A stretch of 64,000 nucleotides of DNA, taken from the NCBI GenBank assembly GCA_033580375.1, contig GCA_033580375.1_4527.1; one strand, written 5' to 3'. Positions 1 through 64,000 of this stretch are shown in pieces (position 1 is the first letter of the stretch; each line of letters opens with the position of its first letter). Below the pieces are notes generated by a model, which saw nothing but the letters and a program-made list of their open reading frames with translations, searched no databases and had not been told where the DNA came from. The position numbers were made by a program, and so were the translations under genes. The stretch is from a phage.

Positions 1-1
1 T

Positions 2-2311
2 TGGTCTGCTGATGATGTTCGTTTCAGTTCACAAGACGTAACATTTGCTAAAATCGGGGATCAATTAAATTTAGGTTTTGATGTAGAGATTTTCGGTACA
101 TACGCGTCATTACCAGGAAACGTATCACGTATTGCAGAAGCTATTACTTGTAATGATGACTATGTTTATATTGCGGCCAGAGATAAAGTTCGCTTCGTTA
201 AAACCAGTAACGCTCCTATTGATTCAGATCCATTATCTCCGACCTATTCCGAACGGTTGTTTGAACCTGAGACGTTTACAATAACAGGCAACCCTAAAGC
301 AGTTTGTTATAAAATGGATTCTGTTGGTGGAAGAATATTCGCTCTTATTATTGGTGAAGTTGAAAACGTTAATGACGACCCAAGAACAAAGCCTATTTTG
401 GATTCTGTTGATAAAGGTGTATACGTTTTAGACCATGACGCTGGAACATTTAAAAGGATATTTGGTAATACTGAAGAAGAACGCCGTCGTATAGAACCGG
501 CTTTCACCAATATGTCTACTGACGGTGTTGAGCTTTATATCTCTTCTAGTAATTTTAAATTTTTAGAATCTGATATTGTTGACGACCCGGAAACGCAATC
601 TAAGTATGGACTTTTAGGAGCGGTTAAGTATGAATATCCTAGAGAATGGCTCGCAGATAAACATTACCATATGATGATTTTCGCATCAAACGAAGAAAGT
701 AATTGGGAAACTTTTTCACCAACTCCTATGCAGTATTATGCAGAACCTTTCTTTAGTTATTCTAGAAAATCAGGCACACGTTCTTGGATTAATAACTCTG
801 ATAGAGCGGTAGTGATTTATTCTGATTTGCTTTACACAAAGGTAGTGGAAAGCTACCCTAGCACTTCACCTGATCGTAAAGTTCACGAATACTGGAATGA
901 TGGCGATTGTAAGATTGTTATGCCGAATATAGAATTCACTGGATTTAAAAAATACGCATCTGGTATGTTGTTTTATAAATCATCAGGTGAAATAATTTCA
1001 TATTACGATTTTAGTTATCGTGTTAGAGATAACGTTTCTATAATTTGGAAGCCCACTAACGTATTTTTGACCGCCTCATTACAAAACCAAGAAAAAGAAA
1101 CTTCTTGGGTTCCTGTTGAAGAGACAGGTCTAGCTGACCCGGATTTACGCCCATTACTCACTACAATGATGCCAGAGTCTTATCTGTTGGATAATACAAA
1201 CTTTGAAGCATTTTGTGAAGCGTATATTCAATATCTTTCTGATGGATATGGGACTCATTATAATAACTTATTGAATTTGATTAAAAATAAATACCCACGA
1301 GAAGAACACGCATGGGAATATCTTTGGTCTGAAATTTATAAACGGAACATTTATTTGAATGCTGAGAAACGTGATTTAGTTTCTAGGTTCTTTGAGTCCA
1401 GAAGTTATGATTTTTATTCTACTAAAGGAACTGAAGCGTCGTATAAGTTTTTGTTTAAAGTTCTTTATAACGAAGACGTTGAAGTGGAAATTGAGTCATC
1501 TGCTGGAACAGAGTACGATATCATAATTCAATCTGATTCTATAAGTGAAGATTTGGTTGGACAAACTATATACACAGCTACAGGTAGATGTAATGTTACA
1601 TATTTGGAAAGAAGCTATTCTAAAGGTAAATTACAATGGACTGTGACTATTCATAACCTTTTAGGTAGGCTTTTAGTCGGTCAAGAAGTAAAAGCCGAAA
1701 GACTAGCAGATTTTGAAGGTGAAATAGTTCGCGGTATTAAAGGTAAAGAACTTGCCCAAAACACTATCGATTATTTTAATCGTGGTAGAGCTTATTACGT
1801 CATGAAAATAAAGTCAAATCTTCCATCCTCTCGTTGGAAATCTGACGTACTACGTTTTGTACATCCGGTAGGATTCGGATTTATTGCAATAACCTTATTA
1901 ACAATGTTTATTAATACAGGATTAACGCTTAAACATGTTGAAACTATTATTAATAAATATAAAAATTATAAGTGGGATTCCGGTCTGCCTACAGAATATG
2001 CAGACCGTGTCGCTCGTTTAGACCCTCAAGGTAATGTAGAATTCAATCCTGTTACAGGTGAAGTAATTTATGATGCTGGTCCTTATGCCGGTATCGAATA
2101 CCCTTTACCTGCAAATTATAATGAAGAAAATGATAACTCTATTTTCCAAGGACAATTACCGTCCGAACGACGCAAGCCGATGAGCCCATTATTTGATGCA
2201 TCAGGTACAACGTTCTCTAGATTTAGAGAGCTTGTTAATGAAAGATTGTTAGATAACGTGGGAAATCCTAGAGACCCGATTAATCCACCACAGGTTAAAT
2301 TAGATGAATGA
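2..2311 (+). CDS. 7: Baseplate wedge protein gp7, C-terminal ~770 aa; 5' end lies beyond the window
   Basis: Frame is open from window position 2 with no stop before 2311; the TTG at 257 in the ORF track is not a real start. Sits immediately upstream of 8-9-10-11-12 as in T4. Confidence 0.75.
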   Translation, partial: WSADDVRFSSQDVTFAKIGDQLNLGFDVEIFGTYASLPGNVSRIAEAITCNDDYVYIAARDKVRFVKTSNAPIDSDPLSPTYSERLFEPETFTITGNPKAVCYKMDSVGGRIFALIIGEVENVNDDPRTKPILDSVDKGVYVLDHDAGTFKRIFGNTEEERRRIEPAFTNMSTDGVELYISSSNFKFLESDIVDDPETQSKYGLLGAVKYEYPREWLADKHYHMMIFASNEESNWETFSPTPMQYYAEPFFSYSRKSGTRSWINNSDRAVVIYSDLLYTKVVESYPSTSPDRKVHEYWNDGDCKIVMPNIEFTGFKKYASGMLFYKSSGEIISYYDFSYRVRDNVSIIWKPTNVFLTASLQNQEKETSWVPVEETGLADPDLRPLLTTMMPESYLLDNTNFEAFCEAYIQYLSDGYGTHYNNLLNLIKNKYPREEHAWEYLWSEIYKRNIYLNAEKRDLVSRFFESRSYDFYSTKGTEASYKFLFKVLYNEDVEVEIESSAGTEYDIIIQSDSISEDLVGQTIYTATGRCNVTYLERSYSKGKLQWTVTIHNLLGRLLVGQEVKAERLADFEGEIVRGIKGKELAQNTIDYFNRGRAYYVMKIKSNLPSSRWKSDVLRFVHPVGFGFIAITLLTMFINTGLTLKHVETIINKYKNYKWDSGLPTEYADRVARLDPQGNVEFNPVTGEVIYDAGPYAGIEYPLPANYNEENDNSIFQGQLPSERRKPMSPLFDASGTTFSRFRELVNERLLDNVGNPRDPINPPQVKLDE

Positions 2312-3308
2312 TTCAAGTGTTGTCTATCGTGCGATAGTTACTTCAAAATTTAGAACTGAAAAAATGTTGAATTTCTACAATTCAATAGGTGATGGTGATA
2401 ATAAAAACACCATCTTTATAACGTTTGGACGGTCTGAACCATGGGCTGCTAACGAAAATGAGGTGGGCTTCGCCCCACCGTATCCAACAGACTCGGTTTT
2501 AGGTGTAACAGATATGTGGACTAACATGATGGGTTTAGTTAAAGTTATCCCATCTATGTTAGACTCGGTTATTCCTAGACGTGACTGGGGAGATATTCGT
2601 TATCCGGACCCTTATACATTCAAAATAAATGATATAGTCGTATGTAATACAGCCCCATATAATGCCACTGAAGTCGGAGCTGGATGGTTAGTATACCGTT
2701 GCGTAGATGTTCCTGATGTTGGGATGTGTTCTATTGAGTCTCTCGACAACAAAGAAGAATGTCTTAAATTAGGCGGTAAATGGACTCCATCTGTTAGGTC
2801 TTTAACCCCTCCTGAAGGCCGTGGAGATGCTGAAGGGATTATCGAAGTTGGTGATGGATATATATGGGAGTATCTTTATGAGATTCCACCCGATGTGTCT
2901 ATAAACCGATGTACTAATGAATATATAGTCGTTCCATGGCCGGAAGAAGTTAAAGAAGACCCTGCTCGTTGGGGATATGAAAACAATCTAACCTGGCAAC
3001 AAGATGATTTTGGCCTTGTGTATAGAGTTAAAGCAAACATAATTCGTTTTAAAGCCTATTTAGACTCAGTTTATTTCCCTAATGCAGCACTGCCTGGTAA
3101 TAAAGGATTTAGACAAATTTCTATTATCACAAACCCGTTGGAAGCTAAACTCCGTCCTAATGACCCTAATATAAAAGCTGAAAAGGATTATTATGACCCC
3201 AGAGATTTACAGCGTCATTCCGGTGAAATGATTTATATGGAAAACCGTCCACCTATTATTATGGCAATGGACCAAACCGAAGAGATCAATATTTTGTTTA
3301 TGTTCTAA
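2304..3308 (+). CDS. 8: Baseplate wedge protein gp8
   Basis: 334 aa, same length as T4 gp8; T4 synteny; start overlaps the end of gene 7. Confidence 0.8.
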   Translation: MNDSSVVYRAIVTSKFRTEKMLNFYNSIGDGDNKNTIFITFGRSEPWAANENEVGFAPPYPTDSVLGVTDMWTNMMGLVKVIPSMLDSVIPRRDWGDIRYPDPYTFKINDIVVCNTAPYNATEVGAGWLVYRCVDVPDVGMCSIESLDNKEECLKLGGKWTPSVRSLTPPEGRGDAEGIIEVGDGYIWEYLYEIPPDVSINRCTNEYIVVPWPEEVKEDPARWGYENNLTWQQDDFGLVYRVKANIIRFKAYLDSVYFPNAALPGNKGFRQISIITNPLEAKLRPNDPNIKAEKDYYDPRDLQRHSGEMIYMENRPPIIMAMDQTEEINILFMF

Positions 3309-3312
3309 TTTA

Positions 3313-3330
3313 GGGAGACTTCGGTCTCCC
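3313..3330 (+). terminator. Stem-loop GGGAGAC-TTCG-GTCTCCC followed by TTTCGTG, after gene 8
   Basis: Perfect 7 bp GC-rich stem with UUCG tetraloop, read directly; member of a repeated hairpin family. Confidence 0.6.
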
Positions 3331-3337
3331 TTTCGTG

Positions 3338-3345
3338 TATAAATA
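3338..3345 (+). promoter_or_regulatory. T4-type late promoter TATAAATA for gene 9
   Basis: Exact TATAAATA about 26 nt upstream of the gene 9 ATG. Confidence 0.7.
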
Positions 3346-3370
3346 GTATAAACTATTAAGGATTAGCCAC

Positions 3371-4234
3371 ATGTATATTCAAACTCCAAAACAATTGATT
3401 GACGTTGGCGAAATTGGTAACGCTTCTACAGGCGATATCCTTTTTGACGGCGGTGTTAAAATAAACAATGATATAAATGCTATTTACAATGCGTTTGGTG
3501 ACCAACGAAAAATGGCAACTGCTAATGGGACAGGACCAAATGGACAAATAATCCATGCCACTGGATACTACCAAAAAGGAGGTCCTACTGATTATTTCAC
3601 CCCTGTTCCAGTAGGAAGTAGACACGACATAGATGCTTCTACTGGTGGTGTTATTGTTACTGTTGCTAGAGGTGAACTCGGTGATTCCGTGGAATTTATA
3701 AATTCAAACGGTTCAATTTCGGTAAACAACCCATTAAGTATCCAAGCATTAGATTCTATTAAAGGTGTTGCAGGTAATTTAGTTATAACTACACCTTATA
3801 CTAAAGTTACTCTTCGTTGTATTTCTTCTGGTGCGGGCGGCTCAATATGGGATTATTCTACAGAAAGTATGTTTAGTCATACCGAAATTCCTGTAGACGG
3901 GACATGGAATATTATTTCAGACTATGTCAATATTCCTCTATTTTATAAAACTGAATATAATGCTGCTAAACTTTTGGTTACATGCCAATCTGCCAACGGC
4001 AGAAAAATTAAATCATGCGAAATAAATATTCTAATAGATACAATTAATTCAAGAGTTATTTCAACTGAATACGCAGTGATGCGCGTTGGTAATGATAACG
4101 AAGAAGACGAAATTGCGAATATTAGTTTTTCGATAATTAACAATTTTGCCACTATGACAGTTTCTTCACATATAAATGGTCTTCGAGTGGCAGCTAAAGT
4201 TATTTCAACTCAGAAAATTAGGGTCGCTCAATAA
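3371..4234 (+). CDS. 9: Baseplate wedge protein gp9 (long tail fibre socket)
   Basis: 287 aa versus T4 gp9 288 aa; synteny. Confidence 0.8.
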   Translation: MYIQTPKQLIDVGEIGNASTGDILFDGGVKINNDINAIYNAFGDQRKMATANGTGPNGQIIHATGYYQKGGPTDYFTPVPVGSRHDIDASTGGVIVTVARGELGDSVEFINSNGSISVNNPLSIQALDSIKGVAGNLVITTPYTKVTLRCISSGAGGSIWDYSTESMFSHTEIPVDGTWNIISDYVNIPLFYKTEYNAAKLLVTCQSANGRKIKSCEINILIDTINSRVISTEYAVMRVGNDNEEDEIANISFSIINNFATMTVSSHINGLRVAAKVISTQKIRVAQ

Positions 4235-6048
4235 TGAAACAAAATATTAAAATTGGGAACGTCGTTGATGACGGACAAGGCGATTACCTTCGTCGTGGTG
4301 GTGCAAAAATTAATGAAAACTTTGATGAGTTGTATTATGAATTAGGCGATGGCGAAGTTCCATATTCCGCTGGTGCCTGGAAAACATACCATTCTTCAGA
4401 TGGACTTAATTTAGCTGCTGAATGGGGTAAATCATACGCAATTGATACTTCAACAGGGCGTGTTTCTATAAATTTACCTAAAGGAACAGTGGAAGATTAT
4501 AATAAAGTAATTAGAGCCCGTGATGTATTCGCCACATGGAATATTAACCCTGTAACATTAATTGCTGCCAGCGGTGATACTATTAAAGGTTCTTCCAGCC
4601 CAGTAGAAATCAATGTGCAGTTTTCAGACTTAGAATTAGTTTACTGTTCTCCTGGGCGCTGGGAATACGTTAAAAATAAACAAATAGACAAAATTACTAG
4701 TTCTGATATTAGTAGTGTAGCTCGTAAAGAATTTTTAGTCGAAGTTCAAGGTCAAACTGATTTTCTTGATGTATTTGGGTCTGTTTCTTATAATGTGAAT
4801 AATATCCGTGTAAAACATCGTGGTAACGAATTATACTACGGTGATGCGTTCAGTGACAATAGCGACTTTGGTTCTCCAGGAGCTAATCCTGGAGAAATCG
4901 TTGCATTAGACGGTAAAAACATCCGTTTAAGACAACCATGTAATATTGGCGACACTGTACAAATTGAAACCTTTTTAGATGGGATTACACAATTACGTAG
5001 TTCTTATTCTCGTCGCCAAATACGTATTTTAGATTCGAAATTAACAACCCGTCCTTCCTTAGAAGGAAGTGTATATGTTGCTGATTTGTCAACTTTGAAA
5101 TCTATTCCTTTTTCCGCATTTGGAGTTAATCCTTCAGAACCGGTCAATACCAATTCTTTAGAAGTTCGTTTTAACGGTATTCTTCAAGAATTAGCTGGTA
5201 CTGTTGGTTTACCTATGTTCAGATGTGAAGGAGCTGACGCAGAAACTTCTACCGAGTGTTCAGCTTTAGGTGGGACTTGGGTTACATCTAACACAGATTA
5301 TTCTATTGAATATGATGATAACGATGCAACTATCGCACGTGCTTTAGTCTTTGACCGTAAGTTTGAAGACCAAGACATTATTGATATTACATGGTTTAAT
5401 AACGATTTAGGCACTTTATTAAGTATCGATGACATTTTAGATACAACTGATGAAAGGTATGTCGCACAAGGTGCAACCGTAAATGTGACAGGCGATGTGG
5501 CTTTGACCGATTTCAATAATATCGGATGGCCTAATGTAGAATCTGTTCCGGCATATAGCAGGGAATTCTCATCTATTGCAAATATTTTTAACACTATTTA
5601 CCCTGTCGGTACTATTTACGAAAATGCAGTGAACCCTAATAACCCAGCCACGTATTTAGGATTTGGCTCTTGGAAATTATGGGGACAAGGAAAAGTATTA
5701 GTTGGATGGAATGACGATATTAGCGATCCTAATTTTGCATTAAATAATAACGACCTTGATTCTAGCGGGAATCCTACACATACCGCCGGTGGAACAGTCG
5801 GAACAACGTCTAACACACTAACTAATTCTGATTTACCTCCTACTCAAACTGACGAGAAAGTTCTTATTTCCGATGAGAACGGTACAATTATTATTGGTGG
5901 TTGTCAATACGACCCTGATGCAGAAGGTCCTATATACACCAAATACCGTGAAGGCCACGCCACAACGAATAGTACACACATACCGCCTCAAGCCGTAAAT
6001 AATATTCAACCGTCAGTTACCGTATACCGTTGGGTAAGGATTGCATAA
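4234..6048 (+). CDS. 10: Baseplate wedge protein gp10
   Basis: 604 aa versus T4 gp10 602 aa; synteny; ATGA-type overlap with gene 9 stop. Confidence 0.8.
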
Positions 6049-6707
6049 TGACCATACTTAATACTAAAGCGGGAGTAATATCCCGCGAAGCAGATTTTTT
6101 AGGATTTAGAAAAAATCCTACTCAAATTGATATTTTAAACAACCAAGGCGTAGGTTCTGTAACTATTTCTCAATTGGCAAAAGGATTCTATGATGATAAC
6201 GTAGAATCTGCAATAAACGATGTTCATAATATTGCTAGAGCAGATGTAGGAACAGTTACAATTAACACCTCAGGTGTATCTCCTGAAGGAACTTCACAGG
6301 TAGATTATTGGTCCTTTAGTGGAAGTGTAACTGACCCTAGTTTGCCAGATGGAAGCCCTGTTATTGTAAAAGTTTATGGACTTCCTGTTAATGCTACTGT
6401 AGGTATGACCGCCGACGAATTTGTTGTACAATTACGTACTACTCTCCGGAATGCGATTTCCGACCAATTGGCTATTGCAGAGTATAAAGATGACCCTACT
6501 GTTGGGACTAAATTACAAATAACATATTTAGATAACCAAAGACACGTACTCCCAACGTATTCCTCTTATGGTATCACGGTTTCTCAAGAAATAGTGTCTC
6601 AGGCTAAGTCCGGGTACGGCACTTGGAATTTACTAGGTGCGCAAACCATTACTCTTGACAACCATATTTCACCTACAACCTTTTATTATTTTGTGAGAAC
6701 CGCATGA
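6048..6707 (+). CDS. 11: Baseplate wedge protein gp11 (short tail fibre attachment)
   Basis: Track ORF 6030..6707; start moved to the ATG at 6048 (TAATG overlap with gene 10 stop), giving 219 aa as in T4 gp11. Confidence 0.75.
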
Positions 6708-8254
6708 GTAACAATACATATCAACACGTTTCGAACGAATCTGTATATGTTGAATTTGACCCGGTAGGGTCAAATTTTGATAGTTCAATAACCAATGTCC
6801 AGGCAGCCTTAGCCTCAATTAGCGCATATGGTGTTAAAGGTGTTCCGGACGCAAGTGAAGCAGAAAAAGGTGTAATTCAATTAGCGACAGAACAAGAAGT
6901 TCTTGATGGATTTAATAGTACTAAAGCTGTTACACCCGCCACATTAAATGCAAGACTTCAGTATCCGAACGCGTCAGAAACACAATACGGTGTAACTAAA
7001 TACGCAACACAAGAGGAAGCCATTGCCGGCACTTTAGACACTGTTTCTATTACTCCGCTTAAATTAAACCAAACTATTGATAACACGTTCTCTACTCGTT
7101 ATTCAACAGAAACAACTAACGGTGTTATTAAAATTGCAACTCAAACCGCTGCACTTGCCGGGTCTGATGATACCACAGCAATGACACCGCTTAAAACTCA
7201 GCAATTAGCAATAAAATTAATTTCTCAAATAGCTCCTAATAACGACCCGGCTTCAGAATCTATTACCGGTGTTGTGCGTTTAGCTACTGTGGCTCAAACA
7301 CGTCAAGGAACTCTTCGCGAAGGATATGCAATTTCCCCGTATACCTTTATGAATTCTGTTGCAACACAAGAATATAAAGGTGTTATACGTCTAGGAACAC
7401 AAGCGGAAATTAATAGTAATTTGGGAGATGTTGCTGTAACAGGTGAAACGCTAAATGGTAGAGGAGCTACCGGTTCTATGCGTGGAGTCGTAAAATTAAC
7501 GACGCAGGCCGGTGTTGCACCCGAAGGCGATAGCTCTGGAGCATTAGCATGGAACGCAGATGTAATTAATACACGCGGTGGGCAAACTATTAATGGTTCT
7601 TTAAATTTAGACCATCTAACAGCAAATGGAATTTGGTCACGTGGCGGAATGTGGAAAAACGGCGACCAGCCGGTTGCAACAGAGCGATATGCATCTGAAC
7701 GTGTTCCTGTTGGAACAATTCAAATGTTCGCAGGTGATAGCGCTCCTCCAGGTTGGGTTTTATGTCATGGTGGGACCATTTCTGGAGACCAATTTCCGGA
7801 CTATCGAAATGTGGTTGGAACAAGATTTGGTGGTGATTGGAATAATCCTGGAATTCCAGACATGCGCGGTCTTTTTGTTAGAGGAGCTGGTACAGGCAGC
7901 CATATTTTAAATAATCGCGGTCAAGATGGCTATGGAAAGGATAGATTAGGTGTAGGATGTGACGGCATGCATGTTGGTGGTGTCCAAGCACAACAAATGT
8001 CATATCATAAACATGCCGGTGGATGGGGCGAATATCAACGTCATGAGGCACCATTCGGAGCATCCGTATATCAAGGTTATTTGGGTACTAGAAAATACTC
8101 TGATTGGGATAACGCATCATATTTCACAAATGACGGCTTCGAATTAGGTGGTCACCGCGACGCATTGGGCACTCTTAACCGTGAAGGACTTATCGGATAT
8201 GAGACTCGTCCATGGAATATATCTTTAAATTATATTATTAAAGTCCATTACTAA
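6704..8254 (+). CDS. 12: Short tail fibre protein gp12
   Basis: 516 aa; position between 11 and wac; T4 gp12 is ~527 aa. Confidence 0.8.
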
Positions 8255-8263
8255 GGGTAAAAA

Positions 8264-9706
8264 ATGATCGAATTAAAAAGTCTACCATACGTTGATGGCC
8301 CTCCTGATGAGGGTCAAAAACGTTTAAACTGGATTAAAAATTCAGAAGAAATAACTGGCGCTGATACGTTATACGGTTCTGAAGGAGTAATGAACCGTCC
8401 AATAACAGAAGTTCAACGAAATGTAGAAACAATTAACGATAACGTTAAGACTATCGCAGAATCTTTAGATACCGCTAATGCTGATATTGTCACAATTAAA
8501 AGTATCTTGGATGTTTCTGGTGACGTAGATGCTTTAGCACAAATTGGACATAACACTGATGATATTGAAGTATTAAAACACACTGTAAATTCACACGGTG
8601 TTGATATTTTAAACACTGAAGAAAAACTAGATGATACTATTGCTAATATCGGAGTAGTTAATCCAGAAACAGATTCAGTGTATCGTACAGTGCGTAACGA
8701 CCTTCTTTGGATTAAAACCGAATTAGGGCAATATACCGGACAAGATATTAATGGTGTCCCGACCGAAGGTAATGAAAGCACCGGGATGAAACGACGTATT
8801 ATTACTAACAGCTCAGTGTTGGTTGACCAAGGCGTTCGTTTAACCGAGTTAGAAAATAAATTTGCCGATTCTGATGTTGGGGCTCTGACAACCGAAGTTG
8901 AAAACCTCCGTCAAGAAATAGGTCCTAGACCATCGTTAACAGTACCGGTTTACACTCGTTTATCCGGTATTGATTCATCCATTTCTATCCAAACTAGAGA
9001 TATTGCGGCATTAAAAGATTTTGTTGGATATCCTAATTCAACCGCTATTAAAACTCAAGTCGAGGCCAATCGTCTTTCTATATCAACAATAAATTCAGAC
9101 ATTAACTCGCCTGGCGGTATTAAACCACGTTTGACAACGTTAGAAACTACTATAGGCTCTCCAGATTTACCAACTACTCTTCAGGGTAAGATCAAATTAA
9201 ATACCGATTCCATTTCAGGTATTAACACAGTTTTAGGTGTTGATTCTTCTAGTGGTTTACGTTTTAATGTAGCATGGCTTAATCAGGTGGTTGGCGTTGA
9301 TTCAAATGGTGGACAACCCGAACCGGCTGGTTCACTTTTATATAGGACTCGTGTTCTTGAAACTGGTGTTACCGACCTAGGCAATAACATTCAAAACGTT
9401 CAAACTGAATTGGGAACTAATTCGTCCGGTATTAAAGGACAAGTGACTAGTTTAAATAAACTTATAAGCGGTACCAACCCAAACGGTCAAACCATAGAAG
9501 AACGTGGTATATTGCCAACAGTTAAAAACCATGACACGACAATTACAGATTTAACTACGCGTGTTACCACTTTAGAAACCGACCTTGCTGCAGCAGAAGC
9601 AGAAATTCAGGCCCTTAAAGAGGCTGGATATATTGAAGATGCTCCTTCAGATGGTAAATTCTATGTTCGCAAAGATGGTGCATGGGTTGAACTTCCTACA
9701 GCTTAA
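8264..9706 (+). CDS. wac: Fibritin (whisker antigen control, neck whiskers)
   Basis: 480 aa; C-terminal GYIEDAPSDGKFYVRKDGAWVELPTA matches the T4 fibritin foldon [21 protein letters not shown]. Confidence 0.9.
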   Translation: MIELKSLPYVDGPPDEGQKRLNWIKNSEEITGADTLYGSEGVMNRPITEVQRNVETINDNVKTIAESLDTANADIVTIKSILDVSGDVDALAQIGHNTDDIEVLKHTVNSHGVDILNTEEKLDDTIANIGVVNPETDSVYRTVRNDLLWIKTELGQYTGQDINGVPTEGNESTGMKRRIITNSSVLVDQGVRLTELENKFADSDVGALTTEVENLRQEIGPRPSLTVPVYTRLSGIDSSISIQTRDIAALKDFVGYPNSTAIKTQVEANRLSISTINSDINSPGGIKPRLTTLETTIGSPDLPTTLQGKIKLNTDSISGINTVLGVDSSSGLRFNVAWLNQVVGVDSNGGQPEPAGSLLYRTRVLETGVTDLGNNIQNVQTELGTNSSGIKGQVTSLNKLISGTNPNGQTIEERGILPTVKNHDTTITDLTTRVTTLETDLAAAEAEIQALKEAGYIEDAPSDGKFYVRKDGAWVELPTA

Positions 9707-9712
9707 TGAAAA

Positions 9713-9726
9713 GGGCCTTCGGGCCC
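9713..9726 (+). terminator. Stem-loop GGGCC-TTCG-GGCCC after wac
   Basis: 5 bp GC stem with UUCG tetraloop directly after the wac stop codon. Confidence 0.5.
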
Positions 9727-9738
9727 TAAAGGATTTAT

Positions 9739-10665
9739 ATGTCAGGTTATAATGCACAAAACCCTAAAGAATTAAAGGATGTAATATTACGTCGTTTAGG
9801 CGCTCCTATTGTAAATGTCGAATTAACTACAGACCAAATTTATGATTGTATTTCACGAGCGTTAGAACTTTATGGCGAATACCATTTTGACGGGTTAAAT
9901 AAAGGTTTCCATGTATTTTTTGTTGATGACGAAGAAAAATACCGTCACGGCGTATTTGATATGCGTGGTTCTAATGTATTTGCTGTAACAAGAATTATAA
10001 GAACAAACGTTGGCTCTATTACTTCAATGGATGGTAACGCAACTTATCCTTGGTTCACTGATTTCCTTTTAGGAATGGCAGGCGTTTCTGGTGGTATGGG
10101 TAGTAATTGTGGTAAATTCTACGGTCCGAACGCTTTTGGTGCCGACCTCGGGTATTATTCTCAATTAGTATCTTATATGGGTATGCTTCAAGATATGATT
10201 GCTCCTCTTCCAGATTTTTGGTTTAACTCTGCAAACGAGCAATTAAAAGTAATGGGTAACTTTAGACAGAAAGATGTTATTATCGTTGAATCGTATGTTC
10301 GCTCTTATATTGAGACACATAAGATGGTAGGAAATACAGTAGGTTATGGACAGGTCGGTCCTCGTGATTCATGGTCTATTTCTGAGCGGTATGACAACCC
10401 AGACCATAATTTAGTCGGACGTCGAGTTGGTGAAGATCCTGCAACTAAACAAGGCGCATATAACAACCGCTGGGTTAAAGATTATGCAACTGCATTAGCT
10501 AAAGAGCTTAATGGACAAATTCTTGCTAAACATCAAGGTATGATGTTACCAGGCGGTGTCACTGTTGATGGTGTTCGATTAATTGAAGAAGCCCGTTTAG
10601 AGAAAGAAGCTTTACGAGAAGAGTTATATTTACTGGACCCTCCTGCAGGTATTTTGGTAGGTTAA
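9739..10665 (+). CDS. 13: Neck protein gp13
   Basis: 308 aa versus T4 gp13 309 aa; synteny. Confidence 0.8.
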
Positions 10666-10666
10666 T

Positions 10667-11431
10667 ATGGCAACTTATGATAAAAATCTTTTCGCCAAAC
10701 TAGAAAATCGTGGTGGCTATTCTCAGACAAATGAGACCGAAATCCTCAATCCATTTGTCAATTTTAATAACTATGAGAATAGTCAGACATTAGCTGATGT
10801 TCTAGTGGCAGAAAGCATACAAATGCGCGGTATTGAATGTTTTTATGTTCCACGTGAATATGTTGCCGTGGACCTTATCTTTGGTGAGGACCTTAAAAAT
10901 AAATTTACTAAAGCATGGAAATTTGCTGCATATCTGGACTCTTTTGAAGGTTATGAAGGAGCGAAATCGTTCTTCAGCAACTTCGGAATGCAAGTTCAAG
11001 ACGAAGTTACATTATCTATTAACCCAGGTCTTTTCAAACACCAGGTCAACAATCAGGAGCCTAAGGAAGGTGATTTAATATACTTCCCAATGGACAACAG
11101 TTTGTTTGAGATTAACTGGGTTGAACCATATGACCCGTTCTATCAAGTAGGTAAAAATGCGATTCGTAAAATTACTGCAGGCAAGTTTATTTACTCCGGT
11201 GAAGAAATCAATCCGGTGCTTCAGAAAAATGAAGGTATCAATATACCTGAATTTAGTGACTTGGAACTTAATCCTGTTAGAAATCTTGACGGTATCCATG
11301 ACATTAATATCGATGAGTATTCTGAAGTTGAGCAAATCAATTCAGAGGCAAGTGAATACGTTGAACCATATGTAGTAGTTAACAACCGTGGTAGACAAAA
11401 TTCACCATTTGACGATGGGTTTATGAATTAA
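10667..11431 (+). CDS. 14: Neck protein gp14
   Basis: 254 aa versus T4 gp14 256 aa; synteny. Confidence 0.8.
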
Positions 11432-11483
11432 TAAATAAATAAGATAAAGCAAACACCGGTCGAAAGGCCGGTTAGGAGAAATG

Positions 11484-12305
11484 ATGTTTGGCTATTTTTA
11501 CAACTCGTCGTTCAGGCGATATATCACAATGATGGGCGATTTGTTTTCAAATATCCAAGTTAACCGTCAATTGTCTACAGGCAATAAATTAATTAGAGTT
11601 CCTATTACGTATGCATCTAAAGAGCACTTTATGATGAAACTTAATAAATGGACCTCTATAAACTCACAAGAAGATGTGGCTAAAGTCGAAACTATTCTAC
11701 CACGTATAAATCTCCAAATGGTAGATTTCGTTTATAACCCGACGTTTAAAACGAATATATTGAATAACTCTCTTTTGAGTAAATCGACTAAGGATATTGT
11801 AGACCAATACAACCCATCACCAATTAAAATGATTTTTGAACTGAGCATCTTTACTCGTTACGAAGATGATATGTTCCAAATCGTTGAGCAAATTATTCCA
11901 TATTTTCAGCCGCATTTTAATACGACTATGATTGAGCAATATGGACAGGATATTCCATTTGAAAGGGATATTAAAGTCGTATGGATGGCAGCAGCAATGG
12001 ATGAACAAATAGACGGTGATAATTTATCCCGTCGACGTTTAGAGTGGTCATTAACATTTGAAGTAAATGGATGGATGTATCCTCCGGTAGGCGCAACAGA
12101 AGGCCTTATTAAAACGACTTATCTTGATTTTCATGCTAATGAACGAGACCTTCAAACAGCCGCCAGTGTTTTTGAATCAGTTGATACAGAAATTAAACCG
12201 AGAGACGTTGAAGCACAAGATTGGAATGGTGAAGTTGAACAAACTTATACTCATGATATTCCAATCCCGACTCCACCAACCCCTCCTGGTCCTAGAAAAC
12301 AATAA
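11484..12305 (+). CDS. 15: Tail sheath stabiliser / tail completion protein gp15
   Basis: N-terminus MFGYFYNSSFRRY matches T4 gp15; second ATG chosen for better spacing from the AGGAG RBS. Confidence 0.9.
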   Translation: MFGYFYNSSFRRYITMMGDLFSNIQVNRQLSTGNKLIRVPITYASKEHFMMKLNKWTSINSQEDVAKVETILPRINLQMVDFVYNPTFKTNILNNSLLSKSTKDIVDQYNPSPIKMIFELSIFTRYEDDMFQIVEQIIPYFQPHFNTTMIEQYGQDIPFERDIKVVWMAAAMDEQIDGDNLSRRRLEWSLTFEVNGWMYPPVGATEGLIKTTYLDFHANERDLQTAASVFESVDTEIKPRDVEAQDWNGEVEQTYTHDIPIPTPPTPPGPRKQ

Positions 12306-14631
<2,326 letters not shown>

Positions 14632-14658
14632 AAATAAAGCAAATTAAGAGGAATTAAA

Positions 14659-16641
14659 ATGGCACTTCTCTCTCCGGGCGTTGAGCTCAAAGAAACTACT
14701 GTACAGAGTACGGTAGTTAATAACTCCACTGGTACTGCTGCCCTGGCTGGAAAATTCCAATGGGGACCTGCGTTCCAGATTAAACAAATCACTGATGAAG
14801 TTGCATTAGTTGATATGTTTGGTACTCCTAATACGGATACAGCAGATTATTTCATGTCTGCTATGAACTTCCTTCAATATGGTAATGACCTTCGTGTTGT
14901 ACGCGCAGTCGACCGTGATACTGCTAAGAACTCATCTCCTGTAGCAGGCAATATTGAATTCACAATCTCTGCTGCTGGTAGTAACTATGCAGTTGGTGAT
15001 AAAATTATCGTTAAGTATTTGTCCGAAACTGTTGAAGCAGATGGTTATGTCACTTCAGTTGATGTCGATGGTAAAATTCTTAACATTTATATCCCAACCG
15101 GTAAAATTATTGCTCGTGCAAAAGAAATTAATGAATATCCGGCATTGGGTTCTAACTGGACCGCCGAAGTTGCCAGTTCTTCTTCTGGACTTTCTGGCGT
15201 TATTACAATTGGTTCTATCGTAACCGATTCGGGTATTCTGTTGACTGAAGTTGAAACTTCAGAAGAAGCTATTACTTCTCTAACTTTCCAAGAATCTATT
15301 AAAAAATATGGTGTCCCGGGTGTAGTTGCTCTTTATCCAGGTGAACTTGGAGACCAGATCGAAATTGAAATCGTATCTAAAGCAGACTATGACAAAGGTG
15401 CTTCAGCCCAGTTAAAAATTTATCCTGATGGTGGTACTCGTGCATCTACTGCTAAAGCAATCTTTGGGTACGGCCCACAGACTGATGACCAATATGCAAT
15501 TATCGTTCGTCGCAACGACGCGGTAGTCCAGAGCGTAGTTCTTTCTACTAAACGTGGTGAACGTGATATTTATGGTAGCAATATCTTCATTGATGATTTC
15601 TTTGCTAAAGGCGCAAGCAATTATATTTTCGCTACGGCACAAGGTTGGCCAAAAGGTTTCTCCGGTGTAATCAAACTGAATGGTGGCTTATCATCTAATG
15701 AAACGGTTGAAGCCGGTGATTTAATGGAAGCTTGGGATTTGTTTGCTGACCGTGAATCGGTTAATGCACAGTTGTTTATTGCTGGTTCTTGTGCTGGTGA
15801 ATCTTTAGAAGTTGCTTCTACAGTTCAGAAACATGTTGTAGCAATTGGTGATTCTCGTCAAGATTGCTTGGTTCTTTGCTCACCGCCACGTGCAACTATA
15901 GTCGGTATTCCTGTTAATCGTGCAGTTGATAATCTGGTTGATTGGCGTACAGCGTCAGGAACTTACACTGATAATAACTTTAATATAAGTTCTACTTATG
16001 CTGCTATTGATGGTAACTATAAATATCAATATGACAAATATAACGATGTGAATCGTTGGGTTCCATTAGCTGCTGATATCGCCGGTCTTTGTGCTCGCAC
16101 AGACAATATTTCTCAGCCTTGGATGTCTCCGGCCGGTTATAACCGTGGGCAAATTCTTAACGTTATTAAGCTTGCAATTGAAACTCGCCAAGCGCAGCGT
16201 GATCGTTTGTATCAGGAAGCTATTAACCCTGTTACTGGTACCGGTGGTGATGGATATGTTCTGTATGGTGATAAAACTGCCACTTCTGTTCCTTCGCCAT
16301 TTGACCGTATTAACGTTCGTCGTTTGTTCAATATGGTTAAAACGAACATTGGTTCGGCATCTAAATATCGCCTGTTTGAATTGAACAACGCATTCACCCG
16401 TTCTTCTTTCCGTACAGAGACTTCTCAATATCTACAGGGTATTAAAGCTCTTGGTGGTGTATATAACTTTAAAGTTGTTTGTGATACCACCAATAACACC
16501 CCAGCAGTTATCGACCGTAATGAATTTGTAGCTACTTTCTACTTACAACCTGCGAGATCGATAAATTATATTACGTTGAACTTTGTAGCAACAGCAACTG
16601 GTGCCGATTTCGACGAACTGATTGGTGCTGTAGGTGGCTAA
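14659..16641 (+). CDS. 18: Tail sheath protein gp18
   Basis: 660 aa versus T4 gp18 659 aa; synteny. Confidence 0.9.
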   Translation: MALLSPGVELKETTVQSTVVNNSTGTAALAGKFQWGPAFQIKQITDEVALVDMFGTPNTDTADYFMSAMNFLQYGNDLRVVRAVDRDTAKNSSPVAGNIEFTISAAGSNYAVGDKIIVKYLSETVEADGYVTSVDVDGKILNIYIPTGKIIARAKEINEYPALGSNWTAEVASSSSGLSGVITIGSIVTDSGILLTEVETSEEAITSLTFQESIKKYGVPGVVALYPGELGDQIEIEIVSKADYDKGASAQLKIYPDGGTRASTAKAIFGYGPQTDDQYAIIVRRNDAVVQSVVLSTKRGERDIYGSNIFIDDFFAKGASNYIFATAQGWPKGFSGVIKLNGGLSSNETVEAGDLMEAWDLFADRESVNAQLFIAGSCAGESLEVASTVQKHVVAIGDSRQDCLVLCSPPRATIVGIPVNRAVDNLVDWRTASGTYTDNNFNISSTYAAIDGNYKYQYDKYNDVNRWVPLAADIAGLCARTDNISQPWMSPAGYNRGQILNVIKLAIETRQAQRDRLYQEAINPVTGTGGDGYVLYGDKTATSVPSPFDRINVRRLFNMVKTNIGSASKYRLFELNNAFTRSSFRTETSQYLQGIKALGGVYNFKVVCDTTNNTPAVIDRNEFVATFYLQPARSINYITLNFVATATGADFDELIGAVGG

Positions 16642-16652
16642 TAAGACGCCTG

Positions 16653-16674
16653 ATGGGCTATTTCGGTAGCCCAT
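16653..16674 (+). terminator. Inverted repeat ATGGGCTA-TTTCGG-TAGCCCAT after gene 18
   Basis: 8 bp stem read directly; first of two ATGGGC...GCCCAT hairpins in the 18-19 intergenic region. Confidence 0.5.
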
Positions 16675-16681
16675 ATAAATA
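16674..16681 (+). promoter_or_regulatory. Late promoter TATAAATA for gene 19
   Basis: Exact TATAAATA in the 18-19 intergenic region. Confidence 0.65.
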
Positions 16682-16707
16682 TACTATATCGTTTAAAAAT
16701 TAATTCT

Positions 16708-16735
16708 ATGGGCATCCGGTTAATCCTAAGCCCAT
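16708..16735 (+). repeat. Second inverted repeat ATGGGC-(16 nt)-GCCCAT in the gene 19 leader
   Basis: 6 bp arms identical to the core of the upstream hairpin; possible leader structure. Confidence 0.4.
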
Positions 16736-16753
16736 ATTACTACAGAGGCTAAT

Positions 16754-17245
16754 ATGTTTGTAGATGACGTAACTCGTGCCTTCGAATCTGGTGATTTCGC
16801 TCGCCCTAACCTGTTCGAAGTAGAAATCTCTTATCTTGGGCAAAACTTTAGCTTCCAGTGTCGTGCTACTGCTCTTCCTGCTGCGATCGTTGAAAAGGTT
16901 CCTGTTTCTTATATGAACCGTAAAATTAACGTGGCCGGTGACCGTACATTCGATGATTGGACTATTACAGTAATGAACGACGATGCTCATAGTATTCGTC
17001 AGAAATTTGTTGATTGGCAAGGTATTGCAGCAGGACAAGGCAATGAAATTACCGGTGGTAAACCTGCTGAATATAAAAAGACTGCTATCGTTCGTCAATT
17101 TGCTCGTGATGCTAAAACGGTCACTAAAGAAGTTGAAATTGTTGGCTTGTGGCCTACTAACGTTGGTGAAGTATCTCTTGACTGGGATTCGAATAACGAG
17201 ATTGAAACGTTCGAAGTAACTCTTGCTCTTGATTGGTGGGAATAA
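16754..17245 (+). CDS. 19: Tail tube protein gp19
   Basis: 163 aa; sequence MFVDDVTRAFESGDFARPNLF... nearly identical to T4 gp19. Confidence 0.95.
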   Translation: MFVDDVTRAFESGDFARPNLFEVEISYLGQNFSFQCRATALPAAIVEKVPVSYMNRKINVAGDRTFDDWTITVMNDDAHSIRQKFVDWQGIAAGQGNEITGGKPAEYKKTAIVRQFARDAKTVTKEVEIVGLWPTNVGEVSLDWDSNNEIETFEVTLALDWWE

Positions 17246-17251
17246 TCTGGT

Positions 17252-17267
17252 TGGGGAGAAATCCCCA
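17252..17267 (+). terminator. Stem-loop TGGGGA-GAAA-TCCCCA after gene 19
   Basis: 6 bp stem with GNRA tetraloop. Confidence 0.5.
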
Positions 17268-17293
17268 GCTTCCCGTGATGACGGAGAAGTCCA

Positions 17294-17301
17294 TATAAAT
17301 A
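17294..17301 (+). promoter_or_regulatory. Late promoter TATAAATA for gene 20
   Basis: Exact TATAAATA ~28 nt upstream of the gene 20 ATG. Confidence 0.7.
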
Positions 17302-17329
17302 TAACTATAATTCCCATTCGGAGAATACA

Positions 17330-18901
17330 ATGAAATTTAATATCTTAAGTTTGTTTGCTCCATGGGCAAAAATGGACGAACGTGATTACAAAGACCAAGA
17401 AAAAGAAAATTTAGAATCGATCACCACACCAAAATTGGACGACGGTGCGAAAGAATACGAAGTATCTGAAAATGAAGCACAGCAAACATATAATGCTATG
17501 TTTCAGAGAATGTTCGGTAGTCAAGAACCAGGGCTCAAATCAACCCGTGAATTAATCGATACGTATCGAAATTTGATGACGAACTATGAAGTGGATAACG
17601 CGGTCTCTGAAATAGTTTCTGATGCTATCGTATATGAAGATGATACAGAAGTCGTTTCTATAAATTTAGACAACACAAAATTTAGTCCAAATATCAAATC
17701 AATGATGTTGGATGAATTTAACGAAGTGTTGAATCATTTATCTTTCCAACGTAAAGGTTCAGATCATTTTAGACGTTGGTATGTGGATTCTCGAATTTTC
17801 TTCCATAAAATTATTGACCCTAAACGCCCTAAAGAAGGTATTAAAGAGCTTCGTCGTTTAGACCCACGTCAAGTTCAATATGTCCGTGAAGTTATTACAA
17901 CCACTGAAGCCGGTGTTAAAATAGTCAAGGGTTATAAAGAATATTTCATTTATGACACATCACACGAATCTTATGCTTGTGACGGTCGCATATATGAAGC
18001 TGGCACAAAAATAAAAATCCCTAAAGCCGCGATTGTTTATGCCCATTCTGGTTTAGTTGATTGTTGTGGTAAAAATATCATTGGTTATTTACATCGGGCT
18101 ATTAAGCCGGCGAACCAATTAAAACTTCTTGAAGATGCCGTCGTAATTTATCGTATTACTCGTGCTCCTGATCGTCGTGTATGGTACGTTGATACAGGTA
18201 ATATGCCTTCAAGAAAAGCAGCAGAACATATGCAACATGTTATGAATACGATGAAAAACCGTATTGCATATGATGCTACTACAGGCAAGATTAAAAACCA
18301 GCAGCATATTATGTCGATGACCGAAGATTATTGGTTACAACGACGTGATGGTAAAGCAGTAACAGAAGTTGATACATTACCAGGTGCAGATAATACCGGA
18401 AATATGGAAGATGTACGTTGGTTCCGTAATGCGCTTTATATGGCTTTACGTATTCCTATTACCCGTATTCCAAGCGACCAAGGTGGTATACAGTTTGATG
18501 CTGGTACTTCTATTACACGAGATGAATTGTCATTTGGTAAATTTATTCGTGAGCTGCAACATAAATTTGAAGAGATATTCCTAGACCCGCTTAAAACTAA
18601 TTTAATTCTTAAAGGAATTATTACAGAAGATGAGTGGAATGATGAAATAAATAATATTAAGATAAAATTTCATCGGGATAGTTATTTCTCGGAATTAAAG
18701 GATGCTGAGATTCTGGAGCGTCGCATTAATATGCTTCAGATGGCCGAACCATTTATTGGTAAATATATTTCCCACAGAACAGCTATGAAAGATATTCTTC
18801 AAATGTCTGACGAGGAAATTGAACAAGAGGCTAAGCAAATTGAAGAAGAGTCGAAAGAGGCTCGTTTCCAAGACCCCGACCAAGAACAAGAGGATTTTTA
18901 A
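17330..18901 (+). CDS. 20: Portal vertex protein gp20
   Basis: 523 aa versus T4 gp20 524 aa; synteny. Confidence 0.9.
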
Positions 18902-19137
18902 TGGACGATTTAATTCAAGCTATTAAATCAAACGACCTCGTTGCTACTCGAAAGTTTTTTGAAAGTGCAATGGCAGAAAAAACGGTTCGTTTGATTGAAG
19001 CACGCAAAGCAGAAATCGCTTCTCAATTTTTGATTGAAGGCGAAGAACCTGAAGAAGAAGAAAATAAAGCTAAAGCTTCGGAAGACGACGCTGATGAAGG
19101 CGATGACGACGAAGACGAAGATGAGGACGATGAATAA
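18901..19137 (+). CDS. 67: Prohead core protein gp67 (acidic)
   Basis: 78 aa with extremely acidic C-terminal D/E tail; position after gene 20. Confidence 0.8.
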
Positions 19138-19562
19138 TGTATCTTATCCCTGAATCTTATGAATTGGTACTCGAAAATGTCGAAGCACTTATTCCTGAAG
19201 CACAGGGCCGAATCGATGCATTGTCTTCTGCTCTCGATATTGACGATATAAATACTATTATCGAGAACATGCTTGAAACTGAAACGGATTTAGCTGTTGC
19301 AATGGCTTCCATTATTAATGAAGAACAGTTAAATGAGTTTATCGTTAAACATGTTTCTTCTCGTGGTGAAGTCACCCGCACTAAAGACCGTAAAACTCGT
19401 GAACGTAACGCGTTCCAAACAACCGGTCTTTCTAAAGCAAAACGTAGACAAATCGCTCGTAAGGTCGTTAAAGCTAAAAAAGCTAACCCTTCAGGCCAAG
19501 TTAAAGGCATGCGTAAGCGTAAAAAAGCTCTTAAACGTCGTAAAGCATTAGGATTAAGCTAA
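19137..19562 (+). CDS. 68: Prohead core protein gp68
   Basis: 141 aa with basic C-terminus; position between 67 and 21. Confidence 0.8.
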
Positions 19563-20203
19563 TGAATAAACCCGAGTTACTTATTGAAACTTGGGGTCAA
19601 CCCGGTGAGATTATTGATGGCGTTCCAATGTTGGAATCTCATGATGGAAAAGATTCTGGCTTAAAACCAGGGCTTTATATAGAAGGTATTTTTCTTCAGG
19701 CAGAGGTTGTTAACCGAAATAAACGTTTATATCCTAAACATGTTTTGGAAAAAGCCGTAAGCGATTATATTAAAGAACAAGTCGCAACCAAACAAGCCCT
19801 TGGAGAATTAAATCATCCACCTCGTGCAAATGTTGACCCTATGCAAGCCGCTATCATTATTGAAGATATGTGGTGGAAAGGAAACGATGTATATGGACGT
19901 GCTAGAATTATTGAAGGTGACCATGGCCCCGGCGATAAATTAGCTGCTAATATACGAGCTGGTTGGATTCCAGGTGTTTCCTCTCGTGGTCTTGGTTCTT
20001 TAACCGACACCAATAAAGGGTACCGTATCGTGAACGAAGGATTTAAATTAACCGTCGGTGTAGATGCCGTATGGGGTCCTTCTGCTCCAGATGCTTGGGT
20101 TACTCCTAAACAAATATCAGAATCAGAAAATTCGGTGGAAATCACCAAAAACAGTGCTGATGAAGCATTTAAAGCTCTCGCAGAGAGTTTAAAAGCATTA
20201 TAA
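19562..20203 (+). CDS. 21: Prohead protease gp21
   Basis: 213 aa versus T4 gp21 212 aa; synteny. Confidence 0.85.
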   Translation: MNKPELLIETWGQPGEIIDGVPMLESHDGKDSGLKPGLYIEGIFLQAEVVNRNKRLYPKHVLEKAVSDYIKEQVATKQALGELNHPPRANVDPMQAAIIIEDMWWKGNDVYGRARIIEGDHGPGDKLAANIRAGWIPGVSSRGLGSLTDTNKGYRIVNEGFKLTVGVDAVWGPSAPDAWVTPKQISESENSVEITKNSADEAFKALAESLKAL

Positions 20204-20206
20204 ATA
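20199..20206 (+). promoter_or_regulatory. Late promoter TATAAATA for gene 22
   Basis: Exact TATAAATA overlapping the gene 21 stop. Confidence 0.65.
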
Positions 20207-20236
20207 ATAATGTAATCTAAACCACAGGACACTAAA

Positions 20237-21049
20237 ATGATCAAAGAACAACTTTTGAAAGAAGCTCAGAATATCGAGACTTCAGTTGCTCTTAATAGTG
20301 TTTTCGAATCAGTAGAACTGTCTCCGGACGTTAAAGCTAATTTCAGCACTGTATTCGAAGCCACCGTTAAGCAGGAAGCAGTCAAACTAGCTGAATCTCA
20401 TATCAAAGCTATCGCCGAAAAAGCCGAAGAAGAAGTTGAAAAGGCTAAAGAAGATGCTGAAGAGAAAGCTGATAAAAAATTGGCTGAACAAGCTTCTAAA
20501 TTCCTGGACCATCTTGCAAAAGAATGGCTCGCAGAAAACCAAATCGCAGTTGATAAAGGCATTAAAGCTGATTTGTTCGAATCCATGCTTGGTGGTCTGA
20601 AAGAACTGTTTGTTGAACATAACGTTGTTGTTCCAGAAGAATCTGTAGATGTTGTAGCAGAAATGGAAGAAGAGCTGGCCGAACATAAAGAAGAAACCGC
20701 TCGTTTGTTCGAAGAAGTTACCAAACGTGATGCATATATCAATTACGTTCAGCGTGAAACCGCTATTAATGAAAGCGTAAAAGACCTGACTGAATCTCAG
20801 AAAGAAAAAGTTATTGGCCTGGTTGAAGGTATGGATTATTCTGACGCATTTGGTACTAAGTTAACTGCTATTGTAGAAATGGTTAAAGGTTCTACTAAAG
20901 AAGAAGCCGCTATTACCGAAAGTATAAATACAGTTGACAATGACGCTGCCGGTCTTAATTTTGTCGCCGAAGCAGTTGACACTACCACAACTCAGGTAGA
21001 ACAGAATTCTAATGTAAGTTTATATGCGAAAGTCGCATCTCGTTTCTAA
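20237..21049 (+). CDS. 22: Prohead scaffold core protein gp22
   Basis: 270 aa, coiled-coil-rich and E/K-rich; T4 gp22 is 269 aa. Confidence 0.85.
   Translation: MIKEQLLKEAQNIETSVALNSVFESVELSPDVKANFSTVFEATVKQEAVKLAESHIKAIAEKAEEEVEKAKEDAEEKADKKLAEQASKFLDHLAKEWLAENQIAVDKGIKADLFESMLGGLKELFVEHNVVVPEESVDVVAEMEEELAEHKEETARLFEEVTKRDAYINYVQRETAINESVKDLTESQKEKVIGLVEGMDYSDAFGTKLTAIVEMVKGSTKEEAAITESINTVDNDAAGLNFVAEAVDTTTTQVEQNSNVSLYAKVASRF
20923..20930 (+). promoter_or_regulatory. Late promoter TATAAATA for gene 23, inside the 3' end of gene 22
   Basis: Exact TATAAATA ~137 nt upstream of gene 23. Confidence 0.6.
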
Positions 21050-21066
21050 TTTAAAGGTTAACACAA

Positions 21067-22635
21067 ATGACTACTATCAAAACTAAAGCTCAGCTCGTAG
21101 ACAAATGGAAAGAACTGCTGGAAGGTGAAGGCCTGCCGGAAATCGCTAATAGCAAGCAGGCTATTATCGCTAAAATCTTTGAAAACCAGGAAAAAGATTT
21201 CGAAGTATCCCCTGAATATAAAGACGAGAAAATCGCTCAGGCATTTGGTTCTTTCTTGACCGAAGCTGAAATTGGTGGTGACCACGGTTATAATGCTCAG
21301 AACATCGCAGCAGGTCAAACCTCTGGTGCAGTAACCCAAATTGGGCCGGCAGTTATGGGTATGGTTCGTCGTGCTATTCCTAATCTGATCGCTTTTGATA
21401 TTTGTGGTGTTCAGCCTATGAACAGCCCGACCGGTCAGGTATTTGCTCTCCGTGCAGTATATGGTAAAGACCCTATCGCTGCTGGCGCTAAAGAAGCTTT
21501 CCATCCGATGTATGCCCCAGACGCGATGTTCTCTGGTCAGGGTGCTGCTAAGAAATTCCCAGCTCTGGCTGCTGACACTACTACCGTTGTAGGTGATATC
21601 TATACTCACTTCTTCCAAGAAACTGGTACTGTATATCTGCAAGCTTCTGCTATCGTAACACTTGATTCTAGTGCAACTGATGCAGCTAAATTAGATGCAG
21701 AAGTTAAGAAACAAATGGAAGCAGGTGCACTGGTAGAAATCGCTGAAGGTATGGCTACTTCTATCGCTGAACTCCAGGAAGGTTTCAACGGTTCTACCGA
21801 TAACCCGTGGAATGAAATGGGCTTCCGTATCGATAAACAAGTTATCGAAGCTAAATCTCGCCAGCTGAAAGCTGCTTACTCTATCGAATTAGCACAAGAC
21901 CTCCGTGCAGTACACGGTATGGATGCTGATGCTGAACTGAGCGGTATTCTGGCTACAGAAATTATGCTAGAAATCAACCGTGAAGTTGTTGATTGGATTA
22001 ACTACTCAGCACAGGTTGGTAAATCTGGTATGACCCTGACTCCGGGTTCTAAAGCTGGTGTATTTGACTTCCAGGACCCGATTGATATCCGTGGTGCTCG
22101 TTGGGCCGGTGAAAGCTTTAAATCTCTGTTGTTCCAGATTGATAAAGAAGCAGTTGAAATTGCTCGTCAAACCGGTCGTGGTGAAGGTAACTTCATTATC
22201 GCTTCCCGTAACGTAGTTAACGTACTGGCTTCAGTTGATACTGGTATTTCTTACGCTGCACAGGGCCTGGCTTCTGGTTTTAATACCGACACTACTAAGT
22301 CCGTATTTGCCGGTGTACTTGGTGGTAAATACCGCGTATACATCGACCAGTATGCTAAACAGGATTACTTCACCGTTGGTTATAAAGGCGCTAACGAAAT
22401 GGATGCAGGTATTTACTACGCTCCTTACGTTGCACTTACCCCACTGCGTGGTTCCGATCCTAAGAACTTCCAGCCGGTAATGGGCTTTAAAACTCGTTAC
22501 GGTATCGGTGTTAACCCGTTTGCTGAAAGTTCCCTGCAGGCTCCAGGTGCTCGCATCCAGTCCGGTATGCCATCTATCCTGAACAGCCTTGGTAAGAACG
22601 CTTACTTTAGACGCGTCTACGTTAAAGGAATTTAA
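21067..22635 (+). CDS. 23: Major capsid protein gp23
   Basis: 522 aa; sequence MTIKTKA...RRVYVKGI almost identical to T4 gp23. Confidence 0.97.
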   Translation: MTTIKTKAQLVDKWKELLEGEGLPEIANSKQAIIAKIFENQEKDFEVSPEYKDEKIAQAFGSFLTEAEIGGDHGYNAQNIAAGQTSGAVTQIGPAVMGMVRRAIPNLIAFDICGVQPMNSPTGQVFALRAVYGKDPIAAGAKEAFHPMYAPDAMFSGQGAAKKFPALAADTTTVVGDIYTHFFQETGTVYLQASAIVTLDSSATDAAKLDAEVKKQMEAGALVEIAEGMATSIAELQEGFNGSTDNPWNEMGFRIDKQVIEAKSRQLKAAYSIELAQDLRAVHGMDADAELSGILATEIMLEINREVVDWINYSAQVGKSGMTLTPGSKAGVFDFQDPIDIRGARWAGESFKSLLFQIDKEAVEIARQTGRGEGNFIIASRNVVNVLASVDTGISYAAQGLASGFNTDTTKSVFAGVLGGKYRVYIDQYAKQDYFTVGYKGANEMDAGIYYAPYVALTPLRGSDPKNFQPVMGFKTRYGIGVNPFAESSLQAPGARIQSGMPSILNSLGKNAYFRRVYVKGI

Positions 22636-22664
22636 TGCTTTAACGTTAAAATACATAACCTTAT

Positions 22665-22682
22665 GGGAGACTCCGGTCTCCC
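22665..22682. terminator. Bidirectional stem-loop GGGAGAC-TCCG-GTCTCCC between convergent gene 23 and the GIY-YIG gene
   Basis: Perfect 7 bp stem; same hairpin family as 3313, 46145 and 62229. Confidence 0.6.
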
Positions 22683-22692
22683 ATTCTTGTTT

Positions 22693-23352
22693 CTATAGCT
22701 TAAAACAATCATCGCGTTCATTAATCCAATTTCTTATAGTTTTTGCGGATACGTTAAAGAATTCGGCAGCGTAATCGTAGTGGTTAAATTCATGACCTTT
22801 AATAGAAATATCCACAAATACAAATTTCTTACCTTTATTAGAATTCTTTCTAATTTTTGCTTTATGCTCTTCTGATAGTTTTCTACCTTTAAGATGAGAA
22901 TCTCTATTTTTATAAAACTTTTTATTTGCTATAGATTTGTTTTCTCGATGTTCTTTAGATTCTTTAGAACCTAATTTCTTTTTAGATATTTTGGCCCGAA
23001 CTTCTTCAGTCATACCAGCTTTTGTCTTTTCGGATAACATCTCACGATACCCAGGTTCCTGTAAAGCTACTATAACAGGATTACCCTTGCCGCCTAAGGC
23101 TGCATTATAAGTATCTGTTCTCATGACAAAAGCCTCGTCAACTAGTTCGGCTTCCTTAGCATACATCTCTTCAGATGTTTCGAAATTGAAAAGGATTTCC
23201 TTTTTAAAATTCTCTAAGCCGTATTTCTTTATGGATTTTACTATGTTAACCCCGGAACCCATATAAGAATCGTTAACATCTGTAGTGGCATGGGCTCCAA
23301 CATAAATCTTGTTATTAATGAGATTGGTTATTTTGTAAATTAAATAATTCAT
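22693..23352 (-). mobile_element. Free-standing GIY-YIG homing endonuclease (Seg-like, at the T4 segD position between 23 and 24)
   Basis: 219 aa; N-terminal GIY-YIG module (YLIYKITNLINNKIYVGAHATT...YMGSG); basic C-terminal domain. Confidence 0.8.
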
Positions 23353-23355
23353 ATT

Positions 23356-23622
23356 TTACGCTGCTTTGACACGACGGTTGATGATATCACGGAAGTCAAT
23401 ACGATTTTCTTGGATTTTCAGCCAGTTACCAGATTTGTCTTTGGTATGGGTAGAATATTCACCGTTCCACCAGAAGTCAGTTTCATAAGCCAGGGCTTCG
23501 TATTTCTTAACCAATGCATTAACTGCATTACCGTTAGGATTGGTACCAAATTTTTCTACCAGAGCTTTGATGTCTTTGTCAAGGTTAGAAAGTGTGGTAC
23601 GGATAAAGTTTAATTTGTTCAT
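23356..23622 (-). CDS. Hypothetical protein (88 aa)
   Basis: Track ORF trimmed to the ATG at 23622, preceded by AGGAG and an early-promoter cassette; the N-terminal extension would overlap the promoter. Confidence 0.5.
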   Translation of the reverse strand: MNKLNFIRTTLSNLDKDIKALVEKFGTNPNGNAVNALVKKYEALAYETDFWWNGEYSTHTKDKSGNWLKIQENRIDFRDIINRRVKAA

Positions 23623-23651
23623 TTTTAATCTCCTCATGTTTTGATAGGTCT

Positions 23652-23681
23652 ATAGTATCACGACGCTTTTTGTGTGTAAAC
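23652..23681 (-). promoter_or_regulatory. Early-type promoter (GTTTAC -35, TACTAT -10) for ORF 23356..23622
   Basis: On the - strand GTTTAC-N18-TACTAT, followed by the conserved ATCAAAACATGAGGAG leader. Confidence 0.55.
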
Positions 23682-23687
23682 CACTTT

Positions 23688-23695
23688 TATAAATA
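23688..23695 (+). promoter_or_regulatory. Late promoter TATAAATA for gene 24
   Basis: Exact TATAAATA ~30 nt upstream of the gene 24 ATG. Confidence 0.7.
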
Positions 23696-23724
23696 AAATT
23701 ATATTCTCAATAAGGAAAAATGCA

Positions 23725-25008
23725 ATGAGTAAAATCCAAAAATTATTGCGTGAATCTACAACGTCTACTAGCAACTCAATCGGTCGCCCAAATCTCGTTG
23801 CTTTGACTCGCGCTACGACTAAATTAATATATTCTGACATTGTGGCAACACAAAGAACTAATCAACCTGTTGCTGCTTTTTATGGTATTAAATATCTTAA
23901 CCCAGACAACGAATTAACATTTAAAACTGGTGCTACTTATGCAGGTGAAGCTGGATATGTAGACCGAGAAAAAATTACTGAGCTCACAGAAGAATCAAAA
24001 GCCACACTAAATAAAGGTGATTTTTTCAAATATAATAATATCGTCTATAAAGTGTTAGAAGATACACCGTTTGCAGATATTCAGGAAAGTGATCTAGAAT
24101 TAGCTCTTCAGATTGCGGTCGTTCATTTAAAGGTACGGTTATTTTCGGATGCAGCGGTAACAAGCAAATTTGAAAGCTCTGGTAGCGAAATTTCTGATGC
24201 AAGATTCCAGATTAATAAATGGCAAACTTCAGTCAAATCTCGTAAACTTAAAACCGGTCTCACGGTTGAATTAGCACAAGATTTGGAAGCGAATGGATTT
24301 GATGCCCCTAACTTCTTAGAAGATTTGCTTGCTACTGAAATGGCTGATGAAATTAATAAAGATATTCTTCAGTCTTTAATTACTGTATCGAAACGTTATA
24401 AAGTTACTGGAATTACTGACACTGGATTTATTGACTTGAGCTATGCATCCGCTCCGGAAGCAGGTCGTTCGTTATATCGAATGGTGTGTGAAATGGTATC
24501 GCACATTCAAAAAGAGTCAACTTATACTGCAACGTTTTGCGTAGCTTCAGCTCGTGCAGCTGCTATTCTTGCTGCTTCCGGTTGGTTAAAACATAAACCA
24601 GAAGATGATAAGTATCTTTCACAAAATGCTTACGGGTTCTTAGCTAATGGTTTACCGCTTTATTGCGATACTAACAGCCCATTAGATTATGTGATCGTTG
24701 GCGTAGTAGAAAATATTGGTGAAAAAGAAATTGTTGGATCAATTTTCTATGCTCCGTATACAGAAGGTCTCGACTTAGACGACCCTGAACATGTTGGTGC
24801 ATTTAAAGTTGTAGTTGATCCAGAAAGCTTGCAGCCGTCTATTGGTTTATTGGTTAGATATGCTTTATCTGCGAATCCTTACACAGTAGCAAAAGATGAA
24901 AAAGAAGCGAGAGTAATTGATGGTGGGGACATGGATAAAATGGCAGGACGTTCAGACTTGTCTGTTTTACTCGGTGTTAAATTGCCTAAAATTATTATAG
25001 ATGAATAA
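23725..25008 (+). CDS. 24: Capsid vertex protein gp24
   Basis: 427 aa as in T4 gp24; gp23 paralogue at the expected position. Confidence 0.9.
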   Translation: MSKIQKLLRESTTSTSNSIGRPNLVALTRATTKLIYSDIVATQRTNQPVAAFYGIKYLNPDNELTFKTGATYAGEAGYVDREKITELTEESKATLNKGDFFKYNNIVYKVLEDTPFADIQESDLELALQIAVVHLKVRLFSDAAVTSKFESSGSEISDARFQINKWQTSVKSRKLKTGLTVELAQDLEANGFDAPNFLEDLLATEMADEINKDILQSLITVSKRYKVTGITDTGFIDLSYASAPEAGRSLYRMVCEMVSHIQKESTYTATFCVASARAAAILAASGWLKHKPEDDKYLSQNAYGFLANGLPLYCDTNSPLDYVIVGVVENIGEKEIVGSIFYAPYTEGLDLDDPEHVGAFKVVVDPESLQPSIGLLVRYALSANPYTVAKDEKEARVIDGGDMDKMAGRSDLSVLLGVKLPKIIIDE

Positions 25009-25016
25009 ACGAAAAA

Positions 25017-25032
25017 GGGACCGTAAGGTCCC
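25017..25032. terminator. Bidirectional terminator AAAAA-GGGACC-GTAA-GGTCCC-TTTTT between convergent 24 and rnlB
   Basis: 6 bp GC stem flanked by A5 and T5 tracts. Confidence 0.7.
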
Positions 25033-25039
25033 TTTTTCG

Positions 25040-26047
25040 TTATGATACTAATTCAATCCATGCAGGACGCAGAACATCTTGCACCATTCGGACTAATTCT
25101 TTCTTAACAAGATTCGGATTATCAGATGATGTTAATACAATACCTTCACGAGAAGTTTCTTCCAGAATATCTTGAACAGTCAATCCCATCACTTTGCCAA
25201 AATCTTTTGGTGTTACAGTCCCAATCTTAGAAATCACATTATTAACACGATTTAATGTAACATAACAAGCTAGAACATCAAGCAAGTTTTTGTCAATTTC
25301 GGTTAATGGAACCTGAGTTTTAACAGGTTTATCAGACTTTTTCTTTTCACTGAATTTAGAGTTCTTGCACTTAATAGCTACACGAGTACCGTTTGGCAGC
25401 CATTTAGGGAAACAAGGCTTCAGAACATAACCTTCTGCCGTATTATCACCAATAACATTAGCATCAAATACACAATTATTTGCTTCGACAAGGTCTTCCG
25501 ATGCCGTAGCATTATAAGCGGCTAAGACGGAATCAAGGTCGTTTGGAATCATGATAAGAGCATCAAATGTTCCACGTCCAAGCATTGGTGCCATTTTAAA
25601 ACCAAACGTATTACAGAAATCTTGCATTTCGTAATCACTCATGTAATAAGTATCACCGCTTTCCGTGTTTATGATGATATCGAATACATAGAAATCTTTT
25701 TCACCGTAGTCAACACCTTTCTGAATTCCACCACCAGCGAATTCACCAAAGACTTGATATGTCACCGGCACTGAAGTTGAAATACTGCCCATGACTTCCT
25801 GAACGGCTTTAATAGCTTTATCATACTTCTTGAGTACTATTTCATAACCATAAAAATCTTCTGCTGGAAGAATAGGGCCTGTGCGCTTGGCGCATGTGAC
25901 GTTGTCACGTTCAATAATTAAACTAAAGTTGGTCCCATGGATTTTCTCACGTGCTACCCAAACACCAGTAGTCAAACCATTAGTGTAGAGTTTTTCAATA
26001 AACTTAGAGTTGTAGTGGTTTTCAAGACTGCTGTATTTCTTAAACAT
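25040..26047 (-). CDS. rnlB: RNA ligase 2 (Rnl2)
   Basis: 335 aa; N-terminus [20 protein letters not shown] and KIHG adenylylation motif match T4 Rnl2. Confidence 0.95.
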
Positions 26048-26138
26048 AAATCACCATTATAAATAATAATATCAAAATAATTAGCAGAGACTCTATCTCC
26101 GACCCGATGTTTAATTTGAATGGATAGAACCTAGATTC

Positions 26139-26164
26139 ATTATACCATCAAAAAATGTAAAGCA
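26139..26164 (-). promoter_or_regulatory. MotA-dependent middle promoter for rnlB
   Basis: - strand reads ATGCTTTAC (MotA box) - 13 nt - TATAAT, upstream of the rnlB ATG. Confidence 0.6.
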
Positions 26165-26166
26165 TA

Positions 26167-26418
26167 TTAGAACTTGATTTCTATCCAATGACCATCACGC
26201 TGGTCGTGATTAATTTTGTACTGAAAGCCATTATCACGTAACCACTGCCCGACTTGCTCTGTGATAGTTAAATCATTCTTTGATGGATAGTACGTGAATT
26301 GTGTCTGGCCTTTGTCAGCGGCTTTCTCTGCCATCACAGAGAAGTTAGTAATAAAATCACTCAACAAATTGGCTTTAGTGGCCAGAGCCCTTTCTCTTAA
26401 TTCCTGTGCAAAACTCAT
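26167..26418 (-). CDS. Hypothetical protein (83 aa)
   Basis: ORF in operon orientation; overlaps the upstream gene by 4 nt (ATGA). Confidence 0.5.
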   Translation of the reverse strand: MSFAQELRERALATKANLLSDFITNFSVMAEKAADKGQTQFTYYPSKNDLTITEQVGQWLRDNGFQYKINHDQRDGHWIEIKF

Positions 26419-26615
26419 TTCTTCACCTTTTTGTTAATCAAACGTTTACGGTATACAACTTTTTCTTTTGCTTTAAACTTTGACCGAGCTGTCTCGGCTT
26501 TAGTCCATAGTAATCCAACTTCTTTAGGTTGTAAACCGGTTTTTTGAGCAATTTCTACGAATGAAAATCCTGCCTCATGTAATGTATAAACTTCAACTTC
26601 AGCTCTCATAATCAA
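26415..26615 (-). CDS. Hypothetical small protein with helix-turn-helix-like segment
   Basis: 66 aa; the segment FVEIAQKTGLQPKEV resembles an HTH; very basic C-terminus. Confidence 0.45.
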   Translation of the reverse strand: MIMRAEVEVYTLHEAGFSFVEIAQKTGLQPKEVGLLWTKAETARSKFKAKEKVVYRKRLINKKVKK

Positions 26616-26690
26616 TCCAGTGTTATTTGGTTTGTGCCATTATATACATCAATCTCAAGTTGTGTTTTGTATGCTTTAAAAACGAAGAAA

Positions 26691-26704
26691 GGGGCCGAAG
26701 CCCC
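26691..26704 (-). terminator. Terminator GGGGC-TTCG-GCCCC plus T-tract after hoc
   Basis: - strand: hoc stop, then stem-loop, then CTTCGTTTTT. Confidence 0.65.
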
Positions 26705-26710
26705 TTACGA

Positions 26711-28126
26711 TTATGGATATGTATAGATGATACCAGTTTCCAAAGCAGTTTTATGGATGATGTATCCATTACGTGATTCTTGAACATCAACTTCTGGATA
26801 GTCTTTCATCATCTTCTGAAGAGTGTAACGATGCAGGTAGTATTTACTATCTGGATCGTCAATTTTCCAATCTTTACCTTCTTCAGTCATTTTTTGGATT
26901 TCATCCATAACCCACCAACCACACCAGATGTAAGCTGAAGTACGGTGTGGAAGAGGATGAACATAAGGTAGTTCACCTTCTGGCTCAATTGGAGTCCGTT
27001 CAGCAATAACAACTTCAGCGGTTGAACTAATTGTCTTTGAAGTATAGTTATCTTTAGTTAATACTGCTTCAACTTTAATTGTATGAGTACCAGCTGAGGA
27101 GGTATCAATACTGTAAGTATTAGTAGAATTACTTTCTGCTACGTTGTCTTTCTTCCAAGAATACACAATATTAGTATCACCTGGAGCACCAGTAACAGAT
27201 GCTGTTAAAGTTGCAGTTCCACCAACAGTAGTATTAACTGATGTGGGAGATAAATAAATGGTGGCACTATTAAATGTAGCATTATTAGTTACTACTGTTG
27301 CTTCTGCTGAAATTTCTTTTGTAACATAATTTGATGCAGAAACAGATACGGTGCATTTAAGAGTTTTACTTCCGACCTCGGTTGGAGTGAATTTATACGT
27401 AGCAGAAGTTGCATCTGGAATATTACTGTCATCCATTGACCACTGGAATGATGTAGTAGCACCTGAAGGTGCACCAGAGACATTTGCAGTTAAAGTAATA
27501 GGAACACCAAAGACTGTAGTCGGAGACTCAGGCGTAATTTTTAGTGTTGAAGAATTAGCCTTTTTATTTACAGTCAAAGAAACCGCTGATGATTCTACTG
27601 TTTTATCAACGTAATCAGTTGCAGTCACTGTGACAGAGCAAGTTATAGACTTAGTTCCTTCAGATGTTGGTGTATATTCAAAGGTTGATTGCTTTTGTCC
27701 ATCAACAGCGACCCCGTCAACTTTCCATGTATAAGCAATAGCAGCACCACTAGGTTGATTGCTTACATTAGCAGTGAATGTTGTTGCTGTTCCAATTTCT
27801 ACTGCAGCCGGAGAAGCCGGAGTAACAGCGACGGTAGAATTATTTTCTTTCTTATTAACAGTGATAGTTGTTGACGCTTCAGCTATTTCCGGATCTCCTG
27901 CGGAAAGTGTATTAGTTGCAACCACTTTAATTTTTTTTGTTCCTGCCGGAGAAGCAAGAGTATAATCCATTGTAGCAGCCGTAGACTCCTGTGCTATATC
28001 ATCTACAGTCCAGACGTATGTAATAGTACCATCTGGAGTTTCACCTGCAGGTGTAGCAGTGAATGTTTGTGAACCTCCAATAACCCCTGTAGGAGTTAAA
28101 GGAGATAATGTGACAGTGAATGTCAT
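26711..28126 (-). CDS. hoc: Highly immunogenic outer capsid protein Hoc, enlarged with tandem Ig-like domains
   Basis: C-terminal ~100 aa (EPEGELPYVHPLPHR...GIIYTYP) match the T4 Hoc capsid-binding domain; 471 aa versus 376 aa in T4. Confidence 0.9.
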   Translation of the reverse strand: MTFTVTLSPLTPTGVIGGSQTFTATPAGETPDGTITYVWTVDDIAQESTAATMDYTLASPAGTKKIKVVATNTLSAGDPEIAEASTTITVNKKENNSTVAVTPASPAAVEIGTATTFTANVSNQPSGAAIAYTWKVDGVAVDGQKQSTFEYTPTSEGTKSITCSVTVTATDYVDKTVESSAVSLTVNKKANSSTLKITPESPTTVFGVPITLTANVSGAPSGATTSFQWSMDDSNIPDATSATYKFTPTEVGSKTLKCTVSVSASNYVTKEISAEATVVTNNATFNSATIYLSPTSVNTTVGGTATLTASVTGAPGDTNIVYSWKKDNVAESNSTNTYSIDTSSAGTHTIKVEAVLTKDNYTSKTISSTAEVVIAERTPIEPEGELPYVHPLPHRTSAYIWCGWWVMDEIQKMTEEGKDWKIDDPDSKYYLHRYTLQKMMKDYPEVDVQESRNGYIIHKTALETGIIYTYP

Positions 28127-28135
28127 AAGTTATCC

Positions 28136-28804
28136 TTATTTTAATGTTACGAAAGAAGAATTACGAGTTTCACGAATTAGAACTGATCCATCGCGATTAA
28201 TATAATAAATTAAGCTAAATAATGTTTGGTGAGCAGAAGCATGCACAAAACTGGTTGGGCGAGATTTCCAATCAGGTGTTTCGGCTATCCATTGATAAAT
28301 CCACCAAGGAACAGTAACATATCCTAGGCCTTTGCCTAATTTAATGAGTGTAGGACTAAAATTTTCAGGCAGAACAAATTTTACTTCTTTATTTACCTCT
28401 GACTCAGGCTCTTTTTCAGATTCAACAACCTGAGTAATTGCTTCTTCAAATTTATCATGGTCGAATTCTTTTTCTTGTTCGACAACTTCTAATACTTCAA
28501 CTTGTTCTGTTGGAGAATCAAACAACAGAATAGCTTCTTCTTTAACTTCTTCGTTGGTGAAATTAACACCATCCACATCATCTGCGGCAGTAATTAAATC
28601 AGTAATAGATAATCCATCAGTTTCAGGTAATGGTTCATCAGCCAGTGCGTTAAGAGCTTCTTCGATATCAATAACAATATTATCGAATGATTTTGTTTTC
28701 TTAACACTAATGCCAAATTGTTTCGCATATTCGAACAGTTTAGCTTTGGCTTCCTTTTTATCAGAAAGAGCACGTAACTCTTCAATATAGTCTTTATCGA
28801 TCAT
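28136..28804 (-). CDS. inh: Probable Inh (inhibitor of prohead protease gp21)
   Basis: 222 aa; position between hoc and uvsW as T4 inh; acidic central region. Confidence 0.6.
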   Translation of the reverse strand: MIDKDYIEELRALSDKKEAKAKLFEYAKQFGISVKKTKSFDNIVIDIEEALNALADEPLPETDGLSITDLITAADDVDGVNFTNEEVKEEAILLFDSPTEQVEVLEVVEQEKEFDHDKFEEAITQVVESEKEPESEVNKEVKFVLPENFSPTLIKLGKGLGYVTVPWWIYQWIAETPDWKSRPTSFVHASAHQTLFSLIYYINRDGSVLIRETRNSSFVTLK

Positions 28805-28817
28805 GATATTTCCTCAT

Positions 28818-28825
28818 TATAAATA
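28818..28825 (+). promoter_or_regulatory. Late promoter TATAAATA for uvsW
   Basis: Exact TATAAATA ~30 nt upstream of the uvsW ATG. Confidence 0.65.
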
Positions 28826-28854
28826 TAACTATATTTATTACATGGTAATTTGAC

Positions 28855-30369
28855 ATGACTGACATTAAAGTACATTTTTATGATTTTAGTCACGTTCGCA
28901 TTGAATGCGACGAAAGTACGTTTTACGAACTTCGTGACTTTTTTAGCTTTGAAGCTGACGGGTATAAATTTAACCCAAAATATCGCTATGGGCAATGGGA
29001 TGGTAGAATTCGACTTTTAGATTACAATCGTTTGTTACCATATGGACTTGTAGGACAAATAAAAAAGTTCTGTAACAATATGAGTTATTCTGTATGGATT
29101 GACCCTAAAATCTTTGAGACCGAAGACCTTACCAGGGAAGATTTTGACGCATGGCTTTCTAAACAAGAAATTTATTCAGGCAATGCCAAAATCGAACCGC
29201 ATTGGTATCAAAAAGATGCAGTATATGAAGGACTAGTTAATCGTCGTCGAATTTTAAACCTTCCGACATCAGCAGGTAAATCACTAATCCAAGCACTTTT
29301 AGCTCGGTATTATCTAGAGAACTATGAAGGTAAAATTCTCATTATCGTCCCTACAACAGCATTGACAACCCAGATGGCTAATGATTTTGTTGATTATCGC
29401 TTGTTTAGTCATTCGATGATTAAGAAAATTGGCGGTGGTGCTGATAAAGCCGACAAATCTAAAAACGACGCTCCAATTATTGTTGGCACATGGCAAACGG
29501 TAGTTAAGCAGCCTAAAGAATGGTTCTCTCAGTTCGGTATGATGATGAACGATGAATGCCACTTAGCAACAGGCAAAAGTATTTCTTCAATCATCTCAGG
29601 ATTAAATAATTGCATGTTTAAATTCGGTTTATCCGGCTCATTAAGAGACGGAAAAGCCAATGTAATGCAGTACGTAGGTATGTTCGGCGAAATCTTCCGT
29701 CCTGTTAGCACGTCTAAATTAATGGAAGACGGACAGGTAACTGAGCTTAAGATTAATAGTATTTTCCTTCGTTATCCAGACGAATTCGCCACTAAATTAA
29801 AAGGTAAAACATACCAAGAAGAAGTTAAAATTATTACCGGACTAAAACGTCGTACAAAGTGGATTGCTCAACTTTCAGTCAAATTGGCTAAGAAAGACGA
29901 GAACGCCTTTGTAATGTTTAAACACGTTACACACGGTAAAGAAATATTTGAAGCTATTAAAGAGCTTGGATACGAAAAAGTTTATTACGTATCAGGTGAA
30001 GTTGATACTGAAACACGTAACGCTCTTAAAGTCATGGCGGAAAATGGTAAAGGCATTATTATTGTCGCATCATATGGAGTATTCTCTACCGGTATTTCAG
30101 TCAAGAATCTTCATCATGTTATTTTTGCCCATGGTGTTAAATCAAAAATTATCGTACTTCAAACCGTAGGTCGAGTGCTTCGTAAGCATGGTTCTAAAGC
30201 TGTTGCTACAGTTTGGGATCTCATCGATGACGCAGGTGTAAAACCTAAATCATTAAATACTAAAAAGAAGTATACTCATCTTAATTACTTGTTAAAACAC
30301 GGTATTGATCGTATCCAACGTTACGCTGATGAGAAATTTAACTATGTAATGAAAACAATTAATTTATAA
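28855..30369 (+). CDS. uvsW: UvsW RNA-DNA / DNA helicase (SF2)
   Basis: 504 aa; Walker A-like LPTSAGKS and DExH-like MNDECH motifs; T4 synteny. Confidence 0.9.
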   Translation: MTDIKVHFYDFSHVRIECDESTFYELRDFFSFEADGYKFNPKYRYGQWDGRIRLLDYNRLLPYGLVGQIKKFCNNMSYSVWIDPKIFETEDLTREDFDAWLSKQEIYSGNAKIEPHWYQKDAVYEGLVNRRRILNLPTSAGKSLIQALLARYYLENYEGKILIIVPTTALTTQMANDFVDYRLFSHSMIKKIGGGADKADKSKNDAPIIVGTWQTVVKQPKEWFSQFGMMMNDECHLATGKSISSIISGLNNCMFKFGLSGSLRDGKANVMQYVGMFGEIFRPVSTSKLMEDGQVTELKINSIFLRYPDEFATKLKGKTYQEEVKIITGLKRRTKWIAQLSVKLAKKDENAFVMFKHVTHGKEIFEAIKELGYEKVYYVSGEVDTETRNALKVMAENGKGIIIVASYGVFSTGISVKNLHHVIFAHGVKSKIIVLQTVGRVLRKHGSKAVATVWDLIDDAGVKPKSLNTKKKYTHLNYLLKHGIDRIQRYADEKFNYVMKTINL

Positions 30370-30383
30370 GGGCTTCGGCCCTT
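30368..30383 (+). terminator. Stem-loop AAGGGC-TTCG-GCCCTT between uvsW and uvsW.1
   Basis: 6 bp stem with UUCG tetraloop, immediately followed by the AGGAG RBS of uvsW.1. Confidence 0.5.
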
Positions 30384-30394
30384 AGGAGATAAAA

Positions 30395-30625
30395 ATGGTA
30401 CTTGAATTTAAACAATTTTTATACGAAGCATCTATTGACGAATTCATGGGTAAAATTGCTAGTTGTCATACCCTAGAAGGGCTTGAAGAATTGGAAGCTT
30501 ATTATAAGAAACGTATAAAAGAAACGGAATTAAAAGATACAGATGATATTTCTGTCAGGGATGCCTTAGCAGGTAAGCGTGCCGAACTTGAAGGCGACGA
30601 TGAGGATGCGGAAGAAGATTTCTAA
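30395..30625 (+). CDS. uvsW.1: UvsW.1 small acidic protein
   Basis: 76 aa ORF directly downstream of uvsW, as in T4. Confidence 0.75.
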   Translation: MVLEFKQFLYEASIDEFMGKIASCHTLEGLEELEAYYKKRIKETELKDTDDISVRDALAGKRAELEGDDEDAEEDF

Positions 30626-30681
30626 TTAAAAAAGGCCCGACCTTTTTGGAAGGGCCAAAACCATAGGCAAAAAAGGTAACA

Positions 30682-30849
30682 CTATAGTAAAAGTTGGGTT
30701 TCGTTCAATTGCTCTTCTGAACTTTCTGAAACCGGCAATTGTTGTACATAATTATAACAAGGACCAGGATGTGCTGGACCTTTGTCTGTTTCAACAACCA
30801 ATGCAGAATCGATTGGAGTTTTACAGACAACACAAATCTTATCTGACAT
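30682..30849 (-). CDS. Unannotated small protein (55 aa) with CxxC motif
   Basis: Not in the ORF track (below 60 aa). ATG at 30849 preceded by AGGAGG; translation MSDKICVVCKTPIDSALVVETDKGPAHPGPCYNYVQQLPVSESSEEQLNETQLLL. Confidence 0.55.
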   Translation of the reverse strand: MSDKICVVCKTPIDSALVVETDKGPAHPGPCYNYVQQLPVSESSEEQLNETQLLL

Positions 30850-30881
30850 GATTGCCTCCTAAGTTGAAATTACATATCTAT

Positions 30882-31106
30882 TTATACCATTCGCATGCAC
30901 ATATCGATACCCATATCTTTTGTATAAAAATACTCGTCGATGTACCCAGCAAACTTCCCTTTAATATAAAGGACGTCTTCACCACAAGGGTGGTCGGCCA
31001 GAATACGAATATCCTGACGTCGTAGACGATACTTTTCCATTAAGAATTTAATTTCAGTTTCAAATTCTTCATCATTATTAAAGGCATCTTCAATTGAATA
31101 ACGCAT
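30882..31106 (-). CDS. Hypothetical protein (74 aa), uvsY-upstream small gene
   Basis: ORF in operon orientation; T4 has small uvsY.-1/uvsY.-2 genes here. Confidence 0.55.
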   Translation of the reverse strand: MRYSIEDAFNNDEEFETEIKFLMEKYRLRRQDIRILADHPCGEDVLYIKGKFAGYIDEYFYTKDMGIDMCMRMV

Positions 31107-31519
31107 TATTGCCCCGCTTCAAATTCTCGCATATCTTGAATATGTTTAAGTGCAAAACTACGAGACTTAACTGCATCAAGTGCACCACTACAGAACTCAA
31201 GTAAAATTCCCCAGTATTGTAAAGTAGTCTCTATTTTAAGCACATCTTTATCTGCAGCCAGGACAGTTTTCATTTCAGATTTCTCATATCGGTCCATACT
31301 GAATTCATCACCGTCACCTCGTCCCGAGTAGTAGTCTAATCTTGCTTTTAGAGCAGTTTTCTTCTGAGTCTCTATACGCAACATTTCTTTACGAATAAAT
31401 GAGTGCTTACGTAGCCATTTGCTGTATAACTTAACATTATTCGCCGTCTCATATTGCAACTTTGTCATATCAATAGCTAAGTCTGCGTCTAACTCTTCCT
31501 GTAAATCTTCCAGCTTCAT
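31106..31519 (-). CDS. uvsY: UvsY recombination mediator protein
   Basis: Sequence MKLEDLQEELDADLAIDMTKLQYE...HIQDMREFEAGQ matches T4 UvsY; start set to the ATG at 31519, giving 137 aa. The track ORF extends upstream into the promoter. Confidence 0.95.
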   Translation of the reverse strand: MKLEDLQEELDADLAIDMTKLQYETANNVKLYSKWLRKHSFIRKEMLRIETQKKTALKARLDYYSGRGDGDEFSMDRYEKSEMKTVLAADKDVLKIETTLQYWGILLEFCSGALDAVKSRSFALKHIQDMREFEAGQ

Positions 31520-31574
31520 AATGTTCTCTCTTTTAACTAATAATCTCCCGGCTGTATCGGAAGGACCTAAAACC

Positions 31575-31601
31575 ATTATACATAGGTTGCCTTGAAGCAT
31601 T
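31575..31601 (-). promoter_or_regulatory. MotA-dependent middle promoter PuvsY; in T4 this promoter is the core of replication origin oriF
   Basis: - strand reads ATGCTTCA (MotA box) - 12 nt - TATAAT, overlapping the gene 25 stop codon. Confidence 0.65.
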
Positions 31602-31998
31602 ACACTCTATTGCTTGACGCTAACTGAAGTTTAATTTGTTCGATATCATCAGGGTTATCTACGACCGAAAATCTAATCTCTACTATAACTGTATAGTCAT
31701 CATATACTGGCGTTACACTTACAGAAAGTTTGTCGATGCGAGGCTCATAGTTACGGACAGCTGCCTGGATATTACGCTCAATAGTATCGGCTGTAAGTGG
31801 TGTCATGTTCTCGAAAAGTTCGTCGACCAAATCGCATCCAAATTCAGGGTCGAAGGGGCGTGAGCCTTTTCTAGTTGTCACTATGCCAAGAAGACTATTT
31901 TTAATAGAACGAAGTCCTACAGAACGAGCAACGTCCTTGTTCCAATCTATACGCATTTCTGGGTCGATATCTGAATAAAGTTTATTGATATTAGACAT
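31600..31998 (-). CDS. 25: Baseplate wedge protein gp25
   Basis: 132 aa; sequence MSNINKLYSDIDPEMRIDWNKDV...QLASSNRV nearly identical to T4 gp25. Confidence 0.95.
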   Translation of the reverse strand: MSNINKLYSDIDPEMRIDWNKDVARSVGLRSIKNSLLGIVTTRKGSRPFDPEFGCDLVDELFENMTPLTADTIERNIQAAVRNYEPRIDKLSVSVTPVYDDYTVIVEIRFSVVDNPDDIEQIKLQLASSNRV

Positions 31999-32624
31999 TA
32001 TAATAACTCAAAGAATTCTTTGAGGCCTCGTATTGTGTGAACATGTGACGCCCCACATTTGGGACATTTAATAGGGGTTGCCAGATAAATTGATGGCGAT
32101 ACCAAAAGATTTTTAATATTGATCATGTCATCTTCTGTTATAAGGCCGTAAAGGTCGTTTATTTCTGCTTCAGTTAAATCTTCAACAGGGATAGACTCTC
32201 CATTGACAAAAACAGCCTCAATACATGAAGCAATCATTAATGCGATATTTTTATCGTCAAATAATTTAGGTTGACGGAACTTAATTTTAATACCACTGAA
32301 CGAATACCAGGGATCGGCCTGTTCATCTAATTGAGTGTGCAATAAATTCATATATACTTGAAATGAATGCCCACAGGAACAATTCCAGGTGTGTTCTTGA
32401 TTCACTTCACCTAATGAATGTGCCCACAGATTTACCAACAATAACTCGGCTTCTTGTTTAGACAAGTTTTTAGCATTAGAGCAATTAGTGATAATATTGT
32501 TCACTGCTGATTCAATAGTACCGGTAGCACGAGCACCTATGAGCCCTAAATATTCTTTTAAAGTAAAGGCTCTACAATTCACTTCTTTATCGCCTAAACG
32601 TACGGTAAACGTATATTTGTACAT
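31998..32624 (-). CDS. 26: Baseplate hub protein gp26
   Basis: 208 aa as in T4 gp26; ATGA overlap with gene 25. Confidence 0.85.
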   Translation of the reverse strand: MYKYTFTVRLGDKEVNCRAFTLKEYLGLIGARATGTIESAVNNIITNCSNAKNLSKQEAELLLVNLWAHSLGEVNQEHTWNCSCGHSFQVYMNLLHTQLDEQADPWYSFSGIKIKFRQPKLFDDKNIALMIASCIEAVFVNGESIPVEDLTEAEINDLYGLITEDDMINIKNLLVSPSIYLATPIKCPKCGASHVHTIRGLKEFFELL

Positions 32625-32643
32625 GTTAACTCCTTTATTGTGT

Positions 32644-32651
32644 ATTTATAA
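32644..32651 (-). promoter_or_regulatory. Late promoter TATAAATA (- strand) for genes 26/25
   Basis: Reverse complement of TATTTATA at 32644-32651; overlaps the + strand late promoter of gene 51. Confidence 0.6.
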
Positions 32652-32654
32652 ATA
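32647..32654 (+). promoter_or_regulatory. Late promoter TATAAATA for gene 51
   Basis: Exact TATAAATA ~18 nt upstream of the gene 51 ATG. Confidence 0.65.
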
Positions 32655-32671
32655 ATAGAAAAGGAGTAATT

Positions 32672-33424
32672 ATGGCTAATATAATTCGTTGTAAATTACC
32701 GGATGGTGTTCATCGTTTTAAGCCGTTCACTGTGGCGGATTATAGAGACTTTTTACTAGTTAGAAATGATATCGAACATCGTTCGCCACAAGAACAAAAA
32801 GAAATAATTGCCGATCTGATTGATGATTATTTTGGCGAGTACCCTAAAACATGGCAACCGTTTATATTCCTGCAAGTTTTTGCAGGCTCTATAGGCAAAA
32901 CAAAAGTTCCCGTTATTTTCACTTGCCCTAAATGCTCTAAAGAAAAAACTGCACCATTTGAGATATATCAAAAAGAACTAGTCGAACCTGAACTTGATGT
33001 TGCTGGTATAAAAATACGTTTTTCTTTCCCTGAAAAGTTTTATGACAACAAAGCATTAATGATAAGTGAAAACATAAAAGAAATATATTATAATGATGAA
33101 TGGTACCCATGGAATGATTTGACTGAAGAGAACCAAATCCAAGTAATAGAAGCAATAGACATTGACTCGCTCGAGAAGGTTATTGCTTCTATGAACCCTA
33201 TTAATTTGACCCTTAGATTAGGTTGTTGTGAACGACATGTTAAAACATATACTGATATCTTAGAGGTTTTTAAATTGTTAGTTAACCCTGATGAGATTTT
33301 TACATTCTATCAGATAAACCATTCACTAGTAAAGAGTCAATACACATTGGATTCTATTATGCAAATGATTCCTGTTGAACGTGGTATTGCTTTAACATTA
33401 GTAGAAAAGGACCATAAAAAATGA
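32672..33424 (+). CDS. 51: Baseplate hub assembly catalyst gp51
   Basis: 250 aa versus T4 gp51 249 aa; divergent from 26 as in T4. Confidence 0.85.
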
Positions 33425-34593
33425 CAGTATTCCAACGTCCAGGATATCCTAACTTAAGCGTTAAATTATACCAAGATTATTCGGCTTGGCAAGAAAATAG
33501 ATATGTTGAACTCGCAGCAACAATAACAACTTTAACCATGCGAGATTCACTATATGGAAGAAATGAAGGGATTCTTCAATTTTATGACACTAAAAACATC
33601 CACACTAAAATGGATGGTAGACAGATAGTTCAAATCTCTGTTTCAAATTCAAACACACCTCTCCAAGTTAGAACTCGAATTTATGGATGTAGACATTATT
33701 CCGTGTCTGTGGACTCAAAAGGTGACAATATTATTGCAATTGAGCTTGGAACAATACATTCTATAGAGAACCTTAAATTTGGGCGACCATTCTTCCCAGA
33801 CGCAGGAGAATCTATACGTGAAATGTTAGGTGTCATATATAAAGACCGTACGTTAATTACTCCGCCAATAAACACTATTAATGCTTATGTTCCTGATATT
33901 CCTTGGACAAGCACATTTGATGATTATTTGGCATATGTCAGAGAATTAGGACTTGCCACAGCGAGTGATAAGTTCGTATTCGTATGGCAAGATATTTTAG
34001 GCGTAAACATGATTGACTACGATACTCTTATTGGCCAGGAAGGCATTAAGATGGTTGTAGGCGAGCCAAATACCGTAGGTCAGTATATTCAAGAGCTTGA
34101 GTATCCATTAGTATGGGATTTTACCTGGATGACTAAAGCTAACCAATTTACAAGAGACCCTATTAAAAACGCCACGGTATTCGCCCATTCATTTTTAGAT
34201 ACATCTATTCCGGTTATTGTTACAGGTGATGGTGATAATGCTATTCTTGTGTCAAGATCCGGCGGATATTCCGAAATGACCTATCGTAATGGATTTGAAG
34301 AAGCAAGTCGTCTTCAGACAATGGCTCAATATGACGGATATGCTAAATGCACTACTACAGGTAATTTTAACATAACGCCTGCTACTAAAATTATATTTGT
34401 TGACCAAAAGAACCAATTCAAATCCGAATTTTACGTAGATGAAGTTATTCATGAGTTATCAAATAACAACTCACAAACTCATCTGTACATGTTTACCAAC
34501 TCAATGGTGTTAGAACCTGTTAACCCAGTTAAGGTTAAAAATGAACTTAAATCTGATTCTACCTCTAAAGAAAATAATTCTACCACAGTCTAA
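33421..34593 (+). CDS. 27: Baseplate hub protein gp27
   Basis: 390 aa versus T4 gp27 391 aa; synteny. Confidence 0.85.
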
Positions 34594-35074
34594 TAAAAAG
34601 GTAATGATTCCTAAATTAGGGCTCAAACATTATAATCTTTTAAAGGACGTTAAAGGTCCCGACGAAAACATGAAAATCTTAGCTGATTCTATTTGTAAAA
34701 ATATGAGTCCTGCAGATTTTGATTTTGCATGTCTACATATATTGGAATTTAATAACAAACTTAAGTCCGAAGTTGAAAAAGACGGATTCACTTATAAACT
34801 AGATGACGTCTATGTATGCCAACGAACAGAATTCCAATTTCAAGGTAATACTTTTTATTTTAGACCTCCAGGCAAATTTGAACAATTCGCTACAATCAGT
34901 GAAATGTTATCAAATTGCTTAATAAAAGTTAATGACGAAGAGAAAGAAATTTCTTTCCTTGAGATGCCTGCTTTTGTAATCAAATGGGCAGAAGACCTTT
35001 CGACAACTATTGCTATTCCAGGCCCTAATGGTCCTATTAAGGGTATAGCAGAAATTATTGGATTGCTTGAATGA
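34541..35074 (+). CDS. 28: Baseplate hub distal subunit gp28
   Basis: 177 aa as in T4 gp28; overlaps the gene 27 end. Confidence 0.8.
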
Positions 35075-36843
35075 AACCTGAAGAAATGAAATCCATGCGT
35101 AGAAATAAGGTCATTGCCGATAATAAACCACAAAAAGTAGCTGCTGATGCAGCTACCGATTCATTAGAAGCATTGAATGACATTTCATCAAAACTAGACG
35201 ATGTCCAAGCCGCGTCTGAACTCACATCGCAAAGTGTAGAAGATAAAGGCAACGGAATTATTGAATCAATTGGAGACTTAAAGAATTCGACAGATAATAC
35301 TGCTGAAGGCACAGAGCTTATCGCAGAAGTTATTGAAAAACAAACTGAAGTCACTAAAAGTATAAATGAAGTTTCTAGTGCAATAAGCTCTAAGTTAGAC
35401 CGATTAGCTACATTATTAGAGCAAAAATTACAAACATCTACCGCTATTCAAAATACAGGAGGCACCTCTCTTGAAGTAATTGAGAACGCAATACCTGTTA
35501 AAGTGGTTGAGAATGAAACTTCTGATGAGCTGTTTAAAGCATTCCCTACACCTGAAAAGATTGATAATAAGCCAGACGAAGATTTCTTCCCAGCCCCGGT
35601 TCAAGAAAGTGCTAATTCTACTTCCGATTCTAAAGGTGGAATTAGCTTTAAATTGAGCGATAAAATTGCAATGCTCACCAAAACAGTTCAAACCGGGTTT
35701 AATAAATCAATATCAATTTCAGACAGAATTGCCGGAATGCTTTTCAAATACACTATAACGGCTGCTATTGAAGCAGCAAAAATGGCCGCACTTATTCTTG
35801 GTATTGTTATCGGTATTGATTTATTGATAGTCCATTTCAAATATTGGACAGACAAGTTCACTTCTGCCTGGGATTTATTTGATGAAAACTTTACTAAATT
35901 CTCTGATGAAGCTAAAGAGTGGGGTAAATTCTTAAGTGATATATTCACTTCTATTGACTCGATAAAACAATTGTGGGAAGCTGGAGACTGGGGTGGTTTA
36001 ACCGTTGCTATTGTCAAAGGTGTAGGAACAGCATTAATGAACTTAGGTGAACTAATTCAATTAGGAATGGCTAAACTCTCTGCGTCTATATTGCGTGCTA
36101 TAGGTTTTGGCGATACCGCAGACGAAATAGAAGGACGTGCTTTAGAAGGATTCCAAGAAACTACCGGGAACAAATTAAAGAAAGAAGACCAAGAGAAAGT
36201 CGCTAAATATCAAATGAAGCGCGACGATGGGGAATTAGGAACCGTTTCTAAAGGTCTTGATATGTTACAACGCGGCAAAACATTCGTTACTAACTGGGTT
36301 CGTGGTAATGACAATAAAGAAGAGTTTAGTACAAGCGATGAGCGTGCTGCGGAATCGGCAAAATTAAAAGAGTTACCTGAAGAGGAACGTAAAGAGGCAT
36401 ATATAAAAGCTAATGAAACTCGGGCGGCCTTAGTTAGATTTGAGGATTATATCGATAAAATCGATGTGACTAATCCAGAAAATGCTAAAAACGTCGAGAA
36501 GTCTTATGCTGATTTAAGTAAACTTATTAAAGACCCTGAACTTAATAAAACTCCTATTGTTAAAAAGGAATTAGATGCTAGATTTGAAAAGCTAAATAAT
36601 AAAATGGCTGAAGCCAAAAAAGCTCAGACAACAGTTAAGCCTGAATCTTCAACTAAATCTCCGGAAGCAAAACAAGTTCAGTCAATAGAGAAAGGACGTG
36701 CTTCTGAATCTAAACAACAGCAACCGGTAGCGACGATTAGTAACACAAATAATGTCGTCAAAAAGAATACCGTAGTCCAGAATATGACCCCTGTAACAAG
36801 TACAACGGCTCCTGGAATTTTCCATGCCACCGGTGTTAATTAA
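35071..36843 (+). CDS. 29: Baseplate hub / tail length tape-measure protein gp29
   Basis: 590 aa as in T4 gp29; synteny. Confidence 0.85.
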   Translation: MKPEEMKSMRRNKVIADNKPQKVAADAATDSLEALNDISSKLDDVQAASELTSQSVEDKGNGIIESIGDLKNSTDNTAEGTELIAEVIEKQTEVTKSINEVSSAISSKLDRLATLLEQKLQTSTAIQNTGGTSLEVIENAIPVKVVENETSDELFKAFPTPEKIDNKPDEDFFPAPVQESANSTSDSKGGISFKLSDKIAMLTKTVQTGFNKSISISDRIAGMLFKYTITAAIEAAKMAALILGIVIGIDLLIVHFKYWTDKFTSAWDLFDENFTKFSDEAKEWGKFLSDIFTSIDSIKQLWEAGDWGGLTVAIVKGVGTALMNLGELIQLGMAKLSASILRAIGFGDTADEIEGRALEGFQETTGNKLKKEDQEKVAKYQMKRDDGELGTVSKGLDMLQRGKTFVTNWVRGNDNKEEFSTSDERAAESAKLKELPEEERKEAYIKANETRAALVRFEDYIDKIDVTNPENAKNVEKSYADLSKLIKDPELNKTPIVKKELDARFEKLNNKMAEAKKAQTTVKPESSTKSPEAKQVQSIEKGRASESKQQQPVATISNTNNVVKKNTVVQNMTPVTSTTAPGIFHATGVN

Positions 36844-36851
36844 GGATTATT

Positions 36852-37961
36852 ATGATTAGTGTAAAAGAAATAGTAGTAGATGCAAAGGATTTAAATAAAG
36901 CAATCCCAGTCTCAGAAAGTGCTGGGCAAAGCACTAAAACCGAAACAACTACTAAAACTTATGTTGCTCAATTTCCTACAGGAAGAGCAGCCGGAAATGA
37001 CTCCACAGGAGACTTCCAGGTAACAGACCTTTATAAGAATGGATTATTATTTACCGCGTACAATATGTCTGCACGCGATTCAGGATCCCTCAGGAATTTA
37101 CGTCCGGCATACGCCGGGACTTCATCTAATGGTATCATATCAGATTTAACTGATAATGTGAAAGATGCCGTGACTAAATTCTCAAATGGATTGCTTCCTG
37201 CCGGAGCTAATAAATCTACTATAAATAAAACTCCTGTTGCTAATATCCTTTTGCCGCGTTCTAAATCTGACGTTGATACAACTTCGCATCGTTTTAATGA
37301 TATCGGTGATAGCCTTATTACTAAAGGTGGAGGTACTGCTACAGGTGTTTTAAGTAACATTGCTTCTACTGCAGTCTTTGGTGCATTAGATTCTATTACT
37401 CAAGGGCTTATGGCTGATAATAACGAACAGATTTATACGACTTCTCGTAGTATGTACGGCGGTGCTGAGAACCGTACTAAAGTCTTTACATGGGATTTAA
37501 CTCCACGTTCAACTGAAGACCTTATGGCTATTATAAACATTTACCAATATTTTAACTATTTCTCATATGGCGAGACTGGTAAATCACAATACGCCCAAGA
37601 GATTAAAAGTTATTTAGACGAATGGTACCGTTCAACGTTTATTGAGCCTATGACACCAGACGATGCTGTAAAAAATAAGACATTGTTTGAAAAGATTACT
37701 GCGTCATTAACAAACGTATTAGTTGTAAGCAACCCTACAATTTGGATGGTTAAAAACTTTGGACACACGTCTAAATTTGACGGGTTAACTGATGTATTTG
37801 GCCCATGTCAAATTCAAAGCGTACGTTTTGATAAAACTCCAAATGGACAATTTAATGGTCTCGCTGTTGCTCCTAACTTACCATCAACATTTACGTTAGA
37901 GATAACAATGCGAGAAATTATTACATTAAACCGTTCTTCACTTTATGCGGGGACTTTCTAA
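36852..37961 (+). CDS. 48: Baseplate tail-tube junction protein gp48
   Basis: 369 aa versus T4 gp48 364 aa; synteny. Confidence 0.85.
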   Translation: MISVKEIVVDAKDLNKAIPVSESAGQSTKTETTTKTYVAQFPTGRAAGNDSTGDFQVTDLYKNGLLFTAYNMSARDSGSLRNLRPAYAGTSSNGIISDLTDNVKDAVTKFSNGLLPAGANKSTINKTPVANILLPRSKSDVDTTSHRFNDIGDSLITKGGGTATGVLSNIASTAVFGALDSITQGLMADNNEQIYTTSRSMYGGAENRTKVFTWDLTPRSTEDLMAIINIYQYFNYFSYGETGKSQYAQEIKSYLDEWYRSTFIEPMTPDDAVKNKTLFEKITASLTNVLVVSNPTIWMVKNFGHTSKFDGLTDVFGPCQIQSVRFDKTPNGQFNGLAVAPNLPSTFTLEITMREIITLNRSSLYAGTF

Positions 37962-38923
37962 TGTACTCTTTAGAAGAATTTAATAACCAAGCTATAAATG
38001 CAGATTTCCAACGAAACAATATGTTTAGTTGTGTATTTGCTACTACACCGTCGACCAAATCGTCTTCACTAATTTCGTCAATTGGTAGTTTTGCTTATAA
38101 TAACTTAGGGTTGGATTCCGATTGGCTAGGATTGACTCAAGGTGATATCAATCAGGGCGTAACAACCCTGATTACAGCAGGAACACAGAAATTAATTCGA
38201 AAATCAGGTGTAAGTAAATATCTGATTGGAGCAATGAGTCAACGTACGGTACAAAGCTTGTTAGGTGAGTTCACAGTAGGATCTTATCTGATAGACTTCT
38301 TCAATATGGCATATAATAATACAGGTTTAATGATTTATTCTGTAAAAATGCCTGAGAACCGATTATCTTATGAAACAGATTTCAACTATAACTCACCGAA
38401 CATCAGAATTACCGGTCGTGAAATGGACCCGTTAGTAATAAGCTTTAGAATGGATTCCGAAGCATCTAACTTTAGAGCAATGCAAGACTGGGTAAACTCG
38501 GTCCAAGACCCTGTAACAGGTCTTCGCGCTTTACCACAAGACGTCGAAGCAGATATTCAGGTTAATTTACATGCACGAAATGGTTTACCACATACCGCTG
38601 TCATGTTCACCGGATGTATTCCTGTTAGTGTCTCTTCTCCTGAGTTAACGTATGATGGTGATAATCAGATAACAGTTTTTGATGTAACATTTGCTTATCG
38701 CGTTATGCAATCAGGTGCTGTAAATAGACAGGCTGCTTTAGAATGGCTGGAATCAGGACTTATTAGTAGTGTTTCAGGAATGTTCGGAAATAATCAAAAT
38801 GATTCTGGGCTAGGAAGTGCAGTATCAAGACTTTCTAGATTAGGTGGGACTGCTGGAGGTGTGTCTAATATAAACACATTGACAGGCGTGGTGAATTCTG
38901 CATCAAGAGTTTTAGGCCTATAA
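37961..38923 (+). CDS. 54: Baseplate tail-tube initiator gp54
   Basis: 320 aa as in T4 gp54; synteny. Confidence 0.85.
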   Translation: MYSLEEFNNQAINADFQRNNMFSCVFATTPSTKSSSLISSIGSFAYNNLGLDSDWLGLTQGDINQGVTTLITAGTQKLIRKSGVSKYLIGAMSQRTVQSLLGEFTVGSYLIDFFNMAYNNTGLMIYSVKMPENRLSYETDFNYNSPNIRITGREMDPLVISFRMDSEASNFRAMQDWVNSVQDPVTGLRALPQDVEADIQVNLHARNGLPHTAVMFTGCIPVSVSSPELTYDGDNQITVFDVTFAYRVMQSGAVNRQAALEWLESGLISSVSGMFGNNQNDSGLGSAVSRLSRLGGTAGGVSNINTLTGVVNSASRVLGL

Positions 38924-38934
38924 GAAAAAAAAAA

Positions 38935-38951
38935 GGGAGACAACGTCTCCC
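38935..38951. terminator. Bidirectional terminator A10-GGGAGAC-AAC-GTCTCCC-TTT between convergent gene 54 and a - strand ORF
   Basis: 7 bp stem preceded by an A10 run. Confidence 0.65.
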
Positions 38952-38960
38952 TTTAGGGGT

Positions 38961-39254
38961 TTATTTACGGAATGAAAGGAATGCTGGTGCTCGGAACGGA
39001 GTATCATCTTTAGAGTATTTAACTAATACAACCATTGGTACCTCTGTTTCTAAATGACCTGTCACTACACCGATAAAAATTTGGTCGGTGTGCTCAGGGT
39101 CACGAAAGTTTTTAAGAGGTTCCATAGCAATATGGAATGCACCTGGGAATACTCGATTCAATTCGTCAATCACGGCTTCGTTAAAAGCATCATCCGCTGG
39201 GATAACATCTTCAACTACTAGTTCTTGACCATTAAAGCGAAGCATAGATTTCAT
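38961..39254 (-). CDS. Hypothetical protein (97 aa), downstream of alt
   Basis: Track ORF trimmed to the ATG at 39254, preceded by AGGAA and an early-promoter cassette. Confidence 0.5.
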   Translation of the reverse strand: MKSMLRFNGQELVVEDVIPADDAFNEAVIDELNRVFPGAFHIAMEPLKNFRDPEHTDQIFIGVVTGHLETEVPMVVLVKYSKDDTPFRAPAFLSFRK

Positions 39255-39283
39255 AACGTTTTCCTCATGTTGTTGATGGGATG

Positions 39284-39313
39284 ATAGTATCACACATCCA
39301 TGTGCTTGTAAAC
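39284..39313 (-). promoter_or_regulatory. Early-type promoter GTTTAC-N18-TACTAT for ORF 38961..39254
   Basis: Consensus blocks and conserved CATCAACAACATGAGGAA leader on the - strand. Confidence 0.55.
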
Positions 39314-41400
39314 TATCCTTGAACAAATTTAAATGGAACCGATTCTAAATCCATTAAAGATGCTAACAGTTTCAATCCTTTAGGTGCACTGTTTATTTCT
39401 ACGAATGAGGCAAAAGATACTGGCTCATTTGATTCGATTTCACCCGTCATAGCAACCACCTCGCCTGTTTCCATGAGAACATCACCGTCGTAAATGACTG
39501 CTTCATCCAACTGGTCTGAGGACATGACTTCGGCTTGAATAAATTTAAGGTTGGATTCTAAACCTGCACCAGTGTCAGATGACGCATCTGTAATTTTATT
39601 TATCTGCAAGAGAATGCCTCTAGGCAAAATAATTTCTTGCTCATTAGGGTGATTACTCAACTGTCCTGGATAAATCACGTTAACTTTATGGGCGCCATCA
39701 ATAGCCCATCCAACGTTAACACGGATTTGTTCTGGTGCATGCATAGCTGTTCTTACTTGACTAGGAGAAATAGTAACACCTTCGTCATTATTGTCAATGT
39801 TAAGCTCTTTGCGAACTTCTTCAGGAGCAAGTCCAAGGGCAACGTTCTCTTTAAACCCGCCGAAAATAATAGGAGCTAGTGAAGTAGAAACATAGTTTCT
39901 GAAGTAGAATACCTTATTTTTAACCATTGCTTCGTAAATAGGCATTCTGATAGACTGAGCTCTATACAACGTTAGTCCTTCAGGTAAACGGTCTCCATTT
40001 AAAAACGCCGAATCAAGACCATCAATAGCGCGTTTAACTTCATCTTCATCTGCAACATCATAAAAATCCGGTTTATAACGACCTAACAACATATTATTGA
40101 TATCGGTATACGCAGAAGAGGCATATTCACGAATAGCTCGTTTTTCAGCAACAGAGTATTGTTTAGGGTCACGATTCATTGTTATATTAAAGGTGCCTCT
40201 AGCCGATTCTCGTGCATAAGTATACATCACATTAGACAAGAACGCTGATTTACGTTGTTTCCAAGTTTTTTCAGATACTTCAGCTAAAACGTCGTCAGCC
40301 AGCTGGAAATTATCACGTCTAAAATCTTCAAACCATTCGTCTTTAATAGAGTCTGCAATTTCATTTGCAGCTTCAACAAAAGCAGCTAATGCTTTAACAG
40401 ATGTTGTTTTTTCAGTTTTAATTTTCTTAGCAAACTTTTCTAAAGTCGGCTTAATAACACTACCATAAGAAACTTCATCAGCAAATCTAAAGGATTCATC
40501 AATACGATTATAAATCTTATTTTCGATATCAGCAACTAAAGTGCCTTTTGCTGTGGACGATGCTTGGGCTAGTACGATTTCATATGCTTCAGGAAGTAAT
40601 TCGGCTGTAGCCGGGCCGCTAACTTCTTTAGCAGAATTTTCGTATTTCTGGAATAGCTCACCTTCTTGGCGATCTGCTTCTAAAGATTGACTTGCTGCAA
40701 TAGCTCGACGAGAAATTTTAGTACGAGCAATAACAGGCTTATCTTTACGTTTTTCTTCTACAGCAGCAATAGAACCAGCTATAGCCGTTTCTTTGGTGAC
40801 TTTTTCGCCAGTCTTTTTACTCACATAAACTTCACCAACATCAGAATCTACTTTCGTGTACAACTCTGTGTTAATGTTAGGGATGCCTTTAATATCTTCA
40901 ATGTTGGCATTTTTACGAACCATCATCACATATGTGTGTTTACCTGTGAATTGATACATTGCAGACAATACTTTAAAACGACCACCAGTTTTAGTAGAAA
41001 CTAAACGAGCAAGAAGAGTTTGAAGTTGTTGTCCACGTCCTTTCAATTTCTTGGTAGGGAATCGGAACAGAACTGCATCCATACGAAGAGCTTTAACCTG
41101 TTCATACACTGTATTGAAAATGGTGTTGATTGCATCAATAGGAGCAGGACCAAGGCCATTTTTCAATTCAGCGAGATTACCCTTTTCAGACAGACTCATA
41201 ATAACAACATGAGCGTATTTGTCGCCAAGTTTAACTTGTTTTACAGCGTCGCCTTCGGAAAGGTAAGAGAATAAACGAACTACGATGTTTGTATCGATAT
41301 CACCAATTTTCCAGACTTGTGGAACTTTAGCTTTAGGGTTCAAATTGATGACAGGAAGACTGCCTTCAGATTCAAACACTTCATTTAATTGTTCAGACAT
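39313..41400 (-). CDS. alt: Alt, packaged ADP-ribosyltransferase that modifies host RNA polymerase
   Basis: 695 aa versus T4 Alt 682 aa; position between 54 and 30 as in T4. Confidence 0.8.
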   Translation of the reverse strand: MSEQLNEVFESEGSLPVINLNPKAKVPQVWKIGDIDTNIVVRLFSYLSEGDAVKQVKLGDKYAHVVIMSLSEKGNLAELKNGLGPAPIDAINTIFNTVYEQVKALRMDAVLFRFPTKKLKGRGQQLQTLLARLVSTKTGGRFKVLSAMYQFTGKHTYVMMVRKNANIEDIKGIPNINTELYTKVDSDVGEVYVSKKTGEKVTKETAIAGSIAAVEEKRKDKPVIARTKISRRAIAASQSLEADRQEGELFQKYENSAKEVSGPATAELLPEAYEIVLAQASSTAKGTLVADIENKIYNRIDESFRFADEVSYGSVIKPTLEKFAKKIKTEKTTSVKALAAFVEAANEIADSIKDEWFEDFRRDNFQLADDVLAEVSEKTWKQRKSAFLSNVMYTYARESARGTFNITMNRDPKQYSVAEKRAIREYASSAYTDINNMLLGRYKPDFYDVADEDEVKRAIDGLDSAFLNGDRLPEGLTLYRAQSIRMPIYEAMVKNKVFYFRNYVSTSLAPIIFGGFKENVALGLAPEEVRKELNIDNNDEGVTISPSQVRTAMHAPEQIRVNVGWAIDGAHKVNVIYPGQLSNHPNEQEIILPRGILLQINKITDASSDTGAGLESNLKFIQAEVMSSDQLDEAVIYDGDVLMETGEVVAMTGEIESNEPVSFASFVEINSAPKGLKLLASLMDLESVPFKFVQG

Positions 41401-41440
41401 AGTGTTTTCCTTTTAGTAATAATTTATATTTATGCCAAAA

Positions 41441-41456
41441 AGAGCCCGAAGGCTCT
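41441..41456 (-). terminator. Stem-loop AGAGCC-TTCG-GGCTCT plus T-tract downstream of ORF 41456..41644
   Basis: - strand: TAA, stem-loop, TTTTTGG. Confidence 0.6.
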
Positions 41457-41644
41457 TAATCCACAATCGGGAGCAAAGTACGATAAACTTCAAAATTAGG
41501 GCCTTTTTCGTACCCATTAACGTTATCTACGAAAACCCGATACGAATTTTCATTAGGAAAATCTAATATAATCTGAGAGCAAGAGGTGGAAACATCTCCA
41601 CCGTCCTTCTTAGCTACAATAACTGTTTCTAAATAAGCTTTCAT
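41456..41644 (-). CDS. Hypothetical protein (62 aa)
   Basis: Start set to the ATG at 41644, which overlaps the ligase stop codon (TAATG). Confidence 0.45.
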   Translation of the reverse strand: MKAYLETVIVAKKDGGDVSTSCSQIILDFPNENSYRVFVDNVNGYEKGPNFEVYRTLLPIVD

Positions 41645-43137
41645 TATAAACCTGTCTGGGACCACGGTCCAAATACGTCTTCAAATGAATCCGCTTCTGT
41701 TTTATCAAAACGGAACCCTTTAATAATTGGAAGGAAAATACCTACAGTACCTTCACGGCCTTTAGAATGAACCCAACCATTACATTCGCAATCAGCAATA
41801 CGTCCGATCAATTTACCTTCACGAGCTTCGGTCATTAATCGTTCACGGTCTAAATCATGACGCTCGTCTAAAGGAATAAGAACCTTTACACCGTCAACTG
41901 TTTTATGAGTTGTATCTTTAAAACCTGAACCACAATCAGTTGTAATACGACGACAACGTGATACGAGTTCGACACCACCCAATTTGTTAGGGTCTTTAGA
42001 GTGTTCATAGTATCCTACAACTTCTAAAGCGATATCAATAACTTCTTTAAATTTAATTAGGTTCTTAGAGCGTTTGTTTTCCCAATATGAATCACGGTTT
42101 TTAAGGATAATACCTTCAAGACCTTGGTCAACATATTTTTTATAAACCACTTTAGCTTCGTCAAGATTACGAACTAACTGATTTTCAATTGGCTCAATTC
42201 GCTTAAAGCCTTCAGCCATATTTTCAAGAGCAGCAAAACGAACATCGTATTTCTGACCTTTAATTTTGCCATCAGAATAGACTTCATCTAAAGGAACATA
42301 GTCCCAGGCTTGAAGAACCATACCTTCCGCTTCTTTAGGAGAAATAGTCCCTTGAAGAGATTTATTTGCTAAACCGTTTGAAGTGCTACGGTCTGCAACT
42401 TGTACTTCTTCGGATTCTTCATTATCACCAAATAAGAACGACAGGTCATTTCCTGAGCTCACAGCCTTTTTAATATCAAATGAATGATAAACTAATTCAC
42501 CGTCGATTAAAACCCCATTAGGGTGTCTTTCACGAGCTTCTTTAGTCATTTCCATTAGTTCATCCGCTAATAGAGTAAGACCATGGTATTCATTACCAGC
42601 ACGAGAAAAAAATTGGACACCGTCATCGCGAACTTCAGCGAAACAACGAGCACCATCTGCTTTTAATTGGGCAAATGCGGGCCATTTAATATTTTTAGTA
42701 ATCAATTTCTCATCATATGCAGATGCTAACATCTGTGGTTGCAATTGAATAAGTCCTGGCCACACCTTATTCGCGATAGACACTGAAGCACCTACTTCAA
42801 GGTCGCGCATCATTACACGACGAAGGACTTCTACATCATCAGGTTTACCGTCAGCGATATAACCCATGAGCTCTTTAATTGCTGCATTACCAGTGAGTTT
42901 ACGAGTGGCTAATGTGAACTCAATAAAATCCAACATGTCATCTAATTCAAGAAGACCATATGCTTGGGACCTTTCACCTGGTCCTGGCCATTTCTTAATA
43001 TAATACTGGATACCACGTGCATATGTTAAACGATACACACGTTCAAGTAATTTGTTGTCCTTATTTTTCTTAAGGATTTCCTGTTTTGTTTTAGTAGAAC
43101 CGATCGCAGCTATTTGGTTTAAAATATCTAAAATCAT
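41644..43137 (-). CDS. 30: ATP-dependent DNA ligase gp30
   Basis: 497 aa; sequence MILDILNQIAAIGSTKTKQEILKKNKDNKLLERVYRLTY... matches T4 DNA ligase, including the KADGAR adenylylation motif. Confidence 0.95.
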   Translation of the reverse strand: MILDILNQIAAIGSTKTKQEILKKNKDNKLLERVYRLTYARGIQYYIKKWPGPGERSQAYGLLELDDMLDFIEFTLATRKLTGNAAIKELMGYIADGKPDDVEVLRRVMMRDLEVGASVSIANKVWPGLIQLQPQMLASAYDEKLITKNIKWPAFAQLKADGARCFAEVRDDGVQFFSRAGNEYHGLTLLADELMEMTKEARERHPNGVLIDGELVYHSFDIKKAVSSGNDLSFLFGDNEESEEVQVADRSTSNGLANKSLQGTISPKEAEGMVLQAWDYVPLDEVYSDGKIKGQKYDVRFAALENMAEGFKRIEPIENQLVRNLDEAKVVYKKYVDQGLEGIILKNRDSYWENKRSKNLIKFKEVIDIALEVVGYYEHSKDPNKLGGVELVSRCRRITTDCGSGFKDTTHKTVDGVKVLIPLDERHDLDRERLMTEAREGKLIGRIADCECNGWVHSKGREGTVGIFLPIIKGFRFDKTEADSFEDVFGPWSQTGL

Positions 43138-43403
43138 TTGATATCCTCGATTTTGGTTACGGTTCTATTATAAGCCACTTCATCTAGAAGCGATTTCAGC
43201 GTTTTCTGATAAGTGGTAACCCGTTTACCGAGTCCTTCAACATAATATTCTGAAATGTAGATGAACCCTTGTTCAACACACTCTTTAAATATTTCTGCGT
43301 CTTTTACTGAACGAAACAATGTCCAGTCTCGAAAGAACATGTTAACATGACCATAGTCACGTGTGGTATTTTTGCCATCTGTAATATCATGAACTACAAA
43401 CAT
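43134..43403 (-). CDS. Hypothetical protein (30.1-like)
   Basis: 89 aa ORF directly downstream of ligase. Confidence 0.55.
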   Translation of the reverse strand: MFVVHDITDGKNTTRDYGHVNMFFRDWTLFRSVKDAEIFKECVEQGFIYISEYYVEGLGKRVTTYQKTLKSLLDEVAYNRTVTKIEDIK

Positions 43404-43412
43404 AATTAACCC

Positions 43413-44231
43413 TTAACAATTTATAGTCCATTTAGACGAATCTAAAGGAAAGTTTTGAATCGTCCGCCATGGCTGCATATCGGTTGGTCCTGGGGTTCGC
43501 CAGGTATATGGAGTACGTGTTGTCGAGGGGCCACCAATTTGATTAGGCCATGCACCTGGACTTGTTGCACCAGATTCTTTAAGCAAATCCGCCAATCGTT
43601 TTAAAAGGTCTTCACGATCTGAATCTGAATTATTCTTAGGCAGAACCAAACGAGATTCAATATCATCCCACGTGTGTACACGTTGTGCAGTACGAGGAAT
43701 ATCATCACGTTCACCACGGGCCAACCAATAAATCGGTACATTAAGAATTTCTGCCGCATGGTCACAATGATGAGCTAAATCGTCAACGTAACAAATTACG
43801 TTATATTTTGTTTTAGCTAGTTCGAATAATTGTTCCTTTGAAGAATCATGACCACACATCATTACTTCAGAGAAAGCGCCTGGGAACAAAGCATTCAAAT
43901 TAAATTGTCTATTCAATCGAGCATCAATTGAATCACCTAACGCCGTTACGGCTACAAAATTATAGTCTTCTTTTAGTTTATTGATAACTCGAAGAGCATC
44001 CGAATAAGGCGCTAAGTAACGAATAAAATCAGAGCGATTATATTTTTCTATTAATTGTTTACCAAGGTTATCGTCGGTATTGAATAGTTTACCAGGAGAA
44101 ATAAATTTTTCGTCCTGAATCATTTTTAAAATATGTTCTAATGGAAGATTATATTTTTGGGCAAAATAAGGAAGTCCAGATTGCCAGCTTAAACATACAC
44201 CATCAATATCAGTCAAAATAGTAGGCTTCAT
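43413..44231 (-). CDS. HAD-superfamily hydrolase-like protein (30.2-like)
   Basis: 272 aa; N-terminal DxDG motif (ILTDIDGVCL) typical of HAD phosphatases. Confidence 0.6.
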   Translation of the reverse strand: MKPTILTDIDGVCLSWQSGLPYFAQKYNLPLEHILKMIQDEKFISPGKLFNTDDNLGKQLIEKYNRSDFIRYLAPYSDALRVINKLKEDYNFVAVTALGDSIDARLNRQFNLNALFPGAFSEVMMCGHDSSKEQLFELAKTKYNVICYVDDLAHHCDHAAEILNVPIYWLARGERDDIPRTAQRVHTWDDIESRLVLPKNNSDSDREDLLKRLADLLKESGATSPGAWPNQIGGPSTTRTPYTWRTPGPTDMQPWRTIQNFPLDSSKWTINC

Positions 44232-44695
44232 AAAGAGTCTCTTAATAGGTTTAACACATCAATAAATTCAGCTTCGGTTAGTATTGTATCATCTTTTGTT
44301 AGGTGGCTGGCCATGCTATGCTTCAAAATTTTTCCTTTAGAGGCTTGTAAGGCATCGCGAAACCCCTTGTTTTGGATCGCTGCTTCAAAATATGCATTTG
44401 TGTATAATTCTTTCCACGCTTCAGAGTATCTTGAAAATGGAACTCCTAACCAGAAGAGAGTCCCATGGTCCTGAGCTCTTGCATAAGACCTTCCAGCTTG
44501 CTGTGCAGCCAATCCAGACAACCCAAATATACGTCTTTGTTGTTCAACATTTTTCACCTTACATCCTTGGAGAAATCCTTCAAGACCTCCGAATTGAATA
44601 CCATCCATGACAAAAGGCCATTGGGCGAAATTACTTAATGCACATGACGGCCATTTGAAATTACTTCTTATTTCTAATTCAGACATCTTTAACAC
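44228..44695 (-). CDS. NADAR / YbiA (DUF1768)-like protein (30.3-like)
   Basis: 155 aa; motif ALSNFAQWPF...DG...EGFLQGCK resembles the YbiA/NADAR signature (SNF...WP...DG...E.YFQA.K). Confidence 0.55.
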   Translation of the reverse strand: MLKMSELEIRSNFKWPSCALSNFAQWPFVMDGIQFGGLEGFLQGCKVKNVEQQRRIFGLSGLAAQQAGRSYARAQDHGTLFWLGVPFSRYSEAWKELYTNAYFEAAIQNKGFRDALQASKGKILKHSMASHLTKDDTILTEAEFIDVLNLLRDSL

Positions 44696-44897
44696 TTATA
44701 ATTTCAACATCAGCCCAATGACCATAACCAGGTATACGGTCTTCGATAGATAAATTTCCGTCATTTTTAGGCATTTTAATTGACGTAACGTATGGTTCTA
44801 AACGGTTTTCTGCATAATATGGAAAAACATCTGTTACACGATAAGTAACTTCAATCATTTCCGTACCAAACAATTTCTTGATTAATTTTTTAAGCAT
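44679..44897 (-). CDS. Hypothetical protein (72 aa)
   Basis: ORF in operon orientation. Confidence 0.45.
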   Translation of the reverse strand: MLKKLIKKLFGTEMIEVTYRVTDVFPYYAENRLEPYVTSIKMPKNDGNLSIEDRIPGYGHWADVEIISVKDV

Positions 44898-44901
44898 TTT
44901 A

Positions 44902-45189
44902 TTAGAACCTCATCTGAAAGCCATGTGATTTAACATTACCGCCGCCGATATCAGAAATGTTAATTTCACTTGCAATCGAAGGATCGATGTCAATTTCACG
45001 ATTAAGTTTAGTGATAGCTAAAGTATCATGCCCATTTACTGTACGAAACTCCAAAGGACATACTACGTTGACATAGTGTTTAATTGACTCGCTAGTAGGT
45101 TGTAAATGGGCCGGAAGGTCTTTAGGTGCTTTAGAGAAAACAACTTCACAAAAGTTTTTGCGGGTATCAAAATAAGTGGTCATAAACAT
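44902..45189 (-). CDS. Hypothetical protein (95 aa)
   Basis: ORF with GAGGAA RBS 7 nt upstream of the ATG. Confidence 0.5.
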   Translation of the reverse strand: MFMTTYFDTRKNFCEVVFSKAPKDLPAHLQPTSESIKHYVNVVCPLEFRTVNGHDTLAITKLNREIDIDPSIASEINISDIGGGNVKSHGFQMRF

Positions 45190-45205
45190 AATATTTTCCT
45201 CAATA

Positions 45206-45221
45206 GGGAGCCGAAGCTCCC
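45206..45221 (-). terminator. Stem-loop GGGAGC-TTCG-GCTCCC between ORFs
   Basis: 6 bp stem directly after the upstream stop and before the RBS of the downstream gene. Confidence 0.5.
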
Positions 45222-45228
45222 AGTTAAA

Positions 45229-45594
45229 TTAGATATCGAATTCATTAAGAACTACATCAAAGATTGCTTCGAGATGTTCAGGTTTAGCTCGGTTACTCAG
45301 GATATGACGAATCCAAGTTTTAACCAGAAGTTTACGATTGACACCGTTCCAGCAAGGATGAGTACCTAAATCACGCTGACGGAAATCATCATCTAATGCA
45401 ATTTTGAAGTTGGAACCTTCCATCGTGATTGAAAGCGTGATGCCATTTTCAAATCGCATATAAACGTAATTAGGAGTCATGCACTGTTCGATTTCACAAA
45501 CTGTACCGTTTTTGTGTTTCCATAAGCAAATAACTTCAGAAGAACCAGCGATACCGTTAGAAACATATTTACGTTCGAAGTTGATGTAGTTCAT
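45229..45594 (-). CDS. Hypothetical protein (121 aa)
   Basis: ORF with own early promoter; weak similarity to the next ORF (shared CMTP motif). Confidence 0.5.
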   Translation of the reverse strand: MNYINFERKYVSNGIAGSSEVICLWKHKNGTVCEIEQCMTPNYVYMRFENGITLSITMEGSNFKIALDDDFRQRDLGTHPCWNGVNRKLLVKTWIRHILSNRAKPEHLEAIFDVVLNEFDI

Positions 45595-45635
45595 TTTATT
45601 CTCCAGATGTTTAAGTTGTTTGTTGGTACAGGTCT

Positions 45636-45664
45636 ATAATAACATAACCTGTACCAAAGTAAAC
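45636..45664 (-). promoter_or_regulatory. Early-type promoter GTTTAC-N17-TATTAT for ORF 45229..45594
   Basis: The -10 lies in the loop of an 8 bp inverted repeat GGTACAGG/CCTGTACC. Confidence 0.5.
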
Positions 45665-45668
45665 TGTT

Positions 45669-46037
45669 TTATGCAACTTTAATCCAATTGTCTAAATTTA
45701 AAACACCTTTGGCTTTCATTTTTTCGATCAGGTTATCTGCTGTAATGCGTCCATTTTGATACCATGTAACATCTTCAGAGTAACCAGTTTCTTCGTCAAC
45801 ATATGTTTCTGAACGAATTTTGCCGGTAATAATAGTTTTTAATTCGTATGTGTCACCTGTGAAAAAGTTTGCTAACACAATTTTCCAAGAGAAATCATTT
45901 GAAGGACCTTCAGGGGTCATACAACCTACGATCTCAAATTGCTCTTTGTATAACATCCACTGGAATTCTTTAATTTCGATAGCTTTATAACCGTCGTGGT
46001 CTTTACATTCGATGTATGAGTTCAGATTGATTTTCAT
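45669..46037 (-). CDS. Hypothetical protein (122 aa)
   Basis: ORF with own early promoter. Confidence 0.5.
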   Translation of the reverse strand: MKINLNSYIECKDHDGYKAIEIKEFQWMLYKEQFEIVGCMTPEGPSNDFSWKIVLANFFTGDTYELKTIITGKIRSETYVDEETGYSEDVTWYQNGRITADNLIEKMKAKGVLNLDNWIKVA

Positions 46038-46079
46038 TTTATTCTCCAGATTGTTTTATTGATTAGGTGGTACAAGTCT

Positions 46080-46108
46080 ATAGTAACACATCCTACAGGA
46101 GAGTAAAC
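46080..46108 (-). promoter_or_regulatory. Early-type promoter GTTTAC-N17-TACTAT for ORF 45669..46037
   Basis: Consensus blocks on the - strand. Confidence 0.5.
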
Positions 46109-46144
46109 ATCTTTTTAAACTTTTTCTGCCCTAAACGCACAAAA

Positions 46145-46162
46145 GGGAGACCGAAGTCTCCC
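46145..46162 (-). terminator. Stem-loop GGGAGAC-TTCG-GTCTCCC followed by TTTTGTG, after the small basic ORF
   Basis: Same hairpin as at 3313 and 62229, on the - strand. Confidence 0.6.
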
Positions 46163-46167
46163 TAAAA

Positions 46168-46344
46168 TTATGCAACAACCTTTCCAAAACGAGAAGCATC
46201 ATCTCGAAGAACTGCACGTGCTCTGCGCATGATCTTCTCAACTGTTTGATTAATACGAGAGTTCGACCCACGCTTGTATCCAGCGCGTTTAGAATCACCG
46301 ACTTTCTTTTCAACTGCTTTCTTTGCTTTAGTTTGTTTTGCCAT
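46168..46344 (-). CDS. Unannotated small, highly basic protein (58 aa)
   Basis: Not in the ORF track. Translation MAKQTKAKKAVEKKVGDSKRAGYKRGSNSRINQTVEKIMRRARAVLRDDASRFGKVVA; stop is followed at once by the terminator hairpin. Confidence 0.5.
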   Translation of the reverse strand: MAKQTKAKKAVEKKVGDSKRAGYKRGSNSRINQTVEKIMRRARAVLRDDASRFGKVVA

Positions 46345-46716
46345 TATAAATTCTCTTTAAATGAAAATGCAGGACTTATTGACATTGCCTGCTCAAGCCC
46401 TCAAGGGGAACATAGGTTTTTGGATATTTAACGACCAGGATAACCATAAACCCGTCATCATACCTTATAGCTCTTATCTGTTGCACACCGTTAGCTTAAA
46501 GGTTCCGGGTTCGATTTCTCGAGGATAAGATATATACTGATGGATATATAGGCCTTGAGGCGTACTCCCGATTAGCCATCACCTCGGGGTAGCATGCACT
46601 TACCGCTATAAGAACAACATTCAAGAGGTACACCGTAAAATTGTCGGGGCGGTACTTCTAAAACATACCGATTCGCAAATCGATAATCAGACAATTCGAC
46701 GGCTCCTCGATTTAAC

Positions 46717-46965
46717 TTACTTCAGGGTAATAACAAAATGACGAACTGCTTTACGAGCTGCTGAAGCCAGAGGCTTAGCATATTTCAATTCATCTTTCTG
46801 AGCCAGTACATCACGAAGATCGGCCTGTGCTGGATTCAGATGTTTGAAATATCGCAGGATTTCCAGTGCTTCGGCTTCAACATCAATTGACGCGCCGTAG
46901 TTTTCGTGGCCATTATTCCATGCATGGCGTTGCAGTTCAAGAGCGTGTTGTAATTGTTTAATCAT
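46717..46965 (-). CDS. rIII: rIII lysis-inhibition accessory protein
   Basis: 82 aa; sequence MIKQLQHALELQRHAWNNGHENYGASIDVEAEALEILRYFKHLNPAQ... matches T4 rIII. Confidence 0.95.
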   Translation of the reverse strand: MIKQLQHALELQRHAWNNGHENYGASIDVEAEALEILRYFKHLNPAQADLRDVLAQKDELKYAKPLASAARKAVRHFVITLK

Positions 46966-47081
46966 TTTAAATTCTCAATTCGAGATAATATTTAGTAGCC
47001 ACGTTCGTCTGAATTTCACCTTCTTTCGACAGGTCTCTCAGTTGTAGGCTACCGCTTAGAAGAGTGTTCTCTTCATATAGT

Positions 47082-47089
47082 TATTTATA
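47082..47089 (-). promoter_or_regulatory. Late promoter TATAAATA (- strand) upstream of rIII
   Basis: Reverse complement of TATTTATA immediately downstream of the gene 31 stop. Confidence 0.5.
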
Positions 47090-47422
47090 TCACTTATAAA
47101 GACACGGAATAGCTTTATAGTGGCATGTTACGAATTTCTGTTTAATTTCTTTAGGTTGTTTAAGACCTAAAGCCACAAATGGATGTGGAACATTTCGAAT
47201 TTGTCCAACTGGTAGTGGAGTCAAATCACCGACTTCAACAAAACCTTCAGGAACATCAGGACCTACAGAATGAACTACACATAGTTCAGGAACTTCACCT
47301 TGAACACGTTTACCAATCACAAGTCCTGATTCGGTAACTTCTTCATCACCTGCTTGAGCGGGTTCAGAAACCAGAATGACATATTCACCAACAGCACGAA
47401 TTGGGAGTTGTACTTCAGACAT
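47090..47422 (-). CDS. 31: Co-chaperonin gp31 (GroES analogue)
   Basis: 110 aa; sequence [34 protein letters not shown]... matches T4 gp31. Confidence 0.95.
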
Positions 47423-47452
47423 CTTATTTCCTTGTTGTTTGACGATAGATTA

Positions 47453-47478
47453 ATAATACCATACTATTCGTAAAGCAT
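47453..47478 (-). promoter_or_regulatory. MotA-dependent middle promoter for gene 31
   Basis: - strand reads ATGCTTTAC - 12 nt - TATTAT, then AGGAA RBS. Confidence 0.6.
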
Positions 47479-47479
47479 A

Positions 47480-47788
47480 TTACATAAGAAGCAAACGTTC
47501 GACCGGAGTACCATCAACCGAAATTACTTTATCAAGGCGGAAAGAACGCCACTGACCTAACTTGGTATCGAATGCTCGAACTGATTCACGAGGTTCATAA
47601 CGAACTTCTGTTGCCGGATTGTTATTTTCGTATTTGACTTCAAGTTCGTCGCGAGAAGCAAACATCGTACGAACATCACCGTTAGCCTTTTCAAATACAA
47701 CACAATGAACGCCTACAGACAGAATAGTTTTAATACGTTCACGAAGAACCATAGTTTCTTGTTCAGTTAAAATCATATTATTCACCAC
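47480..47788 (-). CDS. Hypothetical protein (31.1-like)
   Basis: 102 aa ORF between cd and 31. Confidence 0.55.
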   Translation of the reverse strand: MVNNMILTEQETMVLRERIKTILSVGVHCVVFEKANGDVRTMFASRDELEVKYENNNPATEVRYEPRESVRAFDTKLGQWRSFRLDKVISVDGTPVERLLLM

Positions 47789-48359
47789 AAAAGTTTCGGA
47801 TTTGTTCCCAATTCAGAGAACGAAGATTATTACGAGAGTACTGAATTACTTCAATACCAGCTTGTTTTAGAATGTCTGCCCAATTTTCAGGAGATCGGTC
47901 ATATAATTCTGCATATACAACCTTTTTAATACCTGACTGCGTAATAGCTTTAGTACAATCAGGACATGGAGAAAGCGTCGTATATAACGTAGCACCTTCA
48001 ATAGAATTACCTTTACGAGCGGCAAACAAAATTGCATTCAATTCTGCATGGATTTCATTATTAGCAGACCATGCACTATGAGCAGCTCGATGTTCTTTGG
48101 CTAAAACAAAATTATCTACCCGTCCAAATGCTGTAGTGCCTTCTTTATGTCCAGCAACGATGACTGGGATTGGTTTATTCTTCAACCAACCGTTTTCAGA
48201 TGCATGTTCGCAACAGTTAACGCCACCTGCAGGTGAACCGTTATATCCAGTAGAGATAATGCGTCCATCTTTTTCAATGACGGCACCAACTTTCCATGAA
48301 CAACATTTTGATTCTTGAGAAATCAGATATGCAATCTGAAGGTATGTGCTAGCTTTCAT
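47778..48359 (-). CDS. cd: dCMP deaminase
   Basis: 193 aa; zinc-binding HAELNA...SPCPDC motifs of the cytidine/dCMP deaminase family. Confidence 0.9.
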   Translation of the reverse strand: MKASTYLQIAYLISQESKCCSWKVGAVIEKDGRIISTGYNGSPAGGVNCCEHASENGWLKNKPIPVIVAGHKEGTTAFGRVDNFVLAKEHRAAHSAWSANNEIHAELNAILFAARKGNSIEGATLYTTLSPCPDCTKAITQSGIKKVVYAELYDRSPENWADILKQAGIEVIQYSRNNLRSLNWEQIRNFCGE

Positions 48360-49351
48360 TATTGAACCTTATTAATATAAGTTAACAGCTCTTTAGTTTG
48401 TTCCCAACTGATGCACGCATCGGTAACGGAAACGCCATAGGACATATTATCAGAAATTTTTTGATTTCCTTCATGTAGGAACGATTCTATCATAATTCCT
48501 TTGACCAAATCATTAGCTGCTAAATTTTTACCAATACCAATTTGATTGCTATAATGCCCTTCAGCGTTTGCATGGCTACAGTCAACCATTACATAATGAT
48601 TCAGACCTACTGCCCTTGCTTTGTTAGAAGCTTCTTGAATATCAGAAGAATGATAGTTCGGGCCGTTGGTCCCGCCACGCAATACGATATGCGTATTCTG
48701 ATTACCTTCAGCTTCAACAATGCCTACAGTACCATCGACGTCCATACCCATATACCGATGAGGCCAGGCGGCACTATACATCGCGTCTGTAGCTACTTTA
48801 ATAGAACCATTGGTTGCGTTCTTGAAGCCTACGCACATCGGTAGACCTGAAGCAATTTCACGATGTGTCTGACTTTCAGTCGTACGGGCGCCAATAGCAA
48901 CCCATGAGAAAATACCAGAAAGATACTTAATCGTGAATGGGTCTAATACTTCAGTTGCTAATGGAAGTCCCATACGTAGAAGTTTACGACACAATGTTCG
49001 TGCAACTATAAGACCGTGGTTCATATCAAAACTTCCGTCAAGATATGGATCATTTACAAGACCTTTCCAACCTACGGTAGTTCGAGGCTTTTCAAAATAA
49101 ACGCGCATCACTAACAGAACATTAGGAAGACGAGTTTGAAGTTCAGCCAGACGTTTGCCGTATTCAACAGCAGCAATAGGGTCATGAATTGAACAAGGAC
49201 CTACAACAATAAGTTTGCGTGGGTCTTCACCGTTCATAATCGAATTAACTTGTTCGCGATGAGAAGCCACTTGTGATGCGTAAGCTTCCGACAAAGGAAT
49301 AATCTCAGCCAGTTCTTTTGGAGAAATAAGTTTTCCGACGACAGGTAACAT
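48359..49351 (-). CDS. 3-deoxy-D-arabino-heptulosonate-7-phosphate (DAHP) synthase, class I alpha (AroG/AroF-like); auxiliary metabolic gene
   Basis: 330 aa; motifs LIVVGPCSIHD, RVYFEKPRTTVGWKGL, GARTTESQ, DCSHAN, IESFLHEGNQ and SVTDACISW match the AroG active site. Stop overlaps the cd start (TAATG). Confidence 0.85.
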   Translation of the reverse strand: MLPVVGKLISPKELAEIIPLSEAYASQVASHREQVNSIMNGEDPRKLIVVGPCSIHDPIAAVEYGKRLAELQTRLPNVLLVMRVYFEKPRTTVGWKGLVNDPYLDGSFDMNHGLIVARTLCRKLLRMGLPLATEVLDPFTIKYLSGIFSWVAIGARTTESQTHREIASGLPMCVGFKNATNGSIKVATDAMYSAAWPHRYMGMDVDGTVGIVEAEGNQNTHIVLRGGTNGPNYHSSDIQEASNKARAVGLNHYVMVDCSHANAEGHYSNQIGIGKNLAANDLVKGIMIESFLHEGNQKISDNMSYGVSVTDACISWEQTKELLTYINKVQ

Positions 49352-49471
49352 AACAATCCTTAGGAGATATAAACAGATTCTGATTCAACAATACCTTTAC
49401 CCGGATTAGACAGGCTAAGTTGGTAGTGCTCAGATTTATGACCATTCTCTATAGTAATGAGATAGCTCTCA

Positions 49472-49708
49472 TTATAGTGTTCCATATACTCGAGTTGCTT
49501 CAACAAGACCATCACTGCCTAATTTAAGATTAGTAATTTGGTCACCATCTTTAGGATTAACGATTATGAGAAAAGAACGTGGAGATTCTTGAATAACTCG
49601 TAATGTTGCATCTTGGAAACGTTCAGACACTTTATTGATGAGTGCTTGAGCAAATTCTTTTACTTTAATCTGAAATTCGTGTACTGTAATTGGGTTTTCA
49701 CTTAGCAT
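49472..49708 (-). CDS. Hypothetical protein (78 aa)
   Basis: Track ORF trimmed to the ATG at 49708, preceded by AGGAA and an early-promoter cassette. Confidence 0.5.
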   Translation of the reverse strand: MLSENPITVHEFQIKVKEFAQALINKVSERFQDATLRVIQESPRSFLIIVNPKDGDQITNLKLGSDGLVEATRVYGTL

Positions 49709-49736
49709 TTCTATTTCCTCATTTGTTGGTAGAGTT

Positions 49737-49766
49737 ATAGTATCACAACTCCACCATGTTGTAAAC
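49737..49766 (-). promoter_or_regulatory. Early-type promoter GTTTAC-N18-TACTAT for ORF 49472..49708
   Basis: Consensus blocks and conserved ACCAACAAATGAGGAA leader. Confidence 0.55.
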
Positions 49767-50042
49767 TTAAATTGCAAAACATTTAATTTCTTGTGAATCG
49801 AAATCAACTTCACACTGAATTACTAGTTCAGCATCAAGACCAAACACAACAATCACATGAGCCGAGCTGGGCAACAATGTAACAGACACAGAATCCACTT
49901 GGTCAGGCACCAGAGTATTCAAAACGTAGAGTAGTTCAGAGTGGACCTTAAGCTCGGTAGCAGTATCCAGCTTATCAAAGAAATGATTTGCGATAATCTG
50001 ACTAAAAACGACCTTTACAATTTCAGAATATTTAGGGAACAT
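49767..50042 (-). CDS. Hypothetical protein (91 aa)
   Basis: ORF in operon orientation. Confidence 0.45.
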   Translation of the reverse strand: MFPKYSEIVKVVFSQIIANHFFDKLDTATELKVHSELLYVLNTLVPDQVDSVSVTLLPSSAHVIVVFGLDAELVIQCEVDFDSQEIKCFAI

Positions 50043-50049
50043 AATTACC

Positions 50050-50274
50050 TCAGTGTACAGTATTTACTTTAACTCGAACAACAAATTGCTCGGTCGGTTC
50101 GCCTACAGGAACAAACTCTACATGATATTCGCCTTTGTAACGAGTATTCAGGTCGTTACGAATTTCGGTAAGCTTGTTGATTAATGTAGAACTCATATTA
50201 AGTCCTACTAGTTTACGAAGCATTTTGTATGCTTCATCTTCGATTTCATGATGTTTATCGTACATAATTTTCAT
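50050..50274 (-). CDS. Hypothetical protein (74 aa)
   Basis: ORF in operon orientation. Confidence 0.45.
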   Translation of the reverse strand: MKIMYDKHHEIEDEAYKMLRKLVGLNMSSTLINKLTEIRNDLNTRYKGEYHVEFVPVGEPTEQFVVRVKVNTVH

Positions 50275-50445
50275 TTAACCATTCAATTGCCTGGTCGACG
50301 TTATCAAATATACCACCGTCCAAACGTTCTTCATGCTCATAGTCCAGCACATCAATACCGAACTGTCCATTTACTAAAGGCCAGGCTACAAACAAATATT
50401 CTTTATGCTGTTCGATGGCCTCAATCACTTCATATAATCGTTTCA

Positions 50446-50446
<1 letters not shown>
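50255..50446 (-). CDS. Hypothetical acidic protein (63 aa)
   Basis: ORF whose stop overlaps the pseT start... wait, its start overlaps the pseT stop region; operon orientation. Confidence 0.45.
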
Positions 50447-51532
<1,086 letters not shown>

Positions 51533-51533
<1 letters not shown>

Positions 51534-51832
51534 TATTTTATTCCTAAGAAAGTTTCAAGAATACGAATGTTATGCTCGCGCCGGTCTTTATTAATTTCAG
51601 CAACGTTTTTATTAATTGACGTACTTCTAACGTTTGAAGAAATAAATTTAATCATATGACTTTTGAGTTGTTGCAAATCCAACCCTTTTTCTTTAGCCGC
51701 TTTACGAAGAGCTTTACCTGCTTCATCTAGTGCCTTTGCAGCATCTTTGTCATAATTGTCAAGTGACGTTCCACGGCAGATATCAATATACTCATCAGAC
51801 CGTTTTATGTAATTCTCTAGTAATGTTTTCAT
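51533..51832 (-). CDS. Hypothetical protein (99 aa)
   Basis: ORF with AGGAA RBS and own early promoter. Confidence 0.5.
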
Positions 51833-51860
51833 TTAGATTTCCTCAATTATCCATAGGAGC

Positions 51861-51890
51861 ATTATACTCTGCTCCCGAGAGTTTGTAAAC
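51861..51890 (-). promoter_or_regulatory. Early-type promoter GTTTAC-N18-TATAAT for ORF 51533..51832
   Basis: Consensus -35 and perfect -10 on the - strand. Confidence 0.55.
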
Positions 51891-52114
51891 TATTTTACTA
51901 AAGATTCGATATACTCATGAAGAGCTTTAGTCGCTACTGCCCACTTGTTCTGATATTCATTTTTCAGATTAGCACGAGACTGAACTAACAAGCGGTCATT
52001 AGTCGGAGGCAAAGATTCTAATCGTTGAATCTGACGGCCATAAATCATAGCCGCCATTTCAGAGTCATAGATAAGTCCTTTAAGGTATTCATGCTGTTCT
52101 TTAGTCATTGACAT
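51890..52114 (-). CDS. Hypothetical protein (74 aa)
   Basis: ORF in operon orientation; overlaps the o-spanin end. Confidence 0.45.
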   Translation of the reverse strand: MSMTKEQHEYLKGLIYDSEMAAMIYGRQIQRLESLPPTNDRLLVQSRANLKNEYQNKWAVATKALHEYIESLVK

Positions 52115-52395
52115 TTTTCCTCTTTTAAACCACTACGATAATAACATAACATAGTCTTCTGGTCATGTACATATCTTTTTACGTCGTTTAACCAGATACG
52201 AAATTCTTGAGAGTCTTCAAATGGCATTCCAACCCATGGATTACCATCAATAATCTTTACTTGCCATTTCTGGTTATATTCAACAATAGATTCAGGCCAT
52301 TGCGGATGTAAAGTTTCTTTAGGGCTTAAGGGCACATCCTGGGCACATCCAGCCAAAATGCCAATAGATAATACAACTGCGGTTAATTTAATCAT
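52105..52395 (-). CDS. Outer-membrane spanin (o-spanin) lipoprotein, T4 PseT.2-like
   Basis: 96 aa; signal peptide with lipobox LAGC; ATGA overlap with the upstream i-spanin. Confidence 0.75.
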   Translation of the reverse strand: MIKLTAVVLSIGILAGCAQDVPLSPKETLHPQWPESIVEYNQKWQVKIIDGNPWVGMPFEDSQEFRIWLNDVKRYVHDQKTMLCYYRSGLKEEKCQ

Positions 52396-52748
52396 TCTGA
52401 GAGCTTCCTGAGGTCTTCTGCAAAGGAATCGAAGGACCTGTTGATTTGTTTTTCAACCAATCCTGGTTTACTTGCCACCACGTTCTTCTTCTTCGAATCC
52501 TTACGGAGCTTTTCATTTTCAGCCTTAAGTTGGTCAACTAAAACACGGTTCTTATAAGTCATTTCTTCGATTGACTGATATTGAACTTTGAAGTCGTCTA
52601 ATACTTTAGCATTGTTTTTAGCAGCCTCTTTAACAGAAGCCAATTCAGTATTCAACGAATCAACTTTGTTGTTTAAGACACCTATTGTTACAGTAGAAAC
52701 TAGAGCAAAAGCTGCTACTATAGCATAAATCGGATTTACTTTAAGCAT
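52392..52748 (-). CDS. Inner-membrane spanin (i-spanin), T4 PseT.3-like
   Basis: 118 aa; N-terminal transmembrane helix followed by a charged coiled-coil region. Confidence 0.75.
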   Translation of the reverse strand: MLKVNPIYAIVAAFALVSTVTIGVLNNKVDSLNTELASVKEAAKNNAKVLDDFKVQYQSIEEMTYKNRVLVDQLKAENEKLRKDSKKKNVVASKPGLVEKQINRSFDSFAEDLRKLSE

Positions 52749-53236
52749 GTTTTAATAATCTCAATGATTTCATCTCGGGATAATCCATTGATAAGAACGG
52801 TTTTCAAACCATCACACTGGATTTTGTACGATTCAAACAATACACACAACTCTTCTGCTGTATGATACTGGCTTGAAATTCCGAGGCGGTTGAATTTGTC
52901 GGTAAGAGGGTCGCAAATAATGTAGAATTTTATACCTGCGATATGTACGTTTGGTTGACTAATATTAATGAACACATTAGCGTCATATTTAGTCAAATTG
53001 TTTTGAAGAAATTCTACCATGGCATTAACTGCTTCTGGCATCGCTTCGCGTTTCTCTTCAGCGTATCGGGTGGAATACTCTTTTTGTTTTACTTTCTTTT
53101 TAAGATTTTTGGCCAGTGTAACACGGAGGTCAGTAAGATAACCAACTGGACGTCCTTTCTTAAAGACTCGGATTCCGTCAGTTGTGTCTCCAAAAGCGGT
53201 TACGACCATATCGTTAGTAATCAATTGCATATTCAT
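52736..53236 (-). CDS. alc: Probable Alc (inhibitor of host transcription elongation)
   Basis: Trimmed to the ATG at 53236 (AGGAG RBS), giving 166 aa versus 167 aa in T4; position between spanins and rnlA. Confidence 0.55.
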   Translation of the reverse strand: MNMQLITNDMVVTAFGDTTDGIRVFKKGRPVGYLTDLRVTLAKNLKKKVKQKEYSTRYAEEKREAMPEAVNAMVEFLQNNLTKYDANVFINISQPNVHIAGIKFYIICDPLTDKFNRLGISSQYHTAEELCVLFESYKIQCDGLKTVLINGLSRDEIIEIIKTCLK

Positions 53237-53266
53237 AATTTTCTCCTCGTGTTGTTGATAAAAGCC

Positions 53267-53296
53267 ATAGTAACACCTTCCTTGGTGTTTGTAAAC
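53267..53296 (-). promoter_or_regulatory. Early-type promoter GTTTAC-N18-TACTAT for alc
   Basis: Consensus blocks and conserved TATCAACAACACGAGGAG leader. Confidence 0.55.
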
Positions 53297-53298
53297 CA

Positions 53299-54432
<1,134 letters not shown>

Positions 54433-54449
54433 TCAGTTAGTTTTTTTAA

Positions 54450-54479
54450 ATTGTACCACAATCCTTGTGGTATGTAAAC
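54450..54479 (-). promoter_or_regulatory. Early-type promoter GTTTAC-N18-TACAAT for rnlA
   Basis: Consensus blocks followed by AGGA RBS. Confidence 0.55.
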
Positions 54480-54889
54480 TACTTTTTCTTATGTTGGATA
54501 TTCCAAGGCGGGTTGAACTTTTTGATAAAAAGCGGTTCTTCAAGGTCCATTGTTGCGATGGTCATTGAACCAAGTTCGTTGGTGACTGAAAGGTCAAAAC
54601 ATTGGCGGGCCCAGAATTCAACCTTTTTGCCTTGCATTAAGGCATCCAAAATCATAAGTGATTTTCTTGAATCTGAAGTCTGGTCTTTTCGATTTATGGC
54701 TGTTCGATAATAGTTAATGCGTTTCTTTAAATTCTTGGTTTTACCAATATACACAAGTTCGTCATCTATAGCAATAGCGTATATGACATTTTTCTTATTA
54801 GGGGCATCAACGGTTTTAATTGTTGCATCTTCTAATAGCTCCAATTCTATATATTTAATAAAGGAATATTCGGCGGCAATATCTTTCAT
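54479..54889 (-). CDS. denA: Endonuclease II (host DNA degradation)
   Basis: 136 aa; sequence MKDIAAEYSFIKYIELEL...YAIAIDDELVYIGKTKNLKKRINYYRTAINRKDQTSDS... matches T4 EndoII. Confidence 0.95.
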   Translation of the reverse strand: MKDIAAEYSFIKYIELELLEDATIKTVDAPNKKNVIYAIAIDDELVYIGKTKNLKKRINYYRTAINRKDQTSDSRKSLMILDALMQGKKVEFWARQCFDLSVTNELGSMTIATMDLEEPLFIKKFNPPWNIQHKKK

Positions 54890-54897
54890 AATAAAGT

Positions 54898-54911
54898 GGG
54901 ACCGAAGTCCC
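54898..54911 (-). promoter_or_regulatory. Stem-loop GGGAC-TTCG-GTCCC between the nrdB stop/SD-like AAGGA and the denA ATG
   Basis: mRNA reads UAAGGACG-GGGACUUCGGUCCC-ACUUUAUU-AUG; the hairpin sits between an SD-like sequence and the start codon. Confidence 0.5.
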
Positions 54912-54915
54912 GTCC

Positions 54916-56091
54916 TTAGAAATATTTTTTGTATGAATTGATTACATTTTGGTCTACATCATTATCAATTTGTGCAACAAGATAAGAACTGATTTCAACT
55001 TCCTGAGGAGCTGCTTGAACTAAATCAGAGTTCAGATATTCACGAATCCAAGGATACGGATGTTTGGTCGGAGCATCAGTAATTGGACACGGCAAACCAC
55101 ACTGTTTCATACGAGACACAGTCAAGTAATCAACAAAAGCACACATACTCTGTGTATTGATACCTGGACATGTACCGTCTTTAAAGAGGTGCGCAGCCCA
55201 TTCCTTCTCTTGACTATTTACTTCCATAAAAATGTCAACTGCTTCTTGTTCACATTCTTTAGCAATTTGAACCCACTCATCGCCGTCAGTACCAGATTGA
55301 AGTTGACGGATAATGTACTGAGTACCCTTAAGGTGGAGTTGTTCGTCACGAGCAATGAACTTCATAATCTTTGCATTGCCTTCCATAATTTCCATATTTT
55401 TATGGAAGTTGAAAGTACATGCAAATGATACGTAAAAACGAATAGCTTCTAAGGCGTTGATAACGTGCAAACAGAGATAAAGAGATTTCATTAGCTCACG
55501 CTTGGCGTTAAACATTATTTCTTCGTACATCTCAATATCATTCTGCTGGCATGAGCCTAGTGAATACTCATAATTTTCCTTAGCATTTTCCCAATGGCGA
55601 GTCTTGATTAGAACATCATCATAATATTTACCTATTGATTCAGCTCGTTTCATGATTGCTTCGTCTAATACAATTTCATCAAATACCTTAGATGGATCGG
55701 TATAAAGATTTCGCATAATATGAGTATATGAACGAGAGTGAATAGTTTCACTGAATGTCCATGTTGCAACCCATGTATCTAATGAAGGGTCAGAAATAAG
55801 TGCCATAAGTACCGCAGATGGGGCCCTGCCTTGTATAGAATCTAATAATGATTGATACTTAAGATTGTTTGTAAAGATGTCCTGTTGGAACTGAGGAAGC
55901 TTATTGAACTGCGCAGAGTCCAACATCAAGTTTACCTCTTCTGGGCGCCAAAAAAATGAGAGAGATTTTTCAGTAAGGTCTTCAAAAACTTTATGACGTT
56001 GGATATCGTAACGTGCAATGCCTAAACCAGAACCAAAAAACATCGGTTCATTTAAAACATCAACTTGTTGGGTGTTAAAAACTGTGCTCAT
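54916..56091 (-). CDS. nrdB: Ribonucleotide reductase small (beta) subunit, uninterrupted
   Basis: 391 aa; di-iron/tyrosyl radical R2 family; T4 synteny; no intron. Confidence 0.9.
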   Translation of the reverse strand: MSTVFNTQQVDVLNEPMFFGSGLGIARYDIQRHKVFEDLTEKSLSFFWRPEEVNLMLDSAQFNKLPQFQQDIFTNNLKYQSLLDSIQGRAPSAVLMALISDPSLDTWVATWTFSETIHSRSYTHIMRNLYTDPSKVFDEIVLDEAIMKRAESIGKYYDDVLIKTRHWENAKENYEYSLGSCQQNDIEMYEEIMFNAKRELMKSLYLCLHVINALEAIRFYVSFACTFNFHKNMEIMEGNAKIMKFIARDEQLHLKGTQYIIRQLQSGTDGDEWVQIAKECEQEAVDIFMEVNSQEKEWAAHLFKDGTCPGINTQSMCAFVDYLTVSRMKQCGLPCPITDAPTKHPYPWIREYLNSDLVQAAPQEVEISSYLVAQIDNDVDQNVINSYKKYF

Positions 56092-56729
56092 TTAAAATCC
56101 TTAAATTTACATTTATCATAATGCCATCTTAAAGCATTACCCTTATTAACTTTCTTGCCACAATGTGGACATGGCGGATATTCAGTACCAGATTTAGTCT
56201 TTTCAGATATTAACAATTTTGTTTTATCTGTATGTGGTACACCTCTTGTTGGAGATATTGTACCATACATAGGATTAAGCACACCAAGTTTAGACTTTGA
56301 TATATTTTCACAGTGTTCTTTAGATTTAGGCTTTCTCATCCGTTGGATATGTAAATCTGTAAATTGTCGTCCTTTCAAAGCTTCGCTGATTTTAGCTTTG
56401 GTTTCCTCAGACATTTCACGTCCAGTCATAGCCTCTGATAGAAGTTTCTTGCCTAATTCGTATAGCCTAGAAGAAACGTTATAATTTCTCCCTTTATTGG
56501 TCAAACACATCATACCAAAGGCTTGTTTAAGACCAGGATAAGAATTGAATTTGGTTAATAATCTATGAGCTAAAAAGTGTTCACGACCAGTTAAATCCAC
56601 AAGGTTTTCAACATCATTGGTTCCTCCTAAACATTTAGGAATTATATGATGAGTCTCTTTATATTCGGATAAAGGTTCCCGAGCCTTCGCCCGGGAAATT
56701 AGGTCATTATAGATTTTTTGATAATTCAT
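56088..56729 (-). mobile_element. Free-standing HNH homing endonuclease (at the T4 mobE position between nrdA and nrdB)
   Basis: 213 aa; HNH motif ETHHIIPKCLGGTNDVENLVDLTGREHFLAH; C-terminal CPHCG...C zinc ribbon. Confidence 0.8.
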
Positions 56730-58984
56730 TACAATTTACACGCAGAGCAATCTTCGGCTTTAGGTGTTTCTAATTCATAGTCATCTGTACCTGACCCATC
56801 ACGAGTGTTATGATAGTAGAGGTTTTTTCCGCCAAAGTACCAGAAGTAAAGCAGATCGTCAAGCATTACTGACATTGGCACTTTACCTTTCTCAAATACT
56901 GTCGGGTCATAGTAAGTATTAGCAGAAGCAGATTGGCACACCCATTTCAACATGATAGCAACTTGGGTCAAATAAGGTTTATTACCTTTCTTAGCAAGTT
57001 TCCACGCGTAGTCGTAAAGACTCATGTTATGTTCGATATTAGGAACAACCTGACGGAAGTTGCCTTCTTTAGATTCTTTAATACTTACAGGTCCACGAGG
57101 TGGTTCTATACCGTTTGTGCTATTTGAGACTTGACTGCTTGATTCGCATGGCATGAGAGCACTAAGTGTACTGTTACGAATTCCGTGTTCTTTGAGTTCA
57201 GCTCGAAGTTCTTCCCAGTCACAGACGTAGTTCGGAGCTGCGATTTGGTCAATCTTTTTATTGTACCAGTCGATAGGTAATTCGCCTCTAGACCATTTAG
57301 TGTCTGAATAATACTCACAAGGTCCTTTTTCTTTGGCGAGCTTGATTGAAGCTTTGATAAGGCCATATTGTAATCTCTCGAACAATTCATGAGTCAAATC
57401 GTTAGCGTCTTCATATGAAGCAAAGTTAGAAGCTAACCATGCGGCATAGTTCGTCACACCAACACCGAGATTTCGACGCTTTTTAGCTTTTAAAGCTTCT
57501 GGAACCGGATAATCTTGATAGTCTAACAGGTTATCAAGTGCACGTACTTGTACTTCAGCAAGTTCATTAATTTTATCTTGGTCTTGCCAATCAAATTTAT
57601 CTAATACAAAAGCAGATAACGTGCATAAACCAATTTCAGCATCAGGACCATTCACATCATTAGTTGGAATAGCGATTTCACAACATAAGTTACTCTGACG
57701 AATTGGAGCTTTTTCACGAATAAATGGAGTGTAGTTGTTCGTGTTATCAACAAACTGTGGATAAATTCGAGCAGTACCAGAACGTTCAGTCATGAACAAT
57801 TCAAAGAGTTCTAGTGCTTTGATTCTTTTCTTTCTGATTGTTGGGTCTTTTTCAGCTTTCTCATAAAGCTCACGGAATTTATCTTGATCTTCAAAGAATG
57901 AGTAATATAGTTCGCCTGACATTTCGTGAGGGCTAAATAAAGTAATATAATCATTTTTACCAAGGCGTTCCATCATAAGGTCATTAATCTGAATTCCGTA
58001 GTCCATATGTCGAATACGGTTTTCATCCACGCCTTTGTTATTTTTCAGAACTAATAGGTTCTCTACTTCTAAGTGCCACATTGGATAATACGCTGTAGCA
58101 GCACCACCACGAATACCACCTTGAGAACAAGATTTTACTGCAGTTTGGAAATGTTTCCAGAATGGAATAACACCCGTATGTCGAACTTCACCCATACCGA
58201 TCTTAGAACCTTCTGCACGAAGCATACCAACGTTGATACCGATACCAGCTCGTTTAGAAATATATTCAATAATTGATGCTGAAGTTTTGTTAATAGATTT
58301 TAACGAATCGCCGGCTTCAATAACTACACAACTAGAGAACTGGCGAGTTGGAGTACGAGCACCTGCCATAATTGGGGTAGGCAATGAAACTTGATGAGTA
58401 GAAACAGCATCATAAAAACGAATAATATGTTTCAAACGGTCATGAGTTTCGTCTTGATGTAAGGCCATACCAATAGCCATGATAGCAAACTGTGGAGTTT
58501 CATAAATCTTCCCAGTTGTTTTATCTTTAACCAGGTATTTTTCTTTAAGCTGCATAGCACCAGCATAAGTCAGATCAAAATCTCGTTCATGTTTAATCTG
58601 AGAATCGAGATAAATGATTTCTTCTGCAGAATATCTAGACAACAACTCAGGGTCGTATTTGCCTTCATTAACACAATACGAGATATGGTCGATAAAAGCA
58701 GGAGGTTCAAACTGTCCGTACACATCTTTACGAAGTGCAAACATTAATCCTTTAGCGGCAACATATTGATAATCAGGTTCTTCGACAGAAATCGAGTTGG
58801 CTGCAACTTTAATACAAATCTTCTGAATATCTTTAGTGCTCATCCCGTCAACAAGATGGGTCTTAATTTCTTCGTACAATTCATATGGGTCGATTTGTGT
58901 TCCTTCACATTGCCAAGTTAATACTTGAATAATTTTCTGTGCATCAAAATTTTGGGATACCCCACTGCTCTTAGTTACTTGCAT
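56729..58984 (-). CDS. nrdA: Ribonucleotide reductase large (alpha) subunit
   Basis: 751 aa versus T4 NrdA 754 aa; C-terminal CSACKL-type cysteine pair. Confidence 0.9.
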   Translation of the reverse strand: MQVTKSSGVSQNFDAQKIIQVLTWQCEGTQIDPYELYEEIKTHLVDGMSTKDIQKICIKVAANSISVEEPDYQYVAAKGLMFALRKDVYGQFEPPAFIDHISYCVNEGKYDPELLSRYSAEEIIYLDSQIKHERDFDLTYAGAMQLKEKYLVKDKTTGKIYETPQFAIMAIGMALHQDETHDRLKHIIRFYDAVSTHQVSLPTPIMAGARTPTRQFSSCVVIEAGDSLKSINKTSASIIEYISKRAGIGINVGMLRAEGSKIGMGEVRHTGVIPFWKHFQTAVKSCSQGGIRGGAATAYYPMWHLEVENLLVLKNNKGVDENRIRHMDYGIQINDLMMERLGKNDYITLFSPHEMSGELYYSFFEDQDKFRELYEKAEKDPTIRKKRIKALELFELFMTERSGTARIYPQFVDNTNNYTPFIREKAPIRQSNLCCEIAIPTNDVNGPDAEIGLCTLSAFVLDKFDWQDQDKINELAEVQVRALDNLLDYQDYPVPEALKAKKRRNLGVGVTNYAAWLASNFASYEDANDLTHELFERLQYGLIKASIKLAKEKGPCEYYSDTKWSRGELPIDWYNKKIDQIAAPNYVCDWEELRAELKEHGIRNSTLSALMPCESSSQVSNSTNGIEPPRGPVSIKESKEGNFRQVVPNIEHNMSLYDYAWKLAKKGNKPYLTQVAIMLKWVCQSASANTYYDPTVFEKGKVPMSVMLDDLLYFWYFGGKNLYYHNTRDGSGTDDYELETPKAEDCSACKL

Positions 58985-59018
58985 ATATTCCTCGGTATAG
59001 GTTGATAGACATTACTCC

Positions 59019-59041
59019 AAACGGGATAGTATTTATCCCGT
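59019..59041 (-). terminator. Stem-loop AACGGGA-(9 nt)-TCCCGTT between an upstream small ORF and nrdA
   Basis: 7 bp stem followed on the - strand by the GAGGAA RBS of nrdA. Confidence 0.45.
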
Positions 59042-59071
59042 TAATTTATTATACACTTTTAAACTGAAGCG

Positions 59072-59326
59072 TTAATTATTCTTAGCAATAATTTCTTTGT
59101 ATTCTTTAGGAGTCAAGACCGTGATATCGAAATAAACCAATGGTTCTTTTTCCATACCGAATCCACCACAAAATTCACGATATTCATAAATTCGTTCATG
59201 TGAATAACAAACGAATCGTTCACCTTTAACTGTGATTTCACTATTTGGTGAAGGGATATCCAGTTCACTTGGATTTTTCATTTCAAAAATTGTGGTGCCA
59301 TATGAATTAATAAAACGTAAAATCAT
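59072..59326 (-). CDS. Hypothetical protein (84 aa)
   Basis: ORF between td and nrdA, where T4 has small nrdA.x genes. Confidence 0.5.
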   Translation of the reverse strand: MILRFINSYGTTIFEMKNPSELDIPSPNSEITVKGERFVCYSHERIYEYREFCGGFGMEKEPLVYFDITVLTPKEYKEIIAKNN

Positions 59327-59327
59327 T

Positions 59328-60188
59328 TTATACCGCCATTTTAGCTTTGATAGCTGGATGTGATTCGTAATTTTTAAGAACGAAATCAGAATGTGTCATC
59401 GTTCCAGTAACCCAGTCCATTTGGATTTTTGTAGGCCAATTCTCAAAATTACCAGGCCAATTAATTTCAAGAGAACACAACTCTTTAGGTTCACGACGAA
59501 GAACTTCTTTGCATTGCTCTACGTGGTTGCTGTAGATATGCGTATTGCCGCCTGAGAATACTAAATCACCCGGGATAAGATTACACATCTTAGCCACAAT
59601 ATGCGTCAAGGCAGCGTACGAGGCAATGTTGAACGGCAAGCCCAAGAAAACATCAACACTTCTCTGATACCATTGTAAATCAAGATGTCCATTACGCACA
59701 TTGAACTGATAGAACATGTGGCAAGGAGGAAGAGCCATTTGATTTATTTCAGCTGGATTCCAGGCAGAAACAATTTGACGACGATCAGTTGGTAATTTTT
59801 TAATACGGTCGATTGTTTCAACTAATTGGTCCACACCACCGAAATCACGCCATTGTTTACCATATATAGGACCAAGTTCACCACTATGATAACCAAGGTC
59901 TTTTGCCTGATTTTCGTAATTATCGTCCCAAATAGTTTTACCTTCAATTAGACTACCATGAGTACGAAGTCGTAATTCATTAACATTAGTAGAACCAGAC
60001 ATGAACCATAGTAACTCGGCAATACAAGCTTTCCATGCTAATTTCTTAGTTGTTACTGCAGGGAATCCTTTAGTCAGATCCCAACGTAATTTAGTTCCGA
60101 ATAGGGCAATAGTGCCTGTGCCTGTACGGTCGTCTGTTTCGTAGCCATTTTCAAAAATGTCTTTAATTAAATCTTGGTATTGTTTCAT
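59328..60188 (-). CDS. td: Thymidylate synthase, uninterrupted (no group I intron)
   Basis: 286 aa continuous ORF; sequence MKQYQDLIKDIFENGYETDDRTGTGTIALFG... matches T4 TS across the site where T4 has its intron. Confidence 0.95.
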   Translation of the reverse strand: MKQYQDLIKDIFENGYETDDRTGTGTIALFGTKLRWDLTKGFPAVTTKKLAWKACIAELLWFMSGSTNVNELRLRTHGSLIEGKTIWDDNYENQAKDLGYHSGELGPIYGKQWRDFGGVDQLVETIDRIKKLPTDRRQIVSAWNPAEINQMALPPCHMFYQFNVRNGHLDLQWYQRSVDVFLGLPFNIASYAALTHIVAKMCNLIPGDLVFSGGNTHIYSNHVEQCKEVLRREPKELCSLEINWPGNFENWPTKIQMDWVTGTMTHSDFVLKNYESHPAIKAKMAV

Positions 60189-60233
60189 TTAGTACCTTAT
60201 ATAAATTATAATACATTTTATGAAGCTAAATAA

Positions 60234-60593
60234 TCAATACAGTTTAGCATCAAATTTTCTTTCGATTTCAGGAGTGAAATATAATTCTTTACCACGTTTA
60301 GAAAAGCGACCAATAATATGATAATTATTCTCATCAAATGTGATATTGCCAATATCCGTAGCTTTCAACCAAATATCGATATTTCTATCCAGCTTTATGT
60401 CAAAATTCCAATACGGAGAACTATTACCGAAAATACTACAAGCGGATTCAGTGAAACAACTGCTATAAATCTTGTCTTTAGGAACTACTAATTGATAGAC
60501 GCCTTTAATAAACTGGGGACCCTGCCACTTTGGCTGTTTCTCATCTTTTTCTAATAGAATAGGGTAATAATTAAAGTTCATATTTTCCGCCAC
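60234..60593 (-). CDS. Hypothetical protein (119 aa) between frd and td
   Basis: ORF in operon orientation. Confidence 0.5.
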   Translation of the reverse strand: MAENMNFNYYPILLEKDEKQPKWQGPQFIKGVYQLVVPKDKIYSSCFTESACSIFGNSSPYWNFDIKLDRNIDIWLKATDIGNITFDENNYHIIGRFSKRGKELYFTPEIERKFDAKLY

Positions 60594-60601
60594 GCGTTAT
60601 T

Positions 60602-61431
<830 letters not shown>

Positions 61432-61441
61432 ATTATTTTCC

Positions 61442-61699
61442 TTAAACAGACTTTTTCACAATTTTCCAATCAGCTTTAAACGATTCAACGTCAGAGTGGT
61501 GAATCCAGAATCCTGCACTTTCGCCGTCTTCGTAGAGTGGACATCCGTCACATTCTTCGTTCCAACCCATTTCACGTAAAGCTTCTTCAGCTTGTTCAAG
61601 TAGTTCAGCATCTTTACCAACGACGTTGAAGTACCATTTACCTTTAACTTCAGAATCTTTGATGCTCTGACGTTGTAATCTCATTTTATTCTCCTTCAC
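61442..61699 (-). CDS. Hypothetical protein (85 aa)
   Basis: ORF in operon orientation. Confidence 0.5.
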   Translation of the reverse strand: MKENKMRLQRQSIKDSEVKGKWYFNVVGKDAELLEQAEEALREMGWNEECDGCPLYEDGESAGFWIHHSDVESFKADWKIVKKSV

Positions 61700-61746
61700 T
61701 TTTGATTTGATAGGGCTATGTTATAGTAGCCCTATCTTGTTATAAA

Positions 61747-62139
61747 CTACTTTTTAAAAGTTTTTTGCAAAAGTTTGATGATTTCGTCGACGTTGGTTTC
61801 ATCTACGATACAATGGATTTTTGTTACACCTAAAGTTATACCTTCGTTAGTAGGTTGAGGCTTTACTAAATCTACCTCAGTAAAGTATTTGAACTCGTCA
61901 GGATAAATCTCAAAATAAGTTTCAATTTCACCACCGGCAGAACATACAGTACCATCTTCCATAGTTACACTTACTACGTTTGGCGTATCATTATCATAAT
62001 CAGGTTCCATTCCGTTTACAACAAAACTGGGCCCGTGGAGTTCAATCAATTTTAACATCTTAGCGTTATTATGTGGTGCTTCTTGAACAAAGTCGTCTTT
62101 AAATAAAGGGTTAATGATATAAGATTTTCCGATTTCCAT
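61747..62139 (-). CDS. Hypothetical protein (130 aa)
   Basis: ORF with AGGAA RBS and early promoter. Confidence 0.5.
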   Translation of the reverse strand: MEIGKSYIINPLFKDDFVQEAPHNNAKMLKLIELHGPSFVVNGMEPDYDNDTPNVVSVTMEDGTVCSAGGEIETYFEIYPDEFKYFTEVDLVKPQPTNEGITLGVTKIHCIVDETNVDEIIKLLQKTFKK

Positions 62140-62168
62140 TTTGATTTCCTCATGTTGTTGATAAGTCT

Positions 62169-62197
62169 ATACTAACACATCCAGGGAAGAAGTAAAC
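62169..62197 (-). promoter_or_regulatory. Early-type promoter GTTTAC-N17-TAGTAT for ORF 61747..62139
   Basis: Consensus blocks and conserved CTTATCAACAACATGAGGAA leader. Confidence 0.55.
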
Positions 62198-62228
62198 AAC
62201 TTTTTCGGTAATTTACAGATACTCAAAA

Positions 62229-62246
62229 GGGAGACCGAAGTCTCCC
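62229..62246 (-). terminator. Stem-loop GGGAGAC-TTCG-GTCTCCC followed by TTTTGAG, after gene 32
   Basis: Perfect 7 bp stem directly downstream of the gene 32 stop. Confidence 0.65.
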
Positions 62247-62252
62247 GATTTA

Positions 62253-63155
62253 TTATAGACCAGCTAACAGGTCATCGAGGTCGCCATCATCAGAGGATGA
62301 GGTAGAGCTCATGAAGTCATCTTCAGTTTTTGCAGAACTAAAGGCTTCCATGTCTTTATCAAAATCGTCAAGGTCAGAAGCAACTTTATCTGCAACAGAA
62401 GCTGCTGCGGCTGCTGCACCACCAAGAGCGGCAGTACCAAGAACCTTAGCGAAAGATTCATTTAATTTTTCAAAAGATTTGAACTGGTCTTTAGCCGTCA
62501 AAGTAGTAAGGTCTACCATCTGGTCATACAGTTCTTTCTGGAATGCTTCGTCATTAATACGAGGAATTTCAGATTGACCCAAGAATTTAGATTCGTCATA
62601 GTTGCTAAAACCGGAAACCTGCTTAGCTTTCAGAACGAAGTTAGCACCTTCAAACGGACAAGTAACATCAACTGGAGTTTCACCCATTTCGGTATCAACT
62701 GCAATCATTGCATTGATTTTGTCCCAAATCTTTTTACCGAAACGATATTTAAATACTTTACCTTCGTTATCTGGAGCTTGAGGGTCTTTAACAACCAGAA
62801 TATTAGCCCAATAAGAAGTTTTACGTTTCAGTTGAGAATATTCAGTTTTGTTGGTATTGTACAGGTCATTTTTACTAATGTACTGACATACAGGACAAGA
62901 GTCGTAATCACCGTGTGTAGAAGAGCAATTTTCAATATACCATTTACCATTTTTCTTGAAACCGTGGTTAACAAGAATTGCAAATGGTAGTGCATCATCA
63001 GTTTTTGCTGGCAAGAAACGAATTACCGCTTGACCATTACCTGATGCATCTAGCTTCAGCTTCCATTCGCCTTTATCTTCTGAAGAGAAACCTTTGTTAC
63101 CGTTCAGTTTAGCCATTTGAGCAGCGAGGTCAGCAGTAGATTTACGTTTAAACAT
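62253..63155 (-). CDS. 32: Single-stranded DNA-binding protein gp32
   Basis: 300 aa; sequence [36 protein letters not shown]... matches T4 gp32. Confidence 0.97.
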
Positions 63156-63240
63156 TATATTTACCTTTATTTAGATTATTTAATTTATTTAATTTATTTA
63201 CAGTTGGTTGCTACGACACTTATACCTCGTAGCTGGTATG
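63156..63240 (-). promoter_or_regulatory. Gene 32 translational operator: A/U-rich repeats plus upstream stem-loop (pseudoknot region)
   Basis: mRNA leader reads GCUACGA-GGUAUAAGUG-UCGUAGC...CUGUAAAUAAAUUAAAUAAAUUAAAUAAUCUAAAUAAAGG before the AUG. Confidence 0.7.
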
Positions 63241-63243
63241 ATT

Positions 63244-63251
63244 TATTTATA
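63244..63251 (-). promoter_or_regulatory. Late promoter TATAAATA (- strand) for gene 32
   Basis: Reverse complement of TATTTATA upstream of the operator. Confidence 0.55.
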
Positions 63252-63280
63252 AAGTAATTTTAACACACAAGAAATAAAGC

Positions 63281-63934
63281 TTAATACTTACATGATTTGA
63301 TTGTTTCTATGAACAATTTCTTAGCAGCATTTCCATCGATTTGAAGTATTTTTCGATATGCCTTTAATTTGGTAGAATAATTTTGCCAGACTAAATTGTC
63401 GGTAAGTTCGTCATGCTTATCTATAATATTCAAGAATGAATCCAACAACAAGAAGGTTTCAAATGAAATTATATTGCTTTGTAGCAATTTAAATATGTAG
63501 CTCGACTGAACTTTATTATTATAATCAAATATCTCTTGAAGCGCACTAACTTCCACCTTCTTACTGAAATAGTAGATGTTACGTACATCTTCAGCAAACG
63601 TCTCCTTGGCCTGTTTGAGACGTCCAATATATTCCCTATAGAAAACTAATGCATCAGCGTCTGAGATCTCACCAATCCATGCATCTTGGTTAGCAACTAA
63701 GTTACTGATGAATATCAAAGTGAGTTCCTTTAACTTATATTTCTCTGATAGTTTCTCAAAGAAATATTTATCTCGGCGTTTTTGATACGCATTATCCGAA
63801 ACACGCATGCACCAGTTATATTTGATTACGTCATACCGACCATTAAAATGTTGTTTGCACATCAAGTATAGTTTGTATACCGATTTTCCATTAATATAAC
63901 GTTCTCCATCAGGAGGCATGCGTATTTTAATCAT
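63281..63934 (-). CDS. 59: Helicase loader gp59
   Basis: 217 aa; sequence MIKIRMPPDGERYINGKSVYKLYLMCKQHFNGRYDVIKYNWCMRVSD... matches T4 gp59. Confidence 0.95.
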   Translation of the reverse strand: MIKIRMPPDGERYINGKSVYKLYLMCKQHFNGRYDVIKYNWCMRVSDNAYQKRRDKYFFEKLSEKYKLKELTLIFISNLVANQDAWIGEISDADALVFYREYIGRLKQAKETFAEDVRNIYYFSKKVEVSALQEIFDYNNKVQSSYIFKLLQSNIISFETFLLLDSFLNIIDKHDELTDNLVWQNYSTKLKAYRKILQIDGNAAKKLFIETIKSCKY

Positions 63935-63999
63935 AATAAGAAATCTAACGTATTAGTTTTTTCACCACGAGCAACTGATGGGCGAAGCATGTTTTCGTC
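63931..63999 (-). CDS. 3' end of an upstream gene, possibly gene 33 (late transcription factor) by synteny; start lies beyond the window
   Basis: Open frame from the window edge ending in a TGA that overlaps the gene 59 ATG (ATGA); only 22 codons visible. Confidence 0.35.
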   Translation of the reverse strand, partial: DENMLRPSVARGEKTNTLDFLL

Positions 64000-64000
64000 A

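Follow-up and report, generated by a model that had tools for sequence, protein, structure and literature searches.

Terminator-like hairpins with a shared GGGAGAC stem at gene boundaries of an RB69-like T4-type phage

The DNA analysed here (the window, 64,000 nucleotides) belongs to an RB69-like T4-type phage and shows about 98% identity to RB69. At five of its gene boundaries the same seven-base stem, GGGAGAC pairing with GTCTCCC, is found, raising the question of what these hairpins do and why they share one stem. The first-pass annotation had described them as gene-boundary punctuation and had suspected, from the identity in sequence rather than structure, either duplication and recombination or a sequence-specific binding partner. 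Most probably they are RNA hairpins at the boundaries of transcription units and cistrons, and for this explanation in full, including the mechanism proposed below, we estimate a probability of about 0.85.

Hairpins at the boundaries of transcription units and cistrons

The window contains four exact copies of GGGAGAC-YYCG-GTCTCCC (Table 1), compared with an expectation of 0.00 in dinucleotide-preserving shuffles, or 0.04 if two mismatches are permitted, so that base composition does not explain the count. The fifth copy lies between alt.-3 and gene 54 and combines the 7-bp stem of the other four with a loop of three nucleotides (AAC on the plus strand, GUU on the minus strand). Thus, the stem is indeed repeated at five sites, whereas the UUCG-type tetraloop reported together with it is present at four and absent at 38935. 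A UUCG loop with a C-G closing pair is found at 3313, 46145 and 62229 and in six variants; the UCCG loop at 22665 is likewise closed by a C-G pair, while the loop at 38935 is not of the C(UUCG)G type. The seven variants noted earlier (GGGCC at 9713, GGGACC-GTAA at 25017, GGGGC at 26691, AAGGGC at 30368, AGAGCC at 41441, GGGAGC at 45206 and GGGAC at 54898) are all present as described, and each of them folds as predicted.

With perfect stems of 7-10 bp, the five GGGAGAC copies fold at -13 to -16.5 kcal/mol (z -2.75 to -4.5). Strong perfect hairpins are concentrated between genes, both in the window (18 of 37 intergenic, with only about 5% of the bases) and in RB69 (43 of 106, with 7% of the bases). 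All five GGGAGAC copies follow a stop codon at a distance of 3-30 nt. Behind two of them comes a predicted early promoter and behind one a late promoter; the other two are flanked by convergent genes. In the window the single UCCG loop and all exact UUCG loops (9/9) are oriented in the sense of the flanking genes. A clear U-tract follows at 38935 (U10 on the minus strand), 46145 and 62229 (UUUUG at both). The U-tract is interrupted at 3313 (UUUCGUGU), a site that was not among the terminator-like sites of a simple consensus terminator scan, and at 22665 (AUUCUUGUUU; given also as AUUCUUGU for this copy behind gene 23). The first-pass annotation had named three classes of context, namely a T-tract behind the hairpin, a bidirectional position between convergent genes, and a position immediately before a ribosome-binding site; all three can be recognised in the sequence. 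The description as gene-boundary punctuation is supported, with a probable action in RNA as terminators, bidirectional terminators or hairpins next to a ribosome-binding site.

Table 1. Hairpins and adjoining predicted promoters in the window
Feature	Position	Strand	Context	Fold (kcal/mol; z)
GGGAGAC-UUCG-GUCUCCC	3313..3330	+	between gene 8 and gene 9; tail UUUCGUGU	-14.1; -3.8
Late-promoter box TATAAATA	~3338-3345		after the 3313 hairpin	
GGGAGAC-UCCG-GUCUCCC	22665..22682	+	3' of gene 23 (major capsid protein); tail AUUCUUGUUUCU; opposed by a convergent minus-strand ORF	-16.5; -4.5
GGGAGAC stem, 3-nt loop	38935..38951	both	predicted bidirectional terminator, gene 54 (+) / alt.-3 (-); flanks A10 on one side, T3 on the other	
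GGGAGAC-UUCG-GUCUCCC	46145..46162	-	after gene 30.9; tail UUUUGUG	
Predicted early promoter GTTTACT ... TATAGACTT	46073..46122, approximate (transferred from RB69 Pe:132117)	-	ahead of gene 30.8; ~21 nt 3' of the hairpin at 46145	
GGGAGAC-UUCG-GUCUCCC	62229..62246	-	after gene 32; tail UUUUGAG	
Predicted early promoter	62161..62210, approximate (transferred from RB69 Pe:146013)	-	ahead of frd.2; ~17 nt 3' of the hairpin behind gene 32; ORF 3' of hairpin and promoter of the FRD2 family	
AGGGCC-UUCG-GGCCCU	9712..9727	+	between wac and gene 13; no U-tract, RBS next	
AACGAAAAAGGGACC-GUAA-GGUCCCUUUUUCGUU, 15 bp (includes GGGACC-GTAA)	25008..25041	both	predicted bidirectional terminator, gene 24 (+) / rnlB (-)	-25.3; -7.9
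AAGGGGC-UUCG-GCCCCUU	26689..26706	-	after hoc; tail U-rich	
UAAGGGC-UUCG-GCCCUUA	30367..30384	+	between uvsW and uvsW.1; no U-tract; stem contains the uvsW stop codon; SD (GGAG) and AUG of uvsW.1 directly 3'	
AAGAGCC-UUCG-GGCUCUU	41440..41457	-	between alt.1 and alt; tail UUUGGCAU	
GGGAGC-UUCG-GCUCCC	45206..45221	-	between 30.7 and 30.6; no U-tract, then SD GAGGAAA	
GGGAC-UUCG-GUCCC	54898..54911	-	between nrdB and denA; denA AUG 9 nt downstream	

In the nascent mRNA, a stem of 5-7 bp with a G-rich 5' arm, a C-rich 3' arm and a very stable C(UUCG)G cap would fold immediately. The U-rich tract behind the hairpin would then stop the host RNA polymerase, probably only in part; this step may apply to all five GGGAGAC copies as well as to the hairpins at 25008, 26689 and 41440. 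Remaining at the 3' end, the hairpin would shield the upstream message from 3' exonucleases. The variants at 9712, 30367 and 45206, and less clearly that at 54898, have no U-tract and thus cannot be classical terminators. They more likely serve as decay barriers or insulators immediately in front of the ribosome-binding site that follows. Transcription would restart behind three of the GGGAGAC copies, from the late promoter after gene 8 and from the early promoters after 30.9 and gene 32. Term-seq studies of T4-type phages did not turn up in a limited search of the literature.

Conserved positions and changing stems in T4-like phages

Behind genes 8, 23, 54 and 32 a hairpin is found at most a few nucleotides from the stop codon, and this holds for relatives with as little as about 56-60% protein identity. 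The stems at these junctions are diverse (GGGAGCC, GGGACC, GGGCC, GGAGCC, GCCACC, GGGGGAC and others). The comparison with related phages, suggested in the first-pass annotation, thus revealed a hairpin that is kept at orthologous junctions and a stem sequence that changes freely through compensatory substitutions. Between genes 8 and 9, most relatives of gp8, with identities as low as about 56%, retain a hairpin with TATAAATA behind it; the hairpin downstream of gene 23 is conserved across the T4-likes. Changes on both sides of the stem were observed in 7 of 7 pairs at the gene 8/9 junction. Here 99.5% of the alignment cells are paired, a percentage inflated by an alignment in which every sequence was anchored at its best predicted hairpin.

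At four unidirectional junctions in T4-likes, UNCG and GNRA loops are sense-oriented in a ratio of 38:1. At the bidirectional gene 54 site, in contrast, the ratio is 3:3, and the orientation flips between close relatives, including an inversion of the loop found at 38935; such loop inversions were seen in four pairs of close relatives. The sense bias at unidirectional sites versus the flips at the bidirectional site indicates that selection acts on the RNA tetraloop, and the two together form a natural experiment that may be useful to specialists.

Alternatively, the elements might act as DNA palindromes, e.g. as a cruciform, a replication or packaging signal or a restriction-related site, the RNA hairpin being incidental. 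They are perfect inverted repeats, their stem includes GGTCTC/GAGACC and GTCTC/GAGAC, which read as type IIS restriction sites, and the loop flips represent an activity at the DNA level. A DNA palindrome, however, offers no reason for a fixed loop orientation as observed at the unidirectional sites and for all nine UUCG loops of the window. Furthermore, the hairpin positions track stop codons and promoters, and the U-tracts follow on the transcribed strand. We consider this alternative very improbable.

The same low probability applies to the idea that the stem is the recognition site of a sequence-specific partner, such as an RNA-binding regulator, an endoribonuclease or a recombinase, for which its identity is kept. 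Such a partner would fit the identical stem at five sites, to which every GGGAGAC heptamer of RB69 belongs, and the 5' arm includes GGAG, which a note in the RB69 annotation gives as the core cleavage motif of the phage endoribonuclease RegB. The work on PeSLs, composite elements compared below, also speculates about a GGGG...CCCC stem-loop as the target of a DNA-binding protein (PMC2839356). Relatives with the same core proteins, though, carry different stems with compensated pairs at the orthologous sites, other terminators of the same genome have other stems, GGAG is buried inside a very stable helix, and no known RNA family was matched.

The exact 18-mer is, moreover, terminator-like in unrelated phages and bacteria. 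It occurs at at least 122 places in viral contigs with a GC content of 30-63% and unrelated flanks, and at at least 126 places in diverse bacteria compared with about 17 expected at uniform composition. Among the matches listed, 107 of 122 viral copies have five or more T in the next 8 nt, and 103 of 126 bacterial copies have a T-tract. Since the stem varies at orthologous junctions and the 18-mer recurs in unrelated DNA, its identity within the window needs no sequence-specific partner, and this suggestion of the first-pass annotation was not upheld. Following the preferred reading as RNA hairpins at transcript boundaries, GGGAGAC-UUCG-GUCUCCC may lie within a narrow optimum for such hairpins that is reached repeatedly and independently.

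Reuse of one stem within a lineage

A narrow optimum taken alone would not lead one to expect five identical stems in one genome alongside a sister clade in which the stems differ at 4 of 4 comparable sites. On top of the optimum, each lineage tends, to a modest extent, to reuse a stem of its own. Compared with GGGAGAC five times in the window, other clades show GGGAGCC three times plus GGAGCC twice, GGGACC four times or GGGAACC three times. Among 14 clade representatives, 39 identical within-genome stem pairs were counted, whereas 21.2 +/- 4.3 were expected from shuffling (p 0.0007). Without the window 29 pairs were found where 17.0 were expected (p 0.005), and a site-matched permutation, likewise without the window, gave 7 versus 2.8 (p 0.02). 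The excess, about 1.8-fold, is small, and the clade representatives are phylogenetically non-independent.

The identical copies might have arisen by copying and not by convergence, i.e. hairpins alone or within terminator-promoter cassettes of the PeSL type would have been spread or homogenised within a genome via the very active recombination or template switching of the phage and would serve as joints for module exchange. Such an origin would be compatible with a terminator role; what is at issue is solely how the identity arose. Apart from the lineage-specific stems, several observations point in this direction. All five copies lie inside 89.9-146.0 kb of RB69, and the loop inversions in close relatives reveal rearrangement of these palindromes in the DNA itself. 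The PeSL layout, in which a hairpin is followed after 17-21 nt by a predicted early promoter, is seen for two copies. An indel relative to RB69 starts at 22696, beside the gene 23 hairpin, where a seg-like cassette is inserted 14 nt 3' of the hairpin. RB69 ORF245c is missing from the window; the junction lies immediately past the gene 32 cassette, within a repeated motif for translation initiation, and crossovers at like places are described for PeSLs (PMC2839356). The co-location of indels and hairpins is, however, confounded, because intergenic DNA is where the boundaries of an indel have to lie in any case.

Outside the 18-mer, A/U extensions, the U-tract and the consensus of early promoters are all that the five copies have in common. 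Three of the five have no adjoining early promoter, and the two promoter regions are 64% identical, which is rank 113 of 1653 RB69 early-promoter pairs. The identical 18-mer also clearly arises independently elsewhere. Hence, duplication or recombination as proposed earlier gains from the two PeSL layouts, the ORF-sized indels beside the hairpins of genes 23 and 32 and a stem reuse above the shuffle expectation, but it is not backed by any similarity of the copies outside the 18-mer, promoter and U-tract consensus. We regard copying as a possible but rather doubtful origin of the identity. That each T4-like lineage reuses a favourite stem about 1.8 times as often as shuffling predicts fits either occasional copying between hairpins or lineage-specific selection.

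A tentative extension, no more likely than copying itself, is a concerted evolution of the dispersed terminator hairpins of T4-likes. Template switching between palindromes, or their ectopic conversion in short patches, would homogenise the stems of a lineage and fix its own allele, GGGAGAC in RB69-like phages, and the same activity might flip the loops, with the flips surviving only where both strands are transcribed into the hairpin. The modest but statistically supported stem reuse may also be of use to specialists: if it does reflect copying, regulatory punctuation would evolve in concert and could be used to trace module exchange.

Comparison with known terminators and PeSLs

All five hairpins are contained, with matching coordinates, in the list of rho-independent terminators predicted by TransTerm for RB69 (Nolan et al. 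2006, Virol J 3:30, PMC1524935, Additional file 6). They are entered there as 8-->9, 23-><-ORF188c, 54-><-alt.-3, 30.8<--30.9 and ORF245c<--32, each with a 7-bp stem and a TransTerm score of 100, and variants are found as 24-><-rnlB, 24.3<--hoc and alt<--alt.1 (PMC1524935). In the same study terminators were present behind gene 23 in 6 of 6 genomes compared and behind gene 32 in 5 of 6. The list holds the same elements as the window but gives coordinates only, and the five-fold identity of the stem goes unremarked (PMC1524935). The window differs from RB69 in the gene 23 loop (UCCG here, UUCG in RB69) and in the flanks of the gene 23 and gene 32 hairpins, which are altered by indels.

Hairpins of the C(UUCG)G type have long been known from T4, and their presence between its cistrons was reportedly described by Tuerk et al. 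in 1988. The hairpins of the window resemble them in the UUCG loop with its C-G closing pair, the intercistronic position, the high stability and the tie to termination and mRNA ends. Unlike them, one copy has a UCCG loop and another a 3-nt loop, and the interest here lies in the stem and not in the loop. The T4 gene 32 terminator is said to have been used by Prentki and Krisch in 1984 as the strong terminator of the omega interposon. Likewise, it follows the gene 32 stop by a few to about 20 nt and consists of a strong hairpin and a U-tract, with an early promoter next. The allele of the T4-species phage RB55 is GGGGACC-CUAGA-GGUCCCC followed by U6, while the window has a different stem, a UUCG loop and a shorter U4.

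Closest to two of the copies are the PeSLs, portrayed in two studies as a G-run/C-run stem-loop terminator followed by a sigma70-type early promoter, SD and ATG, with a lineage-specific stem consensus and ORF-sized indels whose crossovers lie between -10 and SD/ATG (Arbiol et al. 2010, PMC2839356; Comeau et al. 2014, PMC4122927). The formation of mini-circles or recombinants between such cassettes was studied by inverse PCR on infected cells (PMC2839356). The layout applies to 30.9/30.8 (gap 21 nt) and gene 32/frd.2 (gap 17 nt), with the ORF245c indel in keeping with the pattern of crossovers. It does not apply to 3313, where a late promoter (TATAAATA) follows, nor to 22665 and 38935 with their convergent genes. 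PeSLs are described mainly in hyperplastic regions, whereas the two copies between convergent genes sit in the conserved structural-gene region. The paralogous copies of the window show no exceptional similarity past the consensus. Stem-loops of this T4-type kind were experimentally effective as terminators in RB49 (PMC2839356).

The elements are therefore already known: they are standard T4-type terminators or RNA-stabilising hairpins, catalogued as predicted terminators for RB69, and their composites with promoters have been published as PeSLs. Slightly unusual is that one exact stem is common to five terminators.

Hairpins at gene boundaries and their RB69 counterparts

Judged by their sequence, the GGGAGAC hairpins of the window (see table) appear to be T4-type intrinsic terminators or RNA-stabilising elements, real but ordinary, which have already been catalogued for phage RB69. 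Their interpretation as gene-boundary punctuation in the first-pass annotation was right in this sense; actual termination and stabilisation in vivo are what we infer. The annotation had listed five copies with a UUCG-type tetraloop, of which four were found with a YYCG loop, but the fifth, at 38935, carries a 3-nt loop on the identical stem. All seven variants with other stems were detected, and inspection of tails and flanks showed that the three contexts described (followed by a T-tract, bidirectional between convergent genes, directly upstream of an RBS) are accurate. At 38935 the A10 and T3 flanks mean that both strands could be terminated.

Hairpins and associated features of the window
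Position (strand)	Feature	Gene context	3' sequence or flanks	RB69 counterpart
3313 (+)	exact copy, TTCG loop	gene 8 / gene 9 junction	UUUCGUG, then late-promoter box TATAAATA	89887-89904 (8-->9)
22665 (+)	exact copy, TCCG loop	after gene 23	convergent minus-strand ORF	109234-109251 (23-><-ORF188c)
38935	identical stem, 3-nt loop	gene 54 (+) / alt.-3 (-)	A10 and T3	124931-124947 (54-><-alt.-3, marked bidirectional)
46145 (-)	exact copy, TTCG loop	after 30.9	UUUUG, ~20 nt, early promoter (GTTTACT ... TATAGACTT), SD, ATG	132140-132157 (30.8<--30.9)
62229 (-)	exact copy, TTCG loop	after gene 32	as at 46145: UUUUG, ~20 nt, early promoter, SD, ATG	146032-146049 (ORF245c<--32)
9712, 30367, 45206	variant stems		no U-tract, RBS immediately 3'	
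54898	variant stem		tail ACUUUAUUAUG, start codon 9 nt downstream	
25008, 26689, 41440	variant stems			
22693-23637 (-)	219-aa ORF and adjoining 93-aa ORF	genes 23/24		missing
48359-49351 (-)	330-aa ORF, DAHP synthetase I family (E 4e-75)			stretch not collinear
56088-56729 (-)	213-aa ORF, HNH and NUMOD3 motifs	between nrdB and nrdA		none
62137-62162	ORF245c deletion	3' of gene 32		145675-145963

Chance or base composition as a source of the copies was ruled out by dinucleotide-preserving shuffles of the window, which gave an expectation of 0.00 for GGGAGAC-YYCG-GTCTCCC compared with 4 exact occurrences. Intergenic DNA makes up only about 5% of the window but holds 18 of its 37 strong perfect hairpins. 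Every hairpin folded as expected, the five GGGAGAC copies with predicted energies of -13.3 to -16.5 kcal/mol (z -2.75 to -4.5). Nine exact UUCG loops and one UCCG loop are present in the window, and all read so on the strand that carries the flanking genes. Tuerk and colleagues reportedly described UUCG hairpins in T4 intercistronic regions in 1988. A scan of the whole window against Rfam at gathering thresholds gave no known RNA family. A simple promoter and terminator scan of positions 1-20000 yielded 21 terminator-like sites (14.1 +/- 3.6 expected), and the hairpin at 3313 was absent from these.

The window matches RB69 (Straboviridae, Tevenvirinae, Mosigvirus) with about 98% identity over the full length of its first 20 kb, and in a megablast comparison it was collinear with RB69 except for a handful of indels. 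According to the mapped RB69 annotation, plus-strand genes 7 to 23 come first, followed by 24, rnlB, hoc, uvsW, uvsY, 25-29, 48 and 54, and the end is formed by the minus-strand genes alt, 30, the 30.x genes, rIII, 31, cd, pseT, rnlA, denA, nrdB, nrdA, td, frd and 32. The ORF between nrdB and nrdA is a predicted mobE-like homing endonuclease, at a position known from T4. The DAHP synthetase-family ORF may be an auxiliary sugar-biosynthesis gene.

TransTerm was run on RB69 in its genome paper, and all five elements are listed among the rho-independent terminators in Additional file 6 with 7-bp stems (Nolan et al. 2006, PMC1524935). A terminator was predicted there after gene 23 in 6/6 and after gene 32 in 5/6 of the genomes compared. 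Across the whole of RB69 the stem is confined to the five orthologous sites (89.9-146.0 kb), and every GGGAGAC heptamer lies inside one of these hairpins; a pervasive genome-wide repeat family was therefore rejected. RB69 contains about 43 strong intergenic hairpins with varied stems, about 20 of them with a UUCG loop in sense orientation. GGAGAC, one pair shorter, forms the stem of two further RB69 hairpins.

Structure, sequence and loop orientation at the same junctions

The corresponding junctions were drawn from T4-like contigs in IMG/VR, anchored on gp8, gp23, gp54, gp32 and gp30.8. Among relatives with at least about 56% protein identity, most carry a strong hairpin 1-11 nt past the stop codon of gene 8, in most of these cases followed by a T-run and TATAAATA. 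The stems are diverse (GGGAGAC, GGGAGCC, GGGACTCC, GGGACCC, GGGCC, GGAGAC, GGGACC, GCCACC, GGGAG and others), and UUCG is the commonest loop, GCAA and GAAA occurring too. Genes 23, 54 and 32 exhibit the same pattern past the stop codon. Among 26 distinct g8|g9 hairpins 7/7 stem pairs showed changes in both arms, with 99.5% of cells paired, in an alignment anchored on the best predicted hairpin per sequence, which favours pairing. These varied stems and two-sided changes at the same junctions indicate that position and structure are conserved and sequence is not. The gene 32 terminator of the T4-species phage RB55, for example, reads GGGGACC-CUAGA-GGUCCCC, followed by U6 and an early promoter.

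Viral contigs contain the exact 18-mer GGGAGACTTCGGTCTCCC at no fewer than 122 places; the contigs listed have 30 to 63% GC and unrelated flanks. A T-tract (at least 5 T in the next 8 nt, UUCG orientation) follows the 18-mer in 107 of the 122 matches listed. Diverse bacterial genomes contain the 18-mer at no fewer than 126 places, compared with about 17 expected at uniform composition, and such a T-tract follows it in 103 of the 126 matches listed. The GGGAGAC-UUCG hairpin looks like a generic intrinsic terminator that arose repeatedly in evolution. With this recurrence and the covariation at the junctions a sequence-specific binding partner, one of the two explanations offered earlier for the identity of the copies, is not needed, and it found no support. 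Many genomes of Gallionellaceae, Sideroxydans and Nitrosomonadales (loci L404-L523) contain several exact 18-mers per contig; these bacteria may reuse this one terminator hairpin, too.

At the bidirectional g54|alt.-3 junction (38935-38951 in the window; loci L134-L145) the loops of close relatives are reverse complements of each other in four independent pairs (AAC vs GTT, GAAA vs TTTC, GTGA vs TCAC and GCAA vs TTGC). Since stem and flanks are collinear in all four pairs, the palindromes must have flipped their loops at the DNA level; the pattern resembles repeated flip-flop of the loop within a perfect palindrome. Stable UNCG and GNRA loops occur in sense and antisense orientation at a ratio of 38:1 at unidirectional junctions, compared with 3:3 where the junction is bidirectional. 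This is most simply explained by flips arising everywhere and by selection removing flipped loops where only one strand enters the hairpin. This contrast lends direct, comparative support to a function as RNA.

Stem reuse and possible recombination

The copies at 46145 and 62229 look alike over about 100 nt downstream. In RB69 their promoter pair ranks 113 among 1653 pairs (64% identity); the likeness reflects the shared early-promoter consensus and was discounted as a sign of recent duplication. In a census that counted G-initiated intergenic stems over about 45 kb of each genome, every lineage had a favourite stem: GGGAGAC x5 in the window, GGGAGCC x3 and GGAGCC x2 in one clade, GGGACC x4 and GGGAACC x3 in two others, and GGGCC x2-3 in JS98-like phages. 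Identical within-genome pairs numbered 39 in 14 clade representatives compared with 21.2 +/- 4.3 by stem shuffle (p 0.0007), a modest excess of about 1.8-fold among clades that are not independent. Without the window, which prompted the test, 29 were observed and 17.0 expected (p 0.005). A site-matched permutation without the window pointed in the same direction (7 vs 2.8 expected, p 0.02); its greedy contig merging mixed some clades, and it was superseded by the census. Lineage-specific selection would give a signal equal to that from copying. Duplication or recombination, the second earlier explanation, holds at best partly: there is modest stem reuse at lineage level, but beyond the 18-mer and the promoter consensus the five copies have only A/U extensions and U-tracts in common.

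A different T4-like lineage has g23 and g32 terminators (L066/L067 vs L151/L155; contigs 2706796299, 2974573174) that are identical over 34 nt, tail included (AAGGAGCC-TTCG-GGCTCCTT-TTGTTGTTTCTGGA), which hints at copying more clearly than anything in the window.

Two indels relative to RB69 lie close to hairpins. The first, beginning 14 nt past the g23 hairpin, is a seg-like GIY-YIG cassette that is probably a free-standing homing endonuclease. The 219-aa ORF of this cassette matches SegE GIY-YIG weakly, at E 8e-4 and short of the Pfam cut-off, and contigs 2974741249 and 2974735671 share 86-90% identity with the cassette. ORF245c of RB69 (about 237 bp), just 3' of the g32 terminator-promoter, is absent from the window, and the junction lies inside a repeated translation-initiation motif, ATCAACAA(C)ATGAGGAAA..AAAATG. 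Its loss appears to be an indel in the style of the PeSL (promoter-early stem-loop) cassettes of T4-like phages; PeSL crossovers have been mapped to this kind of place (PMC2839356). Such co-location of hairpins and indels is weak evidence for recombination, because ORF indels end in intergenic DNA regardless.

Predicted terminator and early promoter layout

Repeated palindromes of two other families, GATAGG(G/A)CTA-TnTTATAG-TAGCCCTATC and GAGCA-GAGTATAA-TGCTC, occur at 61709-61736 and 51856-51875 in the window and at 76760, 145248, 72020, 136639 and 164972 in RB69. Both coincide with the -10/+1 region of predicted RB69 early promoters (Pe:76812, Pe:145300, Pe:72069, Pe:136687 and Pe:165022).

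Early promoters Pe:132117 and Pe:146013, listed in Additional file 3 of PMC1524935, lie 21 and 17 nt, respectively, downstream of two of the five hairpins. According to PMC2839356, the stem-loops of RB49 are effective transcription terminators, and a lacZ reporter assay of terminator function is among its methods. The terminator plus early promoter layout of PeSL (PMC2839356, PMC4122927) matches these two of the five copies.

Follow-up and report, generated by a model that had tools for sequence, protein, structure and literature searches.

A SegD-clade homing endonuclease gene behind a resident early gene in the capsid gene 23/24 gap of a T4-like phage

Layout of the gene 23/24 locus

The gap between the major capsid protein gene 23 and the capsid vertex protein gene 24 of a T4-like phage (Tevenvirinae), part of a 64-kb stretch of DNA that we call the window, holds two small genes on the strand opposite to both capsid genes (Table 1). 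ORF88, an 88-aa gene, comes first on that strand and is followed by a 219-aa gene for a GIY-YIG homing endonuclease of the SegD clade. Both reading frames were recovered with the lengths and coordinates originally given for them, and so was the spacing between them: the junction reads TAA AAT ATG, exactly 3 nt from stop to start. The nearest public relatives, which are Shigella phage JK45 and Escherichia phages AV109-116, F2, ATK47/48 and the LF82 series, are 96.8–99.5% identical across 22500-23900, and their records are labelled Tequatrovirus or Mosigvirus. The endonuclease gene is already annotated as SegD homing endonuclease in public GenBank/RefSeq records of 99–100% identity.

Table 1 Features of the locus, in window positions unless stated otherwise
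Feature	Position	Strand	Remarks
gp23 major capsid protein gene	21067-22635	+	522-aa ORF; labelled major head/capsid protein in JK45 (99.5% identical)
GC-rich hairpin, 9-bp stem	22663-22684		gene-23 intrinsic terminator; 3' boundary abutted by every SegD-clade gene
SegD-clade GIY-YIG homing endonuclease gene	22693-23352	-	219 aa
Junction tract	23353-23367	-	3-nt spacer AAT, ORF88 stop TAA and last three ORF88 codons AAA GCA GCG
ORF88, resident early gene	23356-23622	-	88 aa; PHROG 6003
ORF88 Shine-Dalgarno GAGGAG	23630-23635	-	7 nt ahead of ATG; read from sequence
Sigma70-type (T4 early-type) promoter candidate	23652-23680	-	TTTACA, 17 nt, TACTAT, with TG ahead of it
T4 late promoter of gene 24, TATAAATA	23688-23695	+	exact match; back-to-back with the antisense early-type promoter
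gp24 capsid vertex protein gene	23725-25008	+	427-aa ORF; JK45 annotation
segD promoter match, T4 GT7	1078-1106 (compared segment)	-	equivalent to window 23652-23680 (-)
segD promoter match, T6	2443-2471 (compared segment)	+	equivalent to window 23652-23680 (-)

One border of the locus, the gene 24 late promoter, is present as predicted, 30 nt ahead of the gp24 ATG. The other had been described as a bidirectional terminator, a description that stands for one strand. On the gene-23 strand the hairpin, with its tail TCTTGTTTCT, matches a terminator; on the minus-strand RNA this 9-bp stem can form as well (local region, −17.9 kcal/mol), with no adjacent U-tract and the first U-run about 10 nt away. 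Since the hairpin is a terminator by these criteria only on the gene-23 strand, the bidirectional part of the description is half borne out. The hairpin itself is conserved 3–11 nt past the endonuclease stop codon in all eight loci compared.

Two further reading frames overlap these features. An alternative start that would lengthen ORF88 to 93 aa, at 23637, falls within the GAGGAG Shine-Dalgarno sequence, and a 60-aa minus-strand ORF (23658-23840), which extends over the start of gp24 and the promoter and is without support, is probably spurious.

A free-standing endonuclease of the SegD clade

The original prediction placed the 219-aa protein in the Seg family of GIY-YIG endonucleases, and comparison with Seg proteins agrees. 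The T6 segD product is 58.4% identical over 219/219 residues with the GIY-YIG residues aligned, T4-type SegD matches of about this grade (around 58%) occur in about 59 records, and other Seg-like matches span only the N-terminal 40–60% of the protein. The protein matches PHROG 314 ‘homing endonuclease’ (5e-54) and passes NCBIfam TIGR01453, a group I intron endonuclease subfamily, with 57.4 bits against a curated cutoff of 56.05, residues 5-214 aligning with profile positions 4-205 of 215. It does not reach the Pfam gathering thresholds of PF19835 (SegE_GIY-YIG; 20.0 against 25) or PF01541 (16.2 against 22.6); precomputed matches to one or the other are present for many close homologues. On these alignments we assign the gene product to the SegD clade of free-standing Seg-family GIY-YIG endonucleases. 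Intron encoding is ruled out, as comparison of 21000-25500 with Rfam gave no match to group I introns or to any other family; in this the gene differs from that of I-TevI, which is encoded in the T4 td intron.

At the N terminus, the GIY motif reads L4-I5-Y6 and the YIG motif Y17-V18-G19. Five residues (Y6, Y17, G19, E67 and N83) are invariant in an alignment of 42 homologous sequences. The first three align with Y6, Y17 and G19 of I-TevI and the pair Y82-N83 aligns with Y89-N90, and E67 falls within one column of I-TevI position 75 (E75), where the HMMER alignment has low confidence. When the 42-sequence profile was compared with the PDB, the I-TevI catalytic domain was the sole match, and a marginal one (E = 0.03); a PDB sequence search with the single protein returned only a chance ribosomal-protein match. 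In the predicted structure, a three-stranded sheet with helices is present, and the I-TevI catalytic domain is its best fold match.

A counterpart of I-TevI R27 was not found: hhalign leaves the I-TevI segment DFEKRWKRH opposite a gap of nine residues in the SegD-type profile, and the alignment of 42 homologues contains no invariant Arg. Invariant around residues 20-34 are instead H21, T23, D28, Y30 and G32-S33-G34. Profile alignment thus marks the missing Arg27 segment as a trait of the whole SegD-like family, T4 and T6 SegD included, and not as a defect of this copy. Because the SegD-type domain is without this segment, its chemistry would not be simply transferable from I-TevI.

The predicted domain order is that of T4 SegD, with a catalytic domain (about residues 1-90), a helical, NUMOD3-like linker and a C-terminal helix-turn-helix. 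Alleles differ very little in the catalytic domain (dS 0.11), while the C-terminal DNA-binding region has dS >1 against IME08 and 04086; within it, the helix-turn-helix region (window 22693-22830 (-)) differs from these two alleles in length too. The endonuclease is thus a domain mosaic. The IME08 C terminus (..QFDDCYKL) is similar to the one in Erwinia phage Vettismorki (..QFDDCYKI), and the pattern suggests that SegD-clade alleles have swapped DNA-binding modules.

Judged by codon substitution, both small genes are real and under purifying selection, with dN/dS of 0–0.11 for ORF88 and 0.08–0.25 for the endonuclease, whose ORF is intact in 38 of the 38 records that carry it.

ORF88 is found with and without the endonuclease

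ORF88 matches PHROG 6003 (1.5e-48), a family of unknown function, and no other informative family; fold searches with a model of moderate quality gave only non-specific helical matches. We found the gene in 120 phage records, 38 with the endonuclease and about 82 without, and an IMG/VR scan with ORF88 returned seven loci, all of them known isolates. It stands alone between genes 23 and 24 in SQ17, JS10, JS98, QL01, VR5 and IME281. The VR7/VR25-type Gapriverviruses carry a 65%-identical form, and the corresponding site of Mosigvirus APCEc01 holds a homologue of about 30% identity, of equal length and with the promoter in the same position, most Mosigviruses having a homologue of such low identity there. 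A more distant setting is provided by the unrelated Acinetobacter phage ABPH49, in which a 41%-identical homologue lies among small early-type genes, away from capsid genes.

The original reading of the endonuclease and the 88-aa gene as one module therefore fails, as ORF88 resides in many phages that have no endonuclease. On this comparative evidence we regard ORF88 as a resident early gene and not as part of the mobile element. Its cassette (23356-23650 (-), from the hairpin to the promoter −10) is 97–100% identical between endonuclease-less alleles of different genera (SQ17 and JS10), whereas the neighbouring capsid-gene ends differ by 20–45% across those genera. ORF88 itself is thus a recombination patch, and because endonuclease-less alleles of different genera have almost the same ORF88, exchange of the cassette would not depend strictly on an endonuclease in cis.

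Allelic states of the gap and distribution of the clade

To survey the gap we took a spread selection from about 1,500 records matching 22400-24000, classed the alleles by the distance between their gp23 and gp24 matches and verified the classes on retrieved examples. At least five states were found: an empty gap; T4-type segD alone; ORF88 alone; an RB69-type homologue of ORF88 alone; and ORF88 with the endonuclease, the last in 38 records. The empty gap, 83 nt long as in teqsoen, is the commonest state among T4-like coliphages. The presence/absence polymorphism that the original prediction had proposed as a check is thus strong among relatives, and the locus is far from invariant.

Genes of the SegD clade at 60–70% identity occupy the same gap, antisense and without ORF88, in Winklervirus, Moonvirus, Gelderlandvirus, Yersinia phage MHG19 and Gaprivervirus TH15. 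The clade is also found between genes 23 and 24, again antisense, in Tequatrovirus (T4 and T6), in Dhakavirus and in the window's own group, so that the comparison makes it locus-specific across at least eight T4-like genera. In the window, the endonuclease lies where segD lies in T4, as had been claimed: between the two capsid genes, antisense, with its stop codon beside the gene-23 hairpin. As the stop codon of SegD-clade genes is 3–11 nt from the hairpin, and the gap is the same in every case, the clade is specialised for this site.

Within Gaprivervirus, the gap holds an ORF88 homologue in VR25; in TH15 it is occupied by a SegD-clade gene that stands alone and has a promoter and AGGAG of its own. 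These alternatives imply that entry of the endonuclease can replace ORF88 rather than join it.

Downstream of the locus, Dhakaviruses have two tandem gp24 paralogues, 24a and 24b (JS10 1-2399, IME08 2674-4348 and UP19 3728-6291 in the compared segments); the window has one.

The insertion junction

The hairpin and the following ...ATTCTTGTTTCTATA are common to alleles with and without the endonuclease. In endonuclease-less alleles ORF88 ends ...GTT AAG ATT GCA TAG, straight after ...ATTCTTGTTTCTATA. In endonuclease-bearing alleles it ends ...GTC AAA GCA GCG TAA, and this is followed by AAT ATG and the rest of the endonuclease ORF, the stop codon of which, TAG, falls inside a shared TATAG. Aligning alleles with and without the gene indicates that about 11 nt were exchanged at the insertion. 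The TAA AAT ATG fusion, with its 3-nt stop-to-start spacing, is present in 38/38 endonuclease-bearing records, with an ORF88 C terminus that varies among them (KAA, KAE or KVEA).

The ATT GCA ending is common to the distant RB69-type homologue, which rules out the endonuclease-less alleles as simple deletions. For the same reason the endonuclease-less form looks ancestral.

By alignment, the junction tract travels with the endonuclease and holds the position of the endonuclease Shine-Dalgarno sequence. We also considered the cluster of substitutions at the 3' end of ORF88 as a pure signature of target-site immunity, and judged this reading less likely because sister alleles have their Shine-Dalgarno sequence exactly at this tract; the cluster is better explained as the putative leader of the endonuclease itself, although it may serve immunity too. 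The target site of T4 SegD is reportedly identical in phages with and without segD, and the enzyme reportedly cuts both alike.

Expression signals

Of the two genes, ORF88 had been credited with an early promoter of its own, and the endonuclease with no ribosome-binding site; both statements agree with what we find. The promoter candidate ahead of ORF88 (TTTACA-17-TACTAT with TG, read from 23680 to 23652 on the minus strand) has its position conserved in eight other loci, in a region that is AT-rich and in which sigma70-type matches are no more numerous than in shuffled sequence. It is the single promoter match on the endonuclease coding strand and is placed upstream of ORF88, and the endonuclease lies 270 nt further downstream of the promoter position that serves ORF88. 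The window contains 17 copies of the late motif TATAAATA, where 6.7 would be expected; near the locus the gene 24 promoter is its sole match, with none on the minus strand. A late or middle promoter inside ORF88 is ruled out by the lack of TATAAATA and of a second sigma70-like match on that strand, and no MotA-box-like TGCTT was seen inside ORF88 on inspection by eye.

All members of the clade that stand alone in the gap have a promoter of the GTTTAC(A)-17-TATAAT type, which faces away from the adjoining late promoter of gp24, and a GGAG or AGGAG Shine-Dalgarno sequence 5–11 nt ahead of the ATG. In the window neither signal lies directly upstream of the endonuclease, and ORF88 sits in their place. 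In T4 and T6, the sigma70-type match (TTTACA-17-TATTAT with TG, 10/12) lies about 30 nt upstream of segD on the coding strand, back-to-back with the gp24 late promoter, an arrangement that is conserved at SegD-clade loci in a further five genera. A 2010 review, in its treatment of segD, states that no segD-specific promoter could be identified (PMC2988022).

At the endonuclease start of the window, the best anti-Shine-Dalgarno duplex reaches −2.2 kcal/mol, compared with −6.1 to −10.2 kcal/mol in stand-alone relatives. Two sister alleles keep a stronger sequence within the end of ORF88: 04086 reads AAA GCG GAG TAA, with GGAG and −6.1 kcal/mol, and UP19 reads GTA GAG GCC TAA, with GAGG and −5.8 kcal/mol. 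The remaining 36 of the 38 records (the window and 35 others) are without one and have AGCG or AGCA, at −2.2 to −1.0 kcal/mol. The junction RNA is unstructured and folds worse than shuffled sequence (z = +1.6), which rules out an inhibitory hairpin over the endonuclease start of the kind found in I-TevI and segB. As there is no ribosome-binding site, it is plausible, in line with the original prediction, that the endonuclease is translated by coupling to ORF88 or at a low level.

Evidence for mobility

When the window is compared with Dhakaviruses 005 and UP19, sliding identity is 93–100% across the block of ORF88 and endonuclease (22600-23650), against 55–90% in the gp23 and gp24 flanks. In UP19, a patch identical to the window starts some 45 nt within gp23 and reaches halfway into the endonuclease gene. 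Two near-isogenic pairs were also found. The flanks of SQ17 are 98–100% identical to those of the window, and SQ17 is missing exactly the endonuclease and the junction tract; among Dhakaviruses, IME08 has the endonuclease and JS98 does not. Endonuclease-bearing Dhakaviruses have window-like terminal gp23 codons and a spacer longer by 15 nt, both absent from endonuclease-less Dhakaviruses.

Marker co-segregation with the gene extends at least 60–100 nt on the gp23 side and less than 30 nt on the ORF88 side; the longer reach on the gp23 side weakly favours a cut on the gp23/hairpin side of the locus. At the level of sequence, the locus displays what is expected of a homing element, in that the gene is present or absent at one locus among collinear relatives and the same element is found in divergent backgrounds together with markers that appear co-converted.

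A proposed history of the locus

We consider it probable that a SegD-clade homing endonuclease entered a gap held by ORF88 and is expressed from the signals of ORF88, presumably cutting relatives that are without the endonuclease. The SegD lineage is a specialist of the 23/24 capsid-gene gap in T4-like phages, and the insertion would have fallen between the ORF88 stop codon and the gene-23 terminator hairpin, replacing about 11 nt, so that the end of ORF88, three codons and the stop, would be encoded by the 5' leader of the endonuclease. Transcription would most likely start at the early-type promoter of ORF88 and yield a bicistronic antisense mRNA ending at or near the hairpin. The Shine-Dalgarno sequence still present in the two sister alleles would have been mutated away in the window allele; ribosomes reaching the UAA of ORF88 would stop there and start again after 3 nt, on RNA that is A/U-rich and unstructured, giving low-level translation of the endonuclease. 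In co-infecting relatives without the gene, the protein would presumably make a site-specific double-strand break near the locus, and repair from the endonuclease-bearing genome would copy the gene together with neighbouring markers, as the comparative patterns suggest for both steps.

A more specific version of this history can be put forward tentatively. The SegD-type gene may have fused its own leader in frame to the C terminus of ORF88, turning its Shine-Dalgarno sequence into the last codons of the resident (GGAG in 04086, GAGG in UP19, decayed to AGCG here), and may now be obligately coupled to the promoter and ribosomes of ORF88. An enzyme that cuts close to the end of gp23, to the hairpin or to the 3' part of ORF88 might then have turned the short cassette into a hot spot at which T4-like genera exchange DNA. 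If true, the hot spot would explain why ORF88 is 97–100% identical across genera with capsid genes that differ by 20–45%.

Other readings were weighed against the captured, resident-driven endonuclease. The SegD-type gene may no longer home at all, and may persist wedged between essential capsid genes through ordinary recombination or cut for marker exclusion against co-infecting phages. We regard this as possible but doubtful. It agrees with the reported behaviour of T4 SegD, which, according to the account given in PMC9523250, cleaves DNA yet initiates no homing; the loss of the Shine-Dalgarno sequence in all but two of the 38 records is consistent with attenuation, and the ORF88 cassette is swapped between genera even without the endonuclease. 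However, the uniformly intact ORF and its low dN/dS, the identical junction in two genera, the two near-isogenic pairs with and without the gene, and the co-segregation of gp23-side flanking markers with the gene all argue against a gene that has ceased to home. How the protein is made could also differ from what we propose: direct ribosome loading on the A/U-rich leader, dependent on S1 and independent of a Shine-Dalgarno sequence, would let the endonuclease be translated independently of ORF88. The junction is indeed A/U-rich and less structured than shuffled controls, and T4 mRNAs often have weak Shine-Dalgarno sequences, but the 3-nt spacing is kept in every endonuclease-bearing record despite the varying ORF88 C terminus, as coupling would conserve, and we judge independent translation to be unlikely.

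Very improbable, in our assessment, is a functional two-gene mobile module in which ORF88 acts as an accessory to the endonuclease, whether as regulator, immunity factor or nuclease partner. The 3-nt juxtaposition, the probable co-transcription and the joint movement of the pair between genera are what such a module would produce, but they are set against the many records with ORF88 and no endonuclease, the three divergent ORF88 subtypes at the locus, and the homologue in the Acinetobacter phage, at a long distance from any endonuclease. ORF88 is absent from six further SegD-clade loci, those of T4 and T6 among them, and in Gaprivervirus the two genes are alternatives.

Comparison with known systems and significance

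T4 SegD is the sole member of the clade known to have been studied. PMC9523250, citing Sokolov 2018 (Virology 515:215), reports that it cleaves DNA but does not home; the same study is among the references of PMC10448857. The window endonuclease shares with it the clade (58% identity over the full length), the locus, the antisense orientation and a stop codon abutting the gene-23 terminator hairpin. T4 and T6 segD, however, stand alone in the gap with GGAG and a promoter match upstream, whereas the window gene is a second cistron behind ORF88, with no Shine-Dalgarno sequence or promoter of its own and a C-terminal DNA-binding region that has strongly diverged from that of T4 SegD.

A second comparison is with mobE and other free-standing T4 endonuclease genes, which the section of PMC2988022 dealing with them describes as having no translation initiation region of their own, the mobE AUG overlapping the end of the upstream ORF. 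The likeness lies in an ORF directly behind or overlapping an upstream gene and without a recognisable ribosome-binding site, which in that account implies coupled or weak translation. Unlike the window gene, which is antisense to the capsid genes and behind an early-type promoter, the mobE-like genes are described in the same section as having the orientation of their essential neighbours and middle or late promoters (PMC2988022).

The finding as such is ordinary, and operon capture with an overprinted, decayed Shine-Dalgarno sequence is a neat but modest addition to it. The locus would nevertheless offer a concrete route by which a selfish gene becomes dependent on the expression signals of a resident gene. 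As T4 SegD reportedly does not home, the naturally occurring near-isogenic pairs that differ in this gene (window/JK45 against SQ17, and IME08 against JS98) would be useful for retesting homing of the SegD type. For phage engineering, the 23/24 gap is a naturally permissive insertion site with defined boundaries.

Minor differences from JK45

Two differences from JK45 lie beyond gene 24. Inside rnlB (25600-25800), identity falls to 80–85%. The window also has a Hoc-like head-decoration ORF (26711-28126 (-)) of 471 aa with Ig/PKD-type repeats; in JK45, which is otherwise 99% identical, the Hoc-like gene is annotated with 1,131 nt (376 aa), which suggests an extra repeat domain in the window's ORF.

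Follow-up and report, generated by a model that had tools for sequence, protein, structure and literature searches.

The gene at positions 26711-28126, on the minus strand of the window (the whole 64,000-nucleotide stretch of phage DNA which was analysed), is, as judged from its sequence, an ordinary hoc gene of an RB69-like Mosigvirus of the T4 family and carries the RB69-type allele of a non-essential capsid decoration protein. The best explanation of the whole is very probably an RB69-type Hoc with four Ig-like domains, which would stand on the capsid as a docked fibre and whose Ig-coding part would be an exchangeable cassette. The reading frame is intact, starts with ATG and gives a product of 471 aa followed by the stop codon, and the allele was assigned from the ORF map, the PHROG profiles and the identity to RB69. 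The product was matched at E = 2e-126 by PHROG 1149 ("Hoc-like head decoration"), and PHROG 21694 covered its residues 407-471 at E = 4e-41, while the PDB chains of T4 Hoc were recovered by phmmer, with 5vf3_Z at E = 8.5e-141. For the purpose of annotation the gene can be described as hoc, with four Ig-like domains and a capsid-binding domain.

RB69 Hoc (AAP76093, 471 aa) is 98% identical to the present protein over 471 aa, has the same length and locus with all domains colinear, and differs from it by only a handful of substitutions; its gene is annotated as a 1416-bp CDS in AY303349, which was deposited in 2003. The Hoc of the Shigella phage ESh27 is 99% identical. The RB69-type four-Ig Hoc is not new, as database entries for it date back to 2003 and many phages carry it. 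A noteworthy expansion had been implied in the initial annotation, and this was not borne out, since the allele is the standard one of RB69 and Hocs having four or five Ig domains are common in Tevenvirinae and have been described. Four-Ig Hocs of T4 relatives are already on record (PMC9960720), and Hoc homologs with 1-10 Ig domains, RB69 Hoc being listed with a pI of 4.72, are reported in a second source (PMC10385173). As a discovery the gene carries little weight, the protein being RB69 Hoc save for a few residues and the variable Ig number being documented; the sole mildly interesting extension is the exchange of cassettes at the domain level between conserved anchors.

The domain organization was analysed against T4 Hoc (376 aa; PDB 5VF3, 8T1X, 8T9R), which has the same inh-hoc-24.3 neighbourhood. 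In the MAFFT global alignment both proteins are colinear with one gap only, which lies in T4, and phmmer splits the match in the same way (residues 1-201 to T4 1-201 and residues 289-471 to T4 194-376). The difference of length noted in the initial annotation, 471 against 376 aa, comes from a complete ORF with a single block of 95 aa (residues 190-284) between T4 domains 2 and 3, and this block is what T4 Hoc is without. From the N-terminus, and with all coordinates on the minus strand, domain 1 (D1; aa 1-93, positions 27848-28126) is the counterpart of T4 D1 with 62% identity and forms the first repeat of the HMM described below; domain 2, of Ig-like/PKD type (D2; aa 94-189, positions 27560-27847), is the counterpart of T4 D2 with 57% identity; domain 3 (D3; aa 190-284, positions 27275-27559) has no T4 counterpart and faces the single gap; and domain 4 (D4; aa 285-377, positions 26996-27274) is the counterpart of T4 D3 with 43% identity and z = 22. 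At the C-terminus the capsid-binding domain (aa 378-471, positions 26714-26995), which is homologous to residues ~281-376 of T4 Hoc, is identical to T4 Hoc at 89 of 91 positions (98%), and its claimed closeness to T4 is thereby upheld. The Ig domains of T4 are strongly diverged from those of the present Hoc, with dS of 0.95-1.9, at or near saturation. Both proteins are acidic, with a pI of 4.76 here and 4.74 in T4 Hoc.

Internal repeat alignment, structure prediction and Pfam domain annotation had been named initially as checks on the extra length, and all three were performed. The alignments among the four repeats gave z = 9-22 above shuffled controls for all pairs, and those of a repeat with the C-terminal domain gave z of about 0-5, which is background. 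An HMM built from the repeats found exactly 4 copies in the present Hoc, at 114-119 bits each, and 3 copies in T4 Hoc, so that the excess is exactly one domain, in agreement with the "about one extra domain" first proposed. The same proposal spoke of four to five repeats of about 90 aa; four is correct and five is not, and a five-domain reading was ruled out, because the HMM counts four repeats, to which the last 94 aa of the protein bear no resemblance. A core tryptophan occurs once per repeat at a spacing of 95 residues (W39, W134, W229 and W324). In domain 4, D341 is aligned to D246 of T4 Hoc, which is reportedly the residue in Hoc domain 3 where a gut-on-chip experiment selected a substitution. 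A domain-3 mutation of this kind is mentioned in PMC10385173, with no residue number in the passages concerned.

The AF2 model of the full protein, made with a 50-sequence alignment, has four confident all-beta sandwiches over residues 1-377, with 10-residue block means of pLDDT of 83-96 (84-95 in D1 and 89-96 in D2) and of 74 in the last block. By Foldseek the full model resembles four-Ig proteins (Dscam, ICAM-5) and the RB49 Hoc structure 3SHS. When D3 was predicted alone it gave seven strands at a pLDDT of 91.9, values of 92-96 being reported across its models, and its Foldseek matches comprise an Ig C2-type domain, clostridial PKD domains, the phi29 prohead chain 8f2n, the N4 capsid chains 9e99 and 9lbz, and RB49 Hoc, on which it is superposed with a TM of 0.73 and an rmsd of 3.1 A. 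RB49 Hoc, whose N-terminal three Ig domains are seen in 3SHS, has the same fold in a linear beads-on-a-string arrangement; its sequence identity to the present Hoc is about 15%, and it has three Ig domains where the present one has four.

The Pfam search gave a divided result, as Ig and PKD families were found on the whole protein and fell below threshold on D3 alone. On the whole protein I-set, Ig_3, PKD, Ig_2 and PKD_3 exceed the cut-off, and the best stretch for I-set (32.4 bits, cut-off 23.7) and for Ig_3 (32.5, cut-off 30) is domain 4. Scanned alone, D2 reaches 26.5 bits for PKD, over the cut-off of 23.5; D3 alone (aa 190-284) has no Pfam family above the gathering threshold, its best scores being Big_7 at 20.6 (cut-off 24.1) and PKD at 17.6 (cut-off 23.5), and D1 alone gives nothing in Pfam. 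For D1 and D3 the Ig assignment is therefore based on the homology among the repeats and on the structure predictions. According to its model D3 has an Ig-like fold and fits no specific Pfam family.

The one observation that would suit another source of the extra length, such as a linker, low-complexity sequence, an unrelated insert or two ORFs fused by an artefact, is the sub-threshold Pfam result for aa 190-284. The probability of such an origin is negligible. The block scores 115.9 bits over its full length against the repeat HMM, it aligns to the three other repeats in the z range given above, its seven-strand sandwich is predicted with high pLDDT and matches Ig/PKD folds, and ORFs of identical length are carried by independent genomes. 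A linker or an unrelated insertion had been stated at the outset as the finding that would overturn the Ig-like reading; it is refuted by the repeat homology, the HMM, the D3 model and the Foldseek matches, and D3 is instead a beta-sandwich alignable to its neighbours. The extra length is thus Ig-like, as had been claimed, with repeat homology, HMM, AF2 and Foldseek in agreement.

Within the protein the nearest relative of D3 is D2 (39-40% identity, z = 22), T4 D2 also being among the most similar domains, and the divergence of D2 from D3 equals that of any other domain pair in this Hoc. D3 would be an old and strongly diverged relative of D2, situated between the counterparts of T4 D2 and D3. 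A recent tandem duplication of D2 specific to this phage would also make D2 the closest match, and recent D2 duplications are known in the HP3-type 472-aa and in the 568-aa Hocs; it is nevertheless very improbable here and was rejected, because the two domains share so little identity, a DNA-level repeat is absent and the same D3 is widely carried. Tandem Repeats Finder gave in hoc only a trivial 15-bp match of 2 copies, from which it follows that no recent duplication took place, and D3 is found at an identity of at least 90% in 31 GenBank phage records, RB69 and phiC120 included, the next best matches being at 45% or less. In phiC120 domain 3 is identical to the present D3.

The other long Hocs were built differently. 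The HP3-type 472-aa and the UGKSEcP1-type 568-aa proteins have the same plan of N-terminal Ig domains and a conserved C-terminal domain, with the extra domains placed after D2, and their overall identity to the present Hoc is 54-60%. The extra domain of the HP3-type protein is an 80-82% copy of its own D2, and the 568-aa proteins have three D2 copies which are 74-84% identical; in all compared proteins that are not of the RB69 type, the domain aligned with the present D3 is only 36-44% identical to it. Among the best 120 clusters (90% identity) of a large protein collection, 80 have a length of 376-379 aa, 31 of 468-472 aa and 9 of 567-570 aa, and by the HMM proteins of the 376-, 472- and 568-aa classes contain 3, 4 and 5 Ig repeats, respectively.

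It is possible, though on balance doubtful, that four domains are the ancestral state, or at any rate not a derived one, and that three-domain Hocs such as that of T4 arose by loss, in which case there was no "expansion" at this locus. The low identity of D2 and D3, being that of any domain pair, means that any duplication is old, and Hocs with four Ig domains are spread over several genera (Klebsiella phage Marfa, ValerieMcCarty04, HP3-type). Of the two forms reported in Jiaodavirus, that of 468 aa is given as the usual one and that of 373 aa as a deletion (PMC9960720), and the natural chimera P0009 resembles the RB69-type allele with a T4-type last domain and without D3. On the other side, the recent tandem duplication of D2 in the other four- and five-Ig alleles, with copies 74-84% identical, shows that gain occurs in the family, and RB49 and T4 Hoc have three domains each.

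How the Ig part varies among close relatives was analysed with SHSML-52-1, a congeneric Shigella phage having a Hoc of 376 aa. The DNA identity between the two phages is 97-100% through inh (98-100%), the C-terminal domain of hoc and the downstream genes, and it is 50-70% over hoc codons 1-380. The dS is 1.4-2.1 in the Ig domains, which is saturated, against 0.05-0.25 in the flanks, and the dN/dS of the Ig domains is 0.2-0.35. As the synonymous sites of the Ig part are saturated between flanks which are nearly identical, the Ig part was replaced by an anciently diverged allele and has not evolved fast in place. Positive selection in situ was considered as the main cause of the Ig divergence and was rejected, because saturation extends to the synonymous sites and dN/dS has the low range just given. 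The diversity of Hoc among close relatives is then to be read as the result of old alleles being exchanged and entire domains being shuffled, and not of rapid local mutation.

The same two flanks stand out when the comparison is made with T4. The dS of the hoc C-terminal domain (26714-26995) is 0.28, the lowest of the locus, and that of the last ~62 codons of inh (28136-28321, minus strand), which have 89% nucleotide identity to T4, is 0.51; gp24 has 0.58, and the values for rnlB, 24.3 and codons 1-160 of inh are 1.7-2.3. The low dS of the hoc C-terminal domain and of the inh 3' end suggests either gene flow between genera or a constraint acting on the DNA.

Several natural Hocs are chimeras of the two types. 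P0002 has T4-type D1 and D2 followed by RB69-type D2, D3 and D4; in P0009 RB69-type D1 and D2 precede a last domain of the T4 type; and other mixtures of T4-type and RB69-type Ig domains are seen in P0003 and P0013. In these four proteins, which comprise 3-, 4- and 5-domain forms, the joins are at domain boundaries, and this points to recombination at the domain boundaries, by which the 3-, 4- and 5-domain versions of Hoc may have been produced. An inter-domain junction (...SLTVNKK) is near-invariant. Across Tevenvirinae the Ig-coding part of hoc may act as an exchangeable cassette between the conserved 3' end of inh and the C-terminal domain of hoc. A fuller version of this proposal, which we offer tentatively and at a little under an even chance, is that the Ig-coding two-thirds of hoc is a recombination cassette at the domain level, anchored by the inh 3' end, the hoc C-terminal domain and possibly the ...SLTVNKK junction, in which Ig modules are swapped, added and dropped, with Hocs of 3, 4 and 5 domains and the hybrids of T4 and RB69 type as the outcome, and that the RB69-type D3-D4 is a separate module whose ligand specificity is its own.

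Through its C-terminal domain Hoc would dock as a monomer, one in the middle of every gp23* hexamer. We infer this docking from a binding domain that is almost identical to that of T4 and from the conserved tryptophans 401, 404 and 405, which correspond to T4 Trp 306, 309 and 310. According to PMC10385173, T4 Hoc is a monomer at the centre of the gp23* hexamer, each prolate head carries 155 copies of it and growth does not require it; its tryptophans 306, 309 and 310 contact gp23*, and its C-terminal domain was solved on the capsid (8T1X/8T9R). The AF2 model of aa 379-471 has a pLDDT below 50, which is probably caused by the near-invariant alignment in this region. Disorder of these residues was not accepted as an explanation, because the 98%-identical domain of T4 is solved, and with the AF2 model being of low confidence the fold of this part rests on the sequence identity to that T4 domain.

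The four Ig-like domains would extend in series from the N-terminus as an outward, flexible and acidic fibre (pI 4.76), with one module more than the three of T4, whose fibre is ~180 A long. They may adhere weakly and reversibly to the surface of bacteria or to glycans of the mucosa and help in virion dispersal, as has been proposed for T4 and RB49, and the added D3 would lengthen the fibre and contribute one more potential binding surface. The data may be of use for Hoc phage display, for prediction of phage immunogenicity and for studies on mucus adherence of therapeutic T-even phages.

From the ORF map and PHROG the gene order is gp23, a seg-like gene, gp24, rnlB, 24.2, 24.3, hoc, inh and uvsW, the products being gp23 (major head protein), a homing endonuclease, gp24 (vertex protein), RNA ligase 2, those of the small conserved ORFs 24.2 and 24.3, Inh and the UvsW helicase, whose gene is divergent. 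This is the T4-type order of head genes and it agrees with the annotations of T4 GT7 and RB69. The upstream neighbour of hoc is inh (prohead protease inhibitor; 28136-28804, minus strand; PHROG 1051, E = 4e-90), and the surrounding 5 kb has 97-98% DNA identity to RB69, phiC120 and other Mosigvirus genomes.

The signals around the gene were read from the sequence. A Shine-Dalgarno-like AAGGA (28133-28137, minus strand) lies 6 nt upstream of the hoc ATG and overlaps the stop codon of inh. A GC-rich hairpin resembling an intrinsic terminator, AAGGGGCTTCGGCCCCTT followed by a T-run, is located at 26689-26706 (minus strand), 5 nt past the hoc stop, and in phage NRG-P0074 a terminator is annotated at the same site after hoc. 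No exact copy of the T4 late-promoter motif TATAAATA was found on the minus strand upstream of inh or hoc; a near match, TAATAAATA, is present upstream of inh on this strand. In the whole 64-kb window TATAAATA was observed 17 times against 6.7 expected, mostly just 5' of late structural genes, with examples on the plus strand at 3338, 14624, 16674, 20199, 23688 and 28818, and uvsW is preceded by one copy (28818-28825). ARAGORN found no tRNA genes in the 64-kb window (1-64000).

Some mobile or interrupted genes were also observed at this locus. The homing endonuclease ORF between gene 23 and the vertex gene 24 (219 aa, 22693-23352, minus strand; PHROG 314, E = 5e-54) occupies the position of T4 segD, and its segment is covered to at least 80% in only 38 phage records, RB69 being absent among the best matches listed. 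The SegD-like endonuclease appears to be a mobile gene of variable presence within Mosigvirus. In the annotation of NRG-P0074 (PQ480333.1, 1906-3322 of the locus compared) the RB69-type hoc is split into ORFs of 201 bp and 1215 bp, which means either that the gene is interrupted or that the sequence contains an error. Between inh and uvsW this phage and ESh27 (1542-2285 of its locus) both have an ORF of 744 bp, labelled a homing endonuclease in NRG-P0074 and a hypothetical protein in ESh27; the window is without this ORF, and its inh-uvsW spacer is only 50 bp.

Follow-up and report, generated by a model that had tools for sequence, protein, structure and literature searches.

A probable MotA-dependent uvsY middle promoter in a Mosigvirus phage and the question of an oriF-type origin

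The segment directly upstream of uvsY in the phage DNA analysed here (64,000 nucleotides, contig GCA_033580375.1_4527.1 of assembly GCA_033580375.1; the whole stretch is termed the window) is very likely a MotA/AsiA-dependent middle promoter of uvsY and a direct ortholog of T4 P_uvsY, carried by a Mosigvirus phage. Sequence comparison makes it the positional ortholog of T4 P_uvsY/oriF. As a promoter it is routine, a textbook element already known from RB69. Nolan et al. 2006 predicted 32 RB69 middle promoters (PMC1524935), among them Pm:117605 (117565-117605, minus strand, HMM score 8.1; Additional file 4 of PMC1524935). The RB69 promoter sequence is identical to that of the window and the coordinates of Pm:117605 correspond, so that Pm:117605 is this element as it occurs in RB69, the type phage of the genus; it was published as an HMM prediction with no origin role proposed. 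A T4-like middle promoter is likewise annotated at this site in GenBank record OL960576. The promoter assignment is thus not new.

Promoter elements and their gene context

The minus strand of the window upstream of uvsY reads agagtgTAATGCTTCAaggcaacctatgTATAATggttttAGGTCC. The following elements can be distinguished:

31593-31602, minus strand: MotA box TAATGCTTCA, centred near -30 (consensus from PMC2988021)
31581-31592, minus strand: 12-nt spacer AGGCAACCTATG, without TGn extended -10
31575-31580, minus strand: sigma-70 -10 element TATAAT, 6/6 match
31568, minus strand: predicted transcription start, the A of TAGGTCC, seventh nucleotide past the -10 element, placed by reference to T4
31559-31574, minus strand: discriminator and initial transcribed block GGTTTTAGGTCCTTCC, semi-conserved (T4 counterpart GAATCTAAGTCCATCC, other lineages similar)

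The published MotA consensus is (a/t)3TGCTTtA, located 12 ± 1 bp from TAtaaT (PMC2988021). TAATGCTTCA fits this consensus with a c for t at the penultimate position as its sole mismatch, and c is permitted at that position by the older consensus TGCTT(t/c)a (PMC2988021). The distance of 12 nt between the box and the -10 element is within the spacing rule. The gene 25 stop codon TAA (31602-31600) forms the first three bases of the box, and the leading a of aTGCTTCA, as the earlier note had read the motif, is the third base of this stop codon. That note had described a MotA box, 12 nt and TATAAT on the minus strand before uvsY, overlapping the end of gene 25. This observation is correct, with the elements located at 31602-31575, and requires one refinement, namely that a TGn extended -10 is absent: the bases before the -10 element read ATG-TATAAT, versus TGG-TATAAT in T4. 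The sequence of the spacer differs between Mosigvirus records. The motif is rare in the window. TGCTTNA-N11-13-TATAAT is found twice in 64 kb when both strands are considered, compared with 0.10 ± 0.33 expected from shuffled sequence, while GCTT-N13-15-TATAAT is found five times (5/5 on the minus strand) compared with 1.12 expected.

A single further perfect MotA-type match exists in the window. It consists of TGCTTTA, a 13-nt spacer and TATAAT at 26139-26164 on the minus strand and lies between an 83-aa ORF (26167-26418) and a 335-aa ORF (25040-26047). By position, this candidate corresponds to T4 PrnlB and probably to Pm:112073 of the Nolan list. Further GCTT-N13-15-TATAAT candidates, all on the minus strand, are found at 43167-43191, at 59048-59070, just upstream of nrdA, and at 63518-63542, within the gp59 ORF. 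A 213-aa ORF adjoining nrdA (56088-56729, minus strand) shows NUMOD3 and weak HNH matches and is a homing-endonuclease-like gene in the T4 mobE position.

The genes around the site are arranged as follows:

31600-31998, minus strand: gene 25, baseplate wedge (Pfam GPW_gp25, 4.9e-19)
31106-31519, minus strand: uvsY, 137 aa (Pfam UvsY, 8.5e-48; start aligned with T4)
30882-31106, minus strand: uvsY.-1, probably on the same transcript as uvsY
30682-30849, minus strand: uvsY.-2, probably on the same transcript as uvsY
28855-30369, plus strand: uvsW helicase, convergent with uvsY (Pfam UvsW_N and helicase domains)
28818-28825, plus strand: late-promoter motif TATAAATA of uvsW, about 30 nt before the uvsW ATG

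The uvsY start codon (31519-31517) lies 55 nt past the -10 element and is preceded by a Shine-Dalgarno sequence, GAGAG at 31530-31526, which aligns with that of T4. A DUF2685 match was obtained with Pfam among the uvsY.-1/uvsY.-2 ORFs, and gp26 (Pfam T4_baseplate) is encoded upstream of gene 25. The point of transcriptional divergence between genes 26 and 51 (32624/32672) is located about 1.1 kb upstream of the site, as in T4. The gap between these two genes contains two TATAAATA motifs on opposite strands that overlap by 4 nt (32643-32654), a compact divergent late-promoter pair which is also annotated in OL960576. On the plus strand, uvsW (504 aa, 28855-30369) and uvsW.1 (76 aa, 30395-30625) are read as two ORFs with 25 nt between them, an arrangement shared with RB69; T4 is currently annotated with one 587-aa uvsW, accompanied by a note on sequence discrepancies in that section.

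In the proposed mechanism, AsiA would remodel region 4 of the host sigma-70 early in infection, MotA would bind TAATGCTTCA at -30 and sigma-70 region 2 would engage TATAAT. Transcription would then proceed from about 31568 across a non-coding leader of 49 nt and on into uvsY, uvsY.-1 and uvsY.-2. MotA dependence, the start site and co-transcription are inferred. RB69 encodes both motA (RB69p264) and asiA (RB69p257); the corresponding genes fall outside the span of the window. RB69 MotA is 51% identical to T4 MotA overall, with a well conserved N-terminal activation half and a far more diverged C-terminal DNA-binding half, so that recognition of the box is assumed. This divergence, together with the modest Nolan score and the absent TGn, counts against the promoter reading. 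It should be noted that the same box consensus was predicted for both phages despite the C-terminal divergence of their motA products (10002-10634 of the piece compared in RB69, 12967-13602 in T4).

An ordinary host-type early promoter, recognized by sigma-70 independently of MotA and carrying GCTT by chance, is improbable. Its -10 element would be the perfect TATAAT, but the hexamer at the -35 position, read by eye, is GTAATG at 17-nt spacing and matches TTGACA at only 2/6 positions, TGn is missing, and the uvsY site was not listed as a sigma-70 promoter in a -35/-10 consensus scan. Further, the box is conserved between lineages and fits the MotA consensus. It is more improbable still that the motif is coding, with the ATG at 31600 inside the box starting a 164-aa UvsY, although the frame is open from 31600 into uvsY in the window and is annotated in this way in RB69 (NC_004928 117104-117598), in PhAPEC2, in SA79RD and elsewhere. 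In APCEc01 and G53, both annotated with 137 aa, the leader has lost 1 nt and the frame is interrupted; in T4 it runs into a stop. The broken and stopped frames indicate a non-coding leader, and the extended ORF was rejected on the basis of the deletion; the Pfam UvsY model spans residues 9-137 of the short form, and alignment with T4 matches the ATG at 31519 and its Shine-Dalgarno sequence. The additional 27 residues very probably reflect an annotation error propagated through Mosigvirus records.

Orthology to T4 P_uvsY and conservation between lineages

In the 1.6 kb around the site, many Mosigvirus (RB69-like) phages, among them NHEP11, phiC120, HX01 and Shf125875, share 98-98.7% identity with the window. 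The window thus comes from a T4 relative and not from T4 itself. At the same gene 25 stop/uvsY junction, T4 (NC_000866) carries TAATGCTTCA, 13 nt and TATAATG, and the window promoter aligns with T4 P_uvsY base for base. The start of T4 P_uvsY was mapped by experiment to 115371 (PMC2988021, Table 1), which is the A of TAAGTCC, seventh nucleotide past the -10 element; the homologous base in the window is the A of TAGGTCC at 31568. The two sites share junction position, TAATGCTTCA, TATAATG, downstream genes and neighbouring uvsW, and are alike in the initial transcribed block (TAGGTCCTTCC in the window, TAAGTCCATCC in T4). They differ in the spacer, which is 13 nt with TGn in T4 and 12 nt without TGn in the window, and in the leader, which is 5 nt longer in the window and contains a GC-rich hairpin where the T4 unwinding element begins A+C-rich. 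Origin activity is proven for T4 oriF, whereas the window site is a candidate.

The junction was compared between at least nine lineages represented by IMG/VR contigs, with UvsY identity down to 64%. Between gene 25 and uvsY, these lineages retain a GCTT-type box and, after 12-13 nt, TATAAT; the box core is CGCTT in two lineages and TGCTAA in one. Depending on the lineage, the gene 25 stop codon lies before, inside or after the MotA box. When the nine lineages are aligned, no non-coding columns other than the GCT core and TATAATG are invariant. The uvsY leader is free to vary, both in sequence and in length (34-62 nt between the -10 element and the ATG). This pattern points to selection on the promoter itself.

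The segment downstream of the promoter

Two features were delineated downstream of the -10 element:

31545-31563, minus strand: GC-rich hairpin CTTCCG-ATACAGC-CGGGAG (CTTCCGATACAGCCGGGAG), 6-bp stem and 7-nt loop, Mosigvirus-specific
31495-31545, minus strand: residual A+T-rich zone, +30 to +80 past the -10 element, spanning the Shine-Dalgarno sequence and the first uvsY codons

The first 30 bp past the -10 element are 57% GC, compared with 33% in T4 and 30-40% in all other lineages, and are more stable than 94% of all 30-bp windows in the window. Over the first 100 bp the GC content is 41%, compared with 29% in T4 and a window mean of 37.8%. The high GC content of the first 30 bp is due to the lineage-specific hairpin segment, which is absent from all other lineages compared and invariant within Mosigvirus, so that covariation cannot be assessed. 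A structured RNA or a terminator was considered and rejected: the folding energy is no better than that of shuffled sequence (z about -0.5 to -1), the segment 31563-31545 has no Rfam match, and only a simple terminator-like scan flagged it. For the hairpin, a role in attenuating late transcripts that read through from genes 26 and 25 is conceivable, as is one in mRNA processing or stability. GGAG, the cleavage motif of T4 RegB, occurs in the 3' arm, and AUUAUUAGUU follows the hairpin. Within the T4 oriF DUE, the uvsY leader contains a tandem 10-nt duplication, with CCAATAACAA present twice (2846-2865 of the T4 piece compared), while five other Tequatrovirus-type contigs carry CCAATAACAA once and have 10 nt less leader than T4. 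DUE length thus varies even between close T4 relatives.

DNA opening was modelled with a Benham-type SIDD calculation, our own single-run approximation, parameter values included. With the fragment placed in its native phage context of 4.2 kb, the positive control failed, as the T4 oriF DUE was not opened because A+T-rich intergenic regions elsewhere took the opening, and this version was discarded as non-discriminating. The calculation was rerun with equal-length fragments in a synthetic vector of about 54% GC, mimicking the plasmid assays that defined the DUE. At sigma -0.06 the control worked, with an opening probability of about 0.99 for T4 and 0.90-1.00 for other lineages; the window gave 0.56 (range 0.06-0.93) with one vector set and 0.93 with another, values suited to qualitative use only. 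At sigma -0.05, the window reached 0.15-0.20 versus 0.53-0.62 for T4. The opening zone of the window is displaced to +30 to +80, with the hairpin part closed; the A+T-rich zone is the only candidate unwinding element, predicted in this plasmid-like context to be weaker than that of T4 by an unstable estimate. As a thermodynamic proxy for R-loop formation, the RNA:DNA hybrid energy minus that of the DNA duplex was approximated with nearest-neighbour parameters; over 94 nt it amounts to -6.6 kcal/mol for the window, beyond the 5th percentile of the window background, versus -1.0 kcal/mol for T4.

To calibrate these measures, the same metrics were applied to all 58 mapped T4 middle promoters on the assembled T4 genome. 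None of downstream GC content, duplex stability, opening or hybrid energy separates oriF, oriG and oriA from the other mapped promoters (n = 58). OriF falls in the middle of the range on most measures. In GC content, oriG (P34i) comes 56th of 58 over the first 30 bp (47%) and 55th over the first 50 bp (44%), and oriA lies near the A+T-rich end. Dozens of T4 promoters that are not origins have downstream DNA that is more A+T-rich and more easily opened than that of oriF. The window site would rank beyond all 58 for GC content of the first 30 bp, 53-54 for the first 50 and 100 bp, 46-52 for opening and 4 for hybrid stability. Since the metrics do not separate origins from other promoters, a weak DUE is poor evidence against an origin, and a strong one would be poor evidence for it. 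Cumulative GC skew is uninformative as an origin signal, the site lying on a flat plateau from 22 to 40 kb.

The replication-origin question

Minimal T4 oriF comprises about 100 bp, with the middle-mode promoter as its upstream half and, directly behind it, an A+T-rich DNA unwinding element, the DUE (Kreuzer and Brister, PMC3016281); the DUE boundaries used here are those given there. By this definition, a promoter alone does not define an origin. The T4 DUE needs no particular sequence, as heterologous elements can take its place, gp59 and gp32 are required for R-loop replication, UvsW unwinds oriF/oriG R-loops late in infection, and T4 origins have few obvious sequence characteristics in common (PMC3016281). 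In the T4 record, oriF is annotated as a rep_origin at 115321, 50 nt past the P_uvsY start. The rep_origin points of NC_000866 lie 50, 50 and 64 nt downstream of the starts of P56 (oriA), P_uvsY (oriF) and P34i (oriG), respectively, a geometry consistent in 3/3 cases.

The promoter expected of an oriF/oriG-type origin is very likely present at the window site, and the trans-acting factors are accounted for, with UvsW (including its TATAAATA motif), gp59 and gp32 encoded in the window and rnh annotated in RB69. The two genes not yet listed are:

62253-63155, minus strand: gp32 ssDNA-binding protein
63281-63934, minus strand: gp59 helicase loader

T4 oriG (ori(34), P34i) is a second useful comparison. 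It is likewise a middle promoter, with TGCTTCAAG as its box, and its downstream GC content of 47%/44% (first 30/50 bp) is near the 57%/42% of the window, an example of a proven R-loop origin whose start is not strongly A+T-rich. It differs in that it is located inside gene 34 in antisense orientation and has no homology to the window past the promoter. No downstream motif common to oriF, oriG, oriA and the window was found.

There is about an even chance that the site drives uvsY in Mosigvirus without acting as an origin, either because the hairpin insertion displaced the unwinding element or because the origin is a T4-specific by-product. Conserved boxes and a free leader are what would be expected if selection acts on expression, the window lineage is the outlier in downstream GC content, and even close T4 relatives do without 10 nt of the T4 leader. 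This divergence is not decisive, as origin status in T4 cannot be predicted from downstream GC content or opening, heterologous DUEs work there (PMC3016281), and the hybrid energetics of the window are favourable.

An oriF-type origin in addition to the promoter would be compatible with the middle-promoter explanation and add to it; we consider it plausible, with the evidence leaning slightly against. In such an origin, the middle transcript would stay annealed downstream as an R-loop and be processed, as by RNase H in T4. The processed RNA would prime leading-strand synthesis, gp59 would load the gp41 helicase, and UvsW, expressed late, would remove the R-loop. Works-like behaviour is known from ColE1, where the promoter-initiated RNA II persists as an RNA:DNA hybrid and is cleaved by RNase H to yield the leading-strand primer. 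ColE1 differs in that it depends on a specific RNA II fold and on host RNase H and Pol I, whereas T4-type origins use phage proteins and no specific downstream sequence.

Several observations argue for an origin at the window site: positional orthology to T4 oriF, with oriA and oriG showing the same geometry (+50 and +64); a hybrid energy ranking fourth among 58; the residual A+T-rich zone at +30 to +80; the set of replication factors, which includes UvsW with a late promoter and, in RB69, rnh, motA and asiA; and the tolerance of T4 for other DUE sequences, including a proven oriG with 47% GC in its first 30 bp. On the other side, only 2-3/58 mapped T4 middle promoters are origins, so that a promoter alone predicts little. 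The DUE-homologous segment has diverged and its GC content exceeds that of all 58 T4 promoters and of every other lineage, and the predicted opening is weaker than that of T4. Further, a rep_origin feature is absent at this locus in the RB69 record, no origin mapping in RB69-type phages was found in the literature, and T4 origins have few obvious sequence features in common. Our estimate takes into account the base rate, the exact positional homology, the divergence downstream of the promoter and the hybrid energetics, which are favourable.

The earlier note had interpreted the site as a middle promoter and, by analogy with T4, as a strong candidate origin. The first part is borne out by the consensus match, the T4 alignment, the conservation in nine lineages, the poor -35 and the presence of MotA and AsiA in the lineage. 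The second part, which follows from orthology, is overstated: the downstream DNA has diverged, the RB69 record, unlike that of T4, has no rep_origin at this locus, no origin mapping in RB69-type phages was found, and sequence metrics do not tell T4 origin promoters from the others. The interpretation is partly supported, and the origin role may fairly be called plausible, not strong.

It is an unlikely prospect that Mosigvirus provides a natural test of the rules for R-loop origins, having kept the oriF promoter while the first ~28 bp of the unwinding element were replaced by a GC-rich hairpin. As a related possibility, the GGTTTTAGGTCC block just past the -10 element, which is conserved between genera, may be an origin-specific or R-loop-nucleating element and not a promoter feature. 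If the origin still fires, the unwinding element can sit about 30 bp from the start, and the stability of a G-rich hybrid can compensate. Alternatively, the promoter may have been retained and origin function lost or relocated. The site is an orthologous promoter whose downstream DNA has been altered by nature, and it would thus serve as a ready-made variant for the plasmid origin assay.

Follow-up and report, generated by a model that had tools for sequence, protein, structure and literature searches.

An intact gene 30.3 (adfN) in an RB69-like phage genome: a probable NADAR-type guanine-ADP-ribose glycohydrolase against DarTG1

The window, a stretch of 64,000 nucleotides of phage DNA (GCA_033580375.1), carries on its minus strand a gene that is, with high confidence, an intact orthologue of T4 30.3/adfN, coding for a NADAR-fold guanine-ADPr (ADP-ribose) glycohydrolase that counters DarTG1. 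The identity of the gene, its intactness, the fold of its product, the conserved residues and purifying selection are established for the copy in the window. The enzymatic activity and the anti-DarTG1 phenotype are, we infer, carried over from the T4 protein, which has the same length (152 aa) and 96% identity. A preliminary description of this DNA had proposed an anti-defence factor, namely a NADAR/YbiA-like protein able to undo DNA ADP-ribosylation of the DarT type. The assignment was borne out by a family profile, AlphaFold2 and Foldseek, the conserved residues and the literature on gp30.3, and the suggested role matches the one published for T4 AdfN.

In the proposed mechanism, the DarT1 toxin of a DarTG1 host would ADP-ribosylate guanine at N2 in the phage DNA, blocking replication. 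AdfN would bind the ADP-ribose and cleave the N-glycosidic bond, giving free ADP-ribose and unmodified guanine, and replication would resume. By analogy with the PnNADAR-ADPr structure, K43 would touch the phosphates, with E36 and H123 next to the distal ribose. AdfN would behave as an orphan antitoxin mimic, acting on the DNA lesion without associating with the toxin, and would be specific for guanine-ADPr, with thymine- and cytosine-ADPr expected not to be substrates. The family, its fold, its chemistry and its anti-defence role are already known, having been published between 2023 and 2026. The window gene brings no new mechanism, and the T-even-only action of gp30.3-type NADARs is not explained by sequence alone.

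Gene boundaries and genome context

The mechanical ORF call begins at a GTG at 44695 and gives 155 aa, its fourth codon being the ATG where the coding sequence of Table 1 starts. This ATG shares bases with the TGA that ends the upstream gene 30.4 (ATGTCTGA), its equivalent is annotated as the 30.3 start in T4, RB69, Bas46, Bas47 and Ec_MI-02, and counting from it gives the published E36/K43 numbering. On these three grounds the GTG start was rejected; it is almost certainly wrong, and the true gene runs from 44228 to 44686 on the minus strand. The 155-aa protein initially placed at 44228-44695 was therefore right in its reading frame and motif block (A16-L-S-N-F-A-Q-W-P-F25, D28-G29 and E36-G-F-L-Q-G-C-K43), and wrong in its start and length.

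Table 1. Positions of adfN, of its codon features and of the neighbouring genes in the window
Feature	Position	Strand	Remarks
alt, ADP-ribosyltransferase	39313-41400	(-)	PF03496, 6e-28; exoenzyme-type ART
DNA ligase, gene 30	41644-43137	(-)	
30.1	between gene 30 and 30.2	(-)	DUF3045
30.2 (272 aa)	43413..44231	(-)	N-terminal DIDGV motif, weakly HAD-like; ATG overlaps adfN stop
adfN (gene 30.3) CDS	44228..44686	(-)	152 codons + TGA stop; ATG start at 44684-44686
adfN codons 138-152, C-terminal alpha-helix	44231..44275	(-)	intact here, lost in RB69; predicted helix 138-151
adfN H123 codon, phage-type His	44318..44320	(-)	follows last predicted strand, residues 120-122
adfN E36-x6-K43 active-site block (EGFLQGCK)	44558..44581	(-)	E36 codon 44579-44581, K43 codon 44558-44560
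adfN S18-N19-F20 codons, NADAR 'SNF' motif	44627..44635	(-)	aligned to YbiA S30-N31-F32
30.4 (72 aa)	44679..44897	(-)	no assigned function; upstream; TGA overlaps adfN start

The 3.1-kb region around adfN showed 98.9% nucleotide identity to Shigella phage ESh27 and 92.8% to RB69, and its closest nucleotide matches also include PhAPEC2; the database entries of the related phages Bas46 and Bas47 assign both to Mosigvirus phapec2. The window phage is therefore an RB69-like (Mosigvirus) T-even phage. Following the RB69 annotation, the order on the minus strand is alt, alt.1, gene 30, 30.1, 30.2, 30.3, 30.4, 30.6, 30.7, 30.8, 30.9, rIII, 31, 31.1 and cd, and by homology adfN would lie within the early gene run from 30.9 to 30.

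Gene 30.2 follows adfN directly, with a 4-nt overlap (ATGA), and this overlap together with that of 30.4 and 30.3 suggests translational coupling. It had been taken for a HAD-type hydrolase located two genes away. The distance did not hold, the gene being adjacent, and its HAD matches are all sub-threshold (Pfam HAD_2, E=0.02; TIGR01428, E=0.09; a HAD-type 5'(3')-deoxyribonucleotidase in the PDB, E=0.77). The neighbouring Alt ADP-ribosyltransferase was confirmed, and the expected distance of about 3 kb was found to be about 2.8 kb between the 5' end of alt (41400) and the 3' end of adfN (44228). No DarT was found among the scanned neighbouring proteins of adfN, Alt being the only ART, and 30.4 had no Pfam match.

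A scan for sigma-70 promoters and terminators between 41400 and 47100 gave 19 sites, compared with 17.9 +/- 4.3 in shuffled sequence, with no excess. A tRNA scan and an Rfam scan at gathering thresholds found nothing in the whole window. The internal, overlapping ORF 30.3' of T4 was considered as a conserved feature and discarded, a stop codon interrupting it in the window.

The adjacency of 30.3 and 30.2 is retained in Tevenvirinae (T4, Bas47) and in one Acinetobacter Lazarusvirus, which also has the alt-ligase-30.2-30.3 layout, and it is absent in Aeromonas phage 44RR2, Salmonella phage Melville, Vibrio phage D525 and the Ralstonia phages RsoM2USA and RSP15. Three distant 30.3 homologues sit within phage tRNA gene clusters.

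Family membership, predicted fold and active site

The window protein matches the Pfam family PF08010 (Phage_30_3) with 231 bits (E=4e-69) over profile positions 1-138 of 138, the gathering score of this family being 36 bits. Homologues were found by tblastn in 1511 phage records, ranging from Escherichia to Aeromonas, Acinetobacter, Vibrio and Ralstonia phages. Comparison with the T4 gene gave dS 0.53 and dN 0.031, with a dN/dS ratio of 0.06, and the ratio against Bas47 was 0.01. The PF08010 score, the number of homologues and the dN/dS values confirm that the adfN ORF is a genuine gene and did not arise by chance. The flanking proteins are far less similar to their T4 counterparts than gp30.3 is, with 70% identity for 30.2, 56% for 30.1 and 53% for 30.4. 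In PHROGs, the single match was phrog_652, a family of 'unknown function'.

The relationship to NADAR proteins was studied at the level of the single protein and of the family. The protein alone gave no match to the Pfam NADAR profile PF08719 even at E<=1, none to NCBIfam, and none to PDB chains in a direct sequence search even at E<=10. An alignment of 77 homologues, the most distant at about 35% identity, was then the basis for both a family profile and a structure model. Weak PF08719 matches appeared in 32 of these 77 members (best 1.5e-7), so that the Pfam check suggested at the outset was negative for the protein itself, with weak matches among its relatives. The family profile matched E. 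coli YbiA (2b3w) with E=0.006. Since the protein alone matches neither PF08719, NCBIfam nor the PDB, it is the family profile and the predicted structure that place it among the NADARs.

In the profile alignment with YbiA, S18-N19-F20 corresponds to S30-N31-F32, E36 to E48 and K43 to K55; the SNF motif and the catalytic glutamate, which the preliminary description had singled out as decisive, do align. S18, N19, F20, E36, K43 and H123 are among the columns invariant in all 77 homologues. The E-x6-K spacing is the same as that of E43/K50 in PnNADAR and E88/K95 in the NADAR of E. coli C7, and in these two proteins the Glu and Lys touch the distal ribose and the phosphates, guanine-ADPr hydrolysis depending on them (PMC11543638).

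The AlphaFold2 model obtained from the 77-homologue alignment had a pLDDT of 93 and a pTM of 0.89, and presents the NADAR fold, with an alpha-helical core and small sheets at its flanks. The comparison with YbiA that had been proposed came out positive, YbiA being one of the top three Foldseek matches in the PDB, together with the Phytophthora NADAR with ADP-ribose (8bau) and the DarG1-type NADAR of Geobacter lovleyi (8bat). On this model, the window protein would be a minimal, core-only NADAR. At the last-strand position, the residue is Glu in YbiA-type proteins, Asp in the DarG1 type and His in phage NADARs (PMC11125620, PMC11543638, PMC12945103); the window protein has H123 there, the hallmark His of phage NADARs.

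The DarG1 NADARs of E. coli C7 and Geobacter lovleyi (8bat) differ from the window protein in several respects. They are encoded beside DarT, whereas adfN in the window is an orphan with no adjacent DarT. They have 187-219 aa with the last-strand Asp and an extra N-terminal helix and sheets, in contrast to the core-only AdfN of 152 aa with His123. Finally, DarG1 acts as an antitoxin in uninfected cells, where AdfN(T4) cannot stand in for it.

Published activity of gp30.3 and alternative functions

The NADAR superfamily hydrolyses guanine-N2-ADP-ribose and supplies the DarG1 antitoxin of DarTG1, and phage gp30.3 proteins form one of its subfamilies (PMC11543638). In vitro, T4 gp30.3 strips G-ADPr from ssDNA and leaves T-ADPr untouched (PMC11125620), and it is inactive on C-ADPr (PMC12945103). 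The methods of the Toxins 2024 article list residues 1-208 for the T4 construct, a range at odds with a protein of 152 aa. Johannesman, Awasthi, Carlson and LeRoux renamed the gene adfN, for anti-DarT factor NADAR (bioRxiv 2024, PMC11257639; Nat Commun 2025, PMC11825919). In their work, deletion of adfN made T4 and T2 sensitive to DarTG1, ectopic AdfN(T4) fully rescued RB69, and the purified protein took ADP-ribose off DarT1-modified DNA (PMC11257639, PMC11825919). No association of AdfN with the toxin was detected in a two-hybrid test (PMC11257639). In the HIDEN-SEQ transposon screen, adfN was conditionally essential on DarTG1 hosts, where insertions were lost; on E. coli K-12 the phage can do without the gene, for which the sole reported phenotype is on DarTG1 hosts (PMC11257639, HIDEN-SEQ).

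The E36A and K43A variants of T4 AdfN were impaired, as was an RB69-like truncation (PMC11257639, PMC11825919). Since E36A and K43A lose rescue only in part in the final paper (PMC11825919), the catalytic scheme of AdfN is not fully settled.

AdfN(T4) fails to rescue E. coli from DarT1 or to replace DarG1 in uninfected cells (PMC11125620, PMC11825919), and it barely helps the non-T-even phages T5 and Bas25 (PMC11825919), so that a simple model of enzyme plus lesion is incomplete. The restriction to T-even phages is not caused by DNA modification, since T4-GT7 still needs AdfN, which protects it (PMC11825919). The authors propose a T-even cofactor for AdfN (PMC11825919). A need for a T-even partner, with 30.2 or 30.4 as candidates, or a second nucleic-acid substrate such as guanine-ADP-ribosylated RNA or tRNA, suggested by the three homologues in tRNA gene clusters, seems to us unlikely; if true, AdfN would belong to an ADP-ribose detoxification module of several components and would not be a stand-alone eraser. 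Conserved synteny gives no backing to 30.2 as an obligate partner, the adjacency being lost in the five distant phages named above. A T-even partner encoded in trans is still compatible with this loss.

Other phage NADARs also act against DarTG1, namely NADAR-Bas32 of T5-like phages and NADAR-Bas60 of Vequintavirinae. These were independently acquired, from NADAR branches other than that of gp30.3. Unlike the gp30.3 type, which is fully effective only in T-even infections, they neutralise DarT1 even in uninfected cells and protect unrelated phages.

The proximity of alt raises the question of whether the adfN product erases the phage's own ADP-ribosylation, either the arginine type made by Alt, ModA or ModB on host proteins, or ModB RNAylation. 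The Alt gene lies only 2.8 kb away with a clear PF03496 match, and the Acinetobacter Lazarusvirus repeats the arrangement. However, in the papers cited here the substrates on which NADARs were active are all base-linked N-glycosides (guanine, and cytosine for some families), and T4 gp30.3 takes off guanine-ADPr only (PMC11125620, PMC12945103). In addition, distant phages place their 30.3 homologues apart from alt and the ligase, so the linkage of alt and 30.3 is not conserved, and the phenotype limited to DarTG1 hosts, with dispensability on K-12, also speaks against such a role. Action on Alt-type modifications, as suggested in the preliminary description, is thus without support and very improbable, and the removal of guanine-ADPr made by DarT1 is preferred.

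A YbiA-like function in metabolic damage control, as an N-glycosidase whose substrate is a reactive intermediate of the riboflavin pathway or some other small-molecule N-glycoside, has scarcely any probability. The subfamily of YbiA (2b3w, about 16-20% identical to the window protein) is defined by the last-strand Glu, while the gp30.3 family has an invariant His. YbiA acts on riboflavin intermediates and also removes C-ADPr, which the T4 NADAR does not (PMC11543638, PMC12945103). Moreover, the T4 orthologue works on DNA with a clear DarTG1 phenotype, and riboflavin damage control is of no obvious use to a lytic phage.

Integrity of the allele and expected DarTG1 resistance

All tested Tevenvirinae were resistant to DarTG1 except RB69, in whose 30.3 an extra T at nucleotide 411 shortens the protein by 15 residues, and the resistant chimeras of RB69 with T2 or T4 had all gained the 3' end of 30.3 (PMC11257639, PMC11825919). 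RB69 is the closest classical genome to the window by overall nucleotide identity, with the first 137 codons of its 30.3 being 96% identical. In the DNA alignment, RB69 carries the extra T after codon 137 (CTA ACT TGA), where the window reads CTA ACC GAA GCT. This one-base insertion removes the C-terminal helix in the DarTG1-sensitive RB69, whereas the allele of the window is intact; since the insertion is absent, the window protein reaches the T4-type C-terminus, ending in EAEFIDVLNLLRDSL.

That the window copy is instead a decayed RB69-like allele, leaving the phage sensitive to DarTG1, would fit with its RB69-like genome (92.8% nucleotide identity over the region) and with the disrupted 30.3 alleles common in nature (RB69, SV76, NR1, RPN226 and SP21535), but it is hardly credible given the T4-type C-terminus, the retention of every invariant residue, the low dN/dS (0.01-0.06) and the 99% protein identity to DarTG1-resistant Bas47.

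An intact allele is the reading retained. Between the window protein and T4 AdfN there are six substitutions, K11R, H74R, E89P, I120V, M125I and H128G (in window-to-T4 order), none of them at a known catalytic residue. The two share E36, K43, H123 and the C-terminal helix, and both genes are flanked by 30.4 and 30.2 and lie downstream of the ligase. They differ in that T4 belongs to Tequatrovirus and the window genome to Mosigvirus (with arabinosyl-hmC DNA, according to the statement of the paper on RB69), and in that the ORF 30.3' is present only in the former of the two. Against Bas47, the window AdfN shows 99% identity with K11R as the single change, and against Bas46, 97% with four residues different. 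Bas46 and Bas47 are Mosigviruses fully resistant to DarTG1 although their adfA allele is of the inactive type (PMC11825919).

Most likely, then, judging from these relatives, the allele in the window encodes an active AdfN. Since this AdfN is intact and 97-99% identical to the Bas46 and Bas47 copies, the window phage should resist the DarTG1 abortive-infection system, unlike RB69, which would be useful for host-range prediction and for phage therapy or engineering.

Conservation and disruption of adfN

The amino-acid identity between the window and T4 (window 43134-44897 vs L002, the T4 locus) is 96% for AdfN, vs 70% for the neighbor 30.2, 56% for 30.1 and 53% for 30.4. Despite this identity, the synonymous divergence of adfN between the two phages is substantial, with a dS of 0.53.

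Besides the RB69 frameshift, further broken adfN alleles without the catalytic N-terminus were found in natural T-even phages (homologue proteins P0008, P0016, P0017 and P0052; locus L007), and they include those listed in the table with the other features. Since several different disrupted alleles occur in these phages, the data suggest that the anti-DarTG1 gene adfN has been lost recurrently among them.

Features in and around adfN in the window, disrupted adfN alleles and gp30.3 homologues in other phages
Feature	Location	Strand	Description
30.3' frame (+1 inside adfN)	window 44323-44550	-	counterpart of T4 annotated ORF
gene 30.2	window 43413-44231	-	DIDGV motif at N-terminus
dCMP deaminase gene cd	window 47778-48359	-	adjoins DAHP synthase gene
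class I DAHP synthase, AroG/AroF-like	window 48359-49351	-	330 aa; PF00793, 3.7e-75
SV76 adfN			N-terminal truncation
RPN226 adfN			deletion fusions 30.7::30.3 and 30.8::30.3
NR1 adfN			frameshift allele
Shigella phage SP21535 adfN	L007:1186-1377		last 57 residues alone remain
gp30.3 homologue, Aeromonas phage 44RR2.8t.2	L009:3001-3450		within phage tRNA gene cluster
gp30.3 homologue, Salmonella phage Melville	L010:3004-3447		within phage tRNA gene cluster
gp30.3 homologue, Ralstonia phage RSP15	L013:2995-3513		within phage tRNA gene cluster

The homologues of 44RR2.8t.2, Melville and RSP15 are not adjacent to ligase and 30.2. Their placement in tRNA clusters may be no more than a sign of a plastic region, but RNA is also a NADAR substrate, from which guanine-linked ADP-ribose is removed.

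Reading frame and length of gene 30.3

In the T4 annotation, an overlapping ORF of 75 aa, 30.3', is internal to gene 30.3. In the window, this frame reaches a stop codon after 34 codons and, since it is thus interrupted, 30.3' is not conserved and probably no real gene. Regarding length, T4 gp30.3 has 152 aa in NC_000866, whereas the construct named 'E. coli T4 phage NADAR (gp30.3)' in the methods of PMC11125620 is given as residues 1-208, which may include additional sequence or derive from another source accession.

Neighboring genes

The N-terminal DIDGV of 30.2 is a motif typical of HAD phosphatases, but the profile and PDB matches were all sub-threshold (Pfam HAD_2, E = 0.02; TIGR01428, E = 0.09; PDB 5'(3')-deoxyribonucleotidase, E = 0.77). 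Among the PHROGs, 30.2 falls in a family labelled 'unknown function', and the C-terminal part (last ~90 residues) is Pro/Thr/Trp-rich and of low complexity.

On the other side of adfN, 30.4 is directly followed by 30.6 in the window (junction 44897-44902), as in RB69, while Bas46, Bas47 and T4 carry an additional gene of ~195 nt between them at the 30.5 position (L003:2091-2285, L004:2106-2300). Judging from these sequences, the presence or absence of 30.5 is a small indel polymorphism in a plastic early region.

Immediately upstream of cd, the window carries the DAHP synthase gene, which is absent from this position in RB69 and T4. It is present in 213 phage records, including PhAPEC2-like Mosigviruses and Klebsiella, Serratia and other phages, where it is already annotated as phospho-2-dehydro-3-deoxyheptonate aldolase.
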